Of a stretch of DNA of 64,000 nt, positions 1 through 64,000 are shown in pieces; the stretch's first letter is position 1; each line of letters begins with the position of its first letter. Source of the stretch: an uncultured Gammaproteobacteria bacterium (lineage in GTDB: Bacteria; Patescibacteriota; Patescibacteriia; CAIXNZ01); the NCBI GenBank assembly GCA_964590345.1, contig CAZPVP010000002.1:9945-73944 (forward strand). The letters are read 5' to 3'. The position numbers were made by a program, and so were the translations under genes. Below the pieces are notes generated by a model. The model saw nothing but the letters and a program-made list of their open reading frames with translations, was not told the DNA's origin and did not search any database.

Positions 1-2
1 TT

Positions 3-317
3 GTTGCTGAAGATTATATTGGTACTGGTATAGCTTGGGGTATGGCTACAGGAGTTGATAAAAATTTGCTTTATAACATGAATTCTCATTTGCTTAAAGA
101 AAATTTAGGCATTTTATTTGAAGGCGACCCATTTCCTAAAGATTTAGATAAAAATAATGTCCATGAAGCAAGCATAGAAACATTAGAAAAAGTATCAAAA
201 GCTTTTAAAGAAATTGCTAAAGATTTTAATTGGCATACAATTAATGCCAACCAATCAATTGAAGAAGTCCAAAAGGAAATTCAAGCTATTATCAAAAGTA
301 AATTAATTATTTTATAA
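3..317 (+). CDS. tmk: thymidylate kinase, 5'-truncated at window edge
   Basis: The frame is open from base 3. The translation VAEDYIGTGIAWGMATGVD...NWHTINANQSIEEVQKEIQAII matches the Tmk LID and C-terminal layout (DRY..S..AYQG-like, then ...TIDA.Q..EEV). Confidence 0.55.
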   Translation, partial: VAEDYIGTGIAWGMATGVDKNLLYNMNSHLLKENLGILFEGDPFPKDLDKNNVHEASIETLEKVSKAFKEIAKDFNWHTINANQSIEEVQKEIQAIIKSKLIIL

Positions 318-375
318 TTTTAATTAATAAATTATCCGCTTTTGCTTAAAATTGTAGCGGATTTGGAAAAATTTT

Positions 376-1095
376 ATGGTAAAAAATCTTATTTCTGTTT
401 CAGCAATTATTAAAAAAGGCTGGCAACTTTATACCGAAAACTTTCAAATTTTTGCCACACCTATTTTGATTATATTAGCGCCTTATATTATTTTATACCT
501 TGTCCAATATTTTAAGGTGCCTGGCATGGCTATTTTAACTCTAATTTTAACTCTTATCTCAATTATTATTAACCTTTGGGCAGCTATTTTGTTCATTATA
601 ATGATTGATAAAATTTATAAAAAAGAATCATTTGACATCAATAATCTTTATAAGCAAGCCCGGCATAAAATACTTTCCTATTTATTAGTTTCAATTTTAG
701 TTTTTCTAATTGTTTTAGGTGGTTTTATTTTATTAATTATCCCTGGCATAATTTTTGCTATTTGGTATGCTTTTGCTGTTTATTATAATATTTTAGAAAA
801 TAAAAAAGGCTTGACCGCTTTGAAAAGCAGTAAAAAATTAGTTAAAGGCCGTTGGGGTAAAACCGCCTGGCGATTAATTATCCCCCCTTTATTTGTTTAT
901 TTCATTGTTATGATTGTTGCTACGGCTTTAATATATTTATTGACAAATGGTCAAATTGATATGCTGTCTTATGAACAAAATATCTTACTTAATGCTTTAA
1001 CAACAATTATTTTATCGATCTTGACTCCTTTATTTATTGCCTTCACTATTTATTTATTTAATAGTTTAAAAAAAACAAAACAGCAAGCAACGTGA
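376..1095 (+). CDS. hypothetical polytopic membrane protein
   Basis: 239 aa ORF that is highly hydrophobic with multiple predicted TM segments. No recognisable catalytic motif. Confidence 0.5.
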   Translation: MVKNLISVSAIIKKGWQLYTENFQIFATPILIILAPYIILYLVQYFKVPGMAILTLILTLISIIINLWAAILFIIMIDKIYKKESFDINNLYKQARHKILSYLLVSILVFLIVLGGFILLIIPGIIFAIWYAFAVYYNILENKKGLTALKSSKKLVKGRWGKTAWRLIIPPLFVYFIVMIVATALIYLLTNGQIDMLSYEQNILLNALTTIILSILTPLFIAFTIYLFNSLKKTKQQAT

Positions 1096-1130
1096 ACAAC
1101 AAGCTAATATAAAAATTATAATCAAATAAT

Positions 1131-2678
1131 ATGGAGCTTGAAGCAGTAATTGGGCTTGAAATTCATGTCCAGTTAAAAACTAAAACTAAAATGTTTTGCT
1201 CATGCGATAATAATGCTGAAAATAAAGCGGCTAATACTTATATTTGCCCGATTTGTTTGGGACATCCTGGCGTCTTGCCAGTAGCCAATAAACAGGCCAT
1301 TGAATGGTCGGCTTTAGTTTCTCTTGCTCTCAACTGCAGAATTAATGAATTCTCAAAATTTGATCGTAAGCATTATTATTATCCTGACTTGCCCAAAGCT
1401 TATCAAATTTCTCAATATGACCAACCAATTGGCAAAGCTGGCTGGTTATATATTTTAAATCCAAAGACAAATGAAGAAGAAAAAATTATAATTAATCGCT
1501 TGCATTTGGAAGAAGATGCAGCAAAACTATTGCATTCTACAGACAAAAAACACAGCTTAGTTGATTTTAATCGCGGCGGCACACCGCTTATGGAAATTGT
1601 AACTGAACCAGACATTAAAAGCCCAGCTCAGGCTAAATTATTTTTACAAGAATTACGTCAAATAATGCGCTATTTAGAAATTTCTGATGCTGATATGGAA
1701 AAAGGCCAATTACGTTGCGATGCCAATATTTCTTTGCGTCCTAAAGGAGAAAATAAATATTACCCCAAAACTGAAATTAAAAACCTAAATTCTTTTAAGA
1801 TGGTAGAAAAAGCCTTGGAATATGAAATTTCCCGTCAAACCAAACTTTGGCTAAAAGGAAAGCCGCCTGAAGAATTAACAACACGGGGCTGGAATGATAA
1901 TAAAGGCTTTACAGAGCAACAACGAACAAAAGAAGAGGCTCATGACTATCGTTATTTCCCAGAACCAGATATCCCCCCAATTCGTTTTTTAACCCGTCCA
2001 GATAAAATATGTAATGAAAAAGAAATTGGCATTGATATTGAATGTCTAAAAGCCAATTTACCAGAGCTGCCAAATGATAAAAGAAAAAGATTTATTGCCC
2101 AATATGATTTAAATTATGAAGATGTAAAAATTTTGACCGTAGAAAAAAATCGCGCTGATTTTACTGAACAAGTTTTTTCCGAACTTAAAAATTGGATAGA
2201 AAATATCTTAGAAAAAGCTGCAAACAAGGAAGACCTTTGGGAAAAAAACAGACCTCAATTAATTAAATTAACTGCTAACTGGTTAATTAATAAACTTATT
2301 CCTTTATTAGAAGAAAAAGGAATAACTATTAAAACAATTAAAATGACGCCTGAAAATATGGCTGAACTAATTACTTTGCTTTTTGCTAAAAAATTAAATA
2401 GCACTGCAGCTGCTGAACTTTTAACTGAAATGATTGAAACAGGTGCTGACCCATCCCATTTAATTAAAGACAAAGATTTAGGCCAAATTTCTGATGAATC
2501 TGAATTGGAAAATATCATCGATAAAATAATTAAAGATAACCCCCAACCAGTAGAAGATTATAAAAAAGGCAAAGAAAAAGCCTTGCAATCTTTAATTGGC
2601 AAAGTAATGGCTCAAACCAAAGGAAAAGCTAATGCTGAAATTGTACTAAAATTACTAAAAAACAAACTAAAATCTTGA
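1131..2678 (+). CDS. gatB: Asp/Glu-tRNA amidotransferase subunit B
   Basis: N-terminus MELEAVIGLEIHVQLKTKTKMFCSC with Cys cluster and a GatB_YqeY-like C-terminus. 515 aa. Confidence 0.9.
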   Translation: MELEAVIGLEIHVQLKTKTKMFCSCDNNAENKAANTYICPICLGHPGVLPVANKQAIEWSALVSLALNCRINEFSKFDRKHYYYPDLPKAYQISQYDQPIGKAGWLYILNPKTNEEEKIIINRLHLEEDAAKLLHSTDKKHSLVDFNRGGTPLMEIVTEPDIKSPAQAKLFLQELRQIMRYLEISDADMEKGQLRCDANISLRPKGENKYYPKTEIKNLNSFKMVEKALEYEISRQTKLWLKGKPPEELTTRGWNDNKGFTEQQRTKEEAHDYRYFPEPDIPPIRFLTRPDKICNEKEIGIDIECLKANLPELPNDKRKRFIAQYDLNYEDVKILTVEKNRADFTEQVFSELKNWIENILEKAANKEDLWEKNRPQLIKLTANWLINKLIPLLEEKGITIKTIKMTPENMAELITLLFAKKLNSTAAAELLTEMIETGADPSHLIKDKDLGQISDESELENIIDKIIKDNPQPVEDYKKGKEKALQSLIGKVMAQTKGKANAEIVLKLLKNKLKS

Positions 2679-2746
2679 CAAATTTTTAAAAACATGTTAT
2701 ATTATGATTATCTAAATACTTTCTAACAATTAATAACTATTAACTT

Positions 2747-3118
2747 ATGAAAGGATTTGAATCTATGATGCCAGAAAAACAACCCCCTAAAGACGAGCCT
2801 CGCATCGCTCAACAGCGATCAATTGGCGAGGAAGTTGAATTGGAAGAATTAGGCGAGGAAATTGAAAAAGAATTAGCCGCTGAAGAAGAGCAAAAGCAAT
2901 CACCAGAAGAACAAATTAGAAACTTTTATACTTCAAAATCTTGGTCAAAATGGCAGGAAGTTAAAGACAGTGCTAAGTCAGAAATAAAAGAACCTGTCAG
3001 ACAGGAAGTTTTGACCAAATTACACGAATTAGAAAATCAAGTCGCTGGCAATGAAAAATTAGAAAAAGCAATTAATTTGATTAAAGATGAGCTTGAAAAA
3101 GATGCGGGACACGCTTAA
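2747..3118 (+). CDS. hypothetical acidic coiled-coil protein
   Basis: 123 aa, E/K-rich low-complexity sequence. Followed by a strong terminator hairpin. Confidence 0.4.
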   Translation: MKGFESMMPEKQPPKDEPRIAQQRSIGEEVELEELGEEIEKELAAEEEQKQSPEEQIRNFYTSKSWSKWQEVKDSAKSEIKEPVRQEVLTKLHELENQVAGNEKLEKAINLIKDELEKDAGHA

Positions 3119-3140
3119 ATGCCTAATCTGGTATAAATAA

Positions 3141-3184
3141 AAAATCCGACCTTTCATTTATTGACAGGTCGGATTTATTTTTTG
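3141..3184. terminator. bidirectional rho-independent terminator between convergent genes
   Basis: ATCCGACC-loop-GGTCGGAT stem flanked by an A-run upstream and TTATTTTTT downstream. Confidence 0.6.
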
Positions 3185-3528
3185 CTAAAAGTTTTGGTAT
3201 GCTCCTTATCAAAAAAAATCAGTGATTTGACCCCGGCAATAGGAATAATTATGGCCTGCCTTGCCTTGTCATAATAAATAGAATCTTGCTTATATTCTTC
3301 GGTTAGACAAATTCCTTTTGAAACATAAGGAAATTTTCGGTTTTCACCTATTACTCTTATATTGAGAATCAACACACTTGTTCTGACTGCTTCGTGGTCG
3401 GCAATAAGTTCAATTACAACCTGATCTGGCCAAAATTTCACTTTCTTAATTCTTTTCATGGCCTCATTAAAATCAATTACAATTTTTTTTATCGGCTCAC
3501 GCAAATGATTAAAATCTTGAATAACCAA
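3175..3528 (-). CDS. hypothetical protein
   Basis: 117 aa ORF with no recognisable motif. Confidence 0.35.
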   Translation of the reverse strand: MVIQDFNHLREPIKKIVIDFNEAMKRIKKVKFWPDQVVIELIADHEAVRTSVLILNIRVIGENRKFPYVSKGICLTEEYKQDSIYYDKARQAIIIPIAGVKSLIFFDKEHTKTFSKK

Positions 3529-3677
3529 TTTTTCTCACCTCCTTTTTGTAGAATTTATGAACGCTAACTGTTCATAATTAAAAATCTTGTATCTTTTATA
3601 TTTACATAAAAATTTATTTTTGTCAATCTACAACACCATAAAAATTTAATTTTGTCAAATTTCTGTACTTAAATCGC

Positions 3678-4568
3678 TTATTTTAAAATCCATTGTTTAA
3701 CAATTTTTTCTATTTTTTTATGATCATTTTCCCAAATTATTTCTTTGTCTTTTTTAAACCAAGTCATTTGCCTTTTCGCATAATGGATAATATCATATTC
3801 CAATCGTTCCAGCATTGCTTCTTTACTAATCATGCCTCTTAAATAACGAGAAACCCAACGATATTCCAAACCAAAATTATCCAGTCTTTGCCAGCTAACG
3901 CCTTGCTCATGCAGTCTTTTGACTTCAGCTACCATCCCCTGCCTCATGCGGATATACAAACGATCGTGAATGCGTTTTTTAAGTTCTTGCCAATCCCTCT
4001 TGACTCCGATTTTTAAAACATCGTATTTTTGTAATCTTTTATATTTTGGCACGGGCTTGCCAGAAATCATAACTATTTCCAAAGCCCTAATTAAGCGCCT
4101 TTTATTATTTTTATCAATATTTTTTGCTCTTTGCGGGTCTAATTTTTTAAGTTTTTCAAATAATTTTTCTGCGCTTAATGTTTCTAATTTTTGGCGTAAT
4201 TTGAGATCAGGCTTAACTCCTTTTGGCAACCCATAAAGTAAGACGTCAATCCAAAAGCCGGTTCCCCCGCAAACAATTGGCAATTTACCTTTTTTACTGA
4301 TTTTATTTATGGCTTTTTGCGCATCCCTAACAAACTTGAATACATTATAATCGGTTTTAGGCGAAACCATATCCAGAAGATAATGCTTAATGCCCTGCAT
4401 TTCTTTTTTTGTCGCTTTACCAGTACCAATGTCCATACCTTTATAAACCTGACGTGAATCAGCTGAAATCACTTCCCCATTAAACTTTTTAGCTAATTTA
4501 ATAGACAAACTGGTTTTGCCACTGGCATTTGGACCAACAATGACTAATATTTTTTGTTTATTTGACAT
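3678..4568 (-). CDS. miaA: tRNA dimethylallyltransferase
   Basis: P-loop at the N-terminus: ILVIVGPNASGKTSLSIKLAKKFNGEVISADSRQVYKGMDIGTGK. Confidence 0.9.
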   Translation of the reverse strand: MSNKQKILVIVGPNASGKTSLSIKLAKKFNGEVISADSRQVYKGMDIGTGKATKKEMQGIKHYLLDMVSPKTDYNVFKFVRDAQKAINKISKKGKLPIVCGGTGFWIDVLLYGLPKGVKPDLKLRQKLETLSAEKLFEKLKKLDPQRAKNIDKNNKRRLIRALEIVMISGKPVPKYKRLQKYDVLKIGVKRDWQELKKRIHDRLYIRMRQGMVAEVKRLHEQGVSWQRLDNFGLEYRWVSRYLRGMISKEAMLERLEYDIIHYAKRQMTWFKKDKEIIWENDHKKIEKIVKQWILK

Positions 4569-4620
4569 ATTATTTATTATAAGCTAAATTAAAAAAAGAG
4601 CAAAAACAAGGAGGTAAAAA

Positions 4621-4920
4621 ATGGATCTTGAAATTGTATTTAAGTGTATCTTCATCTACATAGTCATTGCAAATACAGTTAGCCCCATAAGTATAGCCTT
4701 TGCAGAAGAATCCGGTTGGGTAAAAGGTGAATGGATTTACCTAAATGACCATAAATGGCTTGCCCGAATCCGAATATTAATTAGGCATGTGACAATTTAC
4801 GAATTGTACTCAATTATCTTTTGTCTGCCTAGCTTGCTATTCTGCATAATTCTCATGATAATGACCATTATAAATGCCTGCACACCCATGCCCAAATTTG
4901 ATAGAATCAAAAAAAATTAA
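4621..4920 (+). CDS. small hydrophobic hypothetical protein
   Basis: 99 aa ORF preceded by a strong Shine-Dalgarno (AAGGAGGT plus 8 nt). It lies between miaA and miaB on the opposite strand. Confidence 0.3.
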   Translation: MDLEIVFKCIFIYIVIANTVSPISIAFAEESGWVKGEWIYLNDHKWLARIRILIRHVTIYELYSIIFCLPSLLFCIILMIMTIINACTPMPKFDRIKKN

Positions 4921-4930
4921 AGTCACGAAA

Positions 4931-6232
4931 TCAAATTTCGCCCTCTAACCTGAAGCTTTCTGCTCGGGTTATTTTTATTTTGACAAATTTACTTAATAAT
5001 TTTTTCTTGGATTTAAATTTTACCGCCTTAAAAGTTCTGGTTTTGCCCAGCCAAATATCATCTTTGACTTTTTTGTCAACTAAAACTTCAACGGTCTCGC
5101 CTACTAATTTCAAATTATTTTCCAAAGCAGTTTGCTTTAATATTTTAGTTAAAACTTCTTCCCGTCTTTTTTTCTCAGTTTTTGGTATATTATCTTTTAA
5201 TTTAGCTGCGGCTGTTTCTTCTCTGGGTGAATATTGAGCCACATATGCCATGTCAAACTTAATTTCTTTCATTAATTTAGCCGTATTATCAAATTGTTTT
5301 TTTGTTTCGCCTGGAAAACCGACAATAATATCAGTTGAAATTGCTACTTCCGGTATTTGTTGGCGGATTTTTTTAATCAAATTTTTATAATGCGAAACAG
5401 TATAGCCACGATTCATTTTTTTCAAAATTTGATTATCTCCCGCCTGAATTGGCAAATGAATATATTCAGTTATTTTTTTATTTTGAGCAATAATGTTAAT
5501 CAATTTGTCAGACAGATCCTTGGGATGACTGGTTACAAAGCGCAACCAAAAATCACCTTTTAGATTGGCAATTGCCTCAAGCAAATCTGGGAAATCATTA
5601 ATTTTTGGCTTAGAGCTTTGGGCTTGGGGCTTTGGGCTATACGAATTAACGTTTTGGCCTAATAAAATTACTTCTTTATAACCTTGCGAAATTAATTCTT
5701 TAACCTCTTCAATTACTTCCTCAGGCGAACGCGATTCCTCTCTGCCTCGCACATAAGGCACAATACAATAAGCGCAAAAATTATTACAGCCAGTCATGAT
5801 TGGCACATAAGCAGTAAAAGAACTCTGATATTTTGGTTTAATTGAAAAATAAGTCTCAATTTTTTGCTGTTCACCTTTTTTATTCAATAATTCAGGTAAT
5901 TTTTGTAAATCTTTAATATTCAAAAAAATGTCAATATTTTTCAAACGCTTAATTACCTCCTTACGTAAAGCCATACAACCGGTTAAAATCACTTTGAGCT
6001 TAGGGCTTTGGGCTTTGAGCTTTTTTATGTGGCGCATTAAACCATAAACTCGGTCTTCAGCTGACTGACGCACCGAACAAGTAACTAAAACGATTAAATC
6101 AGCTTGTTCTTTATTGTCAGCTTCTTTATAACCAATAGAGTGCAAAAGTGATGCTACTCGTTCAGCATCACTTTTATTCATCTGGCAGCCATATATTTGA
6201 ATATAATATTTCATATGTTGGGTATTAGGCAT
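4931..6232 (-). CDS. miaB: tRNA-2-methylthio-N6-dimethylallyladenosine synthase (radical SAM methylthiotransferase)
   Basis: MTTase N-domain (YIQIYGCQMNKSDAE), radical SAM CNNFCAYC motif and a TRAM-like C-terminus. It also carries two low-complexity inserts encoded by GGGCTTTGGGCT repeats. Confidence 0.9.
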   Translation of the reverse strand: MPNTQHMKYYIQIYGCQMNKSDAERVASLLHSIGYKEADNKEQADLIVLVTCSVRQSAEDRVYGLMRHIKKLKAQSPKLKVILTGCMALRKEVIKRLKNIDIFLNIKDLQKLPELLNKKGEQQKIETYFSIKPKYQSSFTAYVPIMTGCNNFCAYCIVPYVRGREESRSPEEVIEEVKELISQGYKEVILLGQNVNSYSPKPQAQSSKPKINDFPDLLEAIANLKGDFWLRFVTSHPKDLSDKLINIIAQNKKITEYIHLPIQAGDNQILKKMNRGYTVSHYKNLIKKIRQQIPEVAISTDIIVGFPGETKKQFDNTAKLMKEIKFDMAYVAQYSPREETAAAKLKDNIPKTEKKRREEVLTKILKQTALENNLKLVGETVEVLVDKKVKDDIWLGKTRTFKAVKFKSKKKLLSKFVKIKITRAESFRLEGEI

Positions 6233-6248
6233 TAGTTCAAGGAAAAAA

Positions 6249-8018
6249 TTAATTTATAACTTTATCCTCGATTTCCTTTTTTATCTGCTTAATAAACTTA
6301 TCTAGCTTTTGCTGACCTAAATCGCCTTTACCTCGTTTTCTCACTGCCACTTCTTTTTTCTTAACTTCTTTATCACCAACAACCAAAATATAAGGAATTT
6401 TATCTTTTTCACCTTTGCGTATTTTATTACCAACAGTTTCATTGGCTAAATCTAATTCTGTACGAATACCTTGAGCTTTTAATTTTTCATCGACCTCTTG
6501 ACAATAAATTTTATGATCAGCACCAATATTGATTATTTTAACTTGAATTGGTGATAACCAAACAGGAAAAGCTCCGCCATAATGTTCTATCAGTAAAACC
6601 AAAAATCTTTCATAAGAACCGAGTACCGCCCTATGTACCATAATCACATTTTCTTCTTTGCCTTTTTCATTGGTATAAACTAAATTGAATCTTTTGGGAG
6701 TAGCAAAATCAAGCTGGACTGTTGGGATTTGGATTTCCTTGCCTAAGGCGTCTTTAAACATAAAATCAAGTTTTGGCCCGTATAAAGCTGCTTCGCCTTC
6801 GCATCGCTTCGCATCAAGCTTCATTTCCTTGGATATCTCTTCCAGCATTTTTTCACATTTATTCCAATCTTTTGGCTCGCCAATATATTTTTCAGGATGA
6901 TCATAATCTCTAACCGAAAGAGAAACCCAGTGATTACCCCATAAACCTAAAGCCGAATAAAAATCTTTAATAATATTTATCATATTTTTGACTTCATCTT
7001 TAACTTGATCTAAACGGCAAAATGAATGTCCATCTTCTACTGTAATTGCGTATACCCGGCTTAATCCACCAATTTCACCTGGTTTTTCTGCTCTATATTG
7101 TTTTCCTGATTCCATATAACGAATCGGCAAATCTTTATAAGAACGTTTATGAGCAGCATAAATTTGGGTTTGATGAGGACATTGGACTGGTTTAATCACA
7201 AAATTATGGCCTCTTTTTGAAGTAACCCGAAAAAGCTCTTCTGGAAATTTCTTGGCATGACCTGAAATTTCATACAATTCTAGCTTGGCTAAATGAGGTG
7301 TCATCACTTTTTCAAAACCATAACTGTGGCAAACTTTTTCAATATGATTTTTTAATTCATCGATAATAATTACACCCTTTGGCGCGAAAAGCGGTAAGCC
7401 AGAACCTACTAAGTCAGAGAAACAAAACAAATCCTGTTCTTTACCAATTTTACGATGATCTCTTTTTTCAGCTTCTTCAATCATTTTTAAATATTTATCC
7501 AATTCTTCTTTGGTTTCAAAAGCTGTACCGTAAATTCTTTGCAGCATTTTATTGTTTTCATCACCCCGCCAATAAGCACCGGCTACTTTAAGTAATCTAA
7601 AAGGGCCAATCTTACCAGATGATTCAAGGTGTGGTCCGGAACATAGATCTTCAAAAATATCGCCTAATTTATAAAAAGTAACTTTTTTCTGGCTTTCTTT
7701 TTCCAATTCTTTAATCAATTCAATTTTATAAGGCTGATCTTTCATTCGTTTTAAAGCTTCCTTAATCGTCATATCTTCTTTGCTAAATTTTAAATTTTGC
7801 TTAATTATATGCTTCATTTTTTTCTCAATTTTTGGCAAATCATCTTCTGAAATTGTCTGATCGCCCAAATCAAAATCATAATAAAATCCATCCTCAATTG
7901 TCGGACCAATGGCAAACTTAACTTTATCGCCATAAATCTGCTTAACAGCCGCTGCCATAACATGGGCAGTTGAATGACGCATAATGTCTAAATTGGATTG
8001 TTTTTTAGTTTCTTTCAT
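6249..8018 (-). CDS. thrS: threonyl-tRNA synthetase (lacks N-terminal TGS domain)
   Basis: Editing-domain HxxxH (MRHSTAHVMAAA), class II core and anticodon-binding C-terminus. 589 aa. A T-box leader lies upstream. Confidence 0.9.
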   Translation of the reverse strand: MKETKKQSNLDIMRHSTAHVMAAAVKQIYGDKVKFAIGPTIEDGFYYDFDLGDQTISEDDLPKIEKKMKHIIKQNLKFSKEDMTIKEALKRMKDQPYKIELIKELEKESQKKVTFYKLGDIFEDLCSGPHLESSGKIGPFRLLKVAGAYWRGDENNKMLQRIYGTAFETKEELDKYLKMIEEAEKRDHRKIGKEQDLFCFSDLVGSGLPLFAPKGVIIIDELKNHIEKVCHSYGFEKVMTPHLAKLELYEISGHAKKFPEELFRVTSKRGHNFVIKPVQCPHQTQIYAAHKRSYKDLPIRYMESGKQYRAEKPGEIGGLSRVYAITVEDGHSFCRLDQVKDEVKNMINIIKDFYSALGLWGNHWVSLSVRDYDHPEKYIGEPKDWNKCEKMLEEISKEMKLDAKRCEGEAALYGPKLDFMFKDALGKEIQIPTVQLDFATPKRFNLVYTNEKGKEENVIMVHRAVLGSYERFLVLLIEHYGGAFPVWLSPIQVKIINIGADHKIYCQEVDEKLKAQGIRTELDLANETVGNKIRKGEKDKIPYILVVGDKEVKKKEVAVRKRGKGDLGQQKLDKFIKQIKKEIEDKVIN

Positions 8019-8401
8019 CTTTTTGTTTTATTAAGGTTATTAGTTTATTTAGTTATTAGTTATTTCAGCCAAAAGCCGAGCAGCCTTTGGCTGGGATTAT
8101 TGGTTATTAAAAAATGGGTCTCAAAACGACAAAATTACAATAAAATCATCGTCTTGGGACCCATTTTATAAGGCGGTTCCACCCAAGTTCCCTTCGTAGC
8201 TCTAATCAAAATTATAGAATTCTGGTATTTCTTTTTTATGATTATGCAACCAAGAGCGAAGAAGAGCGCTTAATTCCTATCCCCAAAGCTTAGTAAGTGC
8301 CTTACGGACAACTTAAACCAAATATGGCTAAGCGATTGGTCGTCGCTTCAATCACTTTTAGAGATATTTAAATAATAAAATACTGCCTAATTTATGTCAA
8401 G
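8019..8401 (-). promoter_or_regulatory. T-box riboswitch leader of thrS (ACC specifier)
   Basis: The minus-strand RNA contains UGGGUGGAACCGCC, matching the T-box consensus AGGGUGGNACCGCG. Immediately 3' is a long terminator hairpin (GGGUCCCAAGACG...CGUUUUGAGACCC) followed by UUUUUU. The candidate specifier hairpin AAGCGA-cgACCaa-UCGCUU presents the Thr codon ACC followed by a purine. A TTGACA-17-TATTAT promoter sits at the 5' end. Confidence 0.7.
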
Positions 8402-8403
8402 AT

Positions 8404-8841
8404 TCACATTTCTTTTGTAAAAGTAGCTTTTTCTAAAAGCTCATCCATTAAATCCTCGTGTGTTTTTTTAAATTTAGCTTTAATTTTATTAACTGTTTCT
8501 TCCAGCTCTTTTTTTGTATATTTAACATCATCAAAACTTATTAATTCACCATCTTTATCAAATTCAAAAACTTCTTTTTGATCGCCTTTATCATCCAAAT
8601 ATTCTAAAATATAAGCACCATTAGCTAAAACATAAATTCTAGCGCCTTCAAAACCTTTATCAATGACGAATTTTTCTACTTTTTGATAAGAATCACGTTC
8701 AGTTATCTTCTTAACGGCGTCTTCTTCATCATCAATACCCTCGGGAATATCCCAATCTTCCAACTCTATTAACTCCTCCTCTTTCCCTTCCTCGTTGCCC
8801 AATTCAAAAAGATTTTGCTCCCCCATCTCGGTTTTGAACAT
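8404..8841 (-). CDS. hypothetical acidic protein
   Basis: 145 aa ORF, D/E-rich. Confidence 0.45.
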   Translation of the reverse strand: MFKTEMGEQNLFELGNEEGKEEELIELEDWDIPEGIDDEEDAVKKITERDSYQKVEKFVIDKGFEGARIYVLANGAYILEYLDDKGDQKEVFEFDKDGELISFDDVKYTKKELEETVNKIKAKFKKTHEDLMDELLEKATFTKEM

Positions 8842-8850
8842 AAATTAAAA

Positions 8851-9978
8851 TTATTTAATTATTCTTACTATAATATGATCTTGAAAATATGGAACTTTTT
8901 TTAGCCAAGATGGGAAAAAGCCTATTTCAACTTTTTCAATCTCGTCAAAATTTTCCAAATACGCTTTCATTTCATCAAAATTAAGTTTAGCTAATTTATC
9001 TTTATCTAAAATTTCGCTATCTTCACTAATAATAACAACTCCGGCAATATTGGTTTTTATTTGGGCTAATTTATTATCCAAATCATATTTTTCTATCTCA
9101 TAAATCAAATTGTCGCTATTTGTCGCAACTATTTCTTTATCCAGAGATACAGCGCCTTCTAAAACTTTTTCAGCAAAAATCTGGACTGGCTTTTCATCAA
9201 ATATAATACCAATTACTTTTACGGTCAAATTAACCATGTACTCTGAAACTTCATCACCGACTTCATTACTTATTTCTCGTTCAATTATCTCTTTCGTTAA
9301 AATTTTTGCTTTATTGCTATCGTCTTCAGCAAAAATTTGCTGCGCTAATTCTTCAGAAAAACTCTCAACTGCCTGGTCTAATTCTTCTTGAGAGATTGCC
9401 GAAACCATCTCGCCATCAGCAACAAAATCCTGATCAGCTTCTGCATAAACAAATTCCTGCAAAGTGGCGCTTAAACCAGGAATAGCAAATTTTGTATCTG
9501 CTTTAGCTAATGGTTTACTCGGATCATCAGCATAAACATCGGCTTCTATGCTATCACCAGCCGGAATATTAACCCTGTTTTTTAATCTAAACAAAATCCC
9601 TTCAGGCGTTAAAAGTCTAGTTGTTGCTACTAAAACTTGATCGCGTGATAAATTATTAATTAATTTCACTTTACCTACTATATCACCAACCTTTTGCTTA
9701 GTGCCCGTAGTCATAAAATTTTTCTCACCTTCAAGCGTCTGATTAACAATTTTACCATTAAAAATGCCCTCCTCAATATTTTCAGCAGCAGGATCTTCAA
9801 CTACAATAAAATTGAAATCCGTAGTAATTTCCTGTTTATTGGGATAAACATTAATATAAGCGTAAGAAAGCGTAAAATAAAAAATCAAACCAATCAAAAT
9901 AAGGGTTAAAATTATAAAACTCAAAGCAATCTTTTTGTAGATATTCAAAGGAGGGTTAATTGTTTGTCTTTTTGCCAT
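8851..9978 (-). CDS. hypothetical membrane-anchored protein
   Basis: 375 aa with a single N-terminal TM helix followed by an acidic extracytoplasmic region. Confidence 0.45.
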   Translation of the reverse strand: MAKRQTINPPLNIYKKIALSFIILTLILIGLIFYFTLSYAYINVYPNKQEITTDFNFIVVEDPAAENIEEGIFNGKIVNQTLEGEKNFMTTGTKQKVGDIVGKVKLINNLSRDQVLVATTRLLTPEGILFRLKNRVNIPAGDSIEADVYADDPSKPLAKADTKFAIPGLSATLQEFVYAEADQDFVADGEMVSAISQEELDQAVESFSEELAQQIFAEDDSNKAKILTKEIIEREISNEVGDEVSEYMVNLTVKVIGIIFDEKPVQIFAEKVLEGAVSLDKEIVATNSDNLIYEIEKYDLDNKLAQIKTNIAGVVIISEDSEILDKDKLAKLNFDEMKAYLENFDEIEKVEIGFFPSWLKKVPYFQDHIIVRIIK

Positions 9979-10043
9979 AATGTTATTTTTATTTAATTAA
10001 TTTCATTATTAATAGTATAACAAATTACGGACTTTTTGAAAAT

Positions 10044-13000
10044 CTATATTAATTTGACAAACCTAACTTCCGGCACACTGTTCAATTCTTTCTGCAAAAC
10101 TGGATCATCAAAATTGGCGTAAAAATTGGTTTCTATTTTTCTGAATCGTTCATTATCTATAGGCACCGCCAAAAAAATTTTATTTTCACCAGAATTAGCG
10201 CTTAAAATTTTATTAAGCTTAGAAATTGTTTCAGCTGTAACAACTTTTTTGAAAAAAATATAAAAATGTTTAGTTTGCTGCTGCATTTTGACGTTAAGTT
10301 TCTTAAGCTTGGCTTTTAACTCTGAAAGGATTTCTAAACTTAAAGTTTTTACTTCATTACAAATAATTTTATGATCACCATCTTTGTCTGAAACAACACC
10401 GCTTATAATCACCAAGTTATTTTCAACCCATTCTTCCTTAGTTGAATTATAAACACTGGGAAAGACTATTGTTTCAATACTATCATAAGTATCTTCAATC
10501 TTAACAAAAAGCATTATTTCACCTCTTTGAGTTATAACTTTTTTAATACTGTTAATCACTCCAGCAATTCTAATATTGCCTAAGCTCTTAGCTTTTTTAA
10601 CGTTTTGGGTTGTAACTATATAATCTTTTAATTCCTGCTGAAAATCGCTAAAAGGATGATCCGAAATATAAAGTCCCAATAATTCCTTTTCCCAGGCTAA
10701 AGCATTTTTTTTCGCTACCGGCTGGAATTTTTCCAATTGTAAACTATGTTTAGCTTTCTCCTCAGTTAAATCAAATAAACTATCTTGATTTATTTGAATC
10801 TCATTATGAACGGTTTTTATAAAATTTAATAATTTATCTATATTCATTAATATTTCATAACGATCACCAAATTGATCCAAGGCGCCGCTTTTAATTAAAC
10901 TTTCTAAAGATTTTTTATTTAAATCTTTATCCTTAATCCGAATTAAAAAATCCTCCAAAGATTGAAAATGACCATTAGCTTTTCTTTCATGAATAATTGC
11001 TTTAGTTAAATTCAGGCCAACATTTTTAATTGCTGAAAGACCGAATCTAATTCTCGGCTTTCTTTCTTTCAAACTTTCAGCCACAACAGTAAAACGAGTA
11101 AAGCTTTCATTAATATCAGGAGCTAAAACTTCTATGCTCATAGTCCGGCACTCATTAACTTCCAAAGCAATTCGGTCAATATTATCTAAATCAGAAGTTA
11201 ATAATGAAGCCATGAATTCAACTGGATAATTGGCTTTTAAATATGCTGTCTGATAAGCGATCAAGGCGTAACAAGCGGCATGTGAGCGATTAAAACCATA
11301 GCCAGCGAATGGTTCAATAAAAGCAAATACATCTTTGGCTGTTTTTTTATCAATATTATTTTTTAAACAACCTTCGATAAATTTATTTTTCTGTTCAATT
11401 AATAATTTTTTAATTTTTTTGCCAACTGCTTTTCTTAAAACATCCGCTTCAGCCAAAGTAAAACCAGCTAATTCTCGGGCTATTTCCATAAGTTGCTCTT
11501 GATAAATTGCTACTCCATTAGTTTTTGCTAAAATTGGCTTTAATTTTTCATGCAAATAGCTTGGTTTTGTTCGGCCGTGCTTATTATTAATATATTGGGG
11601 GATTAATTCCATCGGTCCTGGCCGATATAAAGCAACCATTGCTATAATATCTTCAAATTCATTAGGCTTTAATTGTTTTAAATAGCGCTTCATCCCGCCT
11701 GATTCTAATTGAAAAACACCAGTAGTCTCGCCTTTTTGCAAAAGTTCAAAAGTTTTTTTATCTTTTAGCGGTAAATTATCTATATCAATTTTAACTCCGT
11801 GAATTTTTTCTACTGTTTCAATAGTATTTTCAATAATGGTTAAATTGCGCAAGCCAAGAAAATCCATTTTCAAAAGGCCCAAATCTTCAATCGGATGTAA
11901 AGAATATTGCGAAACAATGGCATTATCACTACTAGAAGAATACTGTAATGGCACATGATTGGTTAATGGTTCTGGTGTAATCAAAACGCCACAAGCATGA
12001 GTTGAAGCGTGACGGCAAACACCTTCCAATTTCATGGCATTATCAATTAATTCTTTGCAATCTTTATTGTTTTTATATTCGGTCTTTAATTCACTCACTT
12101 TATCTAAGGCGTCTTTCAATTTCATAGACATGGGAATCATCTTGGCAATTTTATCGCAATAACCATAAGGCAAACCCAATGCCCTGCCAACATCGCGAAT
12201 CGCAGCTCGCGCAGCCATTGTGCCAAAAGTAATAATCTGAGAAACATGCCTTTTGCCGTACTTTTCTTCAACATAATGAATAACATCATCACGTCGCATA
12301 TCAGCAAAGTCAGTGTCAATATCAGGCATAGAAATCCGGTCAGGATTCAAAAATCTTTCAAAAATCAAATCATAAGCTAAAGGGCCAATATTGGTAATCT
12401 TGGTTAAATAAGCAACTAAACTGCCAGCCGCCGAACCTCTGCCCGGGCCAACTACAATATCATTATCTTTAGACCAATTTATTAAATCAGCTACAATTAA
12501 AAAATACGAGGCATAACCAGTCTTTTGAATAACTGAAAGCTCGTACTCCAAACGATCTAAAATATCTTTTTTTCTAAATTCCTGAGTTTGTGATTTAGTT
12601 AAAATCTTTTTTTCATCAACTAACCATTCAAAATTGCCCTTTAATTCCCCGCCATAACGCTCTACTAATCCCTCATAACATAATTTTTTCAAATATTGAT
12701 CTGCGTTAAAACCATCCGGCACTTCAAAATGAGGCAGAACATTTTTGCCAAATTCAATCTCAACATTGCATCTATCGGCTATTTTTACGGTATTTTTAAT
12801 TGCTTCAGGATAATCTTTAAAATCTTTAACCATTTGTTTTGTTGTTCTCAAAGAAAATTCATCATTTAGCATGGACAAACGATTTGTCTCTCCTATTTTA
12901 CGATTAGTCTGAATGCACAATAAAATATCCTGGGCCTTTGCGTCTTCAGTATTTAAATAATGGGTATCATTTGTAGCCACAATACCCAAATCGTGTTTTT

Positions 13001-13586
13001 TAGCCAATTCAAATAATTTCTGATTGACAATTGCCTGTTCCGGTTCATTCGGGTGGTGCTGCAATTCCAAATATAAATTATTTTTGCCAAAAATTTTCAA
13101 ATATTTTTCTAAAACAGCTTCTATTTTAGAATCATCTTTATAAGATAATATAGCACTGGGCAGTTCGCCCTTTAAACAAGCAGTCAAGGCTATTAAGCCT
13201 TCTTTATACCTTTCTAAAGTTTCATAATCAATTCTTGGTTTATAATAAAAACCATCCAAATAAGCTTTAGATACTAGTTTTAATAAATTATGATAACCTG
13301 TCTTGTTCTCAGCCAATAAAATCAAATGATAATTATCTTCATCTATTTTTGATCGTTTATTTAAAATACCATAAGGCGCTACATAAGTTTCCACGCCAAT
13401 AATTGGTTTTATGCCGGCTTTTTTAGCTTTTTGGTAAAATTCAATAATACCATACATTGAACCATGGTCGGTTAAAGCCATTGCTGGCATGCCATTAGCC
13501 ACTGCTTTGGCTATTAAATCATCAATTTTAGCCATACCATCAAGTAGGCTGTAATGGCTATGAACATGTAGCGGGACAAATTTCAT
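10044..13586 (-). CDS. dnaE: DNA polymerase III alpha subunit
   Basis: PHP domain at the N-terminus (LHVHSHYSLLDGMAKIDDL). 1180 aa, with polymerase core and OB-fold regions. Confidence 0.95.
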   Translation of the reverse strand: MKFVPLHVHSHYSLLDGMAKIDDLIAKAVANGMPAMALTDHGSMYGIIEFYQKAKKAGIKPIIGVETYVAPYGILNKRSKIDEDNYHLILLAENKTGYHNLLKLVSKAYLDGFYYKPRIDYETLERYKEGLIALTACLKGELPSAILSYKDDSKIEAVLEKYLKIFGKNNLYLELQHHPNEPEQAIVNQKLFELAKKHDLGIVATNDTHYLNTEDAKAQDILLCIQTNRKIGETNRLSMLNDEFSLRTTKQMVKDFKDYPEAIKNTVKIADRCNVEIEFGKNVLPHFEVPDGFNADQYLKKLCYEGLVERYGGELKGNFEWLVDEKKILTKSQTQEFRKKDILDRLEYELSVIQKTGYASYFLIVADLINWSKDNDIVVGPGRGSAAGSLVAYLTKITNIGPLAYDLIFERFLNPDRISMPDIDTDFADMRRDDVIHYVEEKYGKRHVSQIITFGTMAARAAIRDVGRALGLPYGYCDKIAKMIPMSMKLKDALDKVSELKTEYKNNKDCKELIDNAMKLEGVCRHASTHACGVLITPEPLTNHVPLQYSSSSDNAIVSQYSLHPIEDLGLLKMDFLGLRNLTIIENTIETVEKIHGVKIDIDNLPLKDKKTFELLQKGETTGVFQLESGGMKRYLKQLKPNEFEDIIAMVALYRPGPMELIPQYINNKHGRTKPSYLHEKLKPILAKTNGVAIYQEQLMEIARELAGFTLAEADVLRKAVGKKIKKLLIEQKNKFIEGCLKNNIDKKTAKDVFAFIEPFAGYGFNRSHAACYALIAYQTAYLKANYPVEFMASLLTSDLDNIDRIALEVNECRTMSIEVLAPDINESFTRFTVVAESLKERKPRIRFGLSAIKNVGLNLTKAIIHERKANGHFQSLEDFLIRIKDKDLNKKSLESLIKSGALDQFGDRYEILMNIDKLLNFIKTVHNEIQINQDSLFDLTEEKAKHSLQLEKFQPVAKKNALAWEKELLGLYISDHPFSDFQQELKDYIVTTQNVKKAKSLGNIRIAGVINSIKKVITQRGEIMLFVKIEDTYDSIETIVFPSVYNSTKEEWVENNLVIISGVVSDKDGDHKIICNEVKTLSLEILSELKAKLKKLNVKMQQQTKHFYIFFKKVVTAETISKLNKILSANSGENKIFLAVPIDNERFRKIETNFYANFDDPVLQKELNSVPEVRFVKLI

Positions 13587-13730
13587 AATGATACTAATTT
13601 ATGCCGCCTTTGGCGGCACACCGCCAAAGGCGGTGGCAAATAAAATACAAATATACGAATATTCGTATATTCGTAAGAATTAGTATTTCGTAAATATCTA
13701 ATCGTTTATATATAAATTATATCCTAATTC

Positions 13731-15185
13731 TCAGCCTTTCACAACGCCCAATGGATACATTTGAGCTACTTTCTTAGCTAAACCAGCTTTAAAAACAATT
13801 TCGACCACATTATCAATATCTTTATAAGCCAAAGGTGCTTCTTCAGCAATATCAGAAAAAGAAGCACAACGCACTAAAATGTTTCTTTTTTCTAATGCAT
13901 CTTTAACCTCACGGCCAGAAACCCGTTTTTTAGCTGAAGTTCGGGACATTCTTCTACCCGCGCCATGGCAAACCGAACCAAATGTTTCTTCTTCTGCCTG
14001 CTTGGTGCCAGCCAAAATAAAAGAAGAAGTACCCATACTACCAGGTATAAGTATTGGCTGGCCTACTTTTAAATAATCTTTAGGAATATTTGGATTATCA
14101 GGGCCAAATGCCCGGGTTGCACCTTTACGATGCATACAGACTACAGTTTCTTTATCGCCAATTTGATACTTTTCTTTTTTTGCCATGTTATGAGCTATAT
14201 CATAAACGAGTTTTAAATTAGCCTTCTCAGCAAAATCTTTGCCTAATTCATCCTTAAAAACATCCCTGGTCAAATAAGTCAAATATTGCCTGTTATTCCA
14301 AGCAAAATTAGCAGCAGCGCTCATCGCCGAAAAATAATTTTTACCTTCTTGTGAATCCAATGGCGCATAGATCAATTCACGATCAGGCAATTGCAAATCC
14401 CATTCCTTTAGTTTTTTATTCAAAATCTTAATATAATCAGTACAAACTTGATGGCCAAAACCGCGTGAACCAGTATGAATCATGACCACTATCTGATTTT
14501 CAAAAAGGCCAAAAACTTTAGCAATTTCCTGATCAAAAATTTTTGCTACATATTGAACTTCTAAAAAATGATTGCCAGAACCTAATGTGCCAACCTGATC
14601 ATGCCCTCGCTTTTTAGCCTGATCAGAAACTTTATCAGGATCAGCCGCTTTAAGCCTACCGCTTTCCTCGCAATGCTCTTTATCTTCTCTTGAGGCAAAC
14701 CCTTTTTTTATCGCCCAGTCAATTCCCTCGCTTAAAACCTGATCTAATTCCTTTTGGTTTACTGATAATTTGCCGCTTTTACCTAAACCGCTTGGCACAG
14801 TATCGTATAAAGCATCAATCAATTTTTCAAATTTTGGCTCTAATTCAGACTTTGTAATCTGACTAGCTAAAAATCTAACACCGCAATTAATATCATAACC
14901 AACGCCGCCCGGCGAAATTACGCCGCCATCCCATTTAATCGCTGCCACACCGCCAATCGGGAAACCATAGCCCTGATGAATATCAGGCATGGCTAAAGCG
15001 TATTTTAAAATACCCGGCAAAGTAGCCACATTAATTGCCTGCTCCAAAGAACGATCTTCCATAATCAAATCCAGCATTTTTTCATCACTATAAATCCTGG
15101 CCGGCACTTTCATGTCAGAGCGAAAACTCTTTGGGATTTCGTATATTACTTCTGAAATTTTCTGTAATTTTTCTTTATTAATCAT
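13731..15185 (-). CDS. rtcB: RNA-splicing ligase RtcB
   Basis: RtcB motifs: HQGYGFPIGGVAA, GYDINCGVR and the HTGSRGFGHQV metal site. The start is set at the internal MINKEK codon because the longer ORF-track start overlaps the archease gene. Confidence 0.9.
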   Translation of the reverse strand: MINKEKLQKISEVIYEIPKSFRSDMKVPARIYSDEKMLDLIMEDRSLEQAINVATLPGILKYALAMPDIHQGYGFPIGGVAAIKWDGGVISPGGVGYDINCGVRFLASQITKSELEPKFEKLIDALYDTVPSGLGKSGKLSVNQKELDQVLSEGIDWAIKKGFASREDKEHCEESGRLKAADPDKVSDQAKKRGHDQVGTLGSGNHFLEVQYVAKIFDQEIAKVFGLFENQIVVMIHTGSRGFGHQVCTDYIKILNKKLKEWDLQLPDRELIYAPLDSQEGKNYFSAMSAAANFAWNNRQYLTYLTRDVFKDELGKDFAEKANLKLVYDIAHNMAKKEKYQIGDKETVVCMHRKGATRAFGPDNPNIPKDYLKVGQPILIPGSMGTSSFILAGTKQAEEETFGSVCHGAGRRMSRTSAKKRVSGREVKDALEKRNILVRCASFSDIAEEAPLAYKDIDNVVEIVFKAGLAKKVAQMYPLGVVKG

Positions 15186-15207
15186 ATATATTAAATTACT
15201 AATCTTA

Positions 15208-15615
15208 TTATATATCAAAAACAACCTCAAACAGCCACTGCCCATCTTTCTCCTCAATTTTTAAATCATTATAAGTAACTGCTTTTATATCTAATTTGAT
15301 TCTCTTGACTTTATAGCCTTTTATACCACCTGTTATTTTGTAATCAGAAATATTTAATCTGTAATCCGTATATATCTCGTCATTGGTATCACTCAAATAA
15401 AGCAACTGGCTTAAAAAATCCACCAAAAGTGAATCTAAATCAACTGATTCAATTTTAATTTTCCTTTCAACTTGCTGATCTTTTAATAAATTATCTTCAT
15501 CAACAATATTATCAAACATGCCAATAGCCATATTAGTAAAAACTTCCCCCTTTGTCTTACCAAAAGCACGAATTTTTAAATCAGCTGTATGTTCTAAGAG
15601 CTCGTATTTTTTCAT
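15208..15615 (-). CDS. archease (RtcB activator)
   Basis: N-terminal LEHTADLKIRAFG archease signature. 135 aa. Immediately upstream of rtcB. Confidence 0.85.
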   Translation of the reverse strand: MKKYELLEHTADLKIRAFGKTKGEVFTNMAIGMFDNIVDEDNLLKDQQVERKIKIESVDLDSLLVDFLSQLLYLSDTNDEIYTDYRLNISDYKITGGIKGYKVKRIKLDIKAVTYNDLKIEEKDGQWLFEVVFDI

Positions 15616-15709
15616 AAATATTTCTCCGACAAGGAATATAAAACTTAAGTTTTATCTAGCTTTATAAATTAGGTAAGGCTAAAGCCTTACACTTCTTGCC
15701 TGAATATTT

Positions 15710-16552
15710 TTAAATTAAAAACGAAACCAAAAAACCAATCAAAGTACCAGAAACAATTGGCGGTAAGCCCGGCATTGGCGCTCGTTTTTTTTGACTAATA
15801 AAAAGTATATAAAGAAAAATAAAACCGCAGACTGCGCCTAAAAGTGTAGTTAAACTAGTTAAATAACTTATCTTCAAGCTAGACACGACTAAAATTGCTG
15901 GCAAAACCAAATCGCCAGTACCTAAAAACATAAATTCTGTATCAGGGCTAACATCTTTCATTTTTTTAAATAAACCATGAAAATTTTGCGGAATAATTAA
16001 AGCAAAATGGATCTTGGCTTCTGCCATGCTTTTAAACATTTTTACCATATGTTTAGTTTTATAAACTGCCCAATAGTCATAAACTGCTAAAATAAGCAAA
16101 ACCAAAACAGCTGCGCTAGGCATTAAATTCAAACCAAAAACAGCTGAAATTGCACTAATAGTCAAAATTATAACAAAATTATGAGCCAAAACATTACGAT
16201 AAAACAACCAAACGATTAAAAAAAAGGCTAAAATATACAAAAAATCAGGCCAATCAAAATAAGCCCGACAAAAAATCAAAAGCCCTTCAAAAACCGCCAA
16301 ATAGAACAAACCTTTTATTATCCAGGGATTTTTAAAATATTTTAAAATAAGTAATAAAATTACTGTAGCAATAATAAAAAGAATTAAAAATGTCCAAACA
16401 GAAAACCCCCCTTCTGTAGCAATAGCTTGTTTCGCTGGTATTTTAGCGATAATATTTAAAGCTACGCCAATAGCTAAAAACAAAGTAAAAGCAAATAAAA
16501 AAAGCTCTAACAAAAAACTAAAAATAAAAAAGTGTCTGATACTTAATTTCAT
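15710..16552 (-). CDS. polytopic membrane protein with YD / GxGD motifs (presenilin/SPP-like intramembrane aspartyl protease candidate)
   Basis: About 8 TM helices. LAVYDYW lies in one helix and FLGTGDLVLPA in the next, matching the YD...GxGD catalytic pair of A22-type proteases. Confidence 0.4.
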   Translation of the reverse strand: MKLSIRHFFIFSFLLELFLFAFTLFLAIGVALNIIAKIPAKQAIATEGGFSVWTFLILFIIATVILLLILKYFKNPWIIKGLFYLAVFEGLLIFCRAYFDWPDFLYILAFFLIVWLFYRNVLAHNFVIILTISAISAVFGLNLMPSAAVLVLLILAVYDYWAVYKTKHMVKMFKSMAEAKIHFALIIPQNFHGLFKKMKDVSPDTEFMFLGTGDLVLPAILVVSSLKISYLTSLTTLLGAVCGFIFLYILFISQKKRAPMPGLPPIVSGTLIGFLVSFLI

Positions 16553-17014
16553 GGCTTTATTATAACATTAAAACTAAAAATGTTATAATAATAAAAAGCT
16601 CCCCGAATTTTGAGGAGCATACAAATAATGAAAGAACCTTGATCACGCAGTCGCCTCGAGCATTAAAGGCGAGCATTCTCCTGATTTTTAGGCGATTGAC
16701 AAGCATAAAAAGTTTAATTTTCGCTAAGGGGCTTCATAGGTTTTCACCTCCACCCCAGAACTAATTATTTAAACTCCCAGGAGCACAGCTTGTCTTAAAT
16801 GGCGATTTGAGCCTAACGAACAAAATATGATATTCTTGTTCATTGAGCTAATGCCCTATAAAAACGCGATCAAGATTCAATTATTATGAAGTATAGCATG
16901 TTTTATTAGTTTTGTCAAGACATGAATGGCAAAAACCGCCTCAATATCAATGGCCTAGCCGCTCCAATAGTCAATATTTATATAAAAAATTAAAAACTAA
17001 ATTATAATTAAATT

Positions 17015-17662
17015 ATGGTATTTAAAAATCGCCAAGAAGCCGGCCAAAAACTGGCTGAAAAATTAAAAGAATTTAAAAATAAAAAAGATACTATAATCCT
17101 TGCCCTGCCTCGTGGCGGAGTCATTAATGCTTTTGAAATTGCTAAAGAATTAAACTTGCCACTTGATTTGATTGTGCCACGCAAAATTGGCGCACCCTTT
17201 AATGAAGAATATGCGATTGGCGCTATTACTGAAAGCGGTGAAGGGATTTTTGACCAACAGGCCATTGCCAGTTTAAATGTAACAAAAGATTATTTAGATA
17301 AAAAAGTAGCTGAAGAGAAAAAAGAAGCCCAGCGACGTTTAAAAACTTATCGCCAAAACCAACCACCTTTAGATTTAAAAAATAAAACAGTAATTATTGT
17401 TGATGATGGTATTGCTACGGGATTAACTATGCGAGCAGCAATTAAATCAATTAAAGAAAAAAAAGCAAAAAAAATTATTGTAGCAGTGCCGGTTTCAGCC
17501 CGAGATTCCCTCAAAATAATAGAAAAAGAAGCGGATCAGGTTATCTGCATAGATGCACCTTTATTTTTCGGTGCTGTTGGTGCTTTTTATGAAGATTTTG
17601 GCCAAACAGAAGATAAAGAAGTTATTGACTTAATGGAAAAATCTAAAAATTTCGGCAAATAA
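17015..17662 (+). CDS. phosphoribosyltransferase-domain protein (COG1926-like)
   Basis: PRPP-binding motif VIIVDDGIATGLTMRAA. 215 aa. Confidence 0.7.
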   Translation: MVFKNRQEAGQKLAEKLKEFKNKKDTIILALPRGGVINAFEIAKELNLPLDLIVPRKIGAPFNEEYAIGAITESGEGIFDQQAIASLNVTKDYLDKKVAEEKKEAQRRLKTYRQNQPPLDLKNKTVIIVDDGIATGLTMRAAIKSIKEKKAKKIIVAVPVSARDSLKIIEKEADQVICIDAPLFFGAVGAFYEDFGQTEDKEVIDLMEKSKNFGK

Positions 17663-17663
17663 T

Positions 17664-18047
17664 ATGATAGAAAATGAATTAAAATCTTTAATCAAGAAAA
17701 TAGTCAAAGAAGCAAATGCTTTAAAAGATAAATATACTGAACAAAAAGGAATTAAAGTGGGTTATGCTTGCATATTTTCACAGAATCAAACTGAATTCGA
17801 GGAACTCTATGAATCAGCACAAAAAATAGGGAATATTATAAAATTAACTATAACTGGTCCTGTTTTTAAAATTTATCCTCTCACCACAGTTGCAGGCAAA
17901 TTACGTGTCCTTAAAATTCGCCTCCCAGATCCTACACGAACTGAACGGGGTGATGCGGATTTTAATGTGCCAAATTATAATTCTTTTAAAAAAATTAATC
18001 TTCAGAAACCAGAAATTAAACTTACCCCCGTGATACTTTTGAAATGA
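17664..18047 (+). CDS. hypothetical protein, translationally coupled to the PRTase
   Basis: 127 aa ORF that starts 2 bp after the upstream stop. Confidence 0.4.
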   Translation: MIENELKSLIKKIVKEANALKDKYTEQKGIKVGYACIFSQNQTEFEELYESAQKIGNIIKLTITGPVFKIYPLTTVAGKLRVLKIRLPDPTRTERGDADFNVPNYNSFKKINLQKPEIKLTPVILLK

Positions 18048-18168
18048 TTGAACTGACTGAACCTTAGAAAAATATACGCGTATATTTTTCTAATCCCCCC
18101 GTAGAAAAACAGTTAAATCTTTCTTAATTTTTCTTTTCAATAAAAAATTTCAAAATTATTAATAAATT

Positions 18169-19059
18169 ATGTATTTATATTCCCTACCCAATACACAAAA
18201 ACTTGCCAAGCAAATTTGCGCAAAGACAAAATTAAAACTTGGCAGATATGAAACCAAACATTTTAGTGACGGAGAGCTTTATTTGCGTCTTAAAAATAAA
18301 GTGAAAGGAAAAAATGTTTTTATTATAGGCTCAACCTGCCCGCCACATGAAAATATAATTAAAATATTAATATTGATTAATGCACTCAAGGAAAATGGAG
18401 CAAAAAAAATCACAGCCATTATCCCCTATTTTGGTTATGCCCGCCAAGATAAAATTGATCAGCCAGGCGCGCCAATTACTGCTAAACTTTTGGCAAATTT
18501 ATTAAAAAAAGCCGGTGTAAATAAATTTATAACCATTGATATCCACAGTAAACGTGATCAAAAATATTTAGGTCCTAATTTAAAAAACTTAGATCCCTTA
18601 AAAATTTTTGCTGATTATATTAAAAAAAATATTGGTTTAAAAAATGCCATTATAGTTGCTCCTGATAATGGCGCCAAACCACGAGCTAAAAAATTTGCTA
18701 AATTATTAAATTCTTTACCGGTATTGGTCATGGAAAAAATCAGACCAAAACAAGAAACCGCCAAAATTTTAGAATTTAAAAAAAATGTTAAAGAAAAAAA
18801 TGTTATTATTGTTGACGATATGATTGCCACAGCCAGTACAATTACCGCCGCCTGCCTTAAACTAAAAAAACACAAGGCTAAAAATATTTATATTTTTGCT
18901 ACTCACGGCATTCTTTCCGGCCCAGCGCTTGAAAGAATCAAAAAATCCTTTGTAAAACAAGTCATTTTAACTGATACACACCCAATTTCTAAAGAAAAAC
19001 AAATCAAAAAAATTAAAATATTCTCAATAGCGACTTTATTAATAAAAAACTTGAAATAA
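18169..19059 (+). CDS. prs: ribose-phosphate pyrophosphokinase
   Basis: Prs signature PYFGYARQDK and the PRPP-binding loop VIIVDDMIATASTI. Confidence 0.9.
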   Translation: MYLYSLPNTQKLAKQICAKTKLKLGRYETKHFSDGELYLRLKNKVKGKNVFIIGSTCPPHENIIKILILINALKENGAKKITAIIPYFGYARQDKIDQPGAPITAKLLANLLKKAGVNKFITIDIHSKRDQKYLGPNLKNLDPLKIFADYIKKNIGLKNAIIVAPDNGAKPRAKKFAKLLNSLPVLVMEKIRPKQETAKILEFKKNVKEKNVIIVDDMIATASTITAACLKLKKHKAKNIYIFATHGILSGPALERIKKSFVKQVILTDTHPISKEKQIKKIKIFSIATLLIKNLK

Positions 19060-19099
19060 AAAAACACCCTTATCAAGGGCGTTTTAAAATTTGATTAAA

Positions 19100-20719
19100 T
19101 TAGCCTTTTTCAATAGTTGTTGGTGGCTTACCGGTTACGCGCCAAACAACTTCTCCTACTTCATAAATTTCATTAGCCATTCTTCTGGCCACTGTTTTTA
19201 TAAAGTCCCAGGGAAGCTCTGCTCCTTGAGCAGTAAAACCATTAACACTCCAGACAGCCCATAATTCAATCTGAATACCAGTAAAAGCATCATCACCTTT
19301 AGTACAGGTTGTTTTTGATGCTGTAACAACAGCTCCTGCTTGCCAGACCTTGTCATACAGCCCCCATTTACGTAGCCCGTCAATAAAGATCATATCAGCC
19401 TTACGGGCTATTTTTAAATTTTCTTCAGTTATTTCACCTTCTACCCTGACCACCAAACCCGGGCCTGGGAATGGATGGCGGGTTAAAAGTTCCTCTGGCA
19501 CACTGATTTCCCGGCCAATATTCCGGCCTGAATCTTTAACACAGTCAGACAAAGGTAAAACTTCCTCAAACTCATCTAAAAAATTGAGGTTGACATTGTG
19601 GTGAATTTTTATGACTGCTTTTACTGCACCGGATTCATAACCCCCGCCACTTTCGGAAATGTCAGTGTAAAGAGTTCCCTGAACTATTATTGTACACTTA
19701 TATTTCCTGGCTACTTCCTCGATTATTCTTTTGTAAACACCGCGCATAGCTAAGCGCTTTTCTTTCATCGTTATCTTGCCCTTTAAAGCTTCGAGGAAAT
19801 TTTGTGTGGCATCAACAACTACCAATTCAAGCCAATCTTGATTGCCAAAATATTCCAATACATGAGCTCCGTCATCTGGGCGGTCTATTCCCTTAATATA
19901 TAGGGCTATAATCTTACCCGCTTTATCTCCTAGCTTTTCTTTGGCTCTTTTTAACAGATAAGCGCAGGTTGAAGAATCAGAACCGCCAGACAAAGCTAAA
20001 AGCAAATTTTTACTTTTAATTTTTTTAGCTAACCAATTGATTTTTTGCTTAGCCACTTCAGCTGCAGGATAAACATCCTGGGCTTTACAGTTTTCAAAAC
20101 AGAAATTAACTAAAAACTGCGGACCGTCTTCGGTATCAGTTACTTCAGGGTGGAACTGAACACCGACACAATGTTTATACTGAGCAATTGCTACTTCAGC
20201 ATTTTCAGTTGAGGCAATTACACTTAGATTAGGGTGAAGAGCAACTTTATCACCATGGCTTTGTAAAACTTTACCACCTTGCTTACAGTCCTTGATAATT
20301 TTATACTGAGGCAATAAAATATTTAATTCGTGGATACCAAATTCTCTTTTGTCCGAAGGGATAACTTTAAAGCCAAAGTGCTGAGCCCAAAGCTGAAAGC
20401 CCAGACAAATACCTAAGATAGGTATACCTAAATCAAATATTTTTTCATCGAATGGTGGCGGATCTAACCAAGCAGAAACCGGTCCTCCAGAAAGAATAAT
20501 ACCAATTGGATTTACTTTTCTCACATCTTCAGCTGTAACACTGGCTGGATCAGCAACCAAGCAAAAGACCCCCAGTTTATCAATTTCCTGCTTAATTAAA
20601 TGGTCAAATTGACTACCTAAAGAAAAAAGCAAAAAAACCTCATTGGTTTTCCGTACGCTCATTTCTTCTTTTATCTCAGCCAGAGATTGATCTGTTGCCT
20701 TTTTCAATGTATAAAGCAA
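19100..20719 (-). CDS. guaA: GMP synthase (glutamine-hydrolysing)
   Basis: Class I GATase (GICLGFQL...QFHPEV), PP-loop LALSGGSDSSTCAYLL and a C-terminal dimerisation domain. Confidence 0.9.
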   Translation of the reverse strand: MLYTLKKATDQSLAEIKEEMSVRKTNEVFLLFSLGSQFDHLIKQEIDKLGVFCLVADPASVTAEDVRKVNPIGIILSGGPVSAWLDPPPFDEKIFDLGIPILGICLGFQLWAQHFGFKVIPSDKREFGIHELNILLPQYKIIKDCKQGGKVLQSHGDKVALHPNLSVIASTENAEVAIAQYKHCVGVQFHPEVTDTEDGPQFLVNFCFENCKAQDVYPAAEVAKQKINWLAKKIKSKNLLLALSGGSDSSTCAYLLKRAKEKLGDKAGKIIALYIKGIDRPDDGAHVLEYFGNQDWLELVVVDATQNFLEALKGKITMKEKRLAMRGVYKRIIEEVARKYKCTIIVQGTLYTDISESGGGYESGAVKAVIKIHHNVNLNFLDEFEEVLPLSDCVKDSGRNIGREISVPEELLTRHPFPGPGLVVRVEGEITEENLKIARKADMIFIDGLRKWGLYDKVWQAGAVVTASKTTCTKGDDAFTGIQIELWAVWSVNGFTAQGAELPWDFIKTVARRMANEIYEVGEVVWRVTGKPPTTIEKG

Positions 20720-20834
20720 TTTATTTCTCCTTTCTTGTAATGTACTAATTTTCTTTTAACTTATACTAAACTAAAAATAATGTCAATCAATTATTTTAAC
20801 CAATAGTTATCGTCAAAAATCAAAAAAGAGAGCA

Positions 20835-21818
20835 TTAACTCTCTTTTTGCAATAGATTGTATAAAATTGAAGCCACTTTATAGGGATCATGACGGATTAA
20901 GGCTCTGCTCAAATTATCGCCTTTAACTTTTTCCGGTATTTTTTGGCTCATGATATTTTCGCCTAAAAATTTGGTTTGCCGGCCAGCAAAATCTTTTTTA
21001 TTGACTTTAACAGGAAACTCTCCTTCTTGGGCATATGAGTCCAAAAATTTCTTGTTCGGTCTTTGGCTATTGTAAAGCACATAGTCAAAAATATCTTTCT
21101 TAAGCTCTTTTTCCAAAATTTCAACAAAATCAACAACCTTAAAATCATGGGTGTGATTTTTTTGGGTCATTAAATTGCAAATATAGACTTTTATTGCCTG
21201 AGAATCTCTAATTGCGTCAGCAATCCCGCCGATTATTAAATTGGGCAAAATGCTGGTATAAATATCACCAGGACAGATAACAATCAAATCGCTGACCAAA
21301 AGACGTTCTATGGCCGTAGGATTTGCAGTCGGTTCCTGATTAAAACCAATACTAATAATCGGCTGTTCTTTCAAATCAATTGCATGCTCGCCTGTGATGG
21401 CCTGGCCTTCCGCAGTCTTGGCAATTAAACGGACATCGTCCAATGTAACCGGTATAACATTACCTCGGGTTTGCAATACTTGCCCTGCTAATTTTAAAGC
21501 CAATTCAAAGTCGCCGGTCATTTGTTCTAAGGCCGTAATAAACAAATTGCCGAAATTTTGGCCTGCCAAATGTCCGGAAATAAAACGGAAATTAAAAAGC
21601 AAGCGCCAAATTTTTTCTGCCTGTGACAAAGCAATCAAGCACTGACGTGTATCGCCTGGCGGCAATGCTCCCAATTCGTCGCGCAACACCCCGGAAGAAC
21701 CGCCATCGTCTGTCATTGCTACAATTGCAGCCAAATCCAAATCCTGATAATTTTTTAAGCCTGTCAAAATTGTAAAAGAGCCGGTGCCTCCGCCAATAAC
21801 CGTAACTTTATACATCAA
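20835..21818 (-). CDS. YvcK/CofD-like (UPF0052, gluconeogenesis factor family)
   Basis: VTVIGGGTGSFTILTGLK ... VAMTDDGGSSG signature. Confidence 0.8.
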   Translation of the reverse strand: MMYKVTVIGGGTGSFTILTGLKNYQDLDLAAIVAMTDDGGSSGVLRDELGALPPGDTRQCLIALSQAEKIWRLLFNFRFISGHLAGQNFGNLFITALEQMTGDFELALKLAGQVLQTRGNVIPVTLDDVRLIAKTAEGQAITGEHAIDLKEQPIISIGFNQEPTANPTAIERLLVSDLIVICPGDIYTSILPNLIIGGIADAIRDSQAIKVYICNLMTQKNHTHDFKVVDFVEILEKELKKDIFDYVLYNSQRPNKKFLDSYAQEGEFPVKVNKKDFAGRQTKFLGENIMSQKIPEKVKGDNLSRALIRHDPYKVASILYNLLQKES

Positions 21819-21888
21819 ATCACCTCCCTGCGTCCTCCGAAGCTTCAGCGAAGGAGGACTTTTATAATTTGATTATTTTACCTTACTA

Positions 21889-22671
21889 TCAAATTAATTT
21901 TTTGTCAACTGAATTAATTATCTTGCCTTCTTTAACCCATGACCAATATTTTTTAGGGATCAACTTTTGGGCTAATTTAGTATTTTTCCTTTCCGGAATA
22001 AAATTCGCCTGATAAAAAACCTGCCAAAACTTATCAAAATTATTTTTACTAATTTTTAGATCAAATTTGTCTGTTGGAATCTGAAATAACTGATCCTGAT
22101 AAAGAAAGTAAATAATTTTTGGTGTTTTAAGCAGCAAATGATAACCAAAATAACGGTTCCTAAAACCATTAATCACTAAATCTCCGACTTGATTTTCTTC
22201 TTCAAAATAAGCCAGTAAAAATTTTTCTTTACTTCTTTCAATGGGAATAAAACGGATAAAACCCAAAGCCCGATGAACTTCTGACCGAACTTGCCGGGCC
22301 AAGTTAAAAAGGTCATTAGCTTCAGCTGAACTTTTATTGTTTACATAAATTAAACCAAATTTCAAGGCTTGGTGCATTGTTTCAATAATGATTTTGTATT
22401 TAAATTCTTTCCAATGGCGCAAAGCATCATTAATATTATTTTTAAATTGTAAAAAATCCTGATTTCTATTTTTTAACCATTTGACTTGGCCGAATTTTTG
22501 ATTATGATGATCTAAAATTTCCTGCCAGTTTAATCTATCAATATCAACAAAAGTTTCTTCAGCGAATAAATTATCGGCCTCATTTTTGGAACTTAAATAA
22601 TAGCCGGTTAGATTACTATATAAAACCGAGTATAAAATTGATTCAAATTTGTCTTGAAATTTTATTATCAT
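21889..22671 (-). CDS. DUF4130-type partner (TIGR03915-like) of the radical-SAM DNA-repair protein
   Basis: 260 aa. Downstream of the HhH radical SAM gene and co-oriented with it, separated by a 77-bp spacer. This pair is typically SOS-regulated. The family assignment is from architecture and context and was not verified by HMM. Confidence 0.55.
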   Translation of the reverse strand: MIIKFQDKFESILYSVLYSNLTGYYLSSKNEADNLFAEETFVDIDRLNWQEILDHHNQKFGQVKWLKNRNQDFLQFKNNINDALRHWKEFKYKIIIETMHQALKFGLIYVNNKSSAEANDLFNLARQVRSEVHRALGFIRFIPIERSKEKFLLAYFEEENQVGDLVINGFRNRYFGYHLLLKTPKIIYFLYQDQLFQIPTDKFDLKISKNNFDKFWQVFYQANFIPERKNTKLAQKLIPKKYWSWVKEGKIINSVDKKLI

Positions 22672-22748
22672 AAATTTAGATTACAGATTACAGATTTCAG
22701 ATTAACAATGATCTTCCGCAATCTGTAATCTGACATCTGCAATATGAT

Positions 22749-24050
22749 TTAAATTGCCTCTAAACACAAACTCAATTGCAAATTTTCTTCTTTTTGTTCT
22801 GGTCTTAAAAGGCCAGTAGCTATAATACTTTTGTCTGAAAACGGTAAAAACTTGGATCTTTTTTCTAAATTTACTCCGCCAAAATATTGCCCGTTTATTA
22901 AAATAAAATCCCTGGCTCTTTTTAAAACTACGCCCATATTTTTTAATTCTGCTAAACTTTTTATTAAATATCCTTTTCGCAAACTAATAATTCGGCGGGC
23001 GCTTATTTCACCTAAACCAGGGATTCGTAATAAAACATGAAAAGGCGCTTTATTAATTTCAATTGGAAATTTGTCTAAATTTTTCAAAGCCCAAGCCATT
23101 TTGGGATCCAAATCAATTGGCAAATTGCCCTGCTCATCAAAAGGCAATTCCTCAAAAGCAAAACCATAACGTCTAAGCAGCCAGTCCGCCTGATATAGCC
23201 GATTTTCCCTTTTTAAGGGAACTTGATTTTTAATCGGCAAATTATTATCTTGATTGACTGGTACAAAAGCTGAATAATAAACCCGACGTAAATTAATTTT
23301 TTGATAAAGCCAGGTGCTGGTCATTATAATCTCCTGATCGCTCTCGCCAGCCGCGCCAATTACCATTTGCGTAGTCTGGCCAGCCGGAATTTGCCGCCCG
23401 CCATTATCAATAATTTTTTTCATCACCATCATCGGACCGATAATATCATGTTTTAAATCCTTTTCCGGGGAAATCAAAGCTAATTTTTCCATGGTAGGAC
23501 ATTCCAAATTAACGCTCATGCGATCAGCCAATTTGGCTCCTTTTTCAATTAATGTCTGATTAATTCCAGGCAAAACTTTTAAATGAATATAACCATGAAA
23601 CTGGTATTCAAACCGCAAAATTTCTACAACCTTAATCATGCGTTCCATTGTTTCTTCGGCATTTTTATTAATACCTGAAGTTAAAAAAAGACCCTCAACA
23701 TAATTTCTTTTATAAAACTGGATAAATAAATCAGCTAATTCTCTTTCTGCAAAACAGGTGCGCGGCCTGTCATTGCTTTGGCGATTCACACAATACAAAC
23801 AATTATTTATGCATTGGTTAGTTAATAAAACCTTAAACAAAGAAACACAGCGACCATCAGGCGTAAAAGAATGACAAACGCCCATGCGCGTCACATTACC
23901 CATGCCTTTTACGCCCCAGCTTTTGGGCGTGCAACCAGTTGAAGCGCAAACATCATATTTGGCTGCTTCAGTTAAAATTTTTAATTTATCAATAGTTTCC
24001 ATTACATTTAAAATTAGCTTCGGCTGGACAATGTAACCATAAAAGCCCAT
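22749..24050 (-). CDS. putative DNA modification/repair radical SAM protein (TIGR03916-like)
   Basis: CINNCLYC CX3CX2C radical SAM motif. The C-terminal HhH-like region (LLRIPGLGEISARRII) is typical of this family. Confidence 0.75.
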   Translation of the reverse strand: MGFYGYIVQPKLILNVMETIDKLKILTEAAKYDVCASTGCTPKSWGVKGMGNVTRMGVCHSFTPDGRCVSLFKVLLTNQCINNCLYCVNRQSNDRPRTCFAERELADLFIQFYKRNYVEGLFLTSGINKNAEETMERMIKVVEILRFEYQFHGYIHLKVLPGINQTLIEKGAKLADRMSVNLECPTMEKLALISPEKDLKHDIIGPMMVMKKIIDNGGRQIPAGQTTQMVIGAAGESDQEIIMTSTWLYQKINLRRVYYSAFVPVNQDNNLPIKNQVPLKRENRLYQADWLLRRYGFAFEELPFDEQGNLPIDLDPKMAWALKNLDKFPIEINKAPFHVLLRIPGLGEISARRIISLRKGYLIKSLAELKNMGVVLKRARDFILINGQYFGGVNLEKRSKFLPFSDKSIIATGLLRPEQKEENLQLSLCLEAI

Positions 24051-24246
24051 AATCTTTTAAAGTCTTTGCCCAGCCGAACTCTGGCCTGTTAGTTTAGCTG
24101 CCTATTTTTAAAAAAATAGGTTTATTTATAATTATTTAATTTTCAAGCTCGGATCAAGCGAATAAATTAAGGAAAAAAACTTACAAACAACCCGGCGATA
24201 AATCATTTTTTGTTTTCTTGACATAATAATATTTGTTAATTAGTTT

Positions 24247-24280
24247 ATTAGCCTTCGCTAACCGTAGTTAGCTTCGGCTA
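24247..24280. promoter_or_regulatory. two tandem TTAGC-N4-GCTAA palindromes (candidate LexA operators)
   Basis: TTAGCCTTCGCTAA and TTAGCTTCGGCTAA are separated by 6 bp. They sit between lexA and the SOS-type rSAM operon, right after a TTGACA-17-TAGTTT plus-strand promoter-like site. Confidence 0.4.
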
Positions 24281-24529
24281 ACAAAGGTTAGTTAATTAGT
24301 ATATTGGGCACAAATTATATTTCAACTTAACATTTGTATGTTTGTATTAAATTTGTATTTTCGTAGGAGTTAATTTATAATAATAAAAAGAGAGACCTTG
24401 TTTATCCAATAAGTGTTTCTCTGTCGCTAAACAGAATTCACCCCAAGCTTCGGGGTGAGTTTTGTTTTAGAAGATGCGTTATCTAAAACTTAACCCGCCC
24501 CAAAAGCAGAGTGTATTTAAAATTAATTA

Positions 24530-25141
24530 TTAAACAACGGCAAATTTGCGAATAACAGCCCGAACAACTCCCTGAACCATCACATTTTTAGCAAAAATAG
24601 GCTTCATGGTAGAATTGGCCGGCTGCAGCCTGACGCGATTGGCTTCTTTGTAAAACTTTTTTAACGTCGCAAAAGTATTATCCAGCAAAGCGACTACCAC
24701 CTGGCCGTTTTGCGGATTTTCATTTTCTTCAACAATCACATAATCGCCATCGTAAATCCCCTCTTCAATCATTGATTCTCCTTTAACTTTTAAAACATAA
24801 GACTTGGCTTCATCTTTAACAAAATCTGCCGGCACAGCAATTTTCTCCTTATTTTCCACGGCCTCAATAGGTTCACCAGCCGTAATTAACCCGGCCAAGC
24901 TCAAAAAAATCGCGTCTGCCCTTTCATTTTCAACAATTTCTATTGATCTGGCTTCATTAGGATCTGTTTTTAAATAACCTTTGTTTTGCAAAGCTTGGAC
25001 ATGCTCACAAACTGTGGCTGTTGAAGACAAGCCAAAATGCTGGCCTATCTCCCGATAACTTGGGGCATAACCATTATCTTCGATAAATTGATTTATAAAA
25101 TCTAATATTTCTTTTTGGCGTTTTGTTAAATTGTCACCCAT
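24530..25141 (-). CDS. lexA: LexA repressor
   Basis: N-terminal wHTH (LTKRQKEILDFI...GYAPSYREIG) and a C-terminal S24 peptidase domain (VKGESMIEEGIYDGDYVIV). Confidence 0.85.
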   Translation of the reverse strand: MGDNLTKRQKEILDFINQFIEDNGYAPSYREIGQHFGLSSTATVCEHVQALQNKGYLKTDPNEARSIEIVENERADAIFLSLAGLITAGEPIEAVENKEKIAVPADFVKDEAKSYVLKVKGESMIEEGIYDGDYVIVEENENPQNGQVVVALLDNTFATLKKFYKEANRVRLQPANSTMKPIFAKNVMVQGVVRAVIRKFAVV

Positions 25142-25176
25142 AAGGTTTAAGGTTTAAGATTTAAGATGTAAGATTA

Positions 25177-25542
25177 TTATTTTAAAGATTTAATCCAACC
25201 GTTTAATATTCTGCCCGTTTCATTTGCCAATTCTGACAATTGAATAAATTTTTCTTTTTTAATATATTTTAATTCGTAACTTAATAGTATTTGATACTTT
25301 AATTCCTCTAATGAGGCTTCTGCATAATAATAAAAATTAAATTTGTCTTTTCCTCTTCTTTTAAATCCTTCTGCAATATTTGAAGGCACTGAAATCGCAC
25401 ATCTTCTTATCTGGGATACTAAACCATATTTCTCATGTTCTGGAAAAGCAACAGTTGCTTTATAAACTAATAAAACTAATTTGTGAGATTTTTCCCAAGC
25501 TTTTAAATCATTGATAGTCCTTATAGTTTTAACTTTTACCAT
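25177..25542 (-). CDS. four-helix-bundle protein (23S rRNA intervening-sequence protein family, TIGR02436-like)
   Basis: 121 aa. The pattern ...AISVPSNIAEG...YAEASLEELKYQ is typical of this family. Confidence 0.65.
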   Translation of the reverse strand: MVKVKTIRTINDLKAWEKSHKLVLLVYKATVAFPEHEKYGLVSQIRRCAISVPSNIAEGFKRRGKDKFNFYYYAEASLEELKYQILLSYELKYIKKEKFIQLSELANETGRILNGWIKSLK

Positions 25543-25793
25543 AATTTTAAACTTAGTCCTTAAACCTTAAATCTTAAATCTCCTCACAACCCAAACAAAA
25601 ACCGAATAATCTTATACTTCCATAATAACCGAACAAAATCCGAATGTCAAGGGTGGTTATCCACAACATAGCAAAAACTACTTTTATTTATTGAAAAAAA
25701 ATCCGCCCATTTAAGTGCGGATCATTATCCCCTTTCGCCTACAAAATAAAGGCCTTTGGTGCGTTGAGTATTGTAGTATTGGGACATAATATT

Positions 25794-26143
25794 TTAAATC
25801 TCAAAATGTTTTTTTAAATATTGCTTAATCTGATTCAGAACAGATTGATCAGCTCGACCAATTTTTTTAATTAAACGGGAATAATCTAATGATGCTAAGC
25901 AATAAACTTTAATTATAGAATCAGATTTTAAGCAATTAGAAGAATCAGCAGCAATCAAAATATCATCAGCTAATTTATTTTCCCTAACTGAAGTTAAAGG
26001 GATAACTGTCACTAAATTAGATTTACATAACTGATCATTTGCCTCTATGACAATTGCCGGACGTCTGCCTTGATATTCATGCCCTACACTGGGATCAAAA
26101 TCAGTCCAAATAATATCGCCTTACTTTAATTTACCTTTTAAAT
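25794..26143 (-). pseudogene. MazF/PemK-family toxin gene with an in-frame TAA at codon 9
   Basis: The ATG overlaps the antitoxin stop (ATGA) and is followed by MNLKGKLK then TAA. Downstream, in the same frame, is GDIIWTDFDPSVGHEYQGRRPAIVIEAND...VTVIPLTS, which matches the MazF core. No canonical start follows the stop. Confidence 0.6.
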
Positions 26144-26989
26144 TCATAAATTTTCATAATAATCATATTCTTCTTTTGATATCGGACCTAATTCTTTCAA
26201 TATATCTTTGCCTGCTGCGTTTTGCCACTCAGCCCAGTGGTCTGCTTGAGCATAAGGAGCTGTGCGATCATAAACCAAATAATAAGGAATTATTTCTTTT
26301 TCTTTGGCAATTTTCCATGGGGTATCTTCATGCACATAATCTTCAATCTGCTTGGCATTCATATCTGACAAATTATTTATAACTTTATCAATCAATTTAA
26401 TTTCTTCAGCTTTTTTAAAAATAGACAAATCAGGATCAACCAAAGAAATATATCTTTTTTGTGGCATGCCATGATATGTCTGACTAATAATTTTTAATTC
26501 ATCATTTTTAACCATTTGTTCAATAACCGAATTATAATCTTTTAAGCACGGTACCGGACCGAACTGCAATTTGATATAATTCATGTTTGTTACTGGCTTT
26601 CCCAAAATTTCAAAAGCATCAAAATCAATAAAATAAAGCAGTTTATACAAAACAGTCTCACCCAAATTTGGTTTACCGCCGCACTTTTGTAAAATATACA
26701 AAATCACATTTTTCAATTTATATTGATCAAACTTGAATACTTGACTCTGTTTTTTATTAGCCTTTTTTTCAACTTTATTTTTTTCATCAATCAGCAAATA
26801 ATCAACTGAAGTTCCAAATACTTGGGCAATTTTAGCCAGCTCCAAAGAATCAATACTTCTTTTACTGGCTTCAATTTGCGCTACTGCTACACGAGAAAGG
26901 CCGATTTTTGAGGCTAATTCAGCCTGACTCATATCAAAATCAAGCCTTAATTTTTTAATTTTTTGGGCCAATTTTTTTTGACTTAACAT
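26144..26989 (-). CDS. antitoxin: N-terminal XRE-type HTH fused to a DUF4065/Panacea domain
   Basis: HTH (LAQKIKKLRLDFDMSQAELASKIGLSRVAV). The C-terminal region (LYKLLYFIDFDAFEILGKP) is DUF4065-like. The gene is translationally coupled to the downstream MazF-like ORF. Confidence 0.6.
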   Translation of the reverse strand: MLSQKKLAQKIKKLRLDFDMSQAELASKIGLSRVAVAQIEASKRSIDSLELAKIAQVFGTSVDYLLIDEKNKVEKKANKKQSQVFKFDQYKLKNVILYILQKCGGKPNLGETVLYKLLYFIDFDAFEILGKPVTNMNYIKLQFGPVPCLKDYNSVIEQMVKNDELKIISQTYHGMPQKRYISLVDPDLSIFKKAEEIKLIDKVINNLSDMNAKQIEDYVHEDTPWKIAKEKEIIPYYLVYDRTAPYAQADHWAEWQNAAGKDILKELGPISKEEYDYYENL

Positions 26990-27062
26990 AACGTTTTTTT
27001 TACTTGACTTAACTTATTTGAATTATAACATAATATATAAAATCTTACAATGATGTAAAAAA

Positions 27063-27081
27063 ACTTGACATTATTTGTCAA
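27063..27081. promoter_or_regulatory. palindromic operator candidate CTTGACA-N5-TGTCAAG upstream of the TA operon
   Basis: Perfect 7-bp inverted repeat arms about 75 nt upstream of the HTH-antitoxin start codon. Confidence 0.4.
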
Positions 27082-27159
27082 GCCTGCTATGTTGATAAAT
27101 AAGGAGCTTACTTCCAGCAATTCCCTAAGAATTGCTTAATAAATATATGGCGGCTAATT

Positions 27160-27191
27160 AAAGCGCTCGGGCTTTCAGCCCGAGCGCTTAT
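27160..27191 (-). terminator. GC-rich hairpin terminator downstream of the Cys-motif/TcmP-like gene pair
   Basis: Perfect 13-bp stem AAGCGCTCGGGCT / AGCCCGAGCGCTT with a 3-nt loop, in AT-rich context. Confidence 0.5.
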
Positions 27192-27216
27192 GCTATTAAA
27201 AATTTTCAAATATCTC

Positions 27217-28071
27217 TTAAGCATAACATCTTAAAAATTCCCTACATATTTCCGGTGTCGTAATAGAAACTTTAAAATTATTTTCCTGCAAATCCACAGT
27301 ATGTTCTTTTATGTGATATTCTATATTTCTTTCTAAACAAAATTTAATTACTTTATAAGTTAATTCATTATAATAAGACTTGTAATTAGAAAAATCACTG
27401 GTATTACTATTATAGTTCCATTTGCCAAAAACAATTTTGTCCACAAATGAAACTTTTTCCAAAATATCCTCAATATTTTGCTTTATATTAAATTTCTCTA
27501 ACATATTAGGCGTAGGATATGGTTCTATACTTACCCAAGTTTTCAGGTCATTATTATGCAAATTCTTCAAAGATTTTATTCTTTCTCTAACTTTTGCCGC
27601 ATATGGCTCATGTATTTTTTGAAATTTATCTGATAAAGAAATTATTGTAGAACCATACTCATTTATATCTTTATAAATATTTTTATTAAACAAATCTTTG
27701 GGATAAACACCTTTACTAATTGTTATTACTTTAATATTATCTTTATTCAATCTTTTGATTACATTTAAAGTCAAATTGTGAATCTCGGGTTGTTTATACA
27801 TAAAGGGGTCAGTAGCAAAAGACAGATAAACTGATTTAATCTGATTTTTATATTTGGGAATTTCTTTTTCTAATAATTCCAATGCATTGACAACAATTTT
27901 AGGCTGGCGCCATTCATTATAATTTTTTATAACACCGCATCTTTTTTTAAGCATCATAGCATAGCAAGGATAAGTACAGCCATGCACGCAACCTTCAGCA
28001 TGATTAATACAAAAATCAGCGTATTCAACACCGCTCTTGTAAAGCAAGGTTTTCCTTGTTATTTTTTGCAT
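27217..28071 (-). CDS. Cys-motif protein (CVHGCTYPCYA; radical-SAM-like/SplB-like)
   Basis: N-terminal GCVHGCTYPCYAM with Cx3Cx3C spacing and a CYA ending, resembling DNA-repair photolyase-like and three-Cys-motif families. It is the adjacent partner of the TcmP-like gene. Confidence 0.4.
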   Translation of the reverse strand: MQKITRKTLLYKSGVEYADFCINHAEGCVHGCTYPCYAMMLKKRCGVIKNYNEWRQPKIVVNALELLEKEIPKYKNQIKSVYLSFATDPFMYKQPEIHNLTLNVIKRLNKDNIKVITISKGVYPKDLFNKNIYKDINEYGSTIISLSDKFQKIHEPYAAKVRERIKSLKNLHNNDLKTWVSIEPYPTPNMLEKFNIKQNIEDILEKVSFVDKIVFGKWNYNSNTSDFSNYKSYYNELTYKVIKFCLERNIEYHIKEHTVDLQENNFKVSITTPEICREFLRCYA

Positions 28072-28110
28072 GGGGTTTTATCTATAAAAATCTATATAGT
28101 CGCAAATATA

Positions 28111-29034
28111 TTAAATATCAAATGAGCCCTGCAACATTTTGTCTTGCTCTTTCTTCGGTAAACATTGGAAAAGAGTACCATCCAAAGTAACTTTTTTATA
28201 AATATCCTCAATTATGCTTTTTGCTCCAGTATTTCTAGAAAGAAAAATAAGATAATATTTATTCCTACCCTTATTATAACAAATATCAATTATTTTAGCT
28301 CCAAGTTCGTATTTTTTAGCCACTTTATCATTATAATCAGCAAATATATTCAAATATATTTTTAAATTTTCTTTTTCTTCGCTAGTTAAATTTTTCCAAT
28401 CCTCTCCAAAAAAATCTTGAATTCTTCTTAAATTGCCAATAGCCATTTTTTGTATATCAATAGGTAAATTTTTTTTGCATTTCTTCCCGAAAGCAAGACA
28501 TCTTTCAACTCCCTTACAAATATAATTTATTAAAAATTCCTTTGCGACATTTGGGATATTAAGCATTTTCACTAGCATTTCTCTATAAATATTTATACCA
28601 GCAGGATCTATAAAAAAGAATATAGGAGCTTTACCAGATATAATCGGCAAAATATCATCTATTTTTTTATTTATGTCTCCGTTAAAACATTTAACATAAA
28701 AACCCCTTTTAATATATGGGCTAACAAATTTTTCTAAATCTTGAAAAGCATTTTTATCTTTTTCAACAAAAATACATTTTAAATCTTTATTATATTTTTC
28801 CTTGACCAACTTGGCTATTTCTAAAGCAATTAAGGGCGAACCAAGCACTGAATTTTTAACGCCCTCATTATTATACTTTCCTCTACCTACGAAACAATCA
28901 ATAAAATACATTTCTTGACACCATTTTTGTGCTGCTAATATTTTTGCCCATGCGGATAAATAATCATTTAAAATTTTAAGTTTTGTTTTTGTCTGTGTCT
29001 TATTAGTTATATCCCAAAAATCTTTTTTCTGCAT
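28111..29034 (-). CDS. TcmP-like partner protein (three-Cys-motif partner family resemblance)
   Basis: 307 aa with an N-terminal ...TKLKILNDYLSAWAKILA pattern. The assignment is from recalled family characteristics and needs HMM confirmation. Confidence 0.35.
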   Translation of the reverse strand: MQKKDFWDITNKTQTKTKLKILNDYLSAWAKILAAQKWCQEMYFIDCFVGRGKYNNEGVKNSVLGSPLIALEIAKLVKEKYNKDLKCIFVEKDKNAFQDLEKFVSPYIKRGFYVKCFNGDINKKIDDILPIISGKAPIFFFIDPAGINIYREMLVKMLNIPNVAKEFLINYICKGVERCLAFGKKCKKNLPIDIQKMAIGNLRRIQDFFGEDWKNLTSEEKENLKIYLNIFADYNDKVAKKYELGAKIIDICYNKGRNKYYLIFLSRNTGAKSIIEDIYKKVTLDGTLFQCLPKKEQDKMLQGSFDI

Positions 29035-29088
29035 AAAATATTATTAAATTTAATTTATGCTTTTATTGTGTCCCGAACAAAAACCGAA

Positions 29089-29226
29089 TACAAGCAAACT
29101 TATCCACAGACTCACTCTCCCTCAATTATTTTAACATCCTCTTCCCCCAACCCATACAACTTATACACTGCTTGATCTATCTCATAATCCACTGCCCTTA
29201 TCCTATCCGCATTTTTCTCGCGGGAT
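29089..29226 (-). pseudogene. orphan 3'-terminal fragment of a Type IIG/RM gene
   Basis: It translates to KTPQSREKNADRIRAVDYEIDQAVYKLYGLGEEDVKIIEGE-stop. That is about 75% identical at DNA level to the true C-terminus of the Type IIG gene at 31037-31160 (…KTSESREKNKTKIEAVDYEIDQEVYKLYNLTPEEIKVVEGK-stop). No upstream ORF exists. Confidence 0.55.
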
Positions 29227-29239
29227 TGAGGGGTTTTAT

Positions 29240-29989
29240 TTAATTTTTAATAGTATTTATTATCGATTTATAAATAATATACAATCCTATTATAAAAACA
29301 CATATTCCCCATATTAACATTAAAGCACCCCCCATATTTATTTTTTCTTTAGTTATGAATCCAATATCTGTTAGGGCTAAAAATACTACATTGATTATGA
29401 TAAATAAAATATTTGTGCTAAAAACAAATTTTAAATTATTTTTAAAATTAAATAATTCATCAAAAAAATCATTATATCTTTTTATATTTCTAAAAATTTC
29501 ATTAGCATAATATGCATATAAATTAGATTTTCCTGCTCGTAAATCTATCAGGTGTGCCTCACTATAGCCACATGCATCCTTTAATGCATTTTCAAGATTA
29601 ATTATTTTTATTTGATTAGCTTGTATTTTTGTCTTTATATCATGACCAATTTTTTTTGAATTTTCATAAATATCATATACTTGCTGATATCTATCTTTAT
29701 ATTCAAATAAAGCTAAATATATTTTAACAAGTCTATTATAATAATCCTCTTTTTCTTTTATTAATTTTCCATAAATCAAAACAAAAAAAGTTGCGCTCAA
29801 AGCAATTATCGCACCTAAAGTTTGTGCCATAGCACTAAATAAATATCTAAAAGTATCAACATTGATTATCTGATAGCAATAAACGATAAAAGCTAAAAGA
29901 ATAATTGCAATAATAGATATGAAAATTATTATTGCCACAAAGAATCCTCGTTTAAATTCCTTACTCATATGATAAAAAATCCAGTTCAT
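29240..29989 (-). CDS. hypothetical membrane protein (N-terminal TM plus two C-terminal TMs)
   Basis: 249 aa. It sits between the RM-gene fragment and the 347-aa gene. Its RBS lies within the conserved ...ATTGAGGGGAG junction sequence. Confidence 0.45.
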   Translation of the reverse strand: MNWIFYHMSKEFKRGFFVAIIIFISIIAIILLAFIVYCYQIINVDTFRYLFSAMAQTLGAIIALSATFFVLIYGKLIKEKEDYYNRLVKIYLALFEYKDRYQQVYDIYENSKKIGHDIKTKIQANQIKIINLENALKDACGYSEAHLIDLRAGKSNLYAYYANEIFRNIKRYNDFFDELFNFKNNLKFVFSTNILFIIINVVFLALTDIGFITKEKINMGGALMLIWGICVFIIGLYIIYKSIINTIKN

Positions 29990-30006
29990 ATTTTATCTCC
30001 CCTCAA

Positions 30007-31050
30007 TTATTTTAATCTTTTTACCCGCCCGAAAATTCTATAACCCGAAACAGTTCCCGTATCTTTTATAAAATTCAGATGATGCCTGATAACAAATTGC
30101 AGATTATCCATGCATTTTATGGCTTGTTTTTTGTAGGCATCTAACTCATAAAGATCGTGCTTAGGATGAACCAAATTGCTTGCAGTGGTTGAGATTTCGT
30201 TTACCTTTTTTGCCGCAATTTTACTTATTGGATACTTACCTCGAAATAGAGAATAGCTACGACAAGTTTCCGCCAAATGCTCTATGCTTTTTAGTTTTTT
30301 GTTATCTTTAGCTTGCTTGTAGATATCAAATCCCCTCCCAACTTTTAGGAGAATTCGTATAAGTGCCTGCTCTGTGGCTGTACGACAAACAACAATAGAG
30401 GAATAGTAATACCCGAGGACATAAAGTTCCTGTGCATGGGAGAAAAGATCGAAATAATTACCATCGTAGACCATCACACCTCGATACCTTTGTGACACTG
30501 TTATGTGTCTTTTCCACATTGCCGGTAATTCTTTCTCAAGCCCCGTTCTCCATCCCTGCAGGAATTCACTTTTTTCTTGCCTACGCATAGTCAATGGTAG
30601 ATAACCGCCACCACGAACTTTATGCGCAGTAGTGATTTTAAATTTATTTTCAAGGTCTTTTATTTTTTTAAAATCAGCATGCCAAATCCACCAATCTTTA
30701 TTAAAACGTACTACTAAAATTGTAGCCGATTTCTTACCCAGAGTTGGATCATGCCACTTAACATTTTTAATTTCGTGCAAATCTACATTGATGGGTTTGC
30801 CAGCATTATTCGGATTAAGCTTCCTGTTTTTAAACTCAAGCATTACCTGTACCGCGTTGTCGAGAAAAATACGATGACTTCCGTCGGATAAAATTTCAAT
30901 TCCGGCGACACTAAAATCTTTCAGACCCAGTCGTTTTAATTCAGGCTCAATATATTCTTTTATGGCTTTATTGACTGCCTGGCCAAAGCTTTGATTCTTT
31001 TTTACGTTTTCGTCTAGAATAAAGATTGCCATATTTTTATTTCCCCTCAA
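30007..31050 (-). CDS. hypothetical protein, compositionally distinct (higher GC)
   Basis: 347 aa. Its start overlaps the Type IIG stop by 14 bp. No recognisable motif. Confidence 0.45.
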   Translation of the reverse strand: MRGNKNMAIFILDENVKKNQSFGQAVNKAIKEYIEPELKRLGLKDFSVAGIEILSDGSHRIFLDNAVQVMLEFKNRKLNPNNAGKPINVDLHEIKNVKWHDPTLGKKSATILVVRFNKDWWIWHADFKKIKDLENKFKITTAHKVRGGGYLPLTMRRQEKSEFLQGWRTGLEKELPAMWKRHITVSQRYRGVMVYDGNYFDLFSHAQELYVLGYYYSSIVVCRTATEQALIRILLKVGRGFDIYKQAKDNKKLKSIEHLAETCRSYSLFRGKYPISKIAAKKVNEISTTASNLVHPKHDLYELDAYKKQAIKCMDNLQFVIRHHLNFIKDTGTVSGYRIFGRVKRLK

Positions 31051-34000
31051 CCACCTTAATCTCCTCAGGCGTCAAATTATACAACTTATAAACCTCCTGA
31101 TCAATTTCATAATCCACTGCCTCAATCTTTGTCTTGTTTTTCTCACGGGATTCAGAGGTTTTATTTAATTTAAGCATTTCATCAACAAGTTTGATTATAT
31201 TTTTACTTATCTTTTCATCAGGATCCTTGATAATTGGTAATTCCTTAAGGTATTCTATTGTTATTTGTGTTGTCAATTTCATACCTAGATTATAGGTGTA
31301 TTCATAATAAAAATTCATTAATTCTGAATTAAGAATCGCTAAAATTAGTTTTGGATTATAATCTTTTATACCAAAAATTGAATATACTGTGTTAAAAGCC
31401 AAAACATCTTTATCTTGTGTGACAAATGTACCCCCGGGTCTAGTCGCTATCCTTTTAATAAATATTCTATCTTTATTAAATGCCTCTCTTTTATAATCAA
31501 CACCTTTTAGAGACTCCTGAATATAATAAAAATCATTAATATAATATTTTTTCAATTCTTTACCCGAAATACATTTTATTTTATATTTATCTGTTTCTAT
31601 ATCAGAACTAATACATATACCTTTTTTATTTTTAATTAATCTCTTGCAATTCTTGCAATAATTACTAGCTTTTAGATTATAGTACTTCTCGCTCAATTCA
31701 TTATATACTCCACAACTATCACATTTTATCAAATTTGTTTTTTGACCTAATTCTATACCTCGTTTAATATCTGCTATTTCTTTAAGTTTTACACTAACCT
31801 TGTTAATTGTATTTAATAAATCTTGTTTCTCTTTGGTAATATCAAAAGAAAAAGCTTGAACTGGATTTTTTGAAAAAATATTCTGATTAATTGCGTGACT
31901 GGATACTAAATTACCATCAAAAATCTTTTCAATTATTGTCAGTGCTTTGGATTTAGATTTTGAGATTATGGGGCAGATACAATCAGATGCTACCCCAGGA
32001 AATTTACCGAAATCAATAAATTTAAATAATTGCCAATCATCTAAAATTTTACTTCTTATTATTTTATAAGAAGTATTTTTTATAAAAACTTTTGGAATTA
32101 ATATCCCCATTAATCCATTTGGATTTGTAATATTCACTGATTCTAAAACAAACGGTGCGAAAAGGTTTAAATTTTTAGTATCGATAATATAAGCATTGTT
32201 AATATAATCGGTAATTTCAATAGGCATTTTAGAACTCCATGGTGGATTACCGATCACCGCATCAAATCCGCCGTCCTTAAAAATCTCGCAAAAAGCCACT
32301 GAATAATTAAAAGGCTTTATTTTTTCCAAGTTTTTAAAATATTGTTTCAGGCCATCGTTTAACTTGCCATTAATCAATGTTTCAAATTTTTTAATTTCAA
32401 CCAGTAAATCTTTTTTCTCATCATTGGCTTCAGCTTGATAAAATTTTTCTTTCAGTTCGGTTAATTTAGCAATTTCTGTTTTATAATCATCAAACAAATT
32501 AAGATTCTGTTCTTTTTCTTTAAGCTTTTCTCCGCCAATTAAAGAATTACCGCAACGGATATTTAAATTTAAATTAGGCAAAAGATGCTTACCTTTTAAT
32601 TCTGCAGGGTTAACGCCTTCCAAAGCTTTGATCATTAAATTAAGCTTGGTAATTTCAATCGCTTTAGGGTCAAGATCAACACCAAAAAGATTTTTTTGCA
32701 AAACTTTTTTCCTAAAATCAAAACTCAAAAGCCCGCCTTCTTTGGAAACTTCCAAATATTTATTATAAATCTCTTCAAAAGCGCGAATTAAAAAAGAACC
32801 AGAACCACATGCCGGATCCAAAACTTTTATTTTTTCTACATCTTCAACTGTTTTGCATTTTTTTAATAATTCCCCAACAGTATTTTTAACTATGTAATCA
32901 ACAATATAAGCGGGCGTATAATAAATGCCTTGGGATTTACGTTTTGATTTTTGCTTTTGCTTTAGAGTGTCTTCCCTCTTAATATTGCCTTTGGCAATTT
33001 CACCTAAATAATTCTCATAAACTTCGCCGATTATATGGACACTTAATTTGCTAAAATCAATTTTTTTAAGCTCATTAATAATCTTTATAATTATTTCATC
33101 ATTAATTTTCAATTCATCAGCATCATTAGGTTCAAAAAGTTCAGTGTTGAATTTTTCGTCCATTGCTCTAAAAATTGACTTTAATTCTTCGTATTTTAAC
33201 TGCTTGGACTGCAAGACTGAATCCAAATAATCCTGTGAAATAATATTCCTGTCGCTGCATAAATCAATAAAAATCAAACGATCAATAATTTTCTGGGACA
33301 TTAATTCTGAATCATACTTAGGATAATTTTTAATAATAAAAGCACGCAATTTGGCGCGCCAATTTTTAATTTTATTAAAAAAATCTTTTTTAATCTTATC
33401 CTGTTCAAGATCCAATTGTTCAGGATAATAAATCGGATCAGAATCAATAATGCCGTTTTTTCTAGTTAATTCTGATTTTGATAATTGGCTTAAAAAATTC
33501 AAGCCTTCATCTGACAATAAATCAATATAATATCTTTTATCAGCATTATCCCATAATAAATCATGAAACGCATATTTTCTTTCTTTATATAAACGTCCGT
33601 GCTGGACACTGTATAAACGCCACTCAATAAAATTGGTTAAAACTCCCCAATACAAACCTTCACCGTGGCAATAATTAAATAATTGCTGGGTAAACGGCTT
33701 GTTGCCATAAGAGCCGTCAAGTTTGTCTTTACTAGAAGCATCTTTAGATTCAATCACTAAAAGCTTAGAGCCGGTATCGGATTTTAAAATAATATCAGGA
33801 TTTTTACCGGTTTTAACATCCTGTGCAGTATCCAAAACCCAATTAGAACTATCCCAGCCTAATATTTTAAGCAATTCAATAGTAAAACTGGTTTGAATGT
33901 CTTGTTCGCGTTTTGACCAGCCGTCCTGCGTCTTAAATTTATCAACCAATGCCTGAATCTGCTTTTTTAATTTCGCCTGTTCCAATTCAAGATTTGGCGT

Positions 34001-34057
34001 GTTTAATATTATTTTCTTTTTATCCATAAAGATAGTTGTAATAACCACTATTGACAA
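31037..34057 (-). CDS. Type IIG restriction-modification enzyme (MmeI/Eco57I-like: PD-ExK nuclease plus gamma-class N6-adenine MTase plus TRD)
   Basis: PD...ExK nuclease motif at the N-terminus (NPDIILKSDTGSKLLVIESKD). MTase motif I VLDPACGSGSFL and motif IV VIGNPPWSS. A Zn-ribbon CDSCG...CKNC lies in the C-terminal target-recognition region. 1006 aa. Confidence 0.85.
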   Translation of the reverse strand: MSIVVITTIFMDKKKIILNTPNLELEQAKLKKQIQALVDKFKTQDGWSKREQDIQTSFTIELLKILGWDSSNWVLDTAQDVKTGKNPDIILKSDTGSKLLVIESKDASSKDKLDGSYGNKPFTQQLFNYCHGEGLYWGVLTNFIEWRLYSVQHGRLYKERKYAFHDLLWDNADKRYYIDLLSDEGLNFLSQLSKSELTRKNGIIDSDPIYYPEQLDLEQDKIKKDFFNKIKNWRAKLRAFIIKNYPKYDSELMSQKIIDRLIFIDLCSDRNIISQDYLDSVLQSKQLKYEELKSIFRAMDEKFNTELFEPNDADELKINDEIIIKIINELKKIDFSKLSVHIIGEVYENYLGEIAKGNIKREDTLKQKQKSKRKSQGIYYTPAYIVDYIVKNTVGELLKKCKTVEDVEKIKVLDPACGSGSFLIRAFEEIYNKYLEVSKEGGLLSFDFRKKVLQKNLFGVDLDPKAIEITKLNLMIKALEGVNPAELKGKHLLPNLNLNIRCGNSLIGGEKLKEKEQNLNLFDDYKTEIAKLTELKEKFYQAEANDEKKDLLVEIKKFETLINGKLNDGLKQYFKNLEKIKPFNYSVAFCEIFKDGGFDAVIGNPPWSSKMPIEITDYINNAYIIDTKNLNLFAPFVLESVNITNPNGLMGILIPKVFIKNTSYKIIRSKILDDWQLFKFIDFGKFPGVASDCICPIISKSKSKALTIIEKIFDGNLVSSHAINQNIFSKNPVQAFSFDITKEKQDLLNTINKVSVKLKEIADIKRGIELGQKTNLIKCDSCGVYNELSEKYYNLKASNYCKNCKRLIKNKKGICISSDIETDKYKIKCISGKELKKYYINDFYYIQESLKGVDYKREAFNKDRIFIKRIATRPGGTFVTQDKDVLAFNTVYSIFGIKDYNPKLILAILNSELMNFYYEYTYNLGMKLTTQITIEYLKELPIIKDPDEKISKNIIKLVDEMLKLNKTSESREKNKTKIEAVDYEIDQEVYKLYNLTPEEIKVVEGK

Positions 34058-34144
34058 ATAAAGTGGTGTAATAGATAATTAAATTAGAAGTAAGTCCTCT
34101 TGCGTTGGGATACCGGATGGCGTCCCGCTAAAGCAAGGGGTTTT

Positions 34145-34760
34145 CTATTTAAAGAGAAAATTTTCAGAGATTATTTTCTCTTTTATTATATTGTAATAAT
34201 CATAATCATTTATCTCGTATTTCCTAAATATTGCCCAAGAAATAAAATCTACAGCTTGAAGACTTTTTTCATTATATGCTTTACTAATTCTAATATTAAC
34301 TAAATCTTGTTTCCAGTTCTTTACGCCACCATTTAAATAATTAAGAAAATTTTTATTTAAAAACTTATTAGTTTCTCGCTGATGAAAACAAATATCAATA
34401 TTATTCCATTCTTCAAGAACCTTTGTTTTATGCAATCTATCCAATAAAATATTAGTAACATAATTATATAAAACTTGTTTTTGATCTCTCAGTCTGGTGT
34501 GTACTTTTGTTTTATTTAAAATTACCGATAGTATCTGAATTCAATCCTTGCAAAACTCTTTTTCTGGTAATTTCTTTTTCATGATAGGCATGTAAAATAG
34601 AAACTTTACAATATTTTTTTCTAAGTCCTTTATGCACCTTTTTTAACACACTTTTCCATTTTTCTATGCTTTAAAGTCAAAACAATGGTTACAATAAACC
34701 ATTTACTTGATTTTTTACTAAAACCTAAATCACCGCTTTCATCAAAAAATGTTTTTAACA
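34145..34760 (-). pseudogene. DUF3800-family gene disrupted by at least two frameshifts
   Basis: The N-terminal piece MFMLKTFFDESGDLGFS carries the DUF3800 DESG signature and stops after about 50 codons. The sequence continues in two other frames into the 99-aa ORF 34145-34444. An intact paralog lies at 43256-44029. Confidence 0.6.
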
Positions 34761-34886
34761 TAAACATATATTAAAATTACTATTATTTTACCTTTATTAT
34801 CAGCCAAAAGTCAATTAAACTGCGGCAAGCAAAAAAGCCGGCAAAAAACCGACTTATTTGCTCCCCTCTGTTTTATTAAAATACGA

Positions 34887-35585
34887 TTATTTATTATTGT
34901 TATTTTTATTTTTTTCCAATTCCCTTTCCTCTTCTTTTAATTCTTTTTCAGCTACTTTTTTTTCTGGATAAAACCTCAATAAAGAAAAAACAACCAAACT
35001 GCCTAATAAAATACCGAACAAATTAATTAAAAACAAAGCAATTGAGCCTGACAAAACCTCTAAATTCCAAAAAGCTATGCCAATACCAATCACTGATAAC
35101 GGCGGCAATAAAGCAATCGCCACTGCCACACCGACCAAATGTTTTGAAAATTCTTCTTTGCTAAAAGCAAAAGCAGCGGCAATACCCGAAGCTAAAGCTA
35201 CGCCAAAATAAATAAAATTGGGATGAATACGCGAAATAATCTCATTATTTGGTGTTTTGTCAACCATAAAAAATGCAAAAATTAAAGAAATTGCCACAAC
35301 ACAAACAATGGCAATTGCTAGCACTCTTAAAGAGCGCAGAATTAATTTTCCATCAGCCATAACAATGCCCATGCTAATGGCCAAAATAGGCGAAAGCAAT
35401 GGTGAAACAAGCATACCGCCTATCACTATTGCAGCACTATTTAATAAAAGCCCAAAAGTCGTAATAACAGCTGATAAAATTAAAATCAAAAAAAATGAAT
35501 GAGTTGGCGAGCTGGATTCAATTAAATCTTCAACTGTCTGCTTTCTTTTTTTTGAACTGATTTTTAAAAGCTCTATTTCTGCCAT
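34887..35585 (-). CDS. DUF389/TIGR00341-like hydrophobic membrane protein
   Basis: 232 aa with about 6 TM helices and a K/E-rich C-terminal tail. Confidence 0.45.
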   Translation of the reverse strand: MAEIELLKISSKKRKQTVEDLIESSSPTHSFFLILILSAVITTFGLLLNSAAIVIGGMLVSPLLSPILAISMGIVMADGKLILRSLRVLAIAIVCVVAISLIFAFFMVDKTPNNEIISRIHPNFIYFGVALASGIAAAFAFSKEEFSKHLVGVAVAIALLPPLSVIGIGIAFWNLEVLSGSIALFLINLFGILLGSLVVFSLLRFYPEKKVAEKELKEEERELEKNKNNNNK

Positions 35586-35717
35586 AAAATTCTTTAATTA
35601 TAATTAGTTAATTGTCTTTAATTATAACATAAATTACTTAAAATTAAAATAAATTTGCCATTTTTAAAAAATAGTGATAAATTATGATTATAACCTAAAA
35701 AAGGAGGGAAAATAAAA

Positions 35718-35939
35718 ATGGAAGGAACTTCAAAATCATCCAAACCATGTGCCAGATGCGGCAAACAATTTGTTCCAACAGCGGAAAGAAAATTAACTTG
35801 CGAATCTTGCTATAAAATAAATTCACAATTTCCGCCTTTTGCCGAAGAACAAAATTCAACAAAGAGAAAAGGCGCGCCAATGCAAGATGATTCTGTTTTA
35901 AAAAGAATTCATATTTCCCCGACAAAAATATCAAGATAA
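35718..35939 (+). CDS. small C4 zinc-ribbon protein (TraR/DksA-like spacing)
   Basis: Strong RBS AAAGGAGG. CARCGK-x15-CESCY motif. 73 aa. The overlapping minus ORF 35695-35934 is judged spurious. Confidence 0.5.
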   Translation: MEGTSKSSKPCARCGKQFVPTAERKLTCESCYKINSQFPPFAEEQNSTKRKGAPMQDDSVLKRIHISPTKISR

Positions 35940-35957
35940 ATCTATTTTATTAAATTA

Positions 35958-35985
35958 AATCCCTTATCACAAGGGGTTTTTTTAT
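35958..35985 (+). terminator. rho-independent terminator
   Basis: CCCTT-atcac-AAGGG followed by TTTTTTTATTT. Confidence 0.45.
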
Positions 35986-36087
35986 TTGATCTTGTCGTTC
36001 CTGCCAAAGGCAGACAAGCGCGAACGACAAGGTTGATATTTTATTCTAAAGATATTAAAGTAATAGAAATTTTACAAGGAGGGTAAA

Positions 36088-36552
36088 ATGAGTATATTTG
36101 ATAATAGTATTATTTGGGAAGAAAATGAATATAAAAAATTAGAGCCAGGAATTCGCCGAATAGTTAAAGCCTTACACAAATTAAGAATTCGGACTAAAAT
36201 GTCATGCGAGGGGCATATCAGAGAAAAATGGTATTTTACTGGGATTTTGCCTTATCCATGGGTAATAATAAAACCTTTAGAAAAACAACTGGGTAAAATA
36301 AAAAAAGTTTTAAATACCTGGAACAAGCAAAATCCGGAGGATAAATGGGTATTAACTAGAGAAAGAATTCATGGTTCCTACACTCCGGATTATATTGAAT
36401 ATAAAATTAAAAATCATGAACCTATAGGTACAGTATTTCTGGCTTTAACGCCTGAAAAAGAAAATAACAATTTATCAGCAGAAAAACTAAAACAGCTGCA
36501 AAAAAATGCTAATAAATTAGCCAAGTTTTTATTAAGCAAAACCACCGAATAA
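36088..36552 (+). CDS. hypothetical protein
   Basis: 154 aa ORF with RBS AAGGAGGG. Confidence 0.45.
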   Translation: MSIFDNSIIWEENEYKKLEPGIRRIVKALHKLRIRTKMSCEGHIREKWYFTGILPYPWVIIKPLEKQLGKIKKVLNTWNKQNPEDKWVLTRERIHGSYTPDYIEYKIKNHEPIGTVFLALTPEKENNNLSAEKLKQLQKNANKLAKFLLSKTTE

Positions 36553-36566
36553 TTTTTGGTGGTTTT
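36538..36566. terminator. bidirectional terminator between convergent genes
   Basis: AAAACCACC-loop-GGTGGTTTT spanning both stop codons. Confidence 0.5.
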
Positions 36567-38229
36567 ATTTATTCAGACTTTTTAATTGACCCTGCTCAAA
36601 AATTAAAATATTAACATTTTCCTCCCCTGCCGGAATAAAATTCCCCTGCTCATCTTTTAAAATCAAACGAATCGTATTTGAGGTATAAGTCGGATAATCA
36701 TAATTCCAGAGCTCAAAAATATAATCATCAGTTTCCCGGCGGTCAAAACCCGTCACCCCATTTTTCTTATCAAATGTTTCGGCAATATAACCGCCAGTTG
36801 GGTATGAACCCCAGTATAAAATTTTATCTTGATAATTATCACGATTTAAACGCAAATAAGCATTTAACAATACAGCATTCAGATTATAATCCGGATAATA
36901 TAAATTAATCGCTTGTTTAATGCCGTTTCTTAAAACTTGGGCGCCCTCTAAATTATCCGGCAAAGCCGCAAAATATAATTTTTCATCAGTTTTATTTAAA
37001 TCAACTATTTGCGAAAAATCATTTTTAATTATTTTTTCAGTTAAATCAGCGGCAATATTCCAATTATAGTTTTTATTAATTAAAAAGAAAGCAAAATAAA
37101 TTATTAAACCAGCAATAATTAAATTCCGCAAAAATTTATCTTTCTTAATCTGCCAAATCAGCAAGCTTAACAAAAGGCAAAAAGCAACAGAAGGCAAATA
37201 ATTATAACGCTCCCCTTCGTCAGTAAAATAATTAAAGCCCAAAAACAAGACAGGTAAAATTAAAATAATATAAGTATCAATTAAAAACGCGGCTTTAAAA
37301 AAATATTTACGGCAAGAATATAAAATCAAAATAACCAGTAAAATAATTAAAAGAACAAAAAACAATTTATTAGCCGCAAAATATTCAGTCAGATAAGCCC
37401 TTAGCCGGCCATAAAACAATAAGTCAGTTGTCAAAGCAGCCAGCATGGTGAAAATTTTAGAAAAATTCAATTCAAACTGTTGTCTGGCATAATAGCCAAA
37501 AGCCAAACCAATTGCCAAATAACGAATTAAAAAATACAAAATTAAAATCAGCCAATAGCCAAAGGGGTACAAAATTATATTCTGCCATTTAAACTTATTT
37601 TTACGCAGCGCTTCATAAAGCTCCCAAACGACAATCAAAATCGGCAAAGTAATAGCTATTTCCTTAGTCAAAAGAGCAATAATAAAACTTAAGACCGAAA
37701 TTAATAAAGCGGCAAAACTTTGTTTTTTGCGGAATATTAAATACAAATAAAAAGCCAGCAAATAAAAAAATGAAGCCACTGGATCAGCAATTGCCGCTAC
37801 CCAAACAACCGCTTCACTATGATTTGGCAATAAACTAAAAAAAACAGCAGCTAAAATGGCTATTTTATTTTTAGCTTTAAACTTTTCAAACAATAAAAGA
37901 GCTAATAAATAAACTAAAAAGCAAACGCCAATATGAAAAATCAGATTAACAATATGAAAGCCCAAATAATTTAAGCCAAAAATTTTATAATTCAAAAGAA
38001 AAATAACGGTTACTAACGGCCGGTAAGCGCCTCCCTCACCTTGAATGCCATAATAATTGCCAGTAAAATAATCGGTCAAGGAATGCTCGCTAAATTTAAC
38101 CAAATACAGCCAGTCAAAATCATCGGAAACAAAAAAGTCATTCAGATTTAATGAAAAAAAAGCCAAATTAATAATAATTAAGCACAATAGAACTAATAAA
38201 TGAAATTTATATTTTTTAAGCATGGTCAT
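36565..38229 (-). CDS. large polytopic membrane protein, putative GT-C fold glycosyltransferase (PMT/ArnT-like)
   Basis: 554 aa with about 11 N-terminal TM helices (SDDFDW loop motif, YRPL) followed by a soluble C-terminal domain. Confidence 0.4.
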   Translation of the reverse strand: MTMLKKYKFHLLVLLCLIIINLAFFSLNLNDFFVSDDFDWLYLVKFSEHSLTDYFTGNYYGIQGEGGAYRPLVTVIFLLNYKIFGLNYLGFHIVNLIFHIGVCFLVYLLALLLFEKFKAKNKIAILAAVFFSLLPNHSEAVVWVAAIADPVASFFYLLAFYLYLIFRKKQSFAALLISVLSFIIALLTKEIAITLPILIVVWELYEALRKNKFKWQNIILYPFGYWLILILYFLIRYLAIGLAFGYYARQQFELNFSKIFTMLAALTTDLLFYGRLRAYLTEYFAANKLFFVLLIILLVILILYSCRKYFFKAAFLIDTYIILILPVLFLGFNYFTDEGERYNYLPSVAFCLLLSLLIWQIKKDKFLRNLIIAGLIIYFAFFLINKNYNWNIAADLTEKIIKNDFSQIVDLNKTDEKLYFAALPDNLEGAQVLRNGIKQAINLYYPDYNLNAVLLNAYLRLNRDNYQDKILYWGSYPTGGYIAETFDKKNGVTGFDRRETDDYIFELWNYDYPTYTSNTIRLILKDEQGNFIPAGEENVNILIFEQGQLKSLNK

Positions 38230-38292
38230 TTTAAAATTATTTTATTATAAAAAATTTTAATTTACTTCGGCTATAATAGCCAAGACAACGCT

Positions 38293-39024
38293 TTATTTAT
38301 CAATAAGCCGCAACAATGGTTCCTCCCAGCCAAAACAAGTTCTTATGCCAGTTAGCTTTTTAAAAGCTTTAAGGCAGTTTTTATCCAGTTTGGCAAATTG
38401 CTCAAGGACATAAACAACATCTTCCATAAACCCGCCTACTGTGCCGTTGGAATCATCAACGCCGCCGGTGCAAAGTTTTTTATCTAATCGTAACAGCAAA
38501 TCAACCAATAACTTGGCGGTTTGTTGGCTGACCGGCAAATCTGAAACAATGGCTGATAAACGGTTGCAACCTTCTGAAAGCGAATTTTGGTAAGCGAACC
38601 AAATTCTGGAAGGACCGTTATACGGCTTTATAAATTTCATGGCAGACGTAATCGTTTCTTTAACTTTCTTCAATTCTTCCGCGCTTAATTCGCCCAAAAC
38701 TCTGCTGCATTTGGGGCTGTCAATTAATTCCTTATCTTCTTTTTTAAGAAGTTTGCCTCTTAAAATAGCGTAAATCGCCAAAGCTACCATGTGCTTGCAT
38801 AAAGTATCATTTTGGCCAAGATAGCAGTCGCAACTGCCTTTGTCATAATATTTATGCGAAACATATACATGGTAGGGCTGTCCGCCAAGCACAATAGCCG
38901 AGAAGCCAAAAGGATCTTCCTTAAATTGAGTCACTTTGCCTGCTTCATACAAACCAACGGCTCTTTCAAATGTGGGCCGGTCAGTGGCGAATTTTATTTT
39001 ATCCAAATCAAAAGCTGGTTTCAT
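38293..39024 (-). CDS. SWIM zinc-finger protein
   Basis: CDCYLGQNDTLCKHMVA matches the CxC...CxH SWIM motif. Higher GC than its surroundings. Confidence 0.5.
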   Translation of the reverse strand: MKPAFDLDKIKFATDRPTFERAVGLYEAGKVTQFKEDPFGFSAIVLGGQPYHVYVSHKYYDKGSCDCYLGQNDTLCKHMVALAIYAILRGKLLKKEDKELIDSPKCSRVLGELSAEELKKVKETITSAMKFIKPYNGPSRIWFAYQNSLSEGCNRLSAIVSDLPVSQQTAKLLVDLLLRLDKKLCTGGVDDSNGTVGGFMEDVVYVLEQFAKLDKNCLKAFKKLTGIRTCFGWEEPLLRLIDK

Positions 39025-39045
39025 TTATTTTAAAATTATTTAAAT

Positions 39046-40374
39046 TTATCTTTTCTCAATATCCTCTTCAACTTTTCTCTTTGCTTCTTCTAATAGTTCT
39101 TTGGCTTCCCAACGTAATTTAAATGATTCCCCTACCATTTTAGCGATTTTTTGTTGAGTTTTGAGAGGTAAAATTGGAATCAAAGTATTTTCAACCTGAT
39201 CCGGCCGCCAGTGATTAATAATTGACCCGCCTGCATCTCGATCAATTTGCATCTGGCAAATCAAAGAATTTAAAACCAAAGTTAAATATTGAGGATTTAA
39301 ATTTTTATCTTTAACCTTTAATCGCAAAATTCCGCCGGAAATAATGCCTTCCTTATCTTCATTCAAATAAATTGCAATGCCAGGTGTAGCATCTTTGCTT
39401 AATAAAATTTCGCCTTTTTGCGGCTGATATTTATCTTTTAATTCGCCGTATAATTTATCACTTAAAAATTGCTGATTATTATCATTAATACCAAATTTTG
39501 ACATATTGGAAACACGAATAAAAGGCTTGCCTTCTTCCTGATAAACATCGCTCCCGGACTCAATCCCTTTTAGAGATTCAACTAAATTACCCAACTTTTC
39601 TTTTTTAACTTTAATTTTACTTAAAATTTTCTCAAACTTAGGCTGGAAATATTCAGCATCAATCCGCCCTGCTTGTTGGCAGTCTTTTAAAGTAGTGGCA
39701 TAAGCCAAATCATCTTCAAGCTTTAAATCTTTAATACTCAATTCTTCAAGCAATAAAGCTTCGGCTTGAGAGTAAAAGAATTTGGATTTTGCTATTTTCT
39801 CAAAAACTTCTTTTACTATTTTTTTGATGTTTTGTTCATTTTTAACATAAAAAGGCAAATTCATTATATCTTCTTCCGTAACTGCCGGATACATACTAGC
39901 TGATGTCAATCTATCTAAAAGTGTTATTACATGATTTGTTTTTAAATAAGCAAATAAATACTCTGAAGAAACTTTTTGTGGCCATATATCACAAAATCCA
40001 CTTGAAGCGACAAATCCATCATCCTCTTTTTGTATTAAAGAAACAGCATTTCTATTAGGTCTAACAGTTGAAACTAACACATCGCCACTCTTAACAACTT
40101 TTTGCGCTCTATCTGGGGCGTCTTCTCCCATTATTTGTTTAGCATCAAAAGTCCCGTCATTTAAATTAATTTCAGAAATTTCAATATAATTAAAAATTTC
40201 TCCCTTTTTGGGTTTGAATCTTCTAGTAACATTTTTAGTATAATTATTTAATTTCTTGTCGGTTAATTTATTTAATTTTTTAATCAAATCTAAATACTCC
40301 GGCTGATAATATTCAGCATCTAGTCTTAAAGCACCTTCAAGATAATTTTTTTTAATTATTGAATAAGTTGACAT
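39046..40374 (-). CDS. hsdS: restriction-modification specificity (S) subunit (HsdS-like / Type IIB B-subunit-like)
   Basis: 442 aa with two target-recognition domains and conserved central and terminal repeats (LDAEYYQPEY... IDAEYFQPKF). Confidence 0.85.
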   Translation of the reverse strand: MSTYSIIKKNYLEGALRLDAEYYQPEYLDLIKKLNKLTDKKLNNYTKNVTRRFKPKKGEIFNYIEISEINLNDGTFDAKQIMGEDAPDRAQKVVKSGDVLVSTVRPNRNAVSLIQKEDDGFVASSGFCDIWPQKVSSEYLFAYLKTNHVITLLDRLTSASMYPAVTEEDIMNLPFYVKNEQNIKKIVKEVFEKIAKSKFFYSQAEALLLEELSIKDLKLEDDLAYATTLKDCQQAGRIDAEYFQPKFEKILSKIKVKKEKLGNLVESLKGIESGSDVYQEEGKPFIRVSNMSKFGINDNNQQFLSDKLYGELKDKYQPQKGEILLSKDATPGIAIYLNEDKEGIISGGILRLKVKDKNLNPQYLTLVLNSLICQMQIDRDAGGSIINHWRPDQVENTLIPILPLKTQQKIAKMVGESFKLRWEAKELLEEAKRKVEEDIEKR

Positions 40375-40463
40375 AATTTATTATTTAGTCCTCTTGTGGT
40401 GAGCTTGTCGAACCATCAAGTTGAGATTTTTTGATTATTGAGTAGGTCATTTATTTACTATAA

Positions 40464-40973
40464 TTATGGATATATTTTATAAATATTTTTATTATATACG
40501 AGATAAATTCCTAAAAATCCAGTTCCTTTAAAAAATTTTTTTCTTAAATCCTTTAAATCTTTTATTTCTTTACTAGATAATTTTCCAACTATCCACCAAC
40601 CATCTAAAAGTAAAATTAAGTCTCTTTTTAATTCAATTGAATATTTTTCTGATTTTTGTTTAATAGGTTCAATGATCCCTTTCTCAATCCGAGGATCTGG
40701 TTCTGTTCTATTATAAACCCTTAAAACTTCCCCTTTTGTTGCGAATTTTTCTCGCGCATCATAATCTGCAACGGTAATTTGCATCTTTAAAGTGTGTTCC
40801 GGATTAGATTTTTTATGAGCTAAAGCATCGATACCTTCATCTATTGATGGGTGATAAGGTTCACAGTAATCTTCGTTATGATTTTTATTAATATGTTCAA
40901 TAAAAATATTCGCAATTTTCAATTCATCATCTATATTTCCCAGTTGGGGTTTTTTGATTATTGAGTAGGTCAT
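40464..40973 (-). CDS. hypothetical protein whose first 8 codons duplicate the hsdS start region
   Basis: 169 aa. The sequence ATGACCTACTCAATAATCAAAAAA occurs again, with about 33 bp of upstream flank, at 40424-40450. Confidence 0.4.
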   Translation of the reverse strand: MTYSIIKKPQLGNIDDELKIANIFIEHINKNHNEDYCEPYHPSIDEGIDALAHKKSNPEHTLKMQITVADYDAREKFATKGEVLRVYNRTEPDPRIEKGIIEPIKQKSEKYSIELKRDLILLLDGWWIVGKLSSKEIKDLKDLRKKFFKGTGFLGIYLVYNKNIYKIYP

Positions 40974-41782
40974 AATTGTTTAGCATTATCTTTTGATTGA
41001 TCTTTTATCTTCGTTAATTTTTTATGTTGTTCCTGAAAATCATCACTTTCAATAATTTCTTGTAAAAGCGCTGTTGAATGAACTAAGGCTATCCCTGTAT
41101 TTTCTGTAAAAACTGATCTTATCTCACCAGTTTGTACACTAATTGCCTCATCTTTGTAAGGTACATATGCGCCTATAATTCCTGATAATTTTATTTCAAC
41201 TGGACCTCCTATTTGAACAGAATTATCTTTTATTTTAATTGGTGTTGGTAATAAAAAAACAGGACTTCCGCTATTGCCAGGAAAAGCGAACCCATCCATA
41301 AAAAATGTTTTATCATAATTAATTCTAGAAACTACTCCCTTTCGAATAATCGGATTAATAGCGGCATCTGTTTTTAATTCATTAATTCCTGGCTGATAAG
41401 ACAGGAAAAATAAATCGACTAATTCTTGAATATCAGAAATTTTTCTAATGAATAGATCATTGGGGATAAATTTAGATTTATCACTAGGAGCTAAAGGAAA
41501 TGGTAATAAGGCAATGTCCACTTTATTATCTCCATGTTTTTTCCATGACCATCCTTGCCTTAATATTTCAGTTATTGCTTTATAATTTATGCCAAAATTA
41601 TTAGAATTTAAAAAAATATACATTTTTTCATAATTTTTTTCTACTACATGTTTAGCTGTAGCTAAATAAAAGACATCGTCTACTTGTATTAAGAATCCAG
41701 TTCCAGAAAAAACAGGCTCACTATTATTCATGTATCCTAAAAAAATAGTACTTTCTTTAATTTGAGATATTAATTGTTTCAT
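40970..41782 (-). CDS. trypsin-like (S1/Trypsin_2) serine peptidase
   Basis: Catalytic-triad candidates: H in LATAKHVV, D in VDIALL, S in FPGNSGSPVF (GDSGGP-like). Confidence 0.65.
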   Translation of the reverse strand: MKQLISQIKESTIFLGYMNNSEPVFSGTGFLIQVDDVFYLATAKHVVEKNYEKMYIFLNSNNFGINYKAITEILRQGWSWKKHGDNKVDIALLPFPLAPSDKSKFIPNDLFIRKISDIQELVDLFFLSYQPGINELKTDAAINPIIRKGVVSRINYDKTFFMDGFAFPGNSGSPVFLLPTPIKIKDNSVQIGGPVEIKLSGIIGAYVPYKDEAISVQTGEIRSVFTENTGIALVHSTALLQEIIESDDFQEQHKKLTKIKDQSKDNAKQL

Positions 41783-41795
41783 AATATGTAATTTA

Positions 41796-42350
41796 TTAAT
41801 TAAACTTCTTTTTTAAGTCTAAAATTAAATTTTCACAAGCAAAATCTATCTGTCTAAATTCGGCAATATAGCCTTCTTTATAATTTTTAGAAGTACTAAT
41901 TTCATCAAGTAAAGTATCTAATCCTTTTAAATTATCATTTCCTTTTGATATTTCTTTACATTTCTCAATCGCCTTTTTAGTTAAAATTATAAAATTATCT
42001 TTATGATTATAATATTGAGATATATGCCCAATCCTATTATGTCGAATTAGTAAAAAATCTTTTGAATATTCATTTAATTTATCTATTTCTGTTTTTTTCA
42101 AACAATCAAATTCATATAAAGACCATGTTCCGTTCCTTGAATCAAAAAATGTAGATAAAATCAAACAAATAGTCCTGGTTAAGCTATCCAATACCATTTG
42201 AAAAAAATGATTATAATTATTATTGTTAATATTTACATTTACTGCAATTTTATCATAAATAACCAATATAGAATTTAATCTACTTAATTCTTTATATAAA
42301 TACCCCCAAATTTCATATTCAGTATTATTTATTTTCTTGCCTTTTAGCAT
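41796..42350 (-). CDS. hypothetical protein with RHNRIGH (Rx4-6H, HEPN-like) motif
   Basis: 184 aa. It contains a single Rx5H motif. This is a weak assignment. Confidence 0.3.
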   Translation of the reverse strand: MLKGKKINNTEYEIWGYLYKELSRLNSILVIYDKIAVNVNINNNNYNHFFQMVLDSLTRTICLILSTFFDSRNGTWSLYEFDCLKKTEIDKLNEYSKDFLLIRHNRIGHISQYYNHKDNFIILTKKAIEKCKEISKGNDNLKGLDTLLDEISTSKNYKEGYIAEFRQIDFACENLILDLKKKFN

Positions 42351-42479
42351 AGAATATGATTAATTTACTTAATTTTGATTATCCACAGATATATTGACAA
42401 AATTTGACAATATATGAAAAATTGGTATAATGACAATGTAGTGCAAGCTACCCTCATCTATAGGATAATAGATATGTGT

Positions 42480-43136
42480 TTATACCTCCGCCTTAACGGG
42501 CGGAGTGTTTTGATTCTCAAATTTTAAAAATTGCGCTAAAGTTTCAGCCGGAATAAACTTATCTGCAACTGTTTCAAGTTCAGTACTCATTCTATTTCGG
42601 GTACTAACCACTATTATTTTTTTCTTTTTAGTCTTTAAATATGCAAGTAGTCCCCCAAAATCACTATCTCCTGAAAACAGCATTACAGTATCATATTTAT
42701 GAATTTTAACTAGCATATCTTGAGTTATTTCTACATCAAAATTGCATTTAGGAAATTTGCCTAAAAATTTTCCATCTTCATCATAATGAGGCACCATTTT
42801 AATTTCCTTGGTCCTTTTGGTAAAACCTGCTTTTTCTGCTTTTTCAACTCTATAAAGAGATTTTCCATGTTTTACATTTAATTCGTGATCTTTGGATAAA
42901 TTAGGATATTTTGCATAATGGCCATAATAGAAAAATTTTTTTGAGGGTTTAACCCATTCGCACAAGTTAGCTAGCTTCTCAATATCTATTTCCCAACAAA
43001 GTTTGTATTTATTTTCCTCCGGCCAAAATTCTTTTGCCCAAGGCCTAACATTTCCAAAATCTACGAAAACATAAATATTTTCAAATTCACCGGGTTTGAA
43101 AAAATAATAATTGCATTTAAAATCGTTTATTTCCAT
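42480..43136 (-). CDS. NYN/LabA-like PIN-fold ribonuclease domain protein
   Basis: VFVDFGNV ... MLFSGDSDFGGLLAYLK ... KIIVVS pattern of the NYN domain. Confidence 0.65.
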   Translation of the reverse strand: MEINDFKCNYYFFKPGEFENIYVFVDFGNVRPWAKEFWPEENKYKLCWEIDIEKLANLCEWVKPSKKFFYYGHYAKYPNLSKDHELNVKHGKSLYRVEKAEKAGFTKRTKEIKMVPHYDEDGKFLGKFPKCNFDVEITQDMLVKIHKYDTVMLFSGDSDFGGLLAYLKTKKKKIIVVSTRNRMSTELETVADKFIPAETLAQFLKFENQNTPPVKAEV

Positions 43137-43240
43137 GCAAATAAAATTTGTGATTACTGATTAAATTTACTTAATTTTGCTTATCCACACTGGATATTGA
43201 CAAAACATGTGAATTTGCTATAATAATTACAGAATATTAG

Positions 43241-43282
43241 AAAAAGGCGTCGGCTCTATTGGCCGATGGCCTTTTTCATTTT
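43241..43282 (-). terminator. terminator hairpin at the 3' end of the DUF3800 gene
   Basis: On the minus strand, AAAAAGGCCATCGGC-loop-GCCGACGCCTTTTT followed by CTAATATTCT. Confidence 0.45.
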
Positions 43283-44029
43283 AGCTAAAAAACCATCCGT
43301 CTTATGATGGTGAATATTAAAAGCGAAATTTCTAAAATCCTTAGTTAAAATGTTTACTCCCAAATTTTCTTTGATTTTTTTGACAAATTCCTGCTTTACA
43401 GATGATGGAGCAGAAATTATGCCATCTTTCAATAGTAATTCGTAATTAATTGCACCAGTTATAAGATCGGTTAATTGCAATAAATCATTTGTTCGTGAAT
43501 CAAGACGACAAACACCGGCGATTGCCAAACGATCAAACTTCTTATTTAAATTATTTTTAATATTGACTTCAAATTTACTCCTTTTGGGTGTAATTAAATT
43601 ATCGGCTAAAACAATTAAAACTTCGTTTTTTCTTAAATTTCCTTCCAAAAGATGCTGGGCAACTCTTTCATAAGCTAAAAAAGGATCACTATGAAATTCA
43701 TTTCTGAAATATTTGCTCCTTTTATCTATTGAATATGAGGTATAAAAAATACTTCTGGTACTAAATAAAGCTTCCAGAGCCAACAAATAAACATTTAATT
43801 TAGCTTTATTTAAATTATTAAATTTTAATTCCCACCAAAAATGATTGCATTCTCTAATATAACGCATTTTTTGCTGTAAATAATAAGGCTGGGAACATTT
43901 AATCATGCCTACTGTGAAATATGGCTGGGTTTCAATAGATAATGCTCCTGATTCATCTAAAAAGCAAAATGGGGTCCAGATATTTTTATAATCTCCTAAT
44001 GTTAAATTGTGATTATCATTATTTTCCAT
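43256..44029 (-). CDS. DUF3800 family protein (intact copy)
   Basis: N-terminal FCFLDESG signature. 257 aa. Confidence 0.65.
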   Translation of the reverse strand: MENNDNHNLTLGDYKNIWTPFCFLDESGALSIETQPYFTVGMIKCSQPYYLQQKMRYIRECNHFWWELKFNNLNKAKLNVYLLALEALFSTRSIFYTSYSIDKRSKYFRNEFHSDPFLAYERVAQHLLEGNLRKNEVLIVLADNLITPKRSKFEVNIKNNLNKKFDRLAIAGVCRLDSRTNDLLQLTDLITGAINYELLLKDGIISAPSSVKQEFVKKIKENLGVNILTKDFRNFAFNIHHHKTDGFLAKMKKAIGQ

Positions 44030-44036
44030 ATTAAAA

Positions 44037-45980
44037 TTAAAGAAAATTTAAATTATCCTTTTTGGCAAATTTTAAAAACTCATCAGCGATTTCATCTAAA
44101 TCATGATCAATTATTTTTTTACCTTTTAAATTAACCATTTTATTGCCTTCTTCATCTTTTTTATAAACATACTCACCGGAATTATCCTTACCTGATTTTT
44201 GGGATGTTGCCATGAAAATATTATAATCTTTTTTCGGTTTTTCATTTTCTAACCATTTTTGCAAAAACAAAACAGAAGTCTTAGTACCTGTATGAGGTTT
44301 AAATGTATTAACCTGCAAGCCAACTACTGCTAATATTCTAGCTTTATCCATTAAAAATTCCCTGACTTGCTGCATATTAGTATTATTAAAAACGCCTTGC
44401 GGCAAAACAATGGCTAAACGGCCACCTGGTTTAATAATATTTAATGACCGTTCAATAAATAAAATATGGCGTTCCATTTTATTTTTTAATTTGCCTTTAT
44501 CATTTTTCGCCAATTCATATTTATTTAATAAAGATTTTTCAATTATCTCACCGGCAAAAGGCGGATTGGACAATAAAATATCAAAATTAAAATATTTAAA
44601 ATTATCTTCATTATCCTTGTCTTTGGTATAATCATTGAATTTATAAAGCCTTTGCTGTAATTCTGCCCTGGCTCTTAATTTTTCACTTTCATTACCCATC
44701 CATTCTTGGGGATTTAAAGAATTTAATTTAAAAATATGAGAGCGACCATCGCCAGCTATTAGCATTAAAGCACGGGAAATTTTGACTGATTTTTCATCAA
44801 AATCAATGCCATATAAATAACGCTGAGCATATTCTCTCATTAATTCCTTATCCATGCTTAAAAATTCTTTTTTAACATGATTCATCGTATGGATTAAAAA
44901 TCCACCAGATCCACAAGCCGGATCAATCACATATTCTGTGGTTTGCGGATTTAACATTTTAACTGCCATATCAATAACATGACGCGGTGTAAAATATTGT
45001 CCCTTTTTCCCCTTAGCAATATCCGGTAATAAATATTCAAAAGCAGAGTCAATTACATCAAGATTGGCATCAAGTAATTTTATTTTTTCAAATTCACCAA
45101 CACAAACCGACAAGTGTCCCGGATTTAAATCAATTTTTTCATATTCATTAAAAATACCAGGCCATTCTTTTTTCGCACCATCAAAAAGCTGGCTAATATG
45201 ATCATAAGTTAATTGTGGATCTTTATATTGCCTAAATAATAATTCTTTATCTTTACGCTTTTTGGCCTCTTTCTCATCATATAATTTAGCGTAAATTAAT
45301 TTAAAAATCTCATTAAAACTATCAGCACCTGATCCAGCTAAAACCAATTCTTCTAATACGCGAATAATACTAACTAAATCAAAGTCAACCTCTAAATCAC
45401 TAATCGTTAATTTTTCATCCAAAACATCTTCAATATCCTGGTCAACTCTGGGAATATCACGCAAAGTGCTCTCAAATTGATCCGGATATTTACGATATAA
45501 AATAACTTTCTCATCGCCATTAGACCAAACGCCGATTGGCGCACCTTTAGAATTAACATAAGTTTTTAATTGTTCTAAACCTTTTTTCTCATCTGGCTTT
45601 TTGAGTTCAAAAATAATTAGGGCTGTTTCTTTATCCTTATGGAAAACTATAATATCAGCCGCTTTGACATGCACTTCCCCGCCAAAATGAATATTTTGTT
45701 CAATACCGATCCGGTCTAAAGGATAACCATATATTTTGATCAATTTATAAATCCATAATTGCCGAATGATTTCTTCCGGCTTAGATATTTTTTTTTCTTC
45801 GTTCAAAATTAAAATATCCTGATTGCGCACAGGATCTTTAACATAATATTTGCCGTCTTTGGCAACGATATCTAAAACTTCAGCAATTTTTATTCCTTTA
45901 AATTCCTTAAGGCCATATTCCAATTCAGGATCTTTAAAAATTTTAGTAATTACTTGATGCGCTAATTCTTTTTTAAGCAT
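44037..45980 (-). CDS. fused PD-ExK nuclease (HsdR_N-like) plus N6-adenine DNA methyltransferase; BcgI-A-like Type IIB/IIG RM subunit
   Basis: N-terminal AADIIVF...IIFELKKPD (D-x-ExK). MTase motif I VIDPACGSGGFL and motif IV LLSNPPFAG. At 647 aa its size matches the BcgI A subunit. The cognate S subunit lies 3.7 kb downstream at 39046-40374. Confidence 0.75.
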   Translation of the reverse strand: MLKKELAHQVITKIFKDPELEYGLKEFKGIKIAEVLDIVAKDGKYYVKDPVRNQDILILNEEKKISKPEEIIRQLWIYKLIKIYGYPLDRIGIEQNIHFGGEVHVKAADIIVFHKDKETALIIFELKKPDEKKGLEQLKTYVNSKGAPIGVWSNGDEKVILYRKYPDQFESTLRDIPRVDQDIEDVLDEKLTISDLEVDFDLVSIIRVLEELVLAGSGADSFNEIFKLIYAKLYDEKEAKKRKDKELLFRQYKDPQLTYDHISQLFDGAKKEWPGIFNEYEKIDLNPGHLSVCVGEFEKIKLLDANLDVIDSAFEYLLPDIAKGKKGQYFTPRHVIDMAVKMLNPQTTEYVIDPACGSGGFLIHTMNHVKKEFLSMDKELMREYAQRYLYGIDFDEKSVKISRALMLIAGDGRSHIFKLNSLNPQEWMGNESEKLRARAELQQRLYKFNDYTKDKDNEDNFKYFNFDILLSNPPFAGEIIEKSLLNKYELAKNDKGKLKNKMERHILFIERSLNIIKPGGRLAIVLPQGVFNNTNMQQVREFLMDKARILAVVGLQVNTFKPHTGTKTSVLFLQKWLENEKPKKDYNIFMATSQKSGKDNSGEYVYKKDEEGNKMVNLKGKKIIDHDLDEIADEFLKFAKKDNLNFL

Positions 45981-45981
45981 A

Positions 45982-46599
45982 TTATCTTGATAAATTTTTA
46001 ATTATTTTTCCTTTAATGTAGGTTTCCTCGCAAACAGGGATGATATCATATTTCGGATTTTCTGGCTGAAAAAATGTTCTGTTGCCTTTAAATTTTAAAC
46101 GTTTAACAGTAAAACCAATATCCATGACGTGAGCAAAAACAATATCATTATCTTTAAATTCATTGCCTTTTTGAACAAGCAAAAGGTCTCCGTCATGAAT
46201 ACCAGCTCCGATCATTGAATCGCCAAAAGCTTTAATAATAGTCAATTTGTCTGAAAATTCATGAACTTCAGAAGACAATTCTATCCAATGATCTTTTTGC
46301 TCAAAAACTTCTACTAAAGCTCCGCAAGGGGCTTCTCCCTCCATTTTTATTACTGGTTTAACATTTAGTGCGTCAAATCCTTTTTTTAAAATTTGAATTG
46401 ACCTAGCCACACCTTCATTTCTTTTGATAAATTTGCCATTTTCTAAAATTTCTAATAAATCTAAAACTGCTTGATTAGATTTTACATCTAACTCTCTTTT
46501 CATATCTTCAAAAGAAGGTCCAAAACCTGAAGATTTCAGCCAATCATAAATAATCTGAAGCAATTGCTTTTGCCTTTTTGTTATTGCATGGGGTTTCAT
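45982..46599 (-). CDS. second LexA-like repressor (wHTH plus S24 peptidase)
   Basis: TKRQKQLLQIIYDW...GFGPSFEDM at the N-terminus and AFGDSMIGAGIHDGDLLLV in the C-terminal region. Its stop lies 1 bp before the ATG of the RM nuclease-MTase gene. Confidence 0.75.
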   Translation of the reverse strand: MKPHAITKRQKQLLQIIYDWLKSSGFGPSFEDMKRELDVKSNQAVLDLLEILENGKFIKRNEGVARSIQILKKGFDALNVKPVIKMEGEAPCGALVEVFEQKDHWIELSSEVHEFSDKLTIIKAFGDSMIGAGIHDGDLLLVQKGNEFKDNDIVFAHVMDIGFTVKRLKFKGNRTFFQPENPKYDIIPVCEETYIKGKIIKNLSR

Positions 46600-46613
46600 A
46601 TGTCTATATTTTA

Positions 46614-46631
46614 ACTGACTATTTAGTCAGT
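46614..46631. promoter_or_regulatory. palindromic operator candidate ACTGACTA-TT-TAGTCAGT in the 5' UTR of the LexA-like gene
   Basis: Perfect 8-bp arms, 15-32 nt upstream of the start codon. Adjacent to TGTGGATAA (minus-strand sense). Confidence 0.45.
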
Positions 46632-46706
46632 AGTCAAATTATTTATCCACAAAAAAACATCCCCTATAGAAATGTTTTTTTACATAAAAAATATTTTATA
46701 AATTCC

Positions 46707-47600
46707 TTATTTATTTTCTTTCAATTTATCTAAAAATTTTATCACATCCAAATCTGGATAAACACTTAAACGCTTTAATTCAAACAAATCCTCTGGATCC
46801 TGCCAAGCATCCTGATCAAAAGTCAATCCGGCTTTATAACCGACTGCTTTGGCTAAAGCTTTAATTTCCTCGTTATATAAGCCAAATGGATAACAAATAA
46901 CTTCTGTTTCCCTGGCCAATAATTCTTTTAAATCGTCGCGGCTTTTTTCTAATTCGTACAAACGTTCATCAGCCGGCACTTGAGTCAATTTAGGATGCCA
47001 GACAGTATGGGAGCCGATTTCAACCAAACCGCTTTTATCCAATTCCACTACCTGCTCTTTGCTTAAATAATTTGGCCCGCCTACGCCAGTCATAATATAA
47101 ACTGATGATTTAACTTTGTATTTCTGCAAAATCGGCCAGGCATTAGTATAAAAATTCTCATTGCCGTCATCAAAAGTAATGGCTATAATATTATTTTTTG
47201 GCAAAACGCCTTGCGATAAATAATCAACTATCTCACTGACAAAAACCGGCTCATAATTATTGTTAATTATTTCTTGGATAATTTGTTCAAAATTGGCTGG
47301 CTCAATATAATAACTTTGAGTAATTTTACTCGCCGTAGCCGGTGCCTGATCAATATGATGGAAATTTAAAATCGGCACAAAAACTTTTTCGTCAGCTTTA
47401 ATCTCTACCAAATCAATTTTTTGCTGTTTCTTGTTTTCCTCTAAAAAATCGCCTTTATATTCGCCTGGCGCGGACCTTAAACTAACCACAAATAAATCAG
47501 CTAGAATAACAATAACGACAACTAAAATAACAATTATTGCGTCAAACAAATGATGGTGCTTTTCTTCGAGTTTTTTCTTTATCTGCTCTAAATCAGGCAT
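46707..47600 (-). CDS. polysaccharide deacetylase (NodB/CE4 family) with N-terminal TM anchor
   Basis: IAITFDDGNENFYTNAWPIL ... GSHTVWHP NodB motifs. Confidence 0.75.
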   Translation of the reverse strand: MPDLEQIKKKLEEKHHHLFDAIIVILVVVIVILADLFVVSLRSAPGEYKGDFLEENKKQQKIDLVEIKADEKVFVPILNFHHIDQAPATASKITQSYYIEPANFEQIIQEIINNNYEPVFVSEIVDYLSQGVLPKNNIIAITFDDGNENFYTNAWPILQKYKVKSSVYIMTGVGGPNYLSKEQVVELDKSGLVEIGSHTVWHPKLTQVPADERLYELEKSRDDLKELLARETEVICYPFGLYNEEIKALAKAVGYKAGLTFDQDAWQDPEDLFELKRLSVYPDLDVIKFLDKLKENK

Positions 47601-47712
47601 ACATTTTTAATTTAATTTTAATCTTTTATTATTTGCCTCTATCTTAGCACTAAGCTTTAAATTTGACAATAAAAAAACTCGTTTTATTTAACGAGTAATT
47701 TTTTAATTATTT

Positions 47713-49872
47713 TTAACTTAAAGGTAAAATAATTTTAAAACTAGTTCCTTTGCCTAATTCGCTTTTTACTCCTATTTTGCCGCCGTGAACATGAACAATC
47801 CATTTGCAAATAGCTAAACCTAAACCAGTCCCCTTTTCTTTAACTTGATATTCAATTCTATAAAAGCGAGAAAAAATATAGGGCAGATCTTTTCGCGCAA
47901 TGCCAATACCTTGATCAGCAACCAGCAAGCAAATGGTATCATTTTTTTTATACAATTCAATCTTAATCTCTTTACCTACGGGCGTATATTTTAAGGCGTT
48001 GCTTATTAAATTAAATAAAAGCCCCTGAAGCTTTTCTTTATCTCCCATAAAATAAATGCCCTTTTCAATCTTTAATTGCATTTTTATCTCTTTATCTTCA
48101 GCTAAAATCGCTGAATCTTCAGCCATTTCTTTAACTAAGTCGCTAAAATCAAAATATTCTTTATTAATTTTTATCTGACCGACATCGGCCTTTGACAAAA
48201 AAATTAAATCTTTAATTAAATTTGAAAGTCGATCAACTGATCTCTCCAATCTTACAAAAACTTTTTTGCTTTCTTGTTCATCAAGCTTTTTATTGTTAAT
48301 TAAGCTTAAATTGCCTTTTAAAACAGCTAATGGCGTTTGCAATTCATGAGAAATATCAGCCATAAAACGAGACTGGTTTTTATTTAATTCCCTTAATTCC
48401 TTGGTTCTCTGGTTAATTTTTTCTTCCATACTAAAAAGGGATTTCTTTAAATCATTATAAAGAAAGATATTTTCAAAAATCAAATTCAATGTGTCAATTA
48501 AATTTTCAAAAAGCTGCAGGTCCTGCGGATATAAATCTTCTTGGGAAAGTTTATGACCGAAAAAGAAAAAAGCTGTTAATTGCCCGTTACAATAGACTGG
48601 CAAAATCAAATTAACGCCTGATTTTTCAAATAGCTTCTGCCGTTGCAACAATTCTTTATCCTTTAAAATATCTTGCAAAACTGGCTGTTTATCCCTGATT
48701 AATATAATATGGTTATATTGATTAAAATATTCATAAATTTTTGTCGGGCATTTAACTTTCTTGAAAAAATCAACCAATTTCCGACTAAAATTATGATTTT
48801 TAACTAAAAAGGGGTTTTTATCTTTCTGTAAAATGACCAATAAAATTTTATTTATTTTCAACTTATTCTCAATAATTGAACTGAAATAATCGAAAAAATT
48901 ATCAAAATCAATCTGCCTGCTGCATTTTTCATTAATTTCTTTCAGCACTTTATTGGAATCATAAGGATAACGATAAAAAAATTTATCTGTTTTTTTCTGA
49001 AAATATAATTTAAATCTGGGATAAATCGCAATAATCAACACAGCGGAAATTATTGAACTGAAAGTCGGCGCCAAATCAAATAAAGCAAATACTTGATCAA
49101 AAACAAAAATCAGGGAAAGATAAATCACCAAAAACAAACCAAAAGTCATAGCGTACAGAATCGTTTTTTGAATAAAGAGCCTGATGTCCATCAAGCGATG
49201 GCGGACAATGGCATAAGTGGTGAAAGCAACAAAAATCACGCTAAAAAATGGGGAAAGTTTTGCTAAAAACGAATTGTTGAATAAAAAAGGAAGTGGCAAA
49301 CTAAAAGAGAGAGAAAAAAATAATAACAAAAACAAACCCAATAAAAAATATCTAATCTGCATTTTTTCAACTCCTCTGACTTTTCTATACTTACTAAAAA
49401 TCTTAACTATTGTAGCCATGCCCATTAAAATAAAAAAAAGCGAACCGTAAATAAAAAAAGGCCCGAAAATATATTCTTCTACACCAAATTCTCCCACAAT
49501 TATATCATAAAGAATAAATTTTTTATACAGATCACTTAGACAAAAAATGCTAAAAATCAAAGTTAATATAAAAGGAATAATTATTTTAAACTTTATTCTT
49601 ATTTGATCTTTGAATGGAAAAAACAAAGAAAAAATAAATAACAAATAAAGTGCTAAAGCCGCCATAATCCATGAGATTTGCGACCAAAATAATGCTTGAT
49701 TGCTATCTTTAGCATGATCAACGATAAAATTCGCTACAATCCAAACTAAAACTGAAAATATAAAAATAATGAAAATTTTATTAGCTACCGATTTTCTATT
49801 TTTAACCAATATCAAAACCGCTAAAGCAAAGTTAATACCGAATGTTATGGTCAAAATAATTAAATCCAGCAT
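47713..49872 (-). CDS. sensor histidine kinase with large multi-TM N-terminal domain
   Basis: About 8 TM helices at the N-terminus, then HisKA (ADISHELQTPLAVLKGNL) and HATPase_c (GTGLGLAICKWIV). Confidence 0.85.
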   Translation of the reverse strand: MLDLIILTITFGINFALAVLILVKNRKSVANKIFIIFIFSVLVWIVANFIVDHAKDSNQALFWSQISWIMAALALYLLFIFSLFFPFKDQIRIKFKIIIPFILTLIFSIFCLSDLYKKFILYDIIVGEFGVEEYIFGPFFIYGSLFFILMGMATIVKIFSKYRKVRGVEKMQIRYFLLGLFLLLFFSLSFSLPLPFLFNNSFLAKLSPFFSVIFVAFTTYAIVRHRLMDIRLFIQKTILYAMTFGLFLVIYLSLIFVFDQVFALFDLAPTFSSIISAVLIIAIYPRFKLYFQKKTDKFFYRYPYDSNKVLKEINEKCSRQIDFDNFFDYFSSIIENKLKINKILLVILQKDKNPFLVKNHNFSRKLVDFFKKVKCPTKIYEYFNQYNHIILIRDKQPVLQDILKDKELLQRQKLFEKSGVNLILPVYCNGQLTAFFFFGHKLSQEDLYPQDLQLFENLIDTLNLIFENIFLYNDLKKSLFSMEEKINQRTKELRELNKNQSRFMADISHELQTPLAVLKGNLSLINNKKLDEQESKKVFVRLERSVDRLSNLIKDLIFLSKADVGQIKINKEYFDFSDLVKEMAEDSAILAEDKEIKMQLKIEKGIYFMGDKEKLQGLLFNLISNALKYTPVGKEIKIELYKKNDTICLLVADQGIGIARKDLPYIFSRFYRIEYQVKEKGTGLGLAICKWIVHVHGGKIGVKSELGKGTSFKIILPLS

Positions 49873-49933
49873 AAAAAATAAGAAAATGGTCGGTTAAGTT
49901 TAGACTCCCCCGACCATTAAATTATGGCAAAAA

Positions 49934-50599
49934 TTAGCCATTTTGTAAATTTTCATCCTTAAAGCTTCCGACCAAGTTGTTTGGATTAACAACATAATCA
50001 AAAACTTGAGGATTATTTTCTTTGAGATGACTTACCATCATCTTAAATGAAACGACGCAAGGCAAAACCCAGCTGCCAAAATAAAATCGCGGAATGCCGA
50101 AAGGTTCTATCCAGAAGCAGTGTTTATGGGCTTCCAGAAAAAACCTAAAATCAATCGTAAAGTACATATAGCCAAGACTGTTACGCAGACATACATGGTA
50201 AACGATTTTACCAATATCCACAGTAAAGTTTGACTGTTTCTCTCTGAATTTTTTAAGAGCCGCTACTTGGGAAATTTCCACTTCATGATTTTGAACTTCC
50301 TGGCATTGATGGCTCTCAAAAAATTCCGTTTCTGGCCGCTTTTCACCGAATTTACTGAAAAGCGGCAGTGGCAAAGGATATGAGCGAATCAAGCGCATGC
50401 CAGCCATCACTTCCTGCGAAGCTTTATCAAATATTAAAAAAAGCATTGACTGGCTATCATACTCATCCTCGACCCTGCCTTGCGGATATTTTACCGACTC
50501 AAACCACTTCAGTTCCTGACAGTAAACCTGGTAAATCAGCTCCTGATAAGCTTTAAGCTCTTCAGGATTTCCCACTGCCTTAATTATCCGGTCAAACAT
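49934..50599 (-). CDS. GNAT-fold N-acyl synthase of the LuxI/FeeM (autoinducer-synthase-like) family, tentative
   Basis: Pattern ...GMRLIRSYPLPLPLFSKF...EISQVAALKKFR resembles the core of N-acyl amino acid/AHL synthases. 221 aa. Confidence 0.4.
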   Translation of the reverse strand: MFDRIIKAVGNPEELKAYQELIYQVYCQELKWFESVKYPQGRVEDEYDSQSMLFLIFDKASQEVMAGMRLIRSYPLPLPLFSKFGEKRPETEFFESHQCQEVQNHEVEISQVAALKKFREKQSNFTVDIGKIVYHVCLRNSLGYMYFTIDFRFFLEAHKHCFWIEPFGIPRFYFGSWVLPCVVSFKMMVSHLKENNPQVFDYVVNPNNLVGSFKDENLQNG

Positions 50600-50616
50600 T
50601 TTTCTACTCCTTTAGT

Positions 50617-51567
50617 CTAAGAGCTTTTTTCCTGCTGAAAAAAACAAAGTTTTTCCCCAAAGCAACCTTGCCGAATCTCTTGGAAAAGCGGATGGTTTTG
50701 CCAAAGATCCTGCAAATTCTGCCAAGGCGCTTTTTCCTTTGGCTCAAAAATATTACCTGCCTTTTTCTGGTAAAAAAAATTGCAGGCAAAAACCGTACCA
50801 TCAGAGCCAATATAAGCAATTTTCCGGCCACAGTCGCAGGGCGCATAGCGGACGTCTTTCAGGTCGTAAATTTCTGGATACTCCAGATGCGAAAAGCACC
50901 AAAGTTCCAGATAAGGCTTATCTGGCCCAATCATTTGAACAACTTCCAGAATCTGCTCCACTAGCTCTAAACGCAATGGAACCAATTCAGAAGTTGCCCT
51001 TCCCCCTAAAATCAATGCCTGAATTTCCAGGCCAGCCACGCCGATCCGGCTGACAAAATCGTAAATTTCAGGCAGTTCCCGAACATTGAGCCTGATCGGC
51101 ACAACTTCGGGAATTACGGTTAAAGCCGTAGCATTGGCCGCATAAATCAAATTGGCAATTACTTGATTCAAAAGCTCGGGTCTGCTTTGCCGGATTTGCC
51201 CGTAAACTTCTGGCTTGAGCGTATCAAAAGTCACGTGCAAGACGTCCAAACCGACCGCTACCAGCGCATCCAGCACCTTTGGATCAGCCAATTCCAGATT
51301 AGTATTAATCTGAACTTGAGCGCCAGAATCTTTAGCATGCTTAATGCAGTCAATCAGAGTTTCCCAGCAAACAAGAGGATCACCGCCTGTAAAAGAAACT
51401 TTTTGCGGCAAAAAAGCTTCAATTATAGACTTAATCGCTTCGCCAGAAAGTTCCTTGGTTTTCCAACCGTCATTATTGATGCAGTAAACGCAGCGGACAT
51501 TACATGCGGTTGTCAGTTGGAATTCAATCTTTTGCAATGTTTGCATTTTCAACCTCCTTTTTGGCAA
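50617..51567 (-). CDS. radical SAM protein with SPASM-type C-terminal Cys cluster
   Basis: CNVRCVYC CX3CX2C motif. C-terminal auxiliary cluster region (YAPCDCGRKIAYIGSDGTVFACNFF). Confidence 0.75.
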   Translation of the reverse strand: MPKRRLKMQTLQKIEFQLTTACNVRCVYCINNDGWKTKELSGEAIKSIIEAFLPQKVSFTGGDPLVCWETLIDCIKHAKDSGAQVQINTNLELADPKVLDALVAVGLDVLHVTFDTLKPEVYGQIRQSRPELLNQVIANLIYAANATALTVIPEVVPIRLNVRELPEIYDFVSRIGVAGLEIQALILGGRATSELVPLRLELVEQILEVVQMIGPDKPYLELWCFSHLEYPEIYDLKDVRYAPCDCGRKIAYIGSDGTVFACNFFYQKKAGNIFEPKEKAPWQNLQDLWQNHPLFQEIRQGCFGEKLCFFQQEKSS

Positions 51568-52268
51568 CAGCCAAAATGTCTACGCCAGCATAAACTGGCC
51601 GAATCTTAATCTGCTGAAAATTAGCTTGAGCCAATAATTCCGCCATTTCTTTTGCTGTATAGAAAAAATCACGACTTGCAGTGCTTTGCATTGAAAGCAA
51701 CAGATTGTAAACAGCCAACAGCGCAAACCAGGGCAGATAAAAACATGTTTTGGCCAGACAGAACCAGTCTCGGCGCCGAAAAATCTGCTTAAAATGCTCC
51801 GGTAAAACAGGCGCCGGATTATTGGTTCGCGGCGTGGCCACCGCCAAAATACCTCCCGGCTTCAAGACGCGGAAAAATTCAGCCAAGGCAAGCTTTGGCT
51901 GGACTAAATTGTAAAGGGCATGGCAACAGCAAACCGCATCAAAACACCCCTCACTAAAAGGCAATTTTTGATTCAAATCAACCTGCTGCCATTTAAAATT
52001 TGAATCCAAATTCTTGGCTCGGGCCTTTTTTAGCATAGTTTCTGAAATATCAATACCAGTGAAAAAAATTCGCCCTTTGTTTTTTGAATCAAAATAGTGG
52101 CAAAGATTGCCTGTGCCGCAGCCAGCATCAAGCACATTTTGGCCAGGTTGCAAATTAAGCGCCAATAAAATTTCTGACATCAGATCCTGAAAAGGCAACA
52201 GAAAAAGCTTGAAGTCAATCAGGTAAGCATAAGGCGCCCAGATGATTTTTTTCAAAAACGTAGCCATA
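51524..52268 (-). CDS. class I SAM-dependent methyltransferase
   Basis: VLDAGCGTGNL motif I. The start is set at MATFLKK, which is preceded by AAAGGAGG. The longer ORF-track N-terminus is read-through. Confidence 0.7.
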
Positions 52269-52330
52269 ATTTTCCTCCTTTTAGCACTTTGTGCCAATTT
52301 GTTTTGCAAATTTGAATTTAAAGAACTTTT

Positions 52331-52362
52331 AAACAAAAAATTACCTTTTAATTAAAAGGTAA
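52331..52362 (-). terminator. terminator of the response-regulator gene
   Basis: 22-bp perfect palindrome TTACCTTTTAATTAAAAGGTAA followed on the minus strand by TTTTTTGTTT. Confidence 0.5.
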
Positions 52363-52433
52363 TATATTACTTATTACAGAAGCCTAAATTTTTAATTAAT
52401 ACTTCTTTAATTAAAAATTAAAAAAATATTAAT

Positions 52434-53105
52434 TTATTCATCAGAAATTTTATAACCACTGCCATGCACAGTTTTAATTAACTTCTTCCTAAAACCATCA
52501 TCTATTTTTCTCCTCAAATAACGCACATGCACATCAACAGTATTAGTAAATGGGTCAACATTCATATCCCAAACATGTTCTAAAATCATGCTCCGTGTTA
52601 AAACAACATTCGGATTTCTCATAAAATATTCTAAAAGATTAAATTCCCTATGCCTTAATTCTATTTTCTTATTTCCCCTTTTTACTTCATGAGTTTTTAA
52701 ATCCATCTCTAAATCAGCAATTTTAAGCTTATTACTAACAAGACTTTTGTTTCTATTCAAAAGAGCCCTAATTCTCGCAATTAATTCCTCAATAGCAAAA
52801 GGTTTAGTTAAATAATCATTAACACCCATATCAAAAGCTTCAACTTTCTTTCTTACTTCATTTTCTACAGTTAAAATAATAATTGGCAAATTTGTTTTTT
52901 GCTCTTTGATTTTTTTAAAAACTTCCAAACCATAAGTATCTGGCAATCTTAAATCCAAAACTACTAAATCATAATCATTAACTAAAGCCAAATAGGATCC
53001 ATCCTTACCATTAGCAGCAATATCTACAGCAAAATGCTCAGCTTGCAACCCTTTTTTAATAAAGCTAGCAATATCTTTTTCATCTTCAATAATTAATATT
53101 CTCAT
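52434..53105 (-). CDS. OmpR-family response regulator
   Basis: Receiver domain (MRILIIEDEKDIA...DLRLPD) and a winged-helix C-terminus (RHREFNLLEYFMRNPN...). Confidence 0.9.
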   Translation of the reverse strand: MRILIIEDEKDIASFIKKGLQAEHFAVDIAANGKDGSYLALVNDYDLVVLDLRLPDTYGLEVFKKIKEQKTNLPIIILTVENEVRKKVEAFDMGVNDYLTKPFAIEELIARIRALLNRNKSLVSNKLKIADLEMDLKTHEVKRGNKKIELRHREFNLLEYFMRNPNVVLTRSMILEHVWDMNVDPFTNTVDVHVRYLRRKIDDGFRKKLIKTVHGSGYKISDE

Positions 53106-53440
53106 AATTTTATTATTTTATTTGTCTCTATTTTAACAACCAATAATAAATTTGGCAATAAAATCATTTTATTTATTTAAATTGTAATTTATTCAAGATT
53201 AAAAACACTTAAAATATAAATTAATTTAAAATTAAATGACTTTTTTTAAATTTTTTTAAAAAACTTATTAACCAGATATCCACAAATTTAAAAAAAATTA
53301 ATAAATATCTTATCCTTTATTAATTTTTAAAGGAATACAATGTGTTTATTAATTAAAAAAATTCTAAATTATAACCAAAATCATTTCCCAAAACAAAAAA
53401 AGCTTAAAATTTTTAAAATCCCAAACAAAGGAGGATATTA

Positions 53441-53620
53441 ATGAATGAGACAAAAAAAATGCAAATTTATTGCGCTTGGTGCGGCAAATTTTTGAAACTA
53501 GTTAAATGTACTGAAAAACAATCCAGCAAAATTTCGCATGGTATTTGCCAGCAATGTTATCAAAAAACAATGGCTGAACTAGAAAAAATAAATCCAATGC
53601 CTGCCAAGAAAAAAAATTAA
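53441..53620 (+). CDS. small Cys-rich zinc-ribbon protein, paralog of 35718-35939
   Basis: 59 aa ORF below the ORF-track cutoff, with a strong RBS AAAGGAGG. It shares the CAWCGKF...CQQCYQK motif with the CARCGKQF...CESCYK protein. Confidence 0.4.
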   Translation: MNETKKMQIYCAWCGKFLKLVKCTEKQSSKISHGICQQCYQKTMAELEKINPMPAKKKN

Positions 53621-53660
53621 ACCGAGCTGGCTACTAACAACAAGCTAGCTCAACTAAACA

Positions 53661-54983
53661 ATGAAATTCTTAAATATTTTTTTACCAAACAAATTTTTAC
53701 AAAATAGTTTTATTTTCGTCAGTGGCAATATTATAGCCGGTTTTATAGGATACTTATTCCATCTTTTAATTTCCAGAAAATTAACAATTGAAAACTATGG
53801 CGAATTACAGGCCTTGATTTCCTTATTAAATATCTTGGCTGTGCCTACCGTGGCTATTAATTTTTTTATCATCAAACATGCCTCTGCTTTTTATGAAAAG
53901 AAAAATTATCTGGCCAATTACAAATTTTACCGCTGGCTAAAGAAAAAAATTCTGATTTTAATTCTATTTTTCTCTCTGTTTTTTCTTATAGCCATGCCTT
54001 TTTTAAAAAATTATCTACATTTAAACGAATACTATAATCTTTTAATCGTGCTTTTAATAATCAATCTCAGCTTACTAGTTGTTGTTCCTAAGGGCATTTT
54101 AAACGGCTGGCAAGATTTTAAAAATCTGACATGGAATAATATCTTGAGTGCAATCATAAAATTATTTTTAGGCGTTTTTTTAGTTTATATCTTTATCACC
54201 ACTGCTTCTGCTTTAACTGGCTTTTTAGCTGGGGCTTTATTCAGCTATTTATTTCTCAGTTATATCCTTAAAAAGAAAAAAAAAGACATAAAAAAAACTG
54301 GCAAGGTGTTAAAAAACACAAAACATATTTTTGACAAACATAAGATTATTAAAGAAATTAAAAAATATATTCTACCTATCCTCTTTTTTAGTTTATTTAT
54401 CGCGCTTTTAACTTCCTTTGACATGCTGATGGTAAAAAATCTGACCAATCCAAAATTAGCCGGTTTTTATGGTGCTTTTAATATTTTAAGCAAGATTATT
54501 TTCTGGGCAAGCTCTTCAGTAGTGCTGGTTGTCTTGCCAATGGCCTGCGCTAAAAATTCAATTAAACAACGATTGAGCCGAAAAACTTTAATTTATGCCA
54601 ACGCTCTAATTATCTTTATTTGTCTAACCGGGTTCACTGCTTATTTCTTCTTTCCTGACTTGATTATCAACCTGCTTTTCGGTGCCAAATATTTACCTCT
54701 GGCTAACAGCCTTTGGGCTTTTGCGCTCATGGCTCTTGCTTTATCTTTATTAAATCTGGAAGCCAATTTGGCCTATGCCAGATATGACTTCAACATTTGC
54801 TACATTCTCCTTGCCACTTTAATTTTGGAAATAATTTTTATTTATTTTTTCAGCCAAAACCTGCTCAAGATCGCTCTGACTATAGCTATCATCCAATTTA
54901 TGGGCTACCTAGCCGCTCTTATTTACAATCGAAAAGCAAGCAAACAATGCCAATTAACAAATCCAACTAAAATAACTGCCTAA
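53661..54983 (+). CDS. Wzx-like polysaccharide/oligosaccharide flippase (MOP superfamily)
   Basis: 440 aa with about 12 TM helices and the N-terminal pattern typical of polysaccharide biosynthesis proteins. Confidence 0.7.
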   Translation: MKFLNIFLPNKFLQNSFIFVSGNIIAGFIGYLFHLLISRKLTIENYGELQALISLLNILAVPTVAINFFIIKHASAFYEKKNYLANYKFYRWLKKKILILILFFSLFFLIAMPFLKNYLHLNEYYNLLIVLLIINLSLLVVVPKGILNGWQDFKNLTWNNILSAIIKLFLGVFLVYIFITTASALTGFLAGALFSYLFLSYILKKKKKDIKKTGKVLKNTKHIFDKHKIIKEIKKYILPILFFSLFIALLTSFDMLMVKNLTNPKLAGFYGAFNILSKIIFWASSSVVLVVLPMACAKNSIKQRLSRKTLIYANALIIFICLTGFTAYFFFPDLIINLLFGAKYLPLANSLWAFALMALALSLLNLEANLAYARYDFNICYILLATLILEIIFIYFFSQNLLKIALTIAIIQFMGYLAALIYNRKASKQCQLTNPTKITA

Positions 54984-54987
54984 AAAT

Positions 54988-55932
54988 ATGCCTGCCAAAT
55001 TAATTTCAATAATCATTCCGGTTTATAATGAGGAAAAAAATATTATCCTGCTTTATCGCGATTTGAAACAAATTCTGAATGAACAGAGGCATGATCATGA
55101 AATTATTTTTATTAACGACGGCAGCCAAGATAACTCCAGCCAAGAATTAACTAAAATCGCCAACGAGGATGAAAAAATAAGAATCATTGAATTCTCACGC
55201 AACTTTGGCAAGGAAGTCGCTCTAACAGCCGGGCTGCATCATTGTTTAGGCGATGCTTGTCTGATTTTAGACGCTGATTTGCAGCATCCGGTTGAATTAA
55301 TCCCTCAATTTTTAAACAAATGGGAACAAGGCAATGAAATTGTCATTGGCATCAGAAAAAAAACAAAAACCAACCCGGCAAAAAAAGTAGGCTCTTATTT
55401 TTTCTATAAAATTATGAAAAAAATTTCAGATACGGAAATCATGCCCAATTCCACTGATTACAGGCTTTTGGACAAGAAAGTAATCACCGAATTCAATAAA
55501 TTCACGGAAAAAAACCGGCTAACGCGCGGCTTGATTGACTGGCTGGGTTTTAAACGCGATTATATTTATTTTGAAGCCAAAGCCAGAGCCAATGGCCGGG
55601 CCAATTACAGTTTTTTAAAACTCTTTAGGCTGGCTTTGAATAGCATTGTTTCTTTGAGTTTATTCCCATTAAAATTGGCGGGGTATCTGGGCATTTTTAT
55701 CATGATAAGCTCTGGGCTGATCGGACTTTTCATTTTCATTGAAAAATATCTTTTGCACGATCCCTGGAACTTGAATTTTTCAGGGCCAGCAATTTTAGCT
55801 ATCATCATTTTATTTTTAGTCGGCATTATTTTAAGCTGTCTAGGATTAATTGCTTTGTATATTGCCAATATTCATGGCGAAGTGATTAATCGGCCGATTT
55901 ATGTCATTAGAAAAAAAGAAAATTTTCAATAA
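54988..55932 (+). CDS. GT2 polyprenyl-phosphate glycosyltransferase (GtrB/DPM1-like) with C-terminal TMs
   Basis: ISIIIPVYNEEKNI...INDGSQDNS...DADLQHP motifs plus 2 C-terminal TM helices. Confidence 0.8.
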   Translation: MPAKLISIIIPVYNEEKNIILLYRDLKQILNEQRHDHEIIFINDGSQDNSSQELTKIANEDEKIRIIEFSRNFGKEVALTAGLHHCLGDACLILDADLQHPVELIPQFLNKWEQGNEIVIGIRKKTKTNPAKKVGSYFFYKIMKKISDTEIMPNSTDYRLLDKKVITEFNKFTEKNRLTRGLIDWLGFKRDYIYFEAKARANGRANYSFLKLFRLALNSIVSLSLFPLKLAGYLGIFIMISSGLIGLFIFIEKYLLHDPWNLNFSGPAILAIIILFLVGIILSCLGLIALYIANIHGEVINRPIYVIRKKENFQ

Positions 55933-56067
55933 ATGCGGATCTGCTAATAAGACGAATCTACAAATTTTCCCCTTTTTACTCTTATTATCCTTTCCCCTAT
56001 ATTCCCCTTTTATAAATTGTAACTTTATAAAAACCTTATCTAACCTTATAACGATCCATATAAGCTT

Positions 56068-57060
56068 ATGATTTACACAAAAAAAATTAAATATAGCTTC
56101 ATTATTCCAGTTAAAGAAATCAACGATTATATTAGGGAATCCGTGCCGAAAATTCTGGAAATAAACAGGGATAATTTTGAAATTATAATTTATCCAGACA
56201 AAACCAGCGATGAAACTTGGCCCAAAACCAGACAAATCGCCACCGGTCATATTAGCCCGGCACAAAAAAGAAATCTGGCGCTCAGGGACGCCGACGGCGA
56301 AATTCTGATTTTTATTGATGATGATGCTTATCCGAAAAAAAACTTTTTGGACATTCTTGACCAAGACTTTAATTTGCCTCAAATTGCGGCTGTTGGCGGA
56401 CCGGCTTTGACTCCGCCGCATGATACCTTCTGGCAAAAAGTTTCCGGCGCTATATTTTTAAGTGCTTTAAGCGGCGGCTGCCCTGACAGATACGTTCCCA
56501 AGGGTTCAAAAAGATTTGTTGAAGATTGGCCAAGCGTCAACCTGTCAGTGCGCAAAAAATATTTTGGTCAAATCAATGGCTTTGACTGCGATTTTTGGCC
56601 CGGCGAAGATACAAAATTCTGTCTTGATTTAATTAATAAAACTCAGAGCAAACTTTTATATGACCCGGAATTAATTGTCTGGCATCACCGCCGCTCGGGT
56701 TTTTTTAAACATTTAAACCAAATTGCTGGCTATGGCCTGCATCGCGGTTTTTTTGCCAAAAAATTCCCCAAAACCTCATTTAAATTTAAATATTTTACTC
56801 CATCTTTTTTTCTGCTCTTTGTTATCAGCGGCGGAATTACCAGTTTTTTTTCATTTTTTGTTTTTAAAATCTATTTAATCGGCTGGCTAGCCTATATAGC
56901 CGCTTTGAGCAAAGCCGCTTTAGATATAAAAAAATACGAGAAAAACATACTGATCGTTTTAAATTCCCTTTATTTTATATTTTTCACTCACTTAGTTTAC
57001 GGTTTTAAGTTTATCCAAGGGTTTGTTTTTACTAATAATCTTAGAAGTAAATTAAGGTAA
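56068..57060 (+). CDS. glycosyltransferase family 2 with C-terminal membrane anchor
   Basis: SFIIPVKEINDYI ... IFIDDDAYP GT2-A fold motifs. Confidence 0.7.
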   Translation: MIYTKKIKYSFIIPVKEINDYIRESVPKILEINRDNFEIIIYPDKTSDETWPKTRQIATGHISPAQKRNLALRDADGEILIFIDDDAYPKKNFLDILDQDFNLPQIAAVGGPALTPPHDTFWQKVSGAIFLSALSGGCPDRYVPKGSKRFVEDWPSVNLSVRKKYFGQINGFDCDFWPGEDTKFCLDLINKTQSKLLYDPELIVWHHRRSGFFKHLNQIAGYGLHRGFFAKKFPKTSFKFKYFTPSFFLLFVISGGITSFFSFFVFKIYLIGWLAYIAALSKAALDIKKYEKNILIVLNSLYFIFFTHLVYGFKFIQGFVFTNNLRSKLR

Positions 57061-57091
57061 GCTCACGAATGAGCCAAAAAAACAAAAATTT

Positions 57092-58546
57092 ATGAAAATT
57101 GCCATTTCGTTTCCACCCATAGAATCAACCAAAGGCGTTCCGCTTTTAACCCAGAACCGCCAATTCCAATGGTTTAACAATCCCACTTATATTTATCCGG
57201 TCATACCGGCTTACGCCGCCACTTTATTAAAACAAAACAGCTATGAAATTTTTTGGGATGACGCTATTGCGGAAAATTTAAGCTATGAAAAATGGTTAAA
57301 GAGAATAATAACTGAAAAACCGGATCTGATCGCCATTGAAACAAAAACACCTGTCATAAAACGCCATTGGCAAATTATAAATGAGTTAAAAATTAAAAAT
57401 CCAAAATTTAAAATTGTTTTAATGGGCGATCATGTAACAGCACTACCCAATGAATCAATGTTAAATTCACAGGTTGATTTTGTTATTCAAGGCGGCGACT
57501 TTGATTTTATTCTTTTAAGCATCGCGAATCAACTTTCTGGCTGCGGTGAATTTGAAAACGGTGTCTGGTACCGCAAAAACCAGAAAATTAAAAACACCGG
57601 CTTATATAGTTTTCATGGGCATTCTCTAGACAATCTGCCTATGATTGACCGCAATTTAACCAAATGGCAGTTATACGCTTACAAAAACGGGAATTTTAAA
57701 TACCAACCCGGCGCTTACATGATGAGCGGCCGCGACTGCTGGTGGGGCAAATGCTCTTTTTGCTCATGGACAACACTTTTTCCGGGCCGTAGTTTTCGCG
57801 TCAGATCAGTTAAAAATGCGCTGGACGAAGTCGGGCATTTAATAAGCTCGGGCGTTAAAGAAATTATGGAAGATTCCGGCACTTTGCCTGTTGGCCGCTG
57901 GCTGGAAGAATTCTGCCATGGCTTAATTGCCCGCGGCTATAATAAAAAAATCAAAATTAGCTGCAATATGAGAATCAATGCTATAAAAAATTTAGAAACA
58001 TGGCGATTAATGAAACAAGCTGGTTTTCGCTTAATTTTATTCGGGTTAGAATCAGCCAACCAAAAAACTTTAAATCGCATTAATAAAAATCTCAAAGTGG
58101 AAGAAATTGAAAATAGCTTAAAATTATGCAAAATAGCCGGGCTTGAGCCTCATATCACGGCCATGATCGGTTATCCATGGGAAACAAAAAAGGACGCCCA
58201 AAAAACAATTTGTCTGGCCAAAAATTTATTTAAAAAGGGTTATATTGATACTTTGCAGGCCACTATTGTTATCCCCTATCCGGGCACCCCGCTTTATAAA
58301 TACTGCAAAAAAAACAACTTACTAAATTTCATTGATTATGATCGTTTTGATCAACGAGAACAAGTTATGAAATCAGAATTAACTACTAAAGATGTCAAAG
58401 AATTAAGCCAAGAACTTTATAAATCATTTATTACACCAAAATTTATATTTAAAAAAATTATTAATATCAAATCCTTTAATGATCTCAAATTTTTCTGGCG
58501 AGCTGGGCTTAAAATTTGGGGACATTTAACTGATTTTAGTAAATAA
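57092..58546 (+). CDS. B12-binding-domain radical SAM protein
   Basis: N-terminal B12-binding-like domain and the CWWGKCSFCSW Cys motif. 484 aa. Confidence 0.7.
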   Translation: MKIAISFPPIESTKGVPLLTQNRQFQWFNNPTYIYPVIPAYAATLLKQNSYEIFWDDAIAENLSYEKWLKRIITEKPDLIAIETKTPVIKRHWQIINELKIKNPKFKIVLMGDHVTALPNESMLNSQVDFVIQGGDFDFILLSIANQLSGCGEFENGVWYRKNQKIKNTGLYSFHGHSLDNLPMIDRNLTKWQLYAYKNGNFKYQPGAYMMSGRDCWWGKCSFCSWTTLFPGRSFRVRSVKNALDEVGHLISSGVKEIMEDSGTLPVGRWLEEFCHGLIARGYNKKIKISCNMRINAIKNLETWRLMKQAGFRLILFGLESANQKTLNRINKNLKVEEIENSLKLCKIAGLEPHITAMIGYPWETKKDAQKTICLAKNLFKKGYIDTLQATIVIPYPGTPLYKYCKKNNLLNFIDYDRFDQREQVMKSELTTKDVKELSQELYKSFITPKFIFKKIINIKSFNDLKFFWRAGLKIWGHLTDFSK

Positions 58547-58550
58547 TAAT

Positions 58551-59594
58551 ATGAATCAAAATAATAATTTGCCATCAATCAGTGTTTGTATGGCGACTTT
58601 AAATGCTGCCATTCCCTTAAAAGAATGCCTTCAGCGCTTGTTTAAACAAAATTATCCCGTAGACAAAATTGAATTAATTGTTGCTGATGGAGGCTCAACC
58701 GATCAAACCAGAGAATTAATAAAAAATTATGAAGGGCAAATTTTTGATAACACTTTAAAAACTGGAGAGGCTGGCAAAGCAGTGGCTGTTAAGCAAGCCA
58801 AAAATGATTTAATCCTAATTTTGGATTCTGATAATTATCTGCCTGAAAAAAATTGGCTAAAAAAAATGGTTAAGCCATTTCAAGATCCGGAAATTAAACT
58901 AGCCGAACCAATTGAATATACTTGGCGTAAACAAGGCGGTTATATTGAACGCTATTGTGCTTTAATCGGCATGAATGATCCGCTCTGTCTATTTTTAGGC
59001 AATTATGACCGCTGGAATCATTTAACTCAAAAATGGACAGAAGTTGCGCATCGGAAAATAGATCGGGGCGATTATTTAAAAATAGAACTAAATAAACAAG
59101 GAATACCAACAATTGGAGCTAATGGTACTATTTTCCGCCGGCAATTTTTACAAAATCAAAATATTAATGATTATTTATTTGATATTGATATTATTGCTCA
59201 GGAGATTCAAAAACACGATCAACTCTATATTGCTAAAGTTAAAATAGGCATTATCCATACTTTTTGTGAAAATGATTTTAAAAAATTCATTCGCAAACAA
59301 AAACGAAGAATCAAGGATTATATTTTTCACAAAAAGAACCAATCTAGGACATTTGACTGGGATAAATTTAATTTTGGTGGCAAGTCATCCATTGGCTTAT
59401 ATAAATTTATTATTTACACCTTATTAACATTCCCGCTTTTATTCCAAGCTCTAAAAGGTTTTATGAAAAAAAAAGATTTTGCCTGGTTTTTTCATGTTCC
59501 TGCCTGCTGGGTAACATTGCTTATTTATAGCTGGGGTAAATTAAGCGGTATTTTTTACCAAACAGAATTTAACAGAGATAAATGGTCACAATAA
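58551..59594 (+). CDS. glycosyltransferase family 2
   Basis: ISVCMATLNAAIPL...LIVADGGSTDQT motifs. Confidence 0.7.
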   Translation: MNQNNNLPSISVCMATLNAAIPLKECLQRLFKQNYPVDKIELIVADGGSTDQTRELIKNYEGQIFDNTLKTGEAGKAVAVKQAKNDLILILDSDNYLPEKNWLKKMVKPFQDPEIKLAEPIEYTWRKQGGYIERYCALIGMNDPLCLFLGNYDRWNHLTQKWTEVAHRKIDRGDYLKIELNKQGIPTIGANGTIFRRQFLQNQNINDYLFDIDIIAQEIQKHDQLYIAKVKIGIIHTFCENDFKKFIRKQKRRIKDYIFHKKNQSRTFDWDKFNFGGKSSIGLYKFIIYTLLTFPLLFQALKGFMKKKDFAWFFHVPACWVTLLIYSWGKLSGIFYQTEFNRDKWSQ

Positions 59595-59619
59595 AAATTA
59601 AATATTAATTAATTTAATT

Positions 59620-60636
59620 ATGTCTGATTTAAAATTTAGCATCTTAATCCCGACCTACAATGGCGCTGGTGTCATTACTGAAACATTAAAAAGCATTTTA
59701 AGTCAAAGCTTTACTAATTATGAAATTATTATTCAGGACGATGCTTCCAAAGATAATACTGAAAAAGCTATTAAAAAAATAAATGATTCGCGTATAAAAT
59801 TTTATAAAAATCGCAAAAATTTAAGTTATGCCGTTAATTTAGAGCAAGGGCGCAAAAATTGTACTGGCGAAATTATTTATTTAATGGGACAAGATGATAT
59901 TTTAGCCAAAGATGCTCTTTTGAATACTTATAACGCCTTTAAGATGTCTGATAAAATTGGCGCTGTTACACGTCCTTATTTTTGGTTTTTTAATGATATT
60001 CAAGAACCAGTTAGAGCGAAAAAACAACTTTATCCAGACCAAAACAAGGACGAAATTGTTAAAATTACTGATGATTTTAAAAGAGTTTTGGCTGTTTTTC
60101 GCACTTTAGATCAATTATCTGGCTTAGCTTATCGCGTTAAATATATGGATAAAGGCTTTCATTCTGATTGTTTTCCCTGTCATATTTATCCTTTTGCTTC
60201 AATTTTCAAAAAACATCCCATTGTTTTTCTTAAAGATTATAATATTGCTGTACGAATTCTAAGTAGCCAGACCAGATATATTTCTTCAATTTATGAAAAA
60301 TCACCAATGCTTAGCTGGGTGCAAATGTTTGATAATGTTTTTCATGAACCTCAATTTAAAAAATTCAAAAAGAAAATGATTAAAAATTTTGTAGCCACTA
60401 ATTATGTTGGTTTGGTCCAATTAAAAAATTATGCCCGTTATCAAGTTTTGCTGCGCGAAATTTTTTATCTTTTAAAATACCGGCGGCAAAATATTTTTAG
60501 CCCCCAGTTCTATTTTTTTAGCCTTGGCTGCGCCTTAACTCCAGCCTCAATTTTAATTCCCTTGGTTGATTTATATAAAAATAAAATAAATACTAAATTA
60601 ATTTCAAATATTAATTTTGATTATTCATATGAATAA
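59620..60636 (+). CDS. glycosyltransferase family 2
   Basis: FSILIPTYNGAGVI...IIIQDDASKDNT motifs. Confidence 0.7.
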   Translation: MSDLKFSILIPTYNGAGVITETLKSILSQSFTNYEIIIQDDASKDNTEKAIKKINDSRIKFYKNRKNLSYAVNLEQGRKNCTGEIIYLMGQDDILAKDALLNTYNAFKMSDKIGAVTRPYFWFFNDIQEPVRAKKQLYPDQNKDEIVKITDDFKRVLAVFRTLDQLSGLAYRVKYMDKGFHSDCFPCHIYPFASIFKKHPIVFLKDYNIAVRILSSQTRYISSIYEKSPMLSWVQMFDNVFHEPQFKKFKKKMIKNFVATNYVGLVQLKNYARYQVLLREIFYLLKYRRQNIFSPQFYFFSLGCALTPASILIPLVDLYKNKINTKLISNINFDYSYE

Positions 60637-61321
60637 ATTAATTTTCAAGCTGCACAATTCTTTAATTTGCAAAAAAATTTTTCATACTTTGAATTACTGC
60701 CTGCAACAAGAATTAAAAAATTGCCAAACTGTTTTAGATTTAGGCTGTGGGCCTGACTCACCTATCCAATTTTGCGCCAATATAAAATACAGCTTGGGGG
60801 TAGAAATTTTTAAGCCATATTTAACCCAATCCCAAAATAAAAAAATTCATTCTCAATATTTAAATCAAAAAATTGAAAATCTAAAATTTCCTGATAAAAG
60901 TTTTGATGCTGTAATCTTACTGGAAGTTTTGGAACATTTACCTGAAAAAACTGGCTTAGAAATTTTAAAAAAAGCTGAAAAATGGTCCCGCAAAAAAACA
61001 ATAATTTCTTCACCCAACGGTTTTATTAAGCAAGAAAAAATTGATAGCAATCCTCTACAAAAACATTTGTCGGGCTGGGATTACAAAAAAATGAAAAAGC
61101 TTGGCTTTAAAATCAAGGGGTTGGCTGGTTTAAAAATTCTACGCAAGGAAACTCAAGATAATACCATGGCAGCCAATTTATACAGTTCCATTAGATTTAA
61201 GCCAAAACTATTTTGGTTTTGCTTAGCCAGTTTGAGTCAACTATTTACATATTACTTCCCTCAATTAGCTTTTGAATTATTTAGTGTAAAAAACATCATT
61301 AATGATGAAAAATCTAATTAA
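60617..61321 (+). CDS. class I SAM-dependent methyltransferase
   Basis: VLDLGCGPDSP motif I. Confidence 0.6.
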   Translation: MIIHMNKLIFKLHNSLICKKIFHTLNYCLQQELKNCQTVLDLGCGPDSPIQFCANIKYSLGVEIFKPYLTQSQNKKIHSQYLNQKIENLKFPDKSFDAVILLEVLEHLPEKTGLEILKKAEKWSRKKTIISSPNGFIKQEKIDSNPLQKHLSGWDYKKMKKLGFKIKGLAGLKILRKETQDNTMAANLYSSIRFKPKLFWFCLASLSQLFTYYFPQLAFELFSVKNIINDEKSN

Positions 61322-62075
61322 AAATTACTTAATAAACAAGATGATTGTTTCATTTCATAAAAGTGAAGCTTTTATCAAAAATTTAATTGAAAAATATTGT
61401 CAAGATAAAAATAATTTAAAAATTTTGGATATTGGTTGTGGCGATTGCCAATTAACAAAATATTTTTTTAGTAATGTATATCAAAATAATGAAATCCATG
61501 GCTTAGATCTTAGTCCTGATTGTCAGGCAGATTTTATAATCTATCATCAGGCCGATCTTGAAAACACCAAACTACCTTTTACTAATCAATACTTTGATAT
61601 TGTTTTGATCAACCAAGTTATAGAGCACATTCTAAATAAGGACCAACTGGTTGCTGAATGCTATAGAATTTTAAAATTCAACGGATTTTTTATACTTGCA
61701 ACTGAAAATATTGCTTCCTTTGACAATATAATTTCATTAATTTTGGGCCAAGAGCCAATTAGCCAACATACTAGCAGCAGATTGCACACCAATTCATTTT
61801 TATCTCCTCATTTCATGAAAAAAATTGATCACCCTGATGGCAACAAATATGCACATAAAAATATTTGTTCTTATTATGGCCTACAAAGACTAGCGAGAAT
61901 TAATGGCTTTACTAATTTAAAAATCAAATCTTTTGGCAATATCTCAAATATATTAGAAAAACTATTTCCTATTCATAATCGCTTAATCCTAATTTATGGC
62001 TTTAAAAACCCTGCGACCGAAACTAATAACAATCAAACAAATCGTAAATTCCTGCAAAACAATGCAAATTTTTAA
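61302..62075 (+). CDS. class I SAM-dependent methyltransferase
   Basis: ILDIGCGDCQLT motif I. Confidence 0.6.
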   Translation: MMKNLIKNYLINKMIVSFHKSEAFIKNLIEKYCQDKNNLKILDIGCGDCQLTKYFFSNVYQNNEIHGLDLSPDCQADFIIYHQADLENTKLPFTNQYFDIVLINQVIEHILNKDQLVAECYRILKFNGFFILATENIASFDNIISLILGQEPISQHTSSRLHTNSFLSPHFMKKIDHPDGNKYAHKNICSYYGLQRLARINGFTNLKIKSFGNISNILEKLFPIHNRLILIYGFKNPATETNNNQTNRKFLQNNANF

Positions 62076-63699
62076 AAATAACCAACATTTATTGAAATTA
62101 AAAATTAATAATCAACAAATCCAAGAGATCCAAAATATTGCTATTGGCATTTATTCTCCTCTGAAAGGATTTTTAAATGAAGCTGATTTTTACAGCGTTA
62201 TTAACCGCATGCGTTTAAGTAATGGCTTAATTTGGCCAATGCCTATTATTTTAGATATTAATAATAAAACCAGACAGCAAATCAAAAATGAAAAACAAAT
62301 TATTTTAACCGCTCAAAATAATAAGCCTATTGCACTTTTGCAAAACATTCAAATATATAAATATGATAAAAATAATTTAGCTGAAAAAGTTTTTAGCACA
62401 TTAGACAAAAAACATCCTGGCGTGGCGGAAGTTTACAAAATGAATGATTACCTGCTTGGTGGTGAAATAAAAATTATTAATCAATTGCCCAAGATATTTC
62501 CAGCATATAATTTTACGCCAGCTCAAACTAAAAAAATATTCAAACAATTAGGTTGGCAAAAAATTGTTGCCTTTCAAACTCGCAACGTGCCGCATCGCGG
62601 ACATGAATTTCTGCAGCTACAAGCATTGAAATATGCTGACGGAATTTTTATCCAACCAGTTATTGGTCCTAAAAAAAATCAGGATTTTAAAGATGAATAT
62701 ATTATCAGCAGTTATCAAATTTTAATTGATAAATATTATCCTAAAAATAAAGCTCTTTTAGGGATTTTACCTTTAAAAATGAGATATGCTGGCCCGCGCG
62801 AAGCTCTTTGGCATGCTTTAATCAGAAAAAATTTTGGCTGTACTCATATTATTGTTGGCCGAGATCATGCTGGCATAGGCAATTATTATCATCCTTTCGC
62901 CGCACAAAAAATATTTAAACAATTCAAGCAGAAGGAACTGGGCATTAAAATTTTAAAATTTTCTGAAGTTGTTTTTAATAAAAAAAAGAAAGTTCATTGC
63001 TTTATTAATCAATGCTCTCCTAAAGAACAAATCCGCTTTAGCGGCAGTCAATTAAGAACTTTAATAAAAGCAAAAGAAAAACCTCCCGACTATTTAATCA
63101 GACCGGAAATTTATAATGTTTTAAATAATTCAGTTAATTTATTAGTTGACCATATGTATCATCAACAAAATAAAAACCAACAAGGCTTTGTTTTATGGTT
63201 TACAGGTTTATCACAAGCCGGCAAAACAACTATTGCTGACAAAACCTATCAAATTTTATTAAATAAAGGTTATCGCGCTGAACGATTGGATGGAGACATT
63301 GTGCGCGAATCATTAACTAAAGATTTAAAATTTTCTCCAAAAGACCGAGATGAAAATATAAAGCGCATCGGCTTTGTCGCTAATTTATTGAGCCGCAATA
63401 ATATTATTGTTATCGCTTCCTTTATCACGCCTTATCATAGACAAAGGCAAAAATTAAAAAAACAAGTCCACAATTATATTGAAATATTTGTTAATACCCC
63501 CCTGCAAATTTGCGAGCAAAGAGACAGCAAAAATTTATACGCCCAAGCCAGGGCTGGCAAAATTTCAAATTTTACTGGCATTTCTGATCCTTATGAAACT
63601 CCTCAAAATCCTGACATTGAAATTTTGCCAGCCCAAGAATCAGTTGAACAATGCGCTAAAAAAATTATTAATTACTTAAAACAAAAATCATTAATATGA
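62062..63699 (+). CDS. bifunctional sulfate adenylyltransferase / adenylylsulfate kinase (PAPS synthase)
   Basis: ATP-sulfurylase motif QTRNVPHRGHEFLQ and GRDHAG. C-terminal APS-kinase P-loop FTGLSQAGKTTIADK. The start is set at the internal MQIFKNN codon because the longer ORF overlaps the upstream gene by 80 bp. Confidence 0.85.
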   Translation: MQIFKNNQHLLKLKINNQQIQEIQNIAIGIYSPLKGFLNEADFYSVINRMRLSNGLIWPMPIILDINNKTRQQIKNEKQIILTAQNNKPIALLQNIQIYKYDKNNLAEKVFSTLDKKHPGVAEVYKMNDYLLGGEIKIINQLPKIFPAYNFTPAQTKKIFKQLGWQKIVAFQTRNVPHRGHEFLQLQALKYADGIFIQPVIGPKKNQDFKDEYIISSYQILIDKYYPKNKALLGILPLKMRYAGPREALWHALIRKNFGCTHIIVGRDHAGIGNYYHPFAAQKIFKQFKQKELGIKILKFSEVVFNKKKKVHCFINQCSPKEQIRFSGSQLRTLIKAKEKPPDYLIRPEIYNVLNNSVNLLVDHMYHQQNKNQQGFVLWFTGLSQAGKTTIADKTYQILLNKGYRAERLDGDIVRESLTKDLKFSPKDRDENIKRIGFVANLLSRNNIIVIASFITPYHRQRQKLKKQVHNYIEIFVNTPLQICEQRDSKNLYAQARAGKISNFTGISDPYETPQNPDIEILPAQESVEQCAKKIINYLKQKSLI

Positions 63700-64000
63700 A
63701 ACAAAATTTCCAAATTGATTTTATTGGTGTTGGCGCTGCTAAATCTGGCACTAGCTGGATAGCCCAATGCTTAAGAGAGCATCCTCAAATCCAATTCTCT
63801 TATACTAAAGAACTTGCTTTTTTTAACCGACAAAATGGTATTTATGACAAAAACCATCAATGGAATTATTTAAAAGGTTTACGCTGGTACCAAAAGCAAT
63901 TTCCCCAAAAACAAAATAATAAACTCATGGGTGAATTCTGCGTTAACTATCTTTATGATCAGCAAACGCCTTTTTTGATAAAAAAACATTTCCCCGATGT
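63696..64000 (+). CDS. sulfotransferase, 3'-truncated at window edge
   Basis: The ATG overlaps the upstream TGA (ATGA). 5'-PSB-like motif IGVGAAKSGTSW. Confidence 0.6.
   Translation, partial: MKQNFQIDFIGVGAAKSGTSWIAQCLREHPQIQFSYTKELAFFNRQNGIYDKNHQWNYLKGLRWYQKQFPQKQNNKLMGEFCVNYLYDQQTPFLIKKHFPD

Follow-up and report, generated by a model that had tools for sequence, protein, structure and literature searches.

The 9-bp word TTATCCACA, which reads TGTGGATAA on the opposite strand, was found to adjoin the promoters of LexA-family repressor genes in relatives of the bacterium that yielded the window, the 64-kb stretch of DNA analysed here. The source genome of the window is one of Patescibacteria (Parcubacteria-type), in the CPR. 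As judged from sequence comparison, the 9-mer is a conserved cis-element separate from the LexA operators, because the word stands at chance level away from LexA-family promoters in related DNA. The word is probably a genuine regulatory site to which a protein binds. Our preferred reading, to which we give about an even chance, is that TGTGGATAA/TTATCCACA would be a conserved promoter-proximal protein site, most likely occupied by a DnaA monomer on a single high-affinity box.

Occurrence of the 9-mer in the window

Five exact matches to TTATCCACA were found in the window, all on the + strand, at 25657, 29100, 42379, 43181, and 46643. The first-pass annotation had given the same count, with one position (43191) that should read 43181. 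It had also estimated fewer than one occurrence by chance; the expected count was 0.53, and 0/100 dinucleotide shuffles of the window reached five copies. One-mismatch variants were not enriched in the window (26 vs 18.6 expected). The 9-mer is an asymmetric word, of which 9/9 positions match the canonical DnaA box, and TGTGGATAA is its - strand form. All copies lie in inter-operon gaps, 3' of a terminator-like hairpin and 5-16 nt upstream of a -35 hexamer. No partner half-site was found at these promoters, the element being single and asymmetric.

The spacing of 29-115 nt to minus-strand start codons, as annotated earlier, was correct. It is literally true that the five copies precede minus-strand genes, but the strongest promoters adjoining 42379 and 43181 are on the + strand; therefore, the common strand of the five copies is not a common orientation with respect to transcription. 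The two small repeat families reported earlier both exist. Sites 1, 2, and 5 have in common only the 9-mer, the hexamers, and an operator, with unalignable spacers. A block of approximately 55 nt is common to sites 3 and 4, which are clearly one duplication, and counting families instead of copies weakens the within-window statistics.

Promoters at the five sites

The following features were assigned at sites 1 and 2.

25657..25665, - strand: 9-mer copy 1, TGTGGATAA on this strand, 6 nt upstream of the -35 hexamer of the four-helix-bundle/lexA operon promoter
25622..25650, - strand: lexA-operon promoter, TTGACA-N17-TATTAT, 11/12
25629-25644, - strand: LexA box filling the spacer of this promoter, TTCGGATTTTGTTCGG
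25591..25606, - strand: second LexA box, downstream of this promoter, TTCGGTTTTTGTTTGG
24530..25542, - strand: operon of the four-helix-bundle (23S rRNA IVP/bAvd-like) gene (25177-25542) and lexA (24530-25141)
29100..29108, - strand: 9-mer copy 2, 6 nt upstream of TTGTAT (-35)
29065..29093, - strand: weak promoter of site 2, TTGTAT-N17-CACAAT, hexamers read by eye and under the scan threshold
29073-29088, - strand: perfect LexA box in the site 2 spacer, TTCGGTTTTTGTTCGG
28111-29034 and 27217-28071, - strand: TcmP gene and radical SAM gene, driven by the site 2 promoter

The arrangement at site 1 recurs in eight lexA loci of relatives (L001-L008), which likewise have the second LexA box. Copy 2 follows the remnant of a type IIG gene, beginning 3 nt past its stop codon. 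Repeat family 1, GAACAAAAMCCGAAT, is the LexA operator (TTCGGNTTTTGTTCGG, between -35 and -10); its flanking sequence at site 1 is unrelated to that at site 2. The LexA operator of Alphaproteobacteria and Acidobacteria is GTTC-N7-GTTC. A direct-repeat LexA motif has been reported for Patescibacteria (Sanchez-Osuna, Barbe & Erill 2017, as cited in PMC7739468 and PMC8565304).

At sites 3 and 4, the features lie on the + strand.

42379..42387, + strand: 9-mer copy 3, TTATCCACA in the direction of transcription, 6 nt and 16 nt upstream of two TTGACA hexamers
42404..42431, + strand: sigma-70 promoter of site 3, TTGACA-N16-tgTATAAT, perfect (12/12)
42438..42515, + strand: predicted structured small RNA of ~78 nt, with a GNRA hairpin, a middle hairpin, and an intrinsic terminator (42486-42505) plus T tail
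43181..43189, + strand: 9-mer copy 4, 7 nt upstream of a TTGACA hexamer
43197-43224, + strand: promoter of site 4, perfect TTGACA-N16-tgTATAAT (feature as a whole, 43197..43278)
43241-43276: bidirectional terminator hairpin of the DUF3800 gene, ~17 nt after the site 4 promoter

The ~78-nt RNA, predicted to be a conserved small RNA driven by the site 3 promoter, is convergent with the NYN gene (42480-43136, - strand) and overlaps its 3' end. A search of Rfam with this RNA was negative, both at the gathering score and at E<=10. The predicted site 4 transcript is ~48 nt, and the upstream block of site 4 is a partial duplicate of that of site 3; repeat family 2 is thus a + strand promoter copied by local duplication. 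At sites 3 and 4, promoters of + strand small RNAs are a better fit than promoters of the HEPN and NYN genes. Among relatives, the 9-mer at the NYN small-RNA promoter was exact in only 2/6 lineages. Furthermore, the upstream region of the NYN gene itself lacks the word in a syntenic relative (L192), and sites 3 and 4 are therefore perhaps recent and of little consequence. The idea of a mobile promoter cassette, raised earlier for the shared 9-mer, is not upheld, as family 1 is an operator with unrelated flanks and family 2 is a local duplication whose block gave 0 matches in viral contigs; no such cassette or miniature repeat element was found among the repeat families of the window. Two supposed gene promoters are re-annotated as small-RNA promoters, which places a conserved small RNA together with a NYN nuclease gene that is itself highly conserved.

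Site 5 precedes a restriction-modification (R-M) operon.

46643..46651, - strand: 9-mer copy 5, 5 nt upstream of the -35 hexamer of the LexA-like-2/type IIG R-M/DUF3800 operon
46608..46637, - strand: promoter of site 5, TTGACT-N18-TAAAAT, 10/12
46614-46631, - strand: palindromic operator in the site 5 spacer, ACTGACTAAATAGTCAGT
43256..46599, - strand: LexA-like-2 operon, comprising LexA-like-2 (45982-46599), a type IIG methylase/endonuclease (44037-45980), and DUF3800 (43256-44029)

The LexA-like-2 clade shares only 28% identity with LexA and has a different, palindromic operator. This second LexA clade is the first gene of R-M operons, the promoters of which carry the 9-mer: the word was exact in five of the six lineages, and the sixth had TATGGATAA. 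In four loci (L187-189 and L320), the 9-mer lies 39 nt from -35, beyond a hairpin. Such a spacing would be awkward for direct contact with RNA polymerase. Searches of the viral collection for LexA-like-2 and TcmP gave no matches.

Conservation beside lexA promoters in relatives

The presence of the 9-mer upstream of orthologues in relatives had been set beforehand as a test, and the result depended on the gene. The exact word adjoined the lexA promoter in 19/19 Parcubacteria-type genome loci (L001-L017, L030, L056) and, as described above, was kept at LexA-like-2, whereas it was found upstream of the NYN orthologues in none of six loci from four gene contexts. It was also absent beside lexA in all of the non-CPR loci (L025-L055) and at Microgenomates-type lexA promoters. 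An independent metagenome scan found the 9-mer in every lexA promoter from contigs of <0.5 GC, with one locus (L092) as a 1-mismatch case; among high-GC lexA promoters that have this LexA box, the word was missing. LexA proteins of the lineages that keep the word at orthologous promoters are 55-85% identical.

The DNA sampled was centred on lexA, lexA-like, and NYN genes. In 796 kb of related low-GC DNA, 40 copies were counted against 7.4 expected; 31 of these were at lexA promoters, and the remaining nine were close to the chance level. An additional copy was found upstream of ssb in L014 and L015. The flanks of the word were informative at only two positions, giving TGTGGATAAST. While the word is exact, its geometry relative to the promoter varies, being forward and mostly N5-7 from -35 (20 cases, range 3-10), reversed at N7-10 (10 cases), or forward downstream of -10 (L014-L016, L106, L120). 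An exact word with shifting position and orientation behaves as a putative transcription-factor site, not as a core promoter element.

Separation from LexA operators and promoter elements

The 9-mer lies at -16 to -24 or +33 to +59 from the LexA box, on either strand and with no fixed place. Neither the repeat nor the dyad structure expected of an SOS box was seen in it, only a single asymmetric word. Moreover, the SOS-box promoters of a small non-lexA gene of ~80 aa (L079, L103, L112, L156) are without the 9-mer, and it is therefore not part of the LexA box. The fixed orientation and distance to the hexamers expected of an UP or extended -10 element were likewise absent, forward, reversed, and downstream arrangements all being found.

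Several known motifs were also compared. A sigma-28 type -10 (GCCGATAA) with TAAA at -35 was rejected by eye, as no consistent TAAA was seen at 15 nt. Reading TGTGGATAA as an extended -10 (TRTG) element leaves next hexamers (ATAAnn) unlike TATAAT. The CRP-like dyad TGTGG-N4-CCACA was limited to L056:15959 and, in part, site 1, and is hence not general, and the base following GATAA is too variable for the GATAAT repeats of a Fur box. The only DnaA-box clusters in the window or the loci were in coding sequence (the 'GFIHK' of IMP dehydrogenase and the lexA ORF) and did not indicate oriC.

Alternative explanations

It is very improbable that the 9-mer belongs to the core promoter (UP-like or extended element) or to the LexA operator. 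It does lie directly upstream of -35 in most cases, where UP elements are located, and is found with each of the good LexA boxes of lexA genes. However, both orientations and positions downstream of -10 occur, other strong promoters are without the word, as are the non-lexA SOS-box promoters and the high-GC lexA promoters with the same box, and LexA-like-2 promoters carry it despite their different operator. Equally improbable is that the 9-mer itself has no function and that the five copies arose by chance and copying, in local duplications or a mobile promoter cassette. The duplication of sites 3 and 4, which weakens family-level counts, and the NYN orthologues lacking the word would agree with this, but it is largely refuted by the cross-genome conservation at orthologous lexA promoters and in the second LexA clade. 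In addition, sites 1, 2, and 5 share functional elements and not spacers, the unalignable flanks of the conserved promoters in relatives argue against recent horizontal copying of one cassette, and the site 3/4 block was not found in the viral collection.

A protein-bound roadblock or insulator (DnaA or another protein), acting against read-through from the co-directional upstream gene into promoters under tight autoregulation, without contacting RNA polymerase there, would explain why every window copy follows a terminator-like hairpin between operons, why orientation and distance are free, and why the copy in L187-189 and L320 stands 39 nt upstream of -35, before a hairpin; lexA and R-M genes are, moreover, ones where leak-through matters. 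We consider it improbable, since the spacing to -35 is tighter than an insulator requires and the copies downstream of -10 would block the promoter's own transcript. A somewhat unlikely but more serious competitor is a site for some other Parcubacteria DNA-binding protein, such as a global regulator of small genomes or a damage- or phage-responsive factor, with the identity to the DnaA box coincidental. The conservation does not point to any particular protein, the association is restricted to a single CPR sub-radiation and absent at Microgenomates-type lexA although DnaA is universal, and the flank preference lies outside the textbook DnaA box. On the other hand, the sites of most bacterial regulators are dyads or direct repeats, whereas this element is single, asymmetric, and without a partner half-site; its match to the strongest DnaA box extends over all nine positions, and DnaA would be expected to recognize a perfect box anyway if CPR DnaA has the usual specificity.

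A candidate DnaA box as a possible second promoter input

A single asymmetric 9-mer is compatible with a protein that binds as a monomer, as DnaA does through domain IV. DnaA boxes serve as transcriptional operators at E. coli dnaA, nrdAB, mioC, and uvrB, at B. subtilis dnaA, sda, and ywlC, and in the Caulobacter DnaA regulon. Like these, the 9-mer is identical to the consensus TTATCCACA, single, and next to or inside sigma-70 promoters in either orientation, and it has a plausible link to replication and repair genes (lexA, ssb). Unlike most DnaA-regulated regions, which have several boxes, some of them degenerate, this candidate DnaA site is one perfect box per promoter, and its preference for S-T after TGTGGATAA differs from the textbook box. 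We know of no DnaA regulon with lexA or R-M controllers as conserved core targets. Neither dnaA (by signature peptides) nor oriC was found in ~1.8 Mb of DNA centred on lexA, lexA-like, and NYN genes, where box clusters (<=1 mismatch) were confined to coding sequence. A literature search, the coverage of which excluded the 2017 Patescibacteria SOS study, returned nothing linking DnaA boxes with lexA promoters or CPR.

The 9-mer resembles LexA operators in occupying the same promoters, but differs from them in its variable distance and orientation to the box, its absence from other SOS-box promoters, and its presence beside a palindromic operator. Its usual position of about -50 to -42 is that of UP elements and class I activator sites, from which it is distinguished by not being A/T-tract-like, by both orientations, and by copies downstream of -10. 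LexA-like-2 itself recalls the controller (C) proteins of R-M systems, as a small putative autoregulated repressor first in its operon with a GACYAAAYAGTC palindrome inside its own promoter; unlike an Xre-type C protein, it combines LexA_DNA_bind with an S24 self-cleaving peptidase, and its promoter has the additional 9-mer.

On the preferred reading, the box would be a standing part of LexA-family repressor promoters in Parcubacteria-type CPR, both of the SOS lexA and of the second clade heading R-M operons, adjoining yet separate from the repressor's own operator between -35 and -10. Binding at about -50 to -42, or at about +5 to +15 in some lineages, would modulate the access of RNA polymerase, most likely by repression, since the downstream position would allow no other effect. 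A second input, from replication status, would thereby reach these autoregulated promoters, beside the RecA-triggered self-cleavage of the repressor. Five copies fall in the window because it contains lexA (1), a second SOS-box promoter of like design ahead of TcmP and the radical SAM gene (2), a small-RNA promoter beside the NYN gene (3), its partial duplicate (4), and a lexA-like R-M controller (5). The earlier proposal of a binding site for one regulator thus stands in part: the word has the character of a site for a trans-acting factor, exact beside lexA and lexA-like promoters against a background near chance. Coordination of defense genes, the other part, is not supported, since the conserved targets are LexA-family repressor genes, the NYN orthologues lack the word, and small-RNA promoters are the better fit for sites 3 and 4.

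More broadly, it is possible, if somewhat short of an even chance, that DnaA is wired directly, via one perfect box, into LexA-family promoters across a large part of the CPR, including the R-M-controlling clade and LexA-methyltransferase fusion genes. If so, replication status and DNA damage would jointly set SOS and restriction-modification expression; we know of no phylum for which such a dual-input promoter, combining DnaA with LexA, has been described. CPR bacteria are uncultured, with tiny genomes and very few regulators, and their transcription control is almost unknown. A letter-perfect cis-element beside lexA promoters across many lineages provides a concrete, testable regulatory link for them, and if DnaA binds the 9-mer, replication control and the SOS response would be coupled at the promoter in the CPR, extending to R-M operons headed by LexA-like genes.

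Occurrence of the 9-mer in the window

The DnaA-box-identical 9-mer TTATCCACA (minus-strand reading, TGTGGATAA) had exactly five matches in the 64-kb window, all on the plus strand, at 25657, 29100, 42379, 43181, and 46643 (sites 1 to 5, respectively). The chance expectation was 0.53, and none of 100 dinucleotide-preserving shuffles reached five copies, which bore out the first-pass annotation in its claim of five plus-strand copies where fewer than one was expected. Four of its positions were right and the fifth, 43191, was a typing error for 43181; the distances it gave to the minus-strand start codons agreed with our inspection of the window. One-mismatch variants were not enriched (26 found, 18.6 expected), indicating that only the exact 9-mer is special. 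The long ORFs of the window at 19-53 kb are all on the minus strand, and neither tRNAs nor Rfam families were found in it.

Promoters at sites 1, 2, and 5

Sites 1, 2, and 5 share a common design with differing spacer sequences, and their predicted minus-strand transcription starts are near 25615, 29058, and 46601, respectively.

Site 1, minus strand: promoter TGTGGATAA-N6-TTGACA-N17-TATTAT (11/12)
Site 2, minus strand: promoter TGTGGATAA-N6-TTGTAT-TTCGGTTTTTGTTCGG-CACAAT, preceding the TcmP gene and a radical SAM gene
29109-29246, minus strand: C-terminal remnant of a type IIG R-M gene, ending in ..AVDYEIDQAVYKLYGLGEEDVKIIEGE and stop
Site 5, minus strand: promoter TGTGGATAA-N5-TTGACT-N18-TAAAAT (10/12), with the palindrome ACTGACTAAATAGTCAGT within the spacer

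The site 1 promoter leads to the four-helix-bundle gene and lexA; the promoter spacer is filled by TTCGGATTTTGTTCGG, and a further copy of TTCGGATTTTGTTCGG lies downstream. The lexA product (24530-25141) shares 75-85% identity with the LexA proteins of Falkowbacteria, Uhrbacteria, and Parcubacteria MAGs, which places the window in a Patescibacteria (CPR) genome with a G+C content of about 31%. At site 2, the 9-mer starts 3 nt past the stop codon of the type IIG remnant, the DNA of which matches the terminal part of the intact gene (31037-34057) at 74% identity. Site 5 precedes the gene of a second LexA-family protein (LexA-like-2), after which come a type IIG R-M gene and a DUF3800 gene.

Two neighboring loci were also observed. 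A radical SAM and DUF4130 pair (TIGR03916/TIGR03915; 21889-24050, minus strand), putatively for DNA modification or repair, lies directly downstream of lexA; the 480 nt separating the pair from lexA showed no LexA box. The interval from site 1 to site 2 includes, at 25794-26989 on the minus strand, a truncated MazF/PemK-like ORF (72 aa) that covers just the C-terminal portion of the profile and adjoins a gene with HTH and SocA/Panacea antitoxin domains.

LexA operators and conservation of the 9-mer at lexA promoters

The repeat family at 25.6 and 29.1 kb (GAACAAAAMCCGAAT) proved to be a LexA operator, and the lexA genes of relatives have the same TTCGGNTTTTGTTCGG between -35 and -10, a direct repeat of the GTTC-N7-GTTC type. 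A direct-repeat motif is recognized by Patescibacteria LexA according to the statement in PMC7739468 that cites Sanchez-Osuna et al. 2017. In Microgenomates-type lexA promoters, the operator is instead TTTGG-N6-TTTGG and the 9-mer is lacking; in six Microgenomates/Shapirobacteria-type loci (L019-L024), the region upstream of lexA (about 9940-9990) contained the direct repeat TTGACTTTTTGGGTTTTCTTTGGTAAAT without the 9-mer, which suggests that a second type of LexA operator exists within CPR.

Among 62 loci fetched by LexA, the exact 9-mer was present beside the lexA promoter in every Parcubacteria-type locus (L001-L017, L030, L056) and in none of the non-CPR loci (L025-L055). Its placement varied as follows.

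L001-L008, as in the window: forward, 5-7 nt upstream of -35
L009-L011, L017, and L056: reversed, 9-10 nt upstream
L014-L016: forward, about 10 nt downstream of -10

In an independent sample, a metagenome scan with the LexA box, all lexA promoters on contigs below 0.5 G+C carried the 9-mer (one case with one mismatch), and lexA promoters of high GC lacked it although their LexA box is the same. Low-GC related DNA, 796 kb in all, contained 40 copies against 7.4 expected. Thirty-one of these were at lexA promoters and the other nine were close to chance; therefore, the 9-mer is neither a general CPR word nor a general promoter element.

Several further genes were noted in these loci. A small conserved protein of about 73-113 aa (..FTKKGPKPYALKW..KKYIIEKINLVYEK..LKWxLEEVY), occurring in CPR and other phyla, is encoded behind perfect LexA-box promoters in L079, L103, L112, L156, and L069 and is a candidate uncharacterised SOS gene; no 9-mer was found in the SOS-box promoters of this small (about 80 aa) gene. 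L110 (from 7521, plus strand) and L168 (minus strand) encode a fusion of LexA with a C5 cytosine DNA methyltransferase (519-525 aa, with the motifs DLFAGxGG and GFPCQAFS), and its promoter has both a LexA box and the 9-mer. An exact 9-mer was also located about 170 nt upstream of ssb (L014:4640-4990, L015:13520-13880, and L013 near 11641). It is preceded by a promoter-like TTGACA..TAAAAT and by a conserved stretch, possibly a leader or a small RNA, in which GCGCCGTCGC words recur.

The second LexA clade and R-M operons

LexA-like-2 (45982-46599, minus strand) has LexA_DNA_bind and S24 peptidase domains, is 28% identical to the SOS LexA, and has numerous homologues in Patescibacteria. In every context fetched (L183-L189, L192, L320), it heads an R-M operon, which is of type IIG or combines an N6_N4 methylase with a HinfI-like enzyme. 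Its promoters carry a palindromic operator with a GACYAAAYAGTC core between -35 and -10 and the exact 9-mer upstream, in forward orientation at N5-6 or N39 and in reverse orientation at N11; L320 has TATGGATAA in place of the exact 9-mer. Since the 9-mer is common to two repressor clades with different operators, it is separate from LexA binding, and its presence in both suggests that one promoter design was passed on through a duplication of lexA. LexA-like-2 looks like a self-cleavable analogue of the R-M controller proteins: both are regulators linked to R-M, whereas LexA-like-2 has the S24 peptidase.

Plus-strand promoters and a predicted small RNA at sites 3 and 4

Only two 12/12 sigma-70 promoters were present at 41.5-47 kb, both on the plus strand (42404-42431 and 43197-43224) at sites 3 and 4. 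Each begins 6-16 nt past the 9-mer, has a TG preceding the -10, and is followed by a plus-strand intrinsic terminator. The repeat family at 42.4 and 43.2 kb is a duplicated promoter block, TGATTAAATTTACTTAATTTTG-n-TTATCCACA-n-ATATTGACAAAA. With a LexA operator as the other family, the mobile promoter cassette proposed in the first-pass annotation found no support. Weak minus-strand promoters (TTGTCA-N17/18-CAAAAT, 9/12) also occur at both sites with the 9-mer within the spacer, through which it may also affect the HEPN-like and NYN genes.

The site 3 promoter leads to a predicted RNA of about 78 nt with three hairpins (42438-42515, plus strand), convergent with the NYN gene (NYN/LabA family) and overlapping its 3' end. 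It consists of a 5' GNRA hairpin, a middle hairpin with an ACGAT-ATCGT motif, and an intrinsic terminator. A conserved RNA of about 80 nt lies in the same position beside NYN orthologues in four other lineages and in the independent locus L320.

L190:3620-3703, minus strand: small RNA
L192:3614-3695, minus strand: small RNA
L193:3603-3687, minus strand: small RNA
L197:3622-3708, minus strand: small RNA
L320:3621-3701, minus strand: small RNA

Compensatory changes were found in 8 of 18 pairs (RNAalifold), and a covariance model built from the small-RNA sequences matched the independent locus L320 at 74.6 bits, with no further match in 790 kb; no Rfam family matched the RNA. Its possible roles are those of an antisense regulator and of an RNA partner to the NYN nuclease. 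At site 4 (43197-43278, plus strand), transcription from the duplicated promoter would meet the bidirectional terminator of the DUF3800 gene almost at once, giving a predicted transcript of about 48 nt (43231-43278). The site 4 hairpin recurs in L192 together with a similar promoter on the opposite strand, there without the 9-mer.

An exact copy of the 9-mer accompanies the small-RNA promoter in the window and in L190/L191 (TGTGGATAA-N3-TTGACA in the latter two); the copies in L193 and L197 each have one mismatch, and L192 and L320 have none. NYN orthologues, being 60-75% identical across many CPR lineages, look like core genes, and no 9-mer was present upstream of them in six loci with four gene contexts, including the syntenic Falkowbacteria locus L192. 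This patchy occurrence, together with the absence upstream of NYN, marks sites 3 and 4 as the weakest members of the set. The earlier idea that the 9-mer coordinates defense genes is not supported; the expectation that it recurs upstream of orthologues held for lexA and LexA-like-2 and failed for NYN.

Nature of the element and its candidate binder

The comparative evidence supports the 9-mer as a putative regulator-binding site. In 61 non-redundant contexts, the flanks of TGTGGATAA held information only in the next two bases (C or G in 44 and T in 43 of the 61, respectively), and no partner half-site was found. A single asymmetric 9- to 11-mer with free orientation and a core that is invariant over large evolutionary distances would be the expected trace of a monomer-binding protein of fixed specificity.

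The word is the canonical high-affinity DnaA box, also read by the DnaA of E. coli and B. subtilis, which makes DnaA the obvious candidate, and we give it roughly an even chance of being the protein that occupies the 9-mer. Neither dnaA nor oriC was found in the window and the sampled related loci, and our literature search found no paper linking DnaA boxes to lexA promoters or CPR. A lineage-specific factor other than DnaA is possible with a distinctly lower probability.

That the 9-mer acts as a roadblock or insulator is unlikely. Chance and copying as the source of the five copies is highly improbable: a promoter block is indeed duplicated at sites 3 and 4, and the word recurs at lexA promoters of relatives well beyond expectation. 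Just as improbable is a core-promoter or LexA-operator element; the 9-mer does lie beside such sequences, at varying distance and orientation and with two different operators.

With DnaA as the candidate, the protein would occupy the 9-mer at about -50 to -42 of autoregulated LexA-family promoters, or in some lineages would sit at +5 to +15 instead, and once bound would modulate initiation. We favour a co-repressor role because the downstream position allows only repression. The 9-mer is best filed as a putative DnaA-box-type promoter operator with a new and conserved target set, which would add an input of replication status to promoters otherwise under repressor self-cleavage.

Follow-up and report, generated by a model that had tools for sequence, protein, structure and literature searches.

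What do the two adjacent genes at this locus encode, and what would their products do together? The locus lies in a 64,000-nucleotide stretch of DNA (called the window here, and meaning that whole stretch). It had been described in an initial annotation as a gene for a Cys-motif protein paired with a TcmP-like partner, possibly forming an independent defence or DNA-modification unit. Both open reading frames (ORFs) are real, and they are adjacent on the same strand as had been described (Table 1).

Table 1. Coordinates of the gene pair and of neighbouring features in the window.
Feature	Position	Strand	Description
tcmP	28111-29034	minus	307 aa; upstream gene of the pair
rSAM gene	27217-28071	minus	284 aa; downstream gene; conserved subunit of the pair
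Spacer between tcmP and rSAM gene	28072-28110	minus	39 nt; consistent with an operon
CX3CX3C motif codons	27958-27993	minus	G27-C28-V-H-G-C32-T-Y-P35-C36-Y-A38, with inserted Pro
GC-rich hairpin	27161-27189	minus	13-bp stem, 3-nt loop; 28 nt past the rSAM stop codon
Type IIG 3'-end remnant	29119-29246	minus	directly upstream of tcmP; direct repeat with 31044-31171
Type IIG restriction-modification enzyme	31037-34057	minus	1006 aa; PADLOC REase_MTase_IIG, 267 bits; outside the module
HTH plus Panacea/SocA antitoxin	26144-26989	minus	Pfam SocA_Panacea 69.8 bits, HTH_3 53.1 bits; outside the module
MazF-like toxin gene	about 25794-26146		PemK match on a 72-aa ORF; outside the module

The downstream gene encodes a member of the radical-SAM (rSAM) superfamily, in the SPL/DUF5131 branch. 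The 284-aa protein scored 31.1 bits against Pfam PF04055 (Radical_SAM), above the GA threshold of 29.5, and its homologs and fusion forms scored 30-45 bits. An AF2 model of the protein (pLDDT 82.2) has the partial TIM-barrel fold of this superfamily, and the best PDB match in a Foldseek search was spore photoproduct lyase (SPL), ahead of other rSAM enzymes. Known rSAM structures accounted for 21 of the 22 strongest PDB hits to the model (SPL, SuiB, BlsE, NifB, TigE, BioB, LipA, PFL-AE, DesII, and SkfB), and TYW1 and RlmN were among the weaker ones. Profile searches of PDB sequences returned only chance-level matches for both proteins of the pair, with no SPL at E <= 1 for the 284-aa protein, and there was no SPL family model among its NCBIfam hits. 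DUF5131 is found beside SPL in megacluster 5 of RadicalSAM.org (PMC9477430). The enzyme has 2185 homologs, and the label 'DNA repair photolyase' appears in the source annotations of homologs.

The best structural match, SplB (PDB 4FHC and 4K9R; TM 0.58 over ~293 columns), is an enzyme whose rSAM partial TIM barrel acts on a flipped-out DNA lesion. The window enzyme differs from SplB in several respects: identity is 12-13%, it is 284 rather than 340 aa long, its Cys spacing is different, and it has a separate partner protein.

The cysteine motif of the enzyme has an unusual spacing and is strongly conserved. The motif (GCVHGCTYPCYA) occupies residues 27-38 of the protein, and the arrangement C28-x3-C32-T-Y-P-C36 makes it CX3CX3C and not the canonical CX3CX2C. 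The initial annotation had called it radical-SAM-like with atypical spacing, and this description was borne out, the atypical spacing being a one-residue insertion of Pro. Conservation of the motif among homologs, on which that annotation had made its proposal depend, was clear: C..GC..PCYA was invariant in an alignment of 24 sequences and in 120 of 120 close homologs, and of 88 family ORFs at other loci 87 had it, the one without it being truncated. Among the best 150 family representatives, 100 had a readable motif, 77 with the Pro form and 23 with the canonical C.H.C.YCY. A TcmP-adjacent rSAM protein from a Natronosalvus plasmid has GCRHGCKFCYV, and when it was aligned to the window enzyme (hhalign, 98.5%) the gap fell exactly at the position of the Pro. 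Judged from these sequence comparisons, CX3CX3C equals the canonical CX3CX2C plus one Pro before the third Cys. The Pro-insertion forms did not make up one clean clade in a rough NJ tree, and we make no claim about the number of insertion origins. A 'CX3CX3C' motif described for NifB (PMC9692996) was set aside as irrelevant to the motif in the window.

The enzyme is not a member of DUF5131 (PF07505, Gp37-Gp68). Its score against that family was 19.1 bits, below the GA threshold of 28.9, and covered the N-terminal third only; BLASTP similarity to DUF5131 was likewise restricted to the N-terminus, and the Cys spacing differs (C-x3-C-x3-C versus C-x6-C-x2-C). The description of the pair as a TcmP protein with a three-Cys partner thus held in that the protein has the three motif cysteines and is next to TcmP, but not in the sense of the classical DUF5131 family. 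The best NCBIfam matches were to the PA0069 (NF033668), Rv2578c (NF038135), and mobile-pair B (TIGR04470) families, which are labelled 'DNA repair photolyase' and share a GC.H.C.YCYA-type motif and a TDP...EP...EP core with the window enzyme. The scores (49, 29.5, and 28 bits, respectively) fall far short of the cutoffs (360-430), and these three families have the canonical CX3CX2C motif and no link to TcmP.

The upstream gene encodes a TcmP protein, as had been suggested. The 307-aa product scored 134.7 bits against TIGR04474, well above the curated cutoff of 53, and the match extended over positions 2-262 of the 263 in the profile. It is of the short (~307 aa) subtype that lacks the C-terminal GMT-like wHTH of longer TcmPs. 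In Foldseek searches with an AF2 model (pLDDT 78.9), all top matches in the PDB and BFVD were class I methyltransferases. The top PDB matches (TM 0.41-0.51) included RlmJ (DUF519), the top methyltransferase match was the plantazolicin methyltransferase BamL, and Trm1 and TYW2 also appeared. Motif I (D46-x-F-x-G50-x-G52) is intact and is followed by G65-S66-P-L-I-A. Among 58 diverse TcmPs, D46, G50, and G52 were invariant or nearly so, and motif IV had an invariant D143-P144 followed by x-G (DPAG, DPDG, or DPWG). The predicted fold together with motif I is that of a Rossmann-like class I methyltransferase; the amino-methyltransferase motif (D/N/S)-P-P-(Y/F/W) is absent from TcmP, which has no Pro-aromatic pair. 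Based on the model, TcmP has the predicted fold of an RlmJ-like SAM-methyltransferase in which the SAM-binding motif I has been kept. We are highly confident of the fold identities of both proteins.

The resemblance of TcmP to RlmJ is partial. Escherichia coli RlmJ, the 23S rRNA m6A2030 methyltransferase, and TcmP have the colinear motifs D-x-x-(A/V)-G-x-G-x-Y, G-S-P-L-I-A, and (I/F)-D-P, and an invariant Lys is present in the N-terminal helix of each (in RlmJ, the important residue K18). They differ in that TcmP has DPxG in place of DPPY and is missing an insert of ~45 residues between motif I and GSP, and in that TcmP is accessory and hypervariable whereas RlmJ is housekeeping. An hhalign comparison of the TcmP profile with a single RlmJ sequence gave a probability of only 4%, so the link to RlmJ rests on the fold search and three short motifs. 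These similarities raise the question of whether the pair might do housekeeping modification of rRNA or tRNA, with an RlmJ-like methyltransferase working alongside an rSAM enzyme in the manner of RlmN/Cfr or TYW1/TYW2. RlmJ is the closest solved fold of TcmP, and Trm1, TYW2, TYW1, and RlmN were all matched by one protein or the other. We nonetheless regard RNA modification of this kind as very improbable, given the patchy phyletic pattern, the hypervariable partner, the restriction-modification (RM), toxin-antitoxin (TA), and mobile-element genes found as neighbours, and the lack of linkage to ribosomal or tRNA genes.

The two genes form a unit. In 58 of 68 genome loci, drawn from both bacteria and archaea, a tcmP gene in the same orientation directly preceded the rSAM gene. 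In the 58 pairs from other loci, the intergenic distance was -50 to +115 nt and the strand was always shared, and the upstream partners scored 112-225 bits against TIGR04474. TIGR04474 proteins are expected beside a three-Cys-motif protein, and the TcmP in the window is 39 nt from one, albeit from a family other than DUF5131. There were also natural fusions of TcmP and the rSAM protein, of 588 aa (L059), 634 aa (P0166), and 592 aa (P0171). We rejected chance adjacency as an explanation for the pairing, based on the 58 of 68 loci and the fusions. In another fusion, of 1002 aa (P0168), the N-terminal 732 aa had no match in the PDB, Pfam, or a purpose-built TcmP HMM. About 15% of loci lacked TcmP, so the enzyme can work without TcmP or with other partners. 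Partners with a methyltransferase fold recur: a solo form of the enzyme (L024) and a relative with the canonical motif (L095) are encoded directly after N6/N4 DNA methyltransferases. Comparison of the flanks across loci revealed no conserved third gene. Based on these results, we think it highly probable that the pair is a self-contained two-gene operon encoding an obligate two-protein unit.

The same comparison bears on whether the pair could be a system for tailoring peptides (RiPPs) or small molecules. The RiPP maturases SuiB, SkfB, and TigE were among the structural matches of the enzyme, and BamL was the top methyltransferase match of TcmP. These matches, however, are generic to both folds. 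The enzyme has no SPASM or auxiliary-cluster domain, and the loci had no conserved gene for a precursor peptide, transporter, or protease, nor any other third gene that was conserved. We therefore consider a tailoring function to be extremely improbable.

The two subunits differ greatly in conservation. The median pairwise identity was 62% for the rSAM enzyme, a value inflated by having picked the loci by rSAM similarity, and 25% for TcmP, and the two sets of identities were essentially uncorrelated (Spearman 0.03). Even where the rSAM enzymes were at least 80% identical, the median identity of their TcmPs was 28%. The rSAM enzyme is strongly conserved, and the hypervariable TcmP has evidently been swapped among lineages. 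Because the classical partner of TcmP is DUF5131 and the protein in the window is not DUF5131, the pair is a partner-swapped variant and not the textbook combination of TcmP and DUF5131.

The pair is a variant of the PADLOC candidates PDC-M30 and PDC-M41, which are candidate phage-defence systems. PDC-M30 and PDC-M41 (TcmP plus DUF5131) are likewise two-gene cassettes with a TcmP-family A subunit and a B subunit from the same branch of rSAM proteins, and they too occur alongside RM and defence genes. Their nomination for a defence role, by 'guilt by embedding', came from finding them inside BREX, DISARM, and Type I RM systems (bioRxiv 10.1101/2024.01.29.577857). In PADLOC, the TcmP from the window matched PDC-M30A with 72 bits (E 1e-20) and PDC-M41A with 54 bits (E 5e-15). 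The rSAM enzyme matched neither B subunit at E <= 0.01, and PADLOC thus found one of the two subunits needed for either system. A TcmP-DUF5131 pair adjoins the immunity repressor of the temperate Gordonia phage Fairfaxidum, and its true DUF5131 partner, gp42, scored 370 bits against M41B, 354 bits against M30B, and 342 bits against PF07505. Compared with the DUF5131 partner, the window enzyme is longer (284 versus about 250 aa), has an SPL-like fold, and lacks the GGESG motif of gp42. The TcmP family is defined by its DUF5131-type three-Cys partners, whereas the partner in the window is from another rSAM family.

A related pair is present in a cultured haloarchaeon. Plasmid NZ_CP100395.1 of Natronosalvus caseinilyticus KZCA101 encodes an rSAM protein (WP_312912731) and a TcmP (WP_312912732). 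This rSAM protein is homologous to the one in the window (27% identity in the hhalign comparison described above), but its gene comes before that of TcmP instead of after it, its Cys spacing is the canonical CX3CX2C, and it is longer, at 349 aa. In the literature, Ophion was the only rSAM defence system that we found, and its architecture is unlike that of the window pair. We found no functional study of any TcmP or DUF5131 family member, in agreement with the view that such pairs are annotated but uncharacterised.

The surroundings of the pair in the window include RM and TA genes. The initial annotation had placed the pair between a TA module and a Type IIG RM gene. An antitoxin gene is indeed downstream, but the MazF-like toxin gene is broken by a premature TAA at codon 9, and two ORFs of unknown function separate tcmP from the intact Type IIG gene. 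A 3'-end remnant of a Type IIG gene is nevertheless present immediately upstream of tcmP. The remnant is 81% identical to its repeat copy when gaps are allowed and 74% identical over 128 nt without gaps, and its translation ends in AVDYEIDQAVYKLYGLGEEDVKIIEGE followed by a stop codon, similar to the Type IIG C-terminus. The window also has a lexA gene three genes downstream of the pair, beside a TIGR03916/TIGR03915 putative DNA-repair rSAM pair. It contains no tRNAs, and a search of 24-36 kb against Rfam had no match.

The hairpin downstream of the rSAM gene is likely the terminator of the two-gene unit. We located it by reading and folding the sequence, and the region has a folding energy of -26 kcal/mol (z = -3.4). 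Its weak T-tract explains why a scan for consensus terminators missed it. The GC-rich terminator that had been attributed to the pair is present as this hairpin, and an independent defence or DNA-modification unit would fit the context.

We compared the genomic context of the pair in other organisms. The carriers were mostly CPR, DPANN, Omnitrophota, and Nitrospirota from groundwater and sediment, and most loci were on chromosomal contigs of metagenome-assembled genomes (MAGs). The distribution of the enzyme was patchy and crossed domains at 55-68% identity. Neighbours of the pair were often RM, defence, TA, or LexA-type genes, and the flanking genes included N6_Mtase, MmeI/Type IIG, ResIII, GmrSD, AlbA_2, PIN, and NYN; these are raw occurrences at the loci compared. 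Many other flanks were housekeeping genes, including those for MreB and tRNA synthetases.

A function in SOS-linked DNA repair would account for some of these observations. The SPL-like rSAM enzyme would reverse a lesion directly and TcmP would recognise the lesion and flip the base, in lineages that are mostly anaerobic and dark-dwelling, as the list of carriers might suggest. The best structural match is a DNA repair enzyme of the rSAM superfamily, the homologs have the photolyase label, and lexA is nearby in the window along with its adjoining putative repair pair. Elsewhere, a true LexA (210 bits) was directly upstream of the pair and on the same strand at one locus (L037), the same place was taken at two others (L033 and L010) by an S24 repressor and a LexA-like gene, and a LexA gene was divergent at a fourth (L014). 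However, only about 5 of the 68 loci had LexA or S24 next to the pair, an arrangement just as typical of prophage- or defence-type regulation. The Gram-positive-type SOS box GAAC-N4-GTTC had fewer matches than expected by chance, and no SOS box of this type was identified. In addition, a fixed lesion would not call for a hypervariable, swapped partner, the distribution across domains is patchy, the pair is located in RM/TA islands and mobile elements, and the DUF5131 version has been found within BREX, DISARM, and Type I RM systems. Taken together, we find repair unlikely to be the function of the pair.

It is also conceivable, though again we think it unlikely, that the pair is a writer of DNA hypermodifications for mobile elements, serving anti-restriction or self-marking and not host defence. 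The methyltransferase-fold subunit would pick the base and the rSAM enzyme would install a non-methyl or C-linked modification. Some of the relatives have the kind of location that this would predict. The solo form in L024 overlaps a CcrM-like methyltransferase gene. The canonical-motif relative in L095 belongs to a phage-like cluster that also encodes a PAPS reductase, RusA, a C5 methyltransferase, and two N6/N4 methyltransferases; the start of its gene and the stop of a methyltransferase gene overlap. A further relative is carried by an integrative element along with AAA_25 and two integrases. Plasmids, those of Streptomyces among them, commonly carry TcmP homologs, and the haloarchaeal pair is on a megaplasmid. 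Against this, only 13 of 50,697 phage records had any match to the enzyme, just one of them close (50% identity), and most loci are chromosomal. Mechanistically, hypermodification overlaps with the explanation that we prefer, and the main difference is in who benefits.

Our preferred explanation is that the pair is a SAM-dependent, DNA-directed conflict module whose products form one enzyme complex, a proposal on which we are evenly divided. We lean slightly toward a nucleic acid, or DNA, as the substrate, and consider the case for a role in conflict or defence to be finely balanced. RNA may also be a substrate, since RlmJ, the fold analogue, is an RNA enzyme. A point against the module is that the pair encodes no nuclease or other obvious effector. 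In the proposed mechanism, TcmP would be an exchangeable target-recognition subunit that binds to a nucleic acid, DNA being the likeliest, with a nucleotide flipped into its own methyltransferase-like pocket. The [4Fe-4S] cluster of the rSAM subunit would cleave SAM, and the resulting radical chemistry on the flipped nucleotide would either write a modification or cause damage. The complex might thereby take part in conflict with mobile DNA, phages included, through defence or DNA marking. This division of labour, with recognition and flipping by TcmP and radical chemistry by the rSAM enzyme, is offered tentatively.

A more speculative version of the conflict module is 'radical restriction', in which the rSAM enzyme would damage or irreversibly mark invading DNA, aimed by TcmP, which would serve as a swappable specificity subunit of methyltransferase descent and would no longer do methyl transfer. 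By analogy, such a system would resemble Type I RM, where specificity subunits are swapped, but would use radical chemistry instead of a nuclease. We consider this a rather remote prospect; if it is true, the same logic would extend to the whole TcmP-DUF5131 (PDC-M30/M41) group.

Thousands of genomes have annotated pairs of TcmP and three-Cys proteins, and such pairs are listed as defence candidates. The variant described here makes the link between TcmP and the radical-SAM superfamily unambiguous, and TcmP is found as the partner of CX6CX2C, CX3CX2C, and CX3CX3C enzymes alike. The architecture of a conserved engine with a swappable adaptor predicts where specificity resides, and relatives are available in cultured hosts, on haloarchaeal plasmids and in Gordonia phages. 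The variant, widespread among both CPR bacteria and DPANN archaea, is missed by current defence-finding tools. Should the enzyme act on DNA, radical chemistry would join the known means of DNA modification or restriction, and the enzyme would also be a natural test of how much change in spacing the cluster loop of an rSAM protein tolerates.

The two ORFs, the cysteine motif and the hairpin that the initial annotation had described were all found where it had placed them (Table). tcmP and the radical-SAM gene share one orientation, are separated by 39 nt and together span 27217-29034; residues 27-38 of the 284-aa radical-SAM product read GCVHGCTYPCYA. The hairpin region has a folding energy of -26 kcal/mol (z = -3.4 relative to shuffled sequences) and was not called by a consensus terminator scan because its T-tract is poor.

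Table. Features of the window around the tcmP-rSAM pair, with the genes in their order of transcription on the minus strand
Feature	Position	Strand	Remark
Type IIG RM enzyme	31037-34057	minus	
128-nt direct repeat	29119-29246 and 31044-31171		
ORF, 347 aa	30007-31050		no family match
ORF, 249 aa	29240-29989		no family match
Remnant of Type IIG 3' end	29119-29246	minus	
tcmP, 307 aa	28111-29034	minus	upstream member of pair
rSAM gene, 284 aa	27217-28071	minus	downstream member of pair
MLEKF insertion (residues 190-194)	about 27490-27504		
GC-rich hairpin, 13-bp stem	27161-27189	minus	28 nt past rSAM stop codon
HTH-Panacea (SocA-like) antitoxin	26144-26989	minus	
MazF/PemK-like toxin	25794-26146	minus	
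Avd-like four-helix-bundle gene	25177-25542		
25-nt inverted repeats	25141-25165 and 25552-25576		
lexA, then TIGR03916/TIGR03915 radical-SAM "DNA modification/repair" pair	21889-25141	minus	
Gap of 479 nt after lexA	24051-24529		
yvcK, guaA		minus	follow in this order

The tcmP and radical-SAM genes very probably encode an obligate two-protein unit. Using the enzyme as query, we picked 80 loci from species-representative genomes, with enzymes 52-68% identical to that of the window. The carriers were bacteria (Patescibacteria, Omnitrophota, Nitrospirota, Thermodesulfovibrionia, Planctomycetota, Actinomycetota, Gammaproteobacteria and Clostridia) and archaea (Methanosarcinales, Nanoarchaeota and Woesearchaeota). 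Among the 68 loci whose upstream sequence extended for 900 nt or more, an iterated HMM search placed a TcmP immediately upstream on the same strand in 58 (gaps of -50 to +115 nt), and three of these TcmPs were independently confirmed by NCBIfam (112-225 bits). The two proteins also occur as natural fusions (L059, 588 aa; P0166, 634 aa; P0171, 592 aa; and fragments of others). No conserved third gene was found in the flanks of the pairs.

The L059 contig, from an Actinomycetota, has the system in two neighbouring versions, an unfused pair (8001-8846) and the fusion (11459-13225), on opposite strands and 2.6 kb apart. P0168 (1002 aa; L096:3891-6899) joins the conserved enzyme to an N-terminal region of 740 residues that matched nothing in Pfam, the PDB or the TcmP HMM, contains the methyltransferase-like strings VACLPGEEALE and INLDYQG, and may be another kind of partner domain.

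The description of the 284-aa protein as radical-SAM-like was borne out. It scored 31.1 bits against Pfam Radical_SAM (gathering score 29.5) and 19.1 bits, over its N-terminal third only, against DUF5131, the classical radical-SAM partner of TcmP (gathering score 28.9). NCBIfam returned the PA0069, Rv2578c and "mobile pair B" radical-SAM families, all far below threshold. The structure closest to an AlphaFold2 model (24 homologs in the input, pLDDT 82.2) was spore photoproduct lyase (SPL; TM 0.58), followed by the radical-SAM proteins SuiB, BlsE, NifB, TigE, BioB, LipA and PFL-AE. DUF5131 and SPL are adjacent subclusters within megacluster 5 of RadicalSAM.org (PMC9477430), where the family of this enzyme evidently belongs. 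Relative to all 23 aligned homologs, only the window enzyme has the MLEKF insertion, in a loop behind the conserved EPYPTPN motif.

The cysteine spacing, which the initial annotation had called atypical, is indeed one proline longer than CX3CX2C and is conserved among homologs. C-x3-C-x2-P-C-Y-A did not vary across the 24-sequence alignment and was present in 120/120 close homologs listed and in 87 of the 88 family ORFs of the fetched loci, the sole exception being truncated. A profile search over 1.84 billion cluster representatives gave 191 family representatives (E <= 1e-30); the top 150 comprised 77 with the proline form, 23 with the canonical C.H.C.YCY (CX3CX2C) and 50 motif-less fragments. 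On a Natronosalvus caseinilyticus plasmid, a gene adjoining a tcmP encodes a radical-SAM protein with GCRHGCKFCYV, whose alignment with the family profile (hhalign 98.5%, E 2e-15) opens a gap precisely where the proline stands. The spacing is therefore a one-residue insertion within a genuine radical-SAM lineage. In a rough NJ tree, a core clade of 94 sequences had only the proline form, and the two forms were interleaved in more divergent branches, from which the number of insertion events was not inferred. A third spacing, GC-x6-C-x2-CYA, is found in gp42 of the Gordonia phage Fairfaxidum, a DUF5131 protein. TcmP occurs with radical-SAM proteins of all three spacings (CX3CX3C, CX3CX2C and C-x6-C-x2-C).

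TcmP resembles a class I SAM methyltransferase with a reduced catalytic motif. Pfam has no model for the window TcmP. Its structure model (pLDDT 78.9) matched class I SAM methyltransferases among solved structures, with E. coli RlmJ, a 23S rRNA methyltransferase, and the DUF519 protein LPL1258 among the best (TM 0.41-0.51), and only generic methyltransferases in a viral structure library. Compared with the rlmJ product of E. coli K-12, TcmP shares the fold and three colinear motifs (YLDTHAGAGRY in RlmJ and FIDCFVGRGKY in TcmP; PGSPLIA and LGSPLIA; LILIDP and FFFIDP), in a relation that is statistically weak at the sequence level, but it differs in that the amino-methyltransferase (D/N)PP(Y/F) is cut down to DPxG. 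Across 58 diverse TcmPs, K18, D46, F48, G50, G52, G65/S66, D143-P144, R178 and Y260 are invariant or nearly so, and thus motif I, for SAM binding, is intact. Longer TcmPs have a C-terminal "GMT-like wHTH" domain, which that of the window lacks. We regard the predicted folds of both proteins as established with little room for doubt.

The two partners differ greatly in conservation. In 58 distinct pairs, the enzymes had a median pairwise identity of 62% and the TcmPs one of 25%, and the two were uncorrelated (Spearman 0.03), in a set whose selection by enzyme similarity puts a floor on enzyme identity. Where enzymes were at least 80% identical, median identity between their TcmPs was still 28% (minimum 22%), more than a faster TcmP clock could account for by itself. 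This indicates that tcmP alleles are exchanged in front of an enzyme gene under strong constraint.

The window pair is rated a variant of an already known, functionally uncharacterised group. The PADLOC models PDC-M30A and PDC-M41A match the window TcmP, and the Fairfaxidum DUF5131 protein, whose pair with TcmP adjoins the immunity repressor, matches PDC-M41B (370 bits) and PDC-M30B (354 bits). PDC-M30 and PDC-M41, nominated as defence candidates because they lie within BREX, DISARM or Type I RM systems (bioRxiv 10.1101/2024.01.29.577857), are thus TcmP + DUF5131 pairs. The window pair has a similar A subunit, but its enzyme matched no PADLOC model and it is therefore a variant without a B-subunit match. 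As the initial annotation had stated, such pairs are annotated and functionally uncharacterised: literature searches found TcmP only as a label, once adjoining the Hna defence gene in Sinorhizobium, and yielded no functional study. Homologs of the enzyme were present in just 13 of 50,697 phage records, only one of them close; plasmids yielded only distant haloarchaeal radical-SAM proteins, whereas TcmP homologs are common on actinomycete plasmids.

The 128-nt direct repeat (74% identity gapless, 81% gapped) is a duplicated 3' end of the Type IIG gene and encloses two ORFs, one for the 347-aa protein and one for a multi-pass membrane protein of 249 aa, which look like a two-gene cassette recombined into that end and could be a sensor plus membrane-effector defence pair. 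Before this inferred insertion, a Type IIG gene would have been followed directly by tcmP. Codon 9 of the toxin gene is an in-frame TAA (ATG AAT TTA AAA GGT AAA TTA AAG TAA GGC GAT ATT...); the probable consequence is an inactive toxin or translation from a non-standard start. The Avd-like, or "23S rRNA intervening-sequence", gene (TIGR02436, 116 bits) lies between inverted repeats that consist of units of the TAAGGTTTAAG type and are 84% complementary, suggesting a small mobile or structured element. lexA is genuine (209 bits); the gap after it contains repeated segments of higher GC and no Rfam match, and precedes the TIGR03916 protein (488 bits). Together with its sub-threshold TIGR03915-like partner (89.8 bits, cutoff 112), this is a second radical-SAM "DNA modification/repair" pair, unrelated to tcmP-rSAM. 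GC is markedly raised (0.41-0.45) at about 50-52 kb, with overlapping ORFs on both strands, and the 64-kb window has no tRNA genes.

The context of the pair is mobile and RM-rich. In a close relative (TcmP 80% identical), a Type IIG gene is followed by three small genes (one RNase H), the pair and an FkbM methyltransferase. Raw counts among 127 immediate flanking genes elsewhere included N6_Mtase (7), MmeI-type methyltransferases (3), ResIII (3), AlbA_2 (3), and GmrSD, PIN, NYN and PLD (2 each), along with housekeeping genes. LexA or LexA-like genes lie upstream of the pair in L037 (immediately, a true LexA) and L010, and divergent from it in L014. These links and the SPL fold of the enzyme would fit SOS-linked DNA repair, but the hypervariability of TcmP and a distribution that is patchy and mobile argue against that role, and we consider it improbable.

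Two LexA-related proteins are chimeric. In a Planctomycetota MAG (L033:6276-6851), a repressor gene 4 nt upstream of TcmP joins a MAD1/excisionase-type HTH (77 bits to the MADS MAD1 model, cutoff 80) to a LexA-type S24 self-cleavage domain, which hints at DNA-damage-responsive control of that pair. In a Patescibacteria MAG (L014:2119-3684, minus strand), an uninterrupted 521-aa ORF, which adjoins a tcmP-rSAM pair in divergent orientation, encodes full LexA (residues 1-202, 182 bits) followed by a C5 DNA methyltransferase of the Dcm type (214-516, 343 bits).

The recurring neighbour of the enzyme is a methyltransferase-fold protein. In the ten loci without TcmP, the enzyme gene is preceded by genes of other kinds: in L024 the end of a CcrM-like DNA methyltransferase gene overlaps the enzyme start, L071 has two DNA methyltransferases nearby, and other settings include toxin-antitoxin genes, AlbA_2/Schlafen-type proteins, and NYN or nucleotidyltransferase genes. 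Relatives with the canonical motif lie in an integrative element (AAA_25 and two integrases) and in a phage-like cluster (C5 methyltransferase, two N6/N4 methyltransferases, PAPS reductase and RusA); in this cluster, too, the enzyme abuts a methyltransferase. A modification writer in the service of mobile elements is another reading of the pair, to which we give a low probability. Mainly because methyltransferase-fold neighbours recur, we favour DNA bases as the substrate; an RNA modification system and a peptide tailoring system are both unlikely. On the favoured reading, TcmP would be the exchangeable subunit that recognises the target and flips the base, the enzyme would cleave SAM at a [4Fe-4S] cluster and then act on the nucleotide presented, and the biological role of the pair would lie in conflict with mobile DNA.

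Follow-up and report, generated by a model that had tools for sequence, protein, structure and literature searches.

At least 16 clades of HEPN proteins are linked to restriction-modification (RM) systems, with PrrC as the model (Anantharaman et al. 2013, PMC3710099). PrrC and RloC, proposed to provide a second line of defence, share a two-domain logic, an N-terminal regulatory part, which carries an ABC-type ATPase, being followed by a C-terminal HEPN domain, and prrC lies between hsdS and hsdR. The DUF4145-like HEPN proteins (PF13643) feature a helical HEPN-type domain, and are often fused or linked to restriction enzymes. Insertions accompanied by long target duplications have been described together with alleles of Type IIG genes, in which the flanks are conserved and the specificity domains swapped (Furuta, Abe and Kobayashi 2010, PMC2853133). 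These inserts lack mobility genes, and their direct repeats far exceed the target duplications made by transposons. Accessory candidate genes nested in Type I RM, BREX and DISARM loci have been collected by "guilt by embedding" (Payne et al. 2024, bioRxiv 10.1101/2024.01.29.577857); in the available part of that text, Type IIG genes are not among the host systems surveyed, and scars of the kind reported here are not mentioned. Integron cassettes form arrays of promoterless single genes, divided by short conserved separators and expressed from upstream signals.

The locus analyzed here resides in a 64-kb stretch (the window) of contig CAZPVP010000002.1, from an ultra-small (Patescibacteria-like) bacterium. 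All of its features are on the minus strand: a Type IIG RM gene is followed by two accessory genes, and the coding 3' end of the RM gene is found three times.

The Type IIG gene and the copies of its 3' end

The RM gene (31037-34027; 996 aa, gene call P0129) is of Type IIG, a single polypeptide combining a gamma-class N6-adenine methyltransferase of the Eco57I/MmeI type with a C-terminal specificity domain. It matches the Pfam families Eco57I (5e-26), N6_Mtase (4e-20), TaqI_C (1e-15) and also MmeI_Mtase, and the PADLOC model REase_MTase_IIG (8e-80) over profile positions 5-520, the N-terminal part included. Homologues are annotated with HSDR_N (PF04313), and an N-terminal endonuclease is predicted from sequence in the window enzyme as well.

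The family is a mosaic, in which the N-terminal 600 residues are conserved, the specificity domains are unrelated, and a tail of ~50 residues is conserved again, its identity ranging from 52 to 84% among members with unrelated specificity domains. The window enzyme is 70-96% identical to P0130 over residues 1-600, 10-30% over residues 600-950, and 52% in the tail. It shares 84% of the tail with P0131 and P0132, the specificity domains being unrelated, and 44-66% of the specificity domain with P0145 and P0147, the tail being only 30% identical. GC3 is 0.44 in the tail and 0.17 in the adjoining specificity-domain region.

The tail corresponds to the last 44 codons and the stop of the RM gene (31037-31171; KLNKTSESREKNKTKIEAVDYEIDQEVYKLYNLTPEEIKVVEGK-stop), and is one copy of the D1 repeat. 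An orphan tail of 135 nt, copy of the same 44 codons, is found at 29112-29246, reads KLNKTPQSREKNADRIRAVDYEIDQAVYKLYGLGEEDVKIIEGE-stop and ends with a TGA at 29112-29114, its first bases overlapping the stop codon of the membrane-protein gene described below. The repeat search pairs 29119-29246 with 31044-31171 (128 nt, 74% identity), and blastn of the orphan tail against the window aligns 93 nt at 79.6% (E=1.6e-18). A previous sequence-only reading of the window had reported this duplication of the RM C-terminal module, at about 75% identity; the observation is confirmed, the span given for the orphan (29089-29226) being some 20 nt off. Orphan and resident tails share 29 of 44 residues, the orphan and the tails of other family members 26-32 of 44. 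Being equally far from all, the orphan tail comes from another allele of the same RM family, and on this ground it was rejected as an in situ duplicate of the resident tail.

A third copy, limited to 8 codons (29993-30016, repeat D11; IKIIEGR-stop in the RM frame), is located at the junction of the two accessory genes, and overlaps the stop of the first. The 16-mer TTAAAATAATTGAGGG occurs exactly twice in the 64 kb, at 29119 and 30000, ~0.4 matches being expected by chance even with 2 mismatches permitted, and blastn of the junction, self-match aside, ranks the other two tails highest (both E=0.003). The copy is 24 nt long, and its first 10 nt double as the ..RLK-stop end conserved in the family of the upstream 341-aa protein. 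Though short, and in part explained by this conserved gene end, the third copy, also indicated by the earlier reading, is probably real; it is independently supported, because the only homologue of the membrane gene also follows an orphan tail. The further proposal that the GAGGG(G) of each copy serves as Shine-Dalgarno of the next gene holds at two junctions out of three. The ATG of the 341-aa gene follows the last codons of the RM tail (GAG GGG) at 10 nt, and that of the membrane gene follows the GAGGGG of the 8-codon scar at 9 nt; the gene next to the orphan, TcmP, starts 77 nt beyond it, and the orphan's GAGGG is not its ribosome-binding site.

Tail remnants in other loci

Ten orphan tails were counted in 7 distinct loci, including the 8-codon scar of the window, detected through repeat and DNA searches. 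HMM scans gave the other nine, all of which share the strand of their neighbours. Nine of the ten are 8-44 codons long, and the one in L030 spans 179 codons. Most abut the stop of the preceding gene, in L063 the housekeeping gene mutM. An ATG is found within 11 nt of the tail in eight cases, the exceptions being the 44-codon orphan of the window and the orphan in L065, which are ~85% identical at the DNA level. The 5' ends of the remnants differ from cargo to cargo. An arrangement in which a gene lies between an RM or orphan tail and an orphan tail recurs in L003, L009, L065, L063, L030 and L033. The order is tail, 343-aa gene, tail in L003; tail, 802-aa gene, tail, 341-aa gene in L009; RM tail, 180-aa gene, tail in L065; and mutM, tail, homologue of the membrane gene in L063. 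The tail of the latter, which comes from another metagenome, reads ..NGLTQEEIKIIEGK-stop, is 15 codons long and ends 8 nt before the ATG, in the same place as the 8-codon scar of the window.

We favour, with moderate confidence, the view that the tail is a recombination arm by which promoterless defence cargo is collected behind a mosaic Type IIG gene, the 341-aa protein being a sensor-effector HEPN protein analogous to PrrC. Specificity domains are swapped among RM alleles, which keep the N-terminal part (nuclease and methyltransferase) and their final ~45-50 codons. Since the ends are conserved and the middle is exchanged, the tail is a homology common to many otherwise different loci, and may act as a recombination arm. 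Genes located right after a tail are promoterless, starting 2-11 nt past the RM stop, with GAGGGG 9-10 nt before the ATG in the window, and would travel together with part of the tail. The window would feature two single-gene cassettes of different origin, one made by the tail and the 341-aa gene, the other by the 8-codon scar and the membrane gene, followed by a stranded tail. The latter would be the end of the previous resident allele, left in place when specificity domain and cargo came in; on its left side the import would have relied on homologous recombination, on its right side on a join that was imprecise or ran from tail to tail. GC3 changes stepwise at the tails (in series 0.275, 0.174, 0.444, 0.333, 0.144, 0.400 and 0.198). 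We infer the order of events, because we found no genome closely related to this one (the best RM homologue has 59% identity and lies in a non-syntenic locus) and hence no empty-site or before/after comparison is at hand.

The locus resembles insertions with long target duplication, which have direct repeats >30 bp around an insert free of mobility genes: 135-nt repeats flank the 341-aa and membrane genes, and family searches detected no recombinase in the insert. It differs from the described cases in that the repeated target is the 3' end of the RM gene itself and the inserted DNA consists of accessory cargo in place of an RM unit; moreover, the two copies of the repeat, which derive from different alleles, share only 74% identity, and scars recur as arrays.

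Plain decay of two or three tandem Type IIG genes carrying accessory genes, the bodies being deleted and the ends kept as ribosome-binding sites for downstream genes, would need no special recombination, and is judged unlikely, though it is the most serious competitor. Defence islands do gain and lose RM genes, the short distance to a start codon in eight of the ten orphans could reflect selection for translation signals, L030 retains a longer fragment, and orphan and resident tails diverge as different alleles do. However, random deletion should leave remnants widely spread in length, not nine out of ten at or below 44 codons and set tight against a preceding stop, mutM included; the orphan in the window, 77 nt away from TcmP, provides no ribosome-binding site; and the mosaicism of the RM genes shows that the tail is used by recombination. 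Serial cassette insertion by recombination at a conserved gene end, as put forward in the sequence-only reading, is a reasonable interpretation because the tail/gene/tail architecture recurs in independent loci; tails mark the junctions and the RM genes are mosaic around them, but the two genes are not a conserved pair.

The 341-aa protein

The gene following the RM gene (30007-31032) starts at the ATG at 31032, 4 nt past the RM stop. Homologues all begin with MAIF.., and the size of the product, earlier set at 347 aa, is 341 aa. The family includes 85 homologues, 47-82% identical, full-length members measuring 331-357 aa, mostly 339-344. Almost all the loci and named homologues recovered are assigned to Patescibacteria, a distribution which sets the family apart from PrrC and RloC. 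No Pfam, NCBIfam, PADLOC or PHROG model is matched above threshold.

In most loci the gene is found 2-54 nt downstream of a co-directional gene, and RM families rank top in the neighbourhood census. In other genomes the restriction genes found tightly upstream are of Type I, IIG and III and of the Mrr type. In L001 the gene is embedded in a Type I operon (hsdM..hsdS-341-hsdR), in the position held by prrC between hsdS and hsdR, and a second Type I locus with an embedded copy is probable. Most other loci, and the window, have a partner of Type IIG, Type III or Mrr, or an unassigned one: the gene follows a Type III-like Mod/Res pair in L002, and Mrr_cat, YgjP-like or Type IIG genes elsewhere. 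Counting the window, 38 distinct loci were compared, and in 9 of them a tail is present within 1.5 kb of the gene. The gene moves also by routes other than tail-linked ones, and the proposal of cassette insertion, for which the same genes without the repeat in related genomes had been named as contrary evidence, escapes this objection only in part, most loci having no tail nearby.

The AF2 model (pLDDT 84) shows that the protein, supposed to have no recognisable domains, has a HEPN fold in its C-terminal half. The C-terminal part (residues ~147-325) is modelled as a four-helix up-and-down bundle, the hallmark of the fold, and its top Foldseek matches in the PDB are the HEPN domains 1o3u, 2hsb and 1wol (probability 1.00, target-normalised TM 0.53-0.66), followed by HepT, sacsin and Csm6. 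The alpha/beta N-terminal domain (residues 1-130; pLDDT 93 when modelled on its own) has no significant match in PDB or BFVD, and no ATPase family is matched by the protein, in contrast with PrrC and RloC. In relatives of ~250 aa the same N-terminal domain is joined to a second HEPN-like module, one of these relatives having RNKATH. Curated HEPN-clan profiles match the family at sub-threshold level only (DUF4145 E=0.0069 at best, HEPN 0.14, HEPN_Swt1 0.16), as they do remote relatives (DUF4145 0.005, HEPN_Apea 0.009, HepT-like 0.04). The DUF4145 matches, from five family members and the remote relatives, are all below the Pfam gathering score; the motif of DUF4145 ('..GN..aH / RN..H') resembles that of the relatives, whereas the 341-aa family features A[SNG]xLVH and an Arg in helix 1.

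The Arg of the canonical Rx4-6H motif, which in HEPN proteins opens the last core helix, is indeed missing in the family, and His289 is kept. No variation at R217, E221 or H289 is seen in 46 sequences, and remote standalone relatives found by profile search carry RNxYVH. Helix-1 Arg and motif Arg exclude each other in 18 of 18 sequences, ten having the former without the latter, eight the latter with Gly or Ala in helix 1. In the few clades compared, the catalytic Arg thus appears to have shifted from the RN..H motif to helix 1 (CRTAxEQ), the His being retained, a further difference from PrrC and RloC.

The domain could be non-catalytic, because it lacks the canonical Arg and reaches the threshold of no HEPN model in Pfam. 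The protein would then be an RM accessory or regulator, e.g., a nucleic-acid or nucleotide binder modulating restriction, and not a toxin. HEPN domains lacking the Arg or having nucleotide-binding roles are known (Table 1 in PMC3710099), and no antitoxin is apparent next to the gene in the window. We regard this as improbable, given the invariance of R217, E221 and H289, the mutual exclusion of the two Arg, which suggests that the active site is preserved, and the fusion of the N-terminal domain to another HEPN-like module.

By analogy with PrrC and RloC, HEPN-fold effectors likewise encoded in or right behind restriction genes, the 341-aa protein is most likely an RM-linked HEPN effector, which would cut RNA to halt growth when restriction fails or is inhibited, and hence a probable backup defence protein. 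The N-terminal domain would act as sensor. Direct masking by one RM partner, as in PrrC, is disfavoured because the family adjoins RM enzymes of four types.

The membrane protein and the context genes

The second gene (29240-29989) encodes a 249-aa protein with four hydrophobic segments in the hydropathy plot, rather than the three transmembrane segments assigned earlier, flanking a soluble middle of ~120 aa. It is a rare orphan: a single homologue was found among 5.8 billion proteins, and no family is matched in Pfam, NCBIfam or PHROG. The protein aligns with the homologue to the last residue, and is therefore full length; the orphan tail is not the displaced end of this upstream frame, a possibility which the earlier reading had asked to be checked. 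A role as membrane-acting abortive-infection effector is a guess.

The difference in base composition noticed between the cargo genes is real (GC 0.373 in the 341-aa gene, 0.225 in the membrane gene, 0.293 in the RM gene). The two are unrelated and were separately acquired. The sequence-only reading had suggested that they were inserted together and make up a single system for defence or abortive infection; they do lie next to each other in the same direction, with 17 nt between them, and HEPN and membrane proteins are both frequent in abortive infection. Such a two-gene system is very improbable, and largely refuted by distribution: the membrane gene is absent from the 37 other distinct loci of the 341-aa family, its homologue has no 341-aa gene on its short (1,450-nt) contig, GC differs sharply, and a tail scar separates the two.

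It is just as improbable that the tail serves a recombinase as a dedicated site for capturing cassettes by site-specific recombination (integron-like attC/attI). In favour, promoterless gene arrays split by conserved elements of 24-135 nt resemble those of integrons, and serine recombinase genes lie near three of the loci; against, RNAalifold predicts no common secondary structure (0 pairs) in 15 tails and thus no attC-like hairpin, the ORFs scanned, from 19 to 50 kb in the window, included neither an integrase nor a transposase, remnant 5' ends vary, and the separator is ordinary coding sequence, the end of functional RM genes.

Two context genes (27217-29034) are now preceded by the orphan tail. 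The distal one (27217-28071) matches Radical_SAM (3e-07). TcmP (28111-29034) matches NCBIfam TIGR04474 (tcm_partner, 5e-39) and, unlike the 341-aa family and the membrane protein, two models of phage-defence candidates in PADLOC-DB (PDC-M30A, 1e-20; PDC-M41A, 5e-15).

Gene order and repeated gene ends at the Type IIG locus

Between 24.5 and 35.6 kb the minus strand carries every gene, and housekeeping genes border the region: at one end guaA, a cofD-like gene and lexA, at the opposite end a DUF389 gene. The Type IIG restriction-modification (RM) gene (31037-34027, 996 aa; Eco57I, N6_Mtase and TaqI_C; PADLOC REase_MTase_IIG, 8e-80) is followed, 4 nt past its stop, by a 341-aa gene (30007-31032), and this, after 17 nt, by a gene encoding a 249-aa membrane protein (29240-29989). 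A 135-nt stretch that repeats the 3' end of the RM gene, here called the orphan (29112-29246), comes next, and a TcmP and radical-SAM pair (27217-29034) begins 77 nt beyond it, all of these on the minus strand. TcmP, a three-Cys-motif partner, matches the PADLOC candidate families PDC-M30A and PDC-M41A and adjoins the orphan, which may therefore once have headed the pair. Neither integrases nor transposases were found among the ORFs scanned between 19 and 50 kb of the window; a promoter and terminator scan gave no signal over shuffled background, and is uninformative.

The orphan and the RM gene end have 128 nt in common at 74% identity in a repeat search (blastn E=1.6e-18), and the uninterrupted 44-codon frame of the orphan retains the residues that are conserved in the tail of the RM gene (its last ~44-50 codons). 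The duplicated gene end seen in the sequence-only reading is thus present. The similarity of the orphan to the resident tail (29/44 residues) resembles that to many tails of the RM family (26-32/44), so it is an ordinary family tail coming from another allele, and no duplicate formed in situ.

A third copy had been noticed at the junction of the two cargo genes. It spans 29993-30016 (minus strand), is short, reads IKIIEGR-stop in the RM frame, and has an exact 16-nt core, TTAAAATAATTGAGGG, found in the window only here and in the orphan; its two best blastn matches in the window are the two other tails. Part of this 8-codon scar is accounted for by the end of the 341-aa gene itself (family terminus ..KRLK, kept in the protein with synonymous codon variation); the remainder (TTGAGGGGAGATAAAATATG) matches the RM/341 junction. 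The ..KRLK-stop end was rejected as a DNA-level recombination site or frame-shifted tail, homologues keeping R-L via synonymous codons (AGA/CGC/CGT/CGA and TTA/TTG/CTA).

In the resident tail (31076-31104, minus strand) the IDQEVYKLYN codons happen to spell a sigma-70-like TTGATC-17 nt-TATAAT, ~35 nt before the 341-aa start, not kept in the orphan. Two short ORFs (34145-34444 and 34630-34767, minus strand) lie immediately 5' of the RM gene. The 99-aa ORF has a weak DUF3800 match (E=0.0024), the beginning of the 45-aa ORF resembles, by eye only, the DUF3800 N-terminus, and both may be fragments of one broken DUF3800 gene. An HTH and SocA/Panacea antitoxin-type gene (26144-26989), followed by a 72-aa ORF, occupies 25794-26989 on the minus strand.

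The 341-aa family and its association with RM genes

The 341-aa protein matches no curated family (PADLOC, Pfam, NCBIfam, PHROGs), in line with the earlier claim that recognisable domains are absent; at the level of structure the claim fails. An AF2 model built from 46 sequences (pLDDT 84) has two domains, and the C-terminal half is a HEPN fold, its best PDB matches being the HEPN domains 1o3u, 2hsb and 1wol (probability 1.00), then HepT, sacsin and Csm6. Weak DUF4145, HEPN, HepT and Apea matches are consistent with this assignment. Solved structures searched by sequence with the family profile gave chance-level matches only. Searching 1.84 billion representative proteins with a profile recovered few full-length representatives, along with ~200-aa proteins made up by the C-terminal domain alone, and ~250-aa proteins in which the N-terminal domain is joined to a different small helical domain.

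Standalone C-domain relatives feature the canonical HEPN motif RNxYVH. In the 341-aa family the motif is A[SNG]xLVH, with His289 invariant and the Arg lost, and Arg217 is invariant in helix 1 (CRTAxEQ). Helix-1 and motif Arg are mutually exclusive across 18 aligned sequences, which suggests that the catalytic Arg of the HEPN site was relocated to helix 1; the family would offer a HEPN active site whose arginine seems to have changed helix. The N-terminal domain, modelled separately (pLDDT 93), has no significant match in PDB or BFVD. A PD-(D/E)xK reading of it (E46 ... E66-x-K68) was rejected, since the family does not conserve position 66. In the ~250-aa relatives the same domain is joined to another HEPN-like module with KNxARY (RNKATH in one member), which argues for a predicted architecture of an N-terminal domain lacking structural matches plus a HEPN-type effector. 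The last residues, 336-341 (window 30007-30027), ..KRLK, hardly vary, R339 and L340 not at all, despite being modelled as disordered (pLDDT <50), and this suggests a functional C-terminal peptide, e.g. an interaction or degradation signal. We infer the function of the protein wholly from fold, motifs and context.

The protein has 85 homologues (47-82% identity), nearly all of the named ones in Patescibacteria, and full-length members span 331-357 aa, mostly 339-344 aa. In most loci the gene starts 2-54 nt behind a co-directional gene. Among loci from other genomes (numbered L001 to L065), it lies between hsdS and hsdR in L001, behind a Type III-like methylase/Res pair in L002, behind Type IIG genes in L015, L031 and L043 as in the window, and elsewhere after an Mrr_cat enzyme or a YgjP-like gene. 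Four different restriction-enzyme classes precede it in all. A neighbour census (136 ORFs, 34 distinct loci) is led by N6_Mtase, ResIII, N6_N4_Mtase, Helicase_C, Eco57I and TaqI_C. The same linkage pattern is known for HEPN genes associated to RM systems, as in the PrrC model (PMC3710099). The variety of RM partners argues against control of the protein by one specific RM enzyme. RM families dominate this neighbourhood in the loci surveyed, and PADLOC, Pfam, NCBIfam and PHROGs miss the gene, a point that bears on defence in ultra-small bacteria. Conserved, horizontally mobile and found behind all the main restriction-enzyme classes, the family is therefore a testable candidate second-line effector in these organisms.

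The two cargo genes had been taken for one defence pair. They are not a pair: the 341-aa gene occurs in 37 other distinct loci, none of which has the membrane gene, and the GC content of the two differs (0.373 in the 341-aa gene vs. 0.225 in the membrane gene), the latter confirming the compositional shift noticed earlier. A phage origin was rejected, with no relative among 2.9 million viral contigs and no PHROG match. Genes 3' of the 341-aa gene were likewise rejected as one conserved partner, only DUF4238 recurring, in three related loci. The DUF4238 protein (368-377 aa, 80-96% identical; L007 9039-10145, L015 9046-10176, L025 7046-8161) is possibly a second partner in one sublineage. ParB_N-N6_N4 methyltransferase genes near several RM/cargo loci (L007 1-2350, L011 2109-5326, L064 13312-18008) have terminase-like or serine-recombinase neighbours, so that prophage-like or integrative elements may carry some of the copies.

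RM tails as junctions between cargo genes

An HMM of the last 44 RM residues was scanned on six-frame translations of all fetched loci. Matches are exclusively on the cargo-gene strand. Apart from intact RM genes, seven distinct loci have ten orphan tails between them, one of these being the 8-codon scar of the window, which the HMM missed. The order is RM-tail, 341-aa gene, scar, membrane gene, 44-codon orphan in the window; tail, 343-aa gene, tail in L003; tail, 802-aa gene, tail, 341-aa gene in L009; RM-tail, 180-aa membrane/Zn-ribbon gene, tail in L065; mutM, tail, membrane-gene homologue in L063; tail, 168-aa gene in L033; a 179-codon RM fragment with tail, 293-aa gene, 343-aa gene in L030. 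In L003 the downstream orphan tail is followed by an HTH-SocA gene 38% identical to that of the window.

Serial insertion at a conserved RM gene end had been proposed, and different cargo is indeed found at tails in other loci (e.g. L064, L065, L009); close RM homologues carry a different, tightly coupled gene straight behind the tail, which in L064 encodes 252 aa and in L065 180 aa. Many of the proteins encoded after tails have transmembrane segments, and the product of the gene directly behind the RM tail is often a membrane protein of small size; these proteins have 1-4 hydrophobic segments and are mutually unrelated in sequence (L064 11865-12623, L065 8984-9526, L033 1811-2317, L030 5076-5954, window 29240-29989). 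The one known homologue of the window membrane protein (44% identity) lies on a 1.4-kb metagenome contig (L063), directly after mutM, and is also preceded by a tail (..NGLTQEEIKIIEGK-stop, 8 nt before the ATG), independent evidence that the membrane gene travels with a tail remnant.

The RM family, for which a homologue search gave >4,000 hits, is mosaic. Residues 1-600 of the window RM protein share 70-96% identity with homologue P0130, residues 600-950 share 10-30%, and the tail 52%. P0131 and P0132 have unrelated specificity domains, yet their tails show 84% identity to that of the window; P0145 and P0147 resemble it at 44-66% in the specificity domain and at only 30% in the tail. GC3 changes in steps at tails: it drops from 0.275 in the N-terminal part of the RM gene to 0.174 in the specificity domain, rises to 0.444 in the tail, falls to 0.333 in the 341-aa gene and 0.144 in the membrane gene, and then goes to 0.400 in the orphan and 0.198 in TcmP. 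Two tail types, a resident ..NLTPEEI.VVE (~88% DNA identity) and an orphan ..GLGEE[DE]VKI[IV]E (~85%), are common to the window and L065, although these two loci differ in specificity domains, cargo and downstream genes. Both the exchange of specificity domains between conserved flanks in Type IIG genes and insertion with long direct repeats in the absence of mobility genes are known (PMC2853133). Neither a close relative nor an empty site was found in the RM homologue search or at L064, the locus of the closest homologue, where TcmP is not behind the RM gene.

Simple decay of tandem RM genes, a less likely rival, fits poorly with the uniformly short size of the tail remnants (9/10 are <=44 codons) and with their packing against neighbouring stop codons: most start a few nt from, or overlap, the previous stop. 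In 8/10 the next ATG is at most 11 nt away, the exceptions being the 44-codon orphan of the window and the L065 orphan. No conserved secondary structure and no attC-like hairpin were found in the tails, which differ in this from integron attC sites. Under serial capture, cargo would move as a unit of tail piece and gene. The left end of incoming DNA would be anchored by homologous pairing in the tail or RM body, the right end joined in another tail or illegitimately, so that a 5'-truncated resident tail stays; the window could record at least two such events and one specificity-domain swap. As a broader, rather unlikely conjecture, the last ~45 Type IIG codons in Patescibacteria might be a recombinase-independent capture site, tail-flanked genes excising and re-inserting by homologous recombination between tails to give promoterless defence arrays translated behind the RM gene, with the 341-aa HEPN protein a general sensor of restriction failure (e.g. 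of anti-restriction proteins), and not the partner of one enzyme. Tail scars provide a simple sequence signature for locating more promoterless cargo genes, and a way to study defence-gene movement in genomes with few mobile-element enzymes.

A second RM locus and LexA-like genes

A second RM locus (39046-45980, minus strand) includes a 647-aa RM gene (44037-45980; HSDR_N_2, N6_Mtase and Eco57I) without a specificity domain, and a separate Methylase_S gene (39046-40374). The five co-directional genes found in between encode a DUF3800 protein, a NYN RNase, a weak AbiU2-like HEPN protein, a trypsin-like peptidase, and a 169-aa protein without assignment, and the locus looks like cargo embedded between methylase and specificity subunit. 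The DUF3800 gene, behind the second RM gene, is intact (43256-44029). The window has two LexA-like genes (24530-25141 and 45982-46599), each close to an RM locus. In Giovannonibacteria-type loci (L004-L006, 6347-7822) the gene adjoining the 343-aa gene encodes a fusion of a LexA-S24 domain with an N6_N4 methyltransferase.
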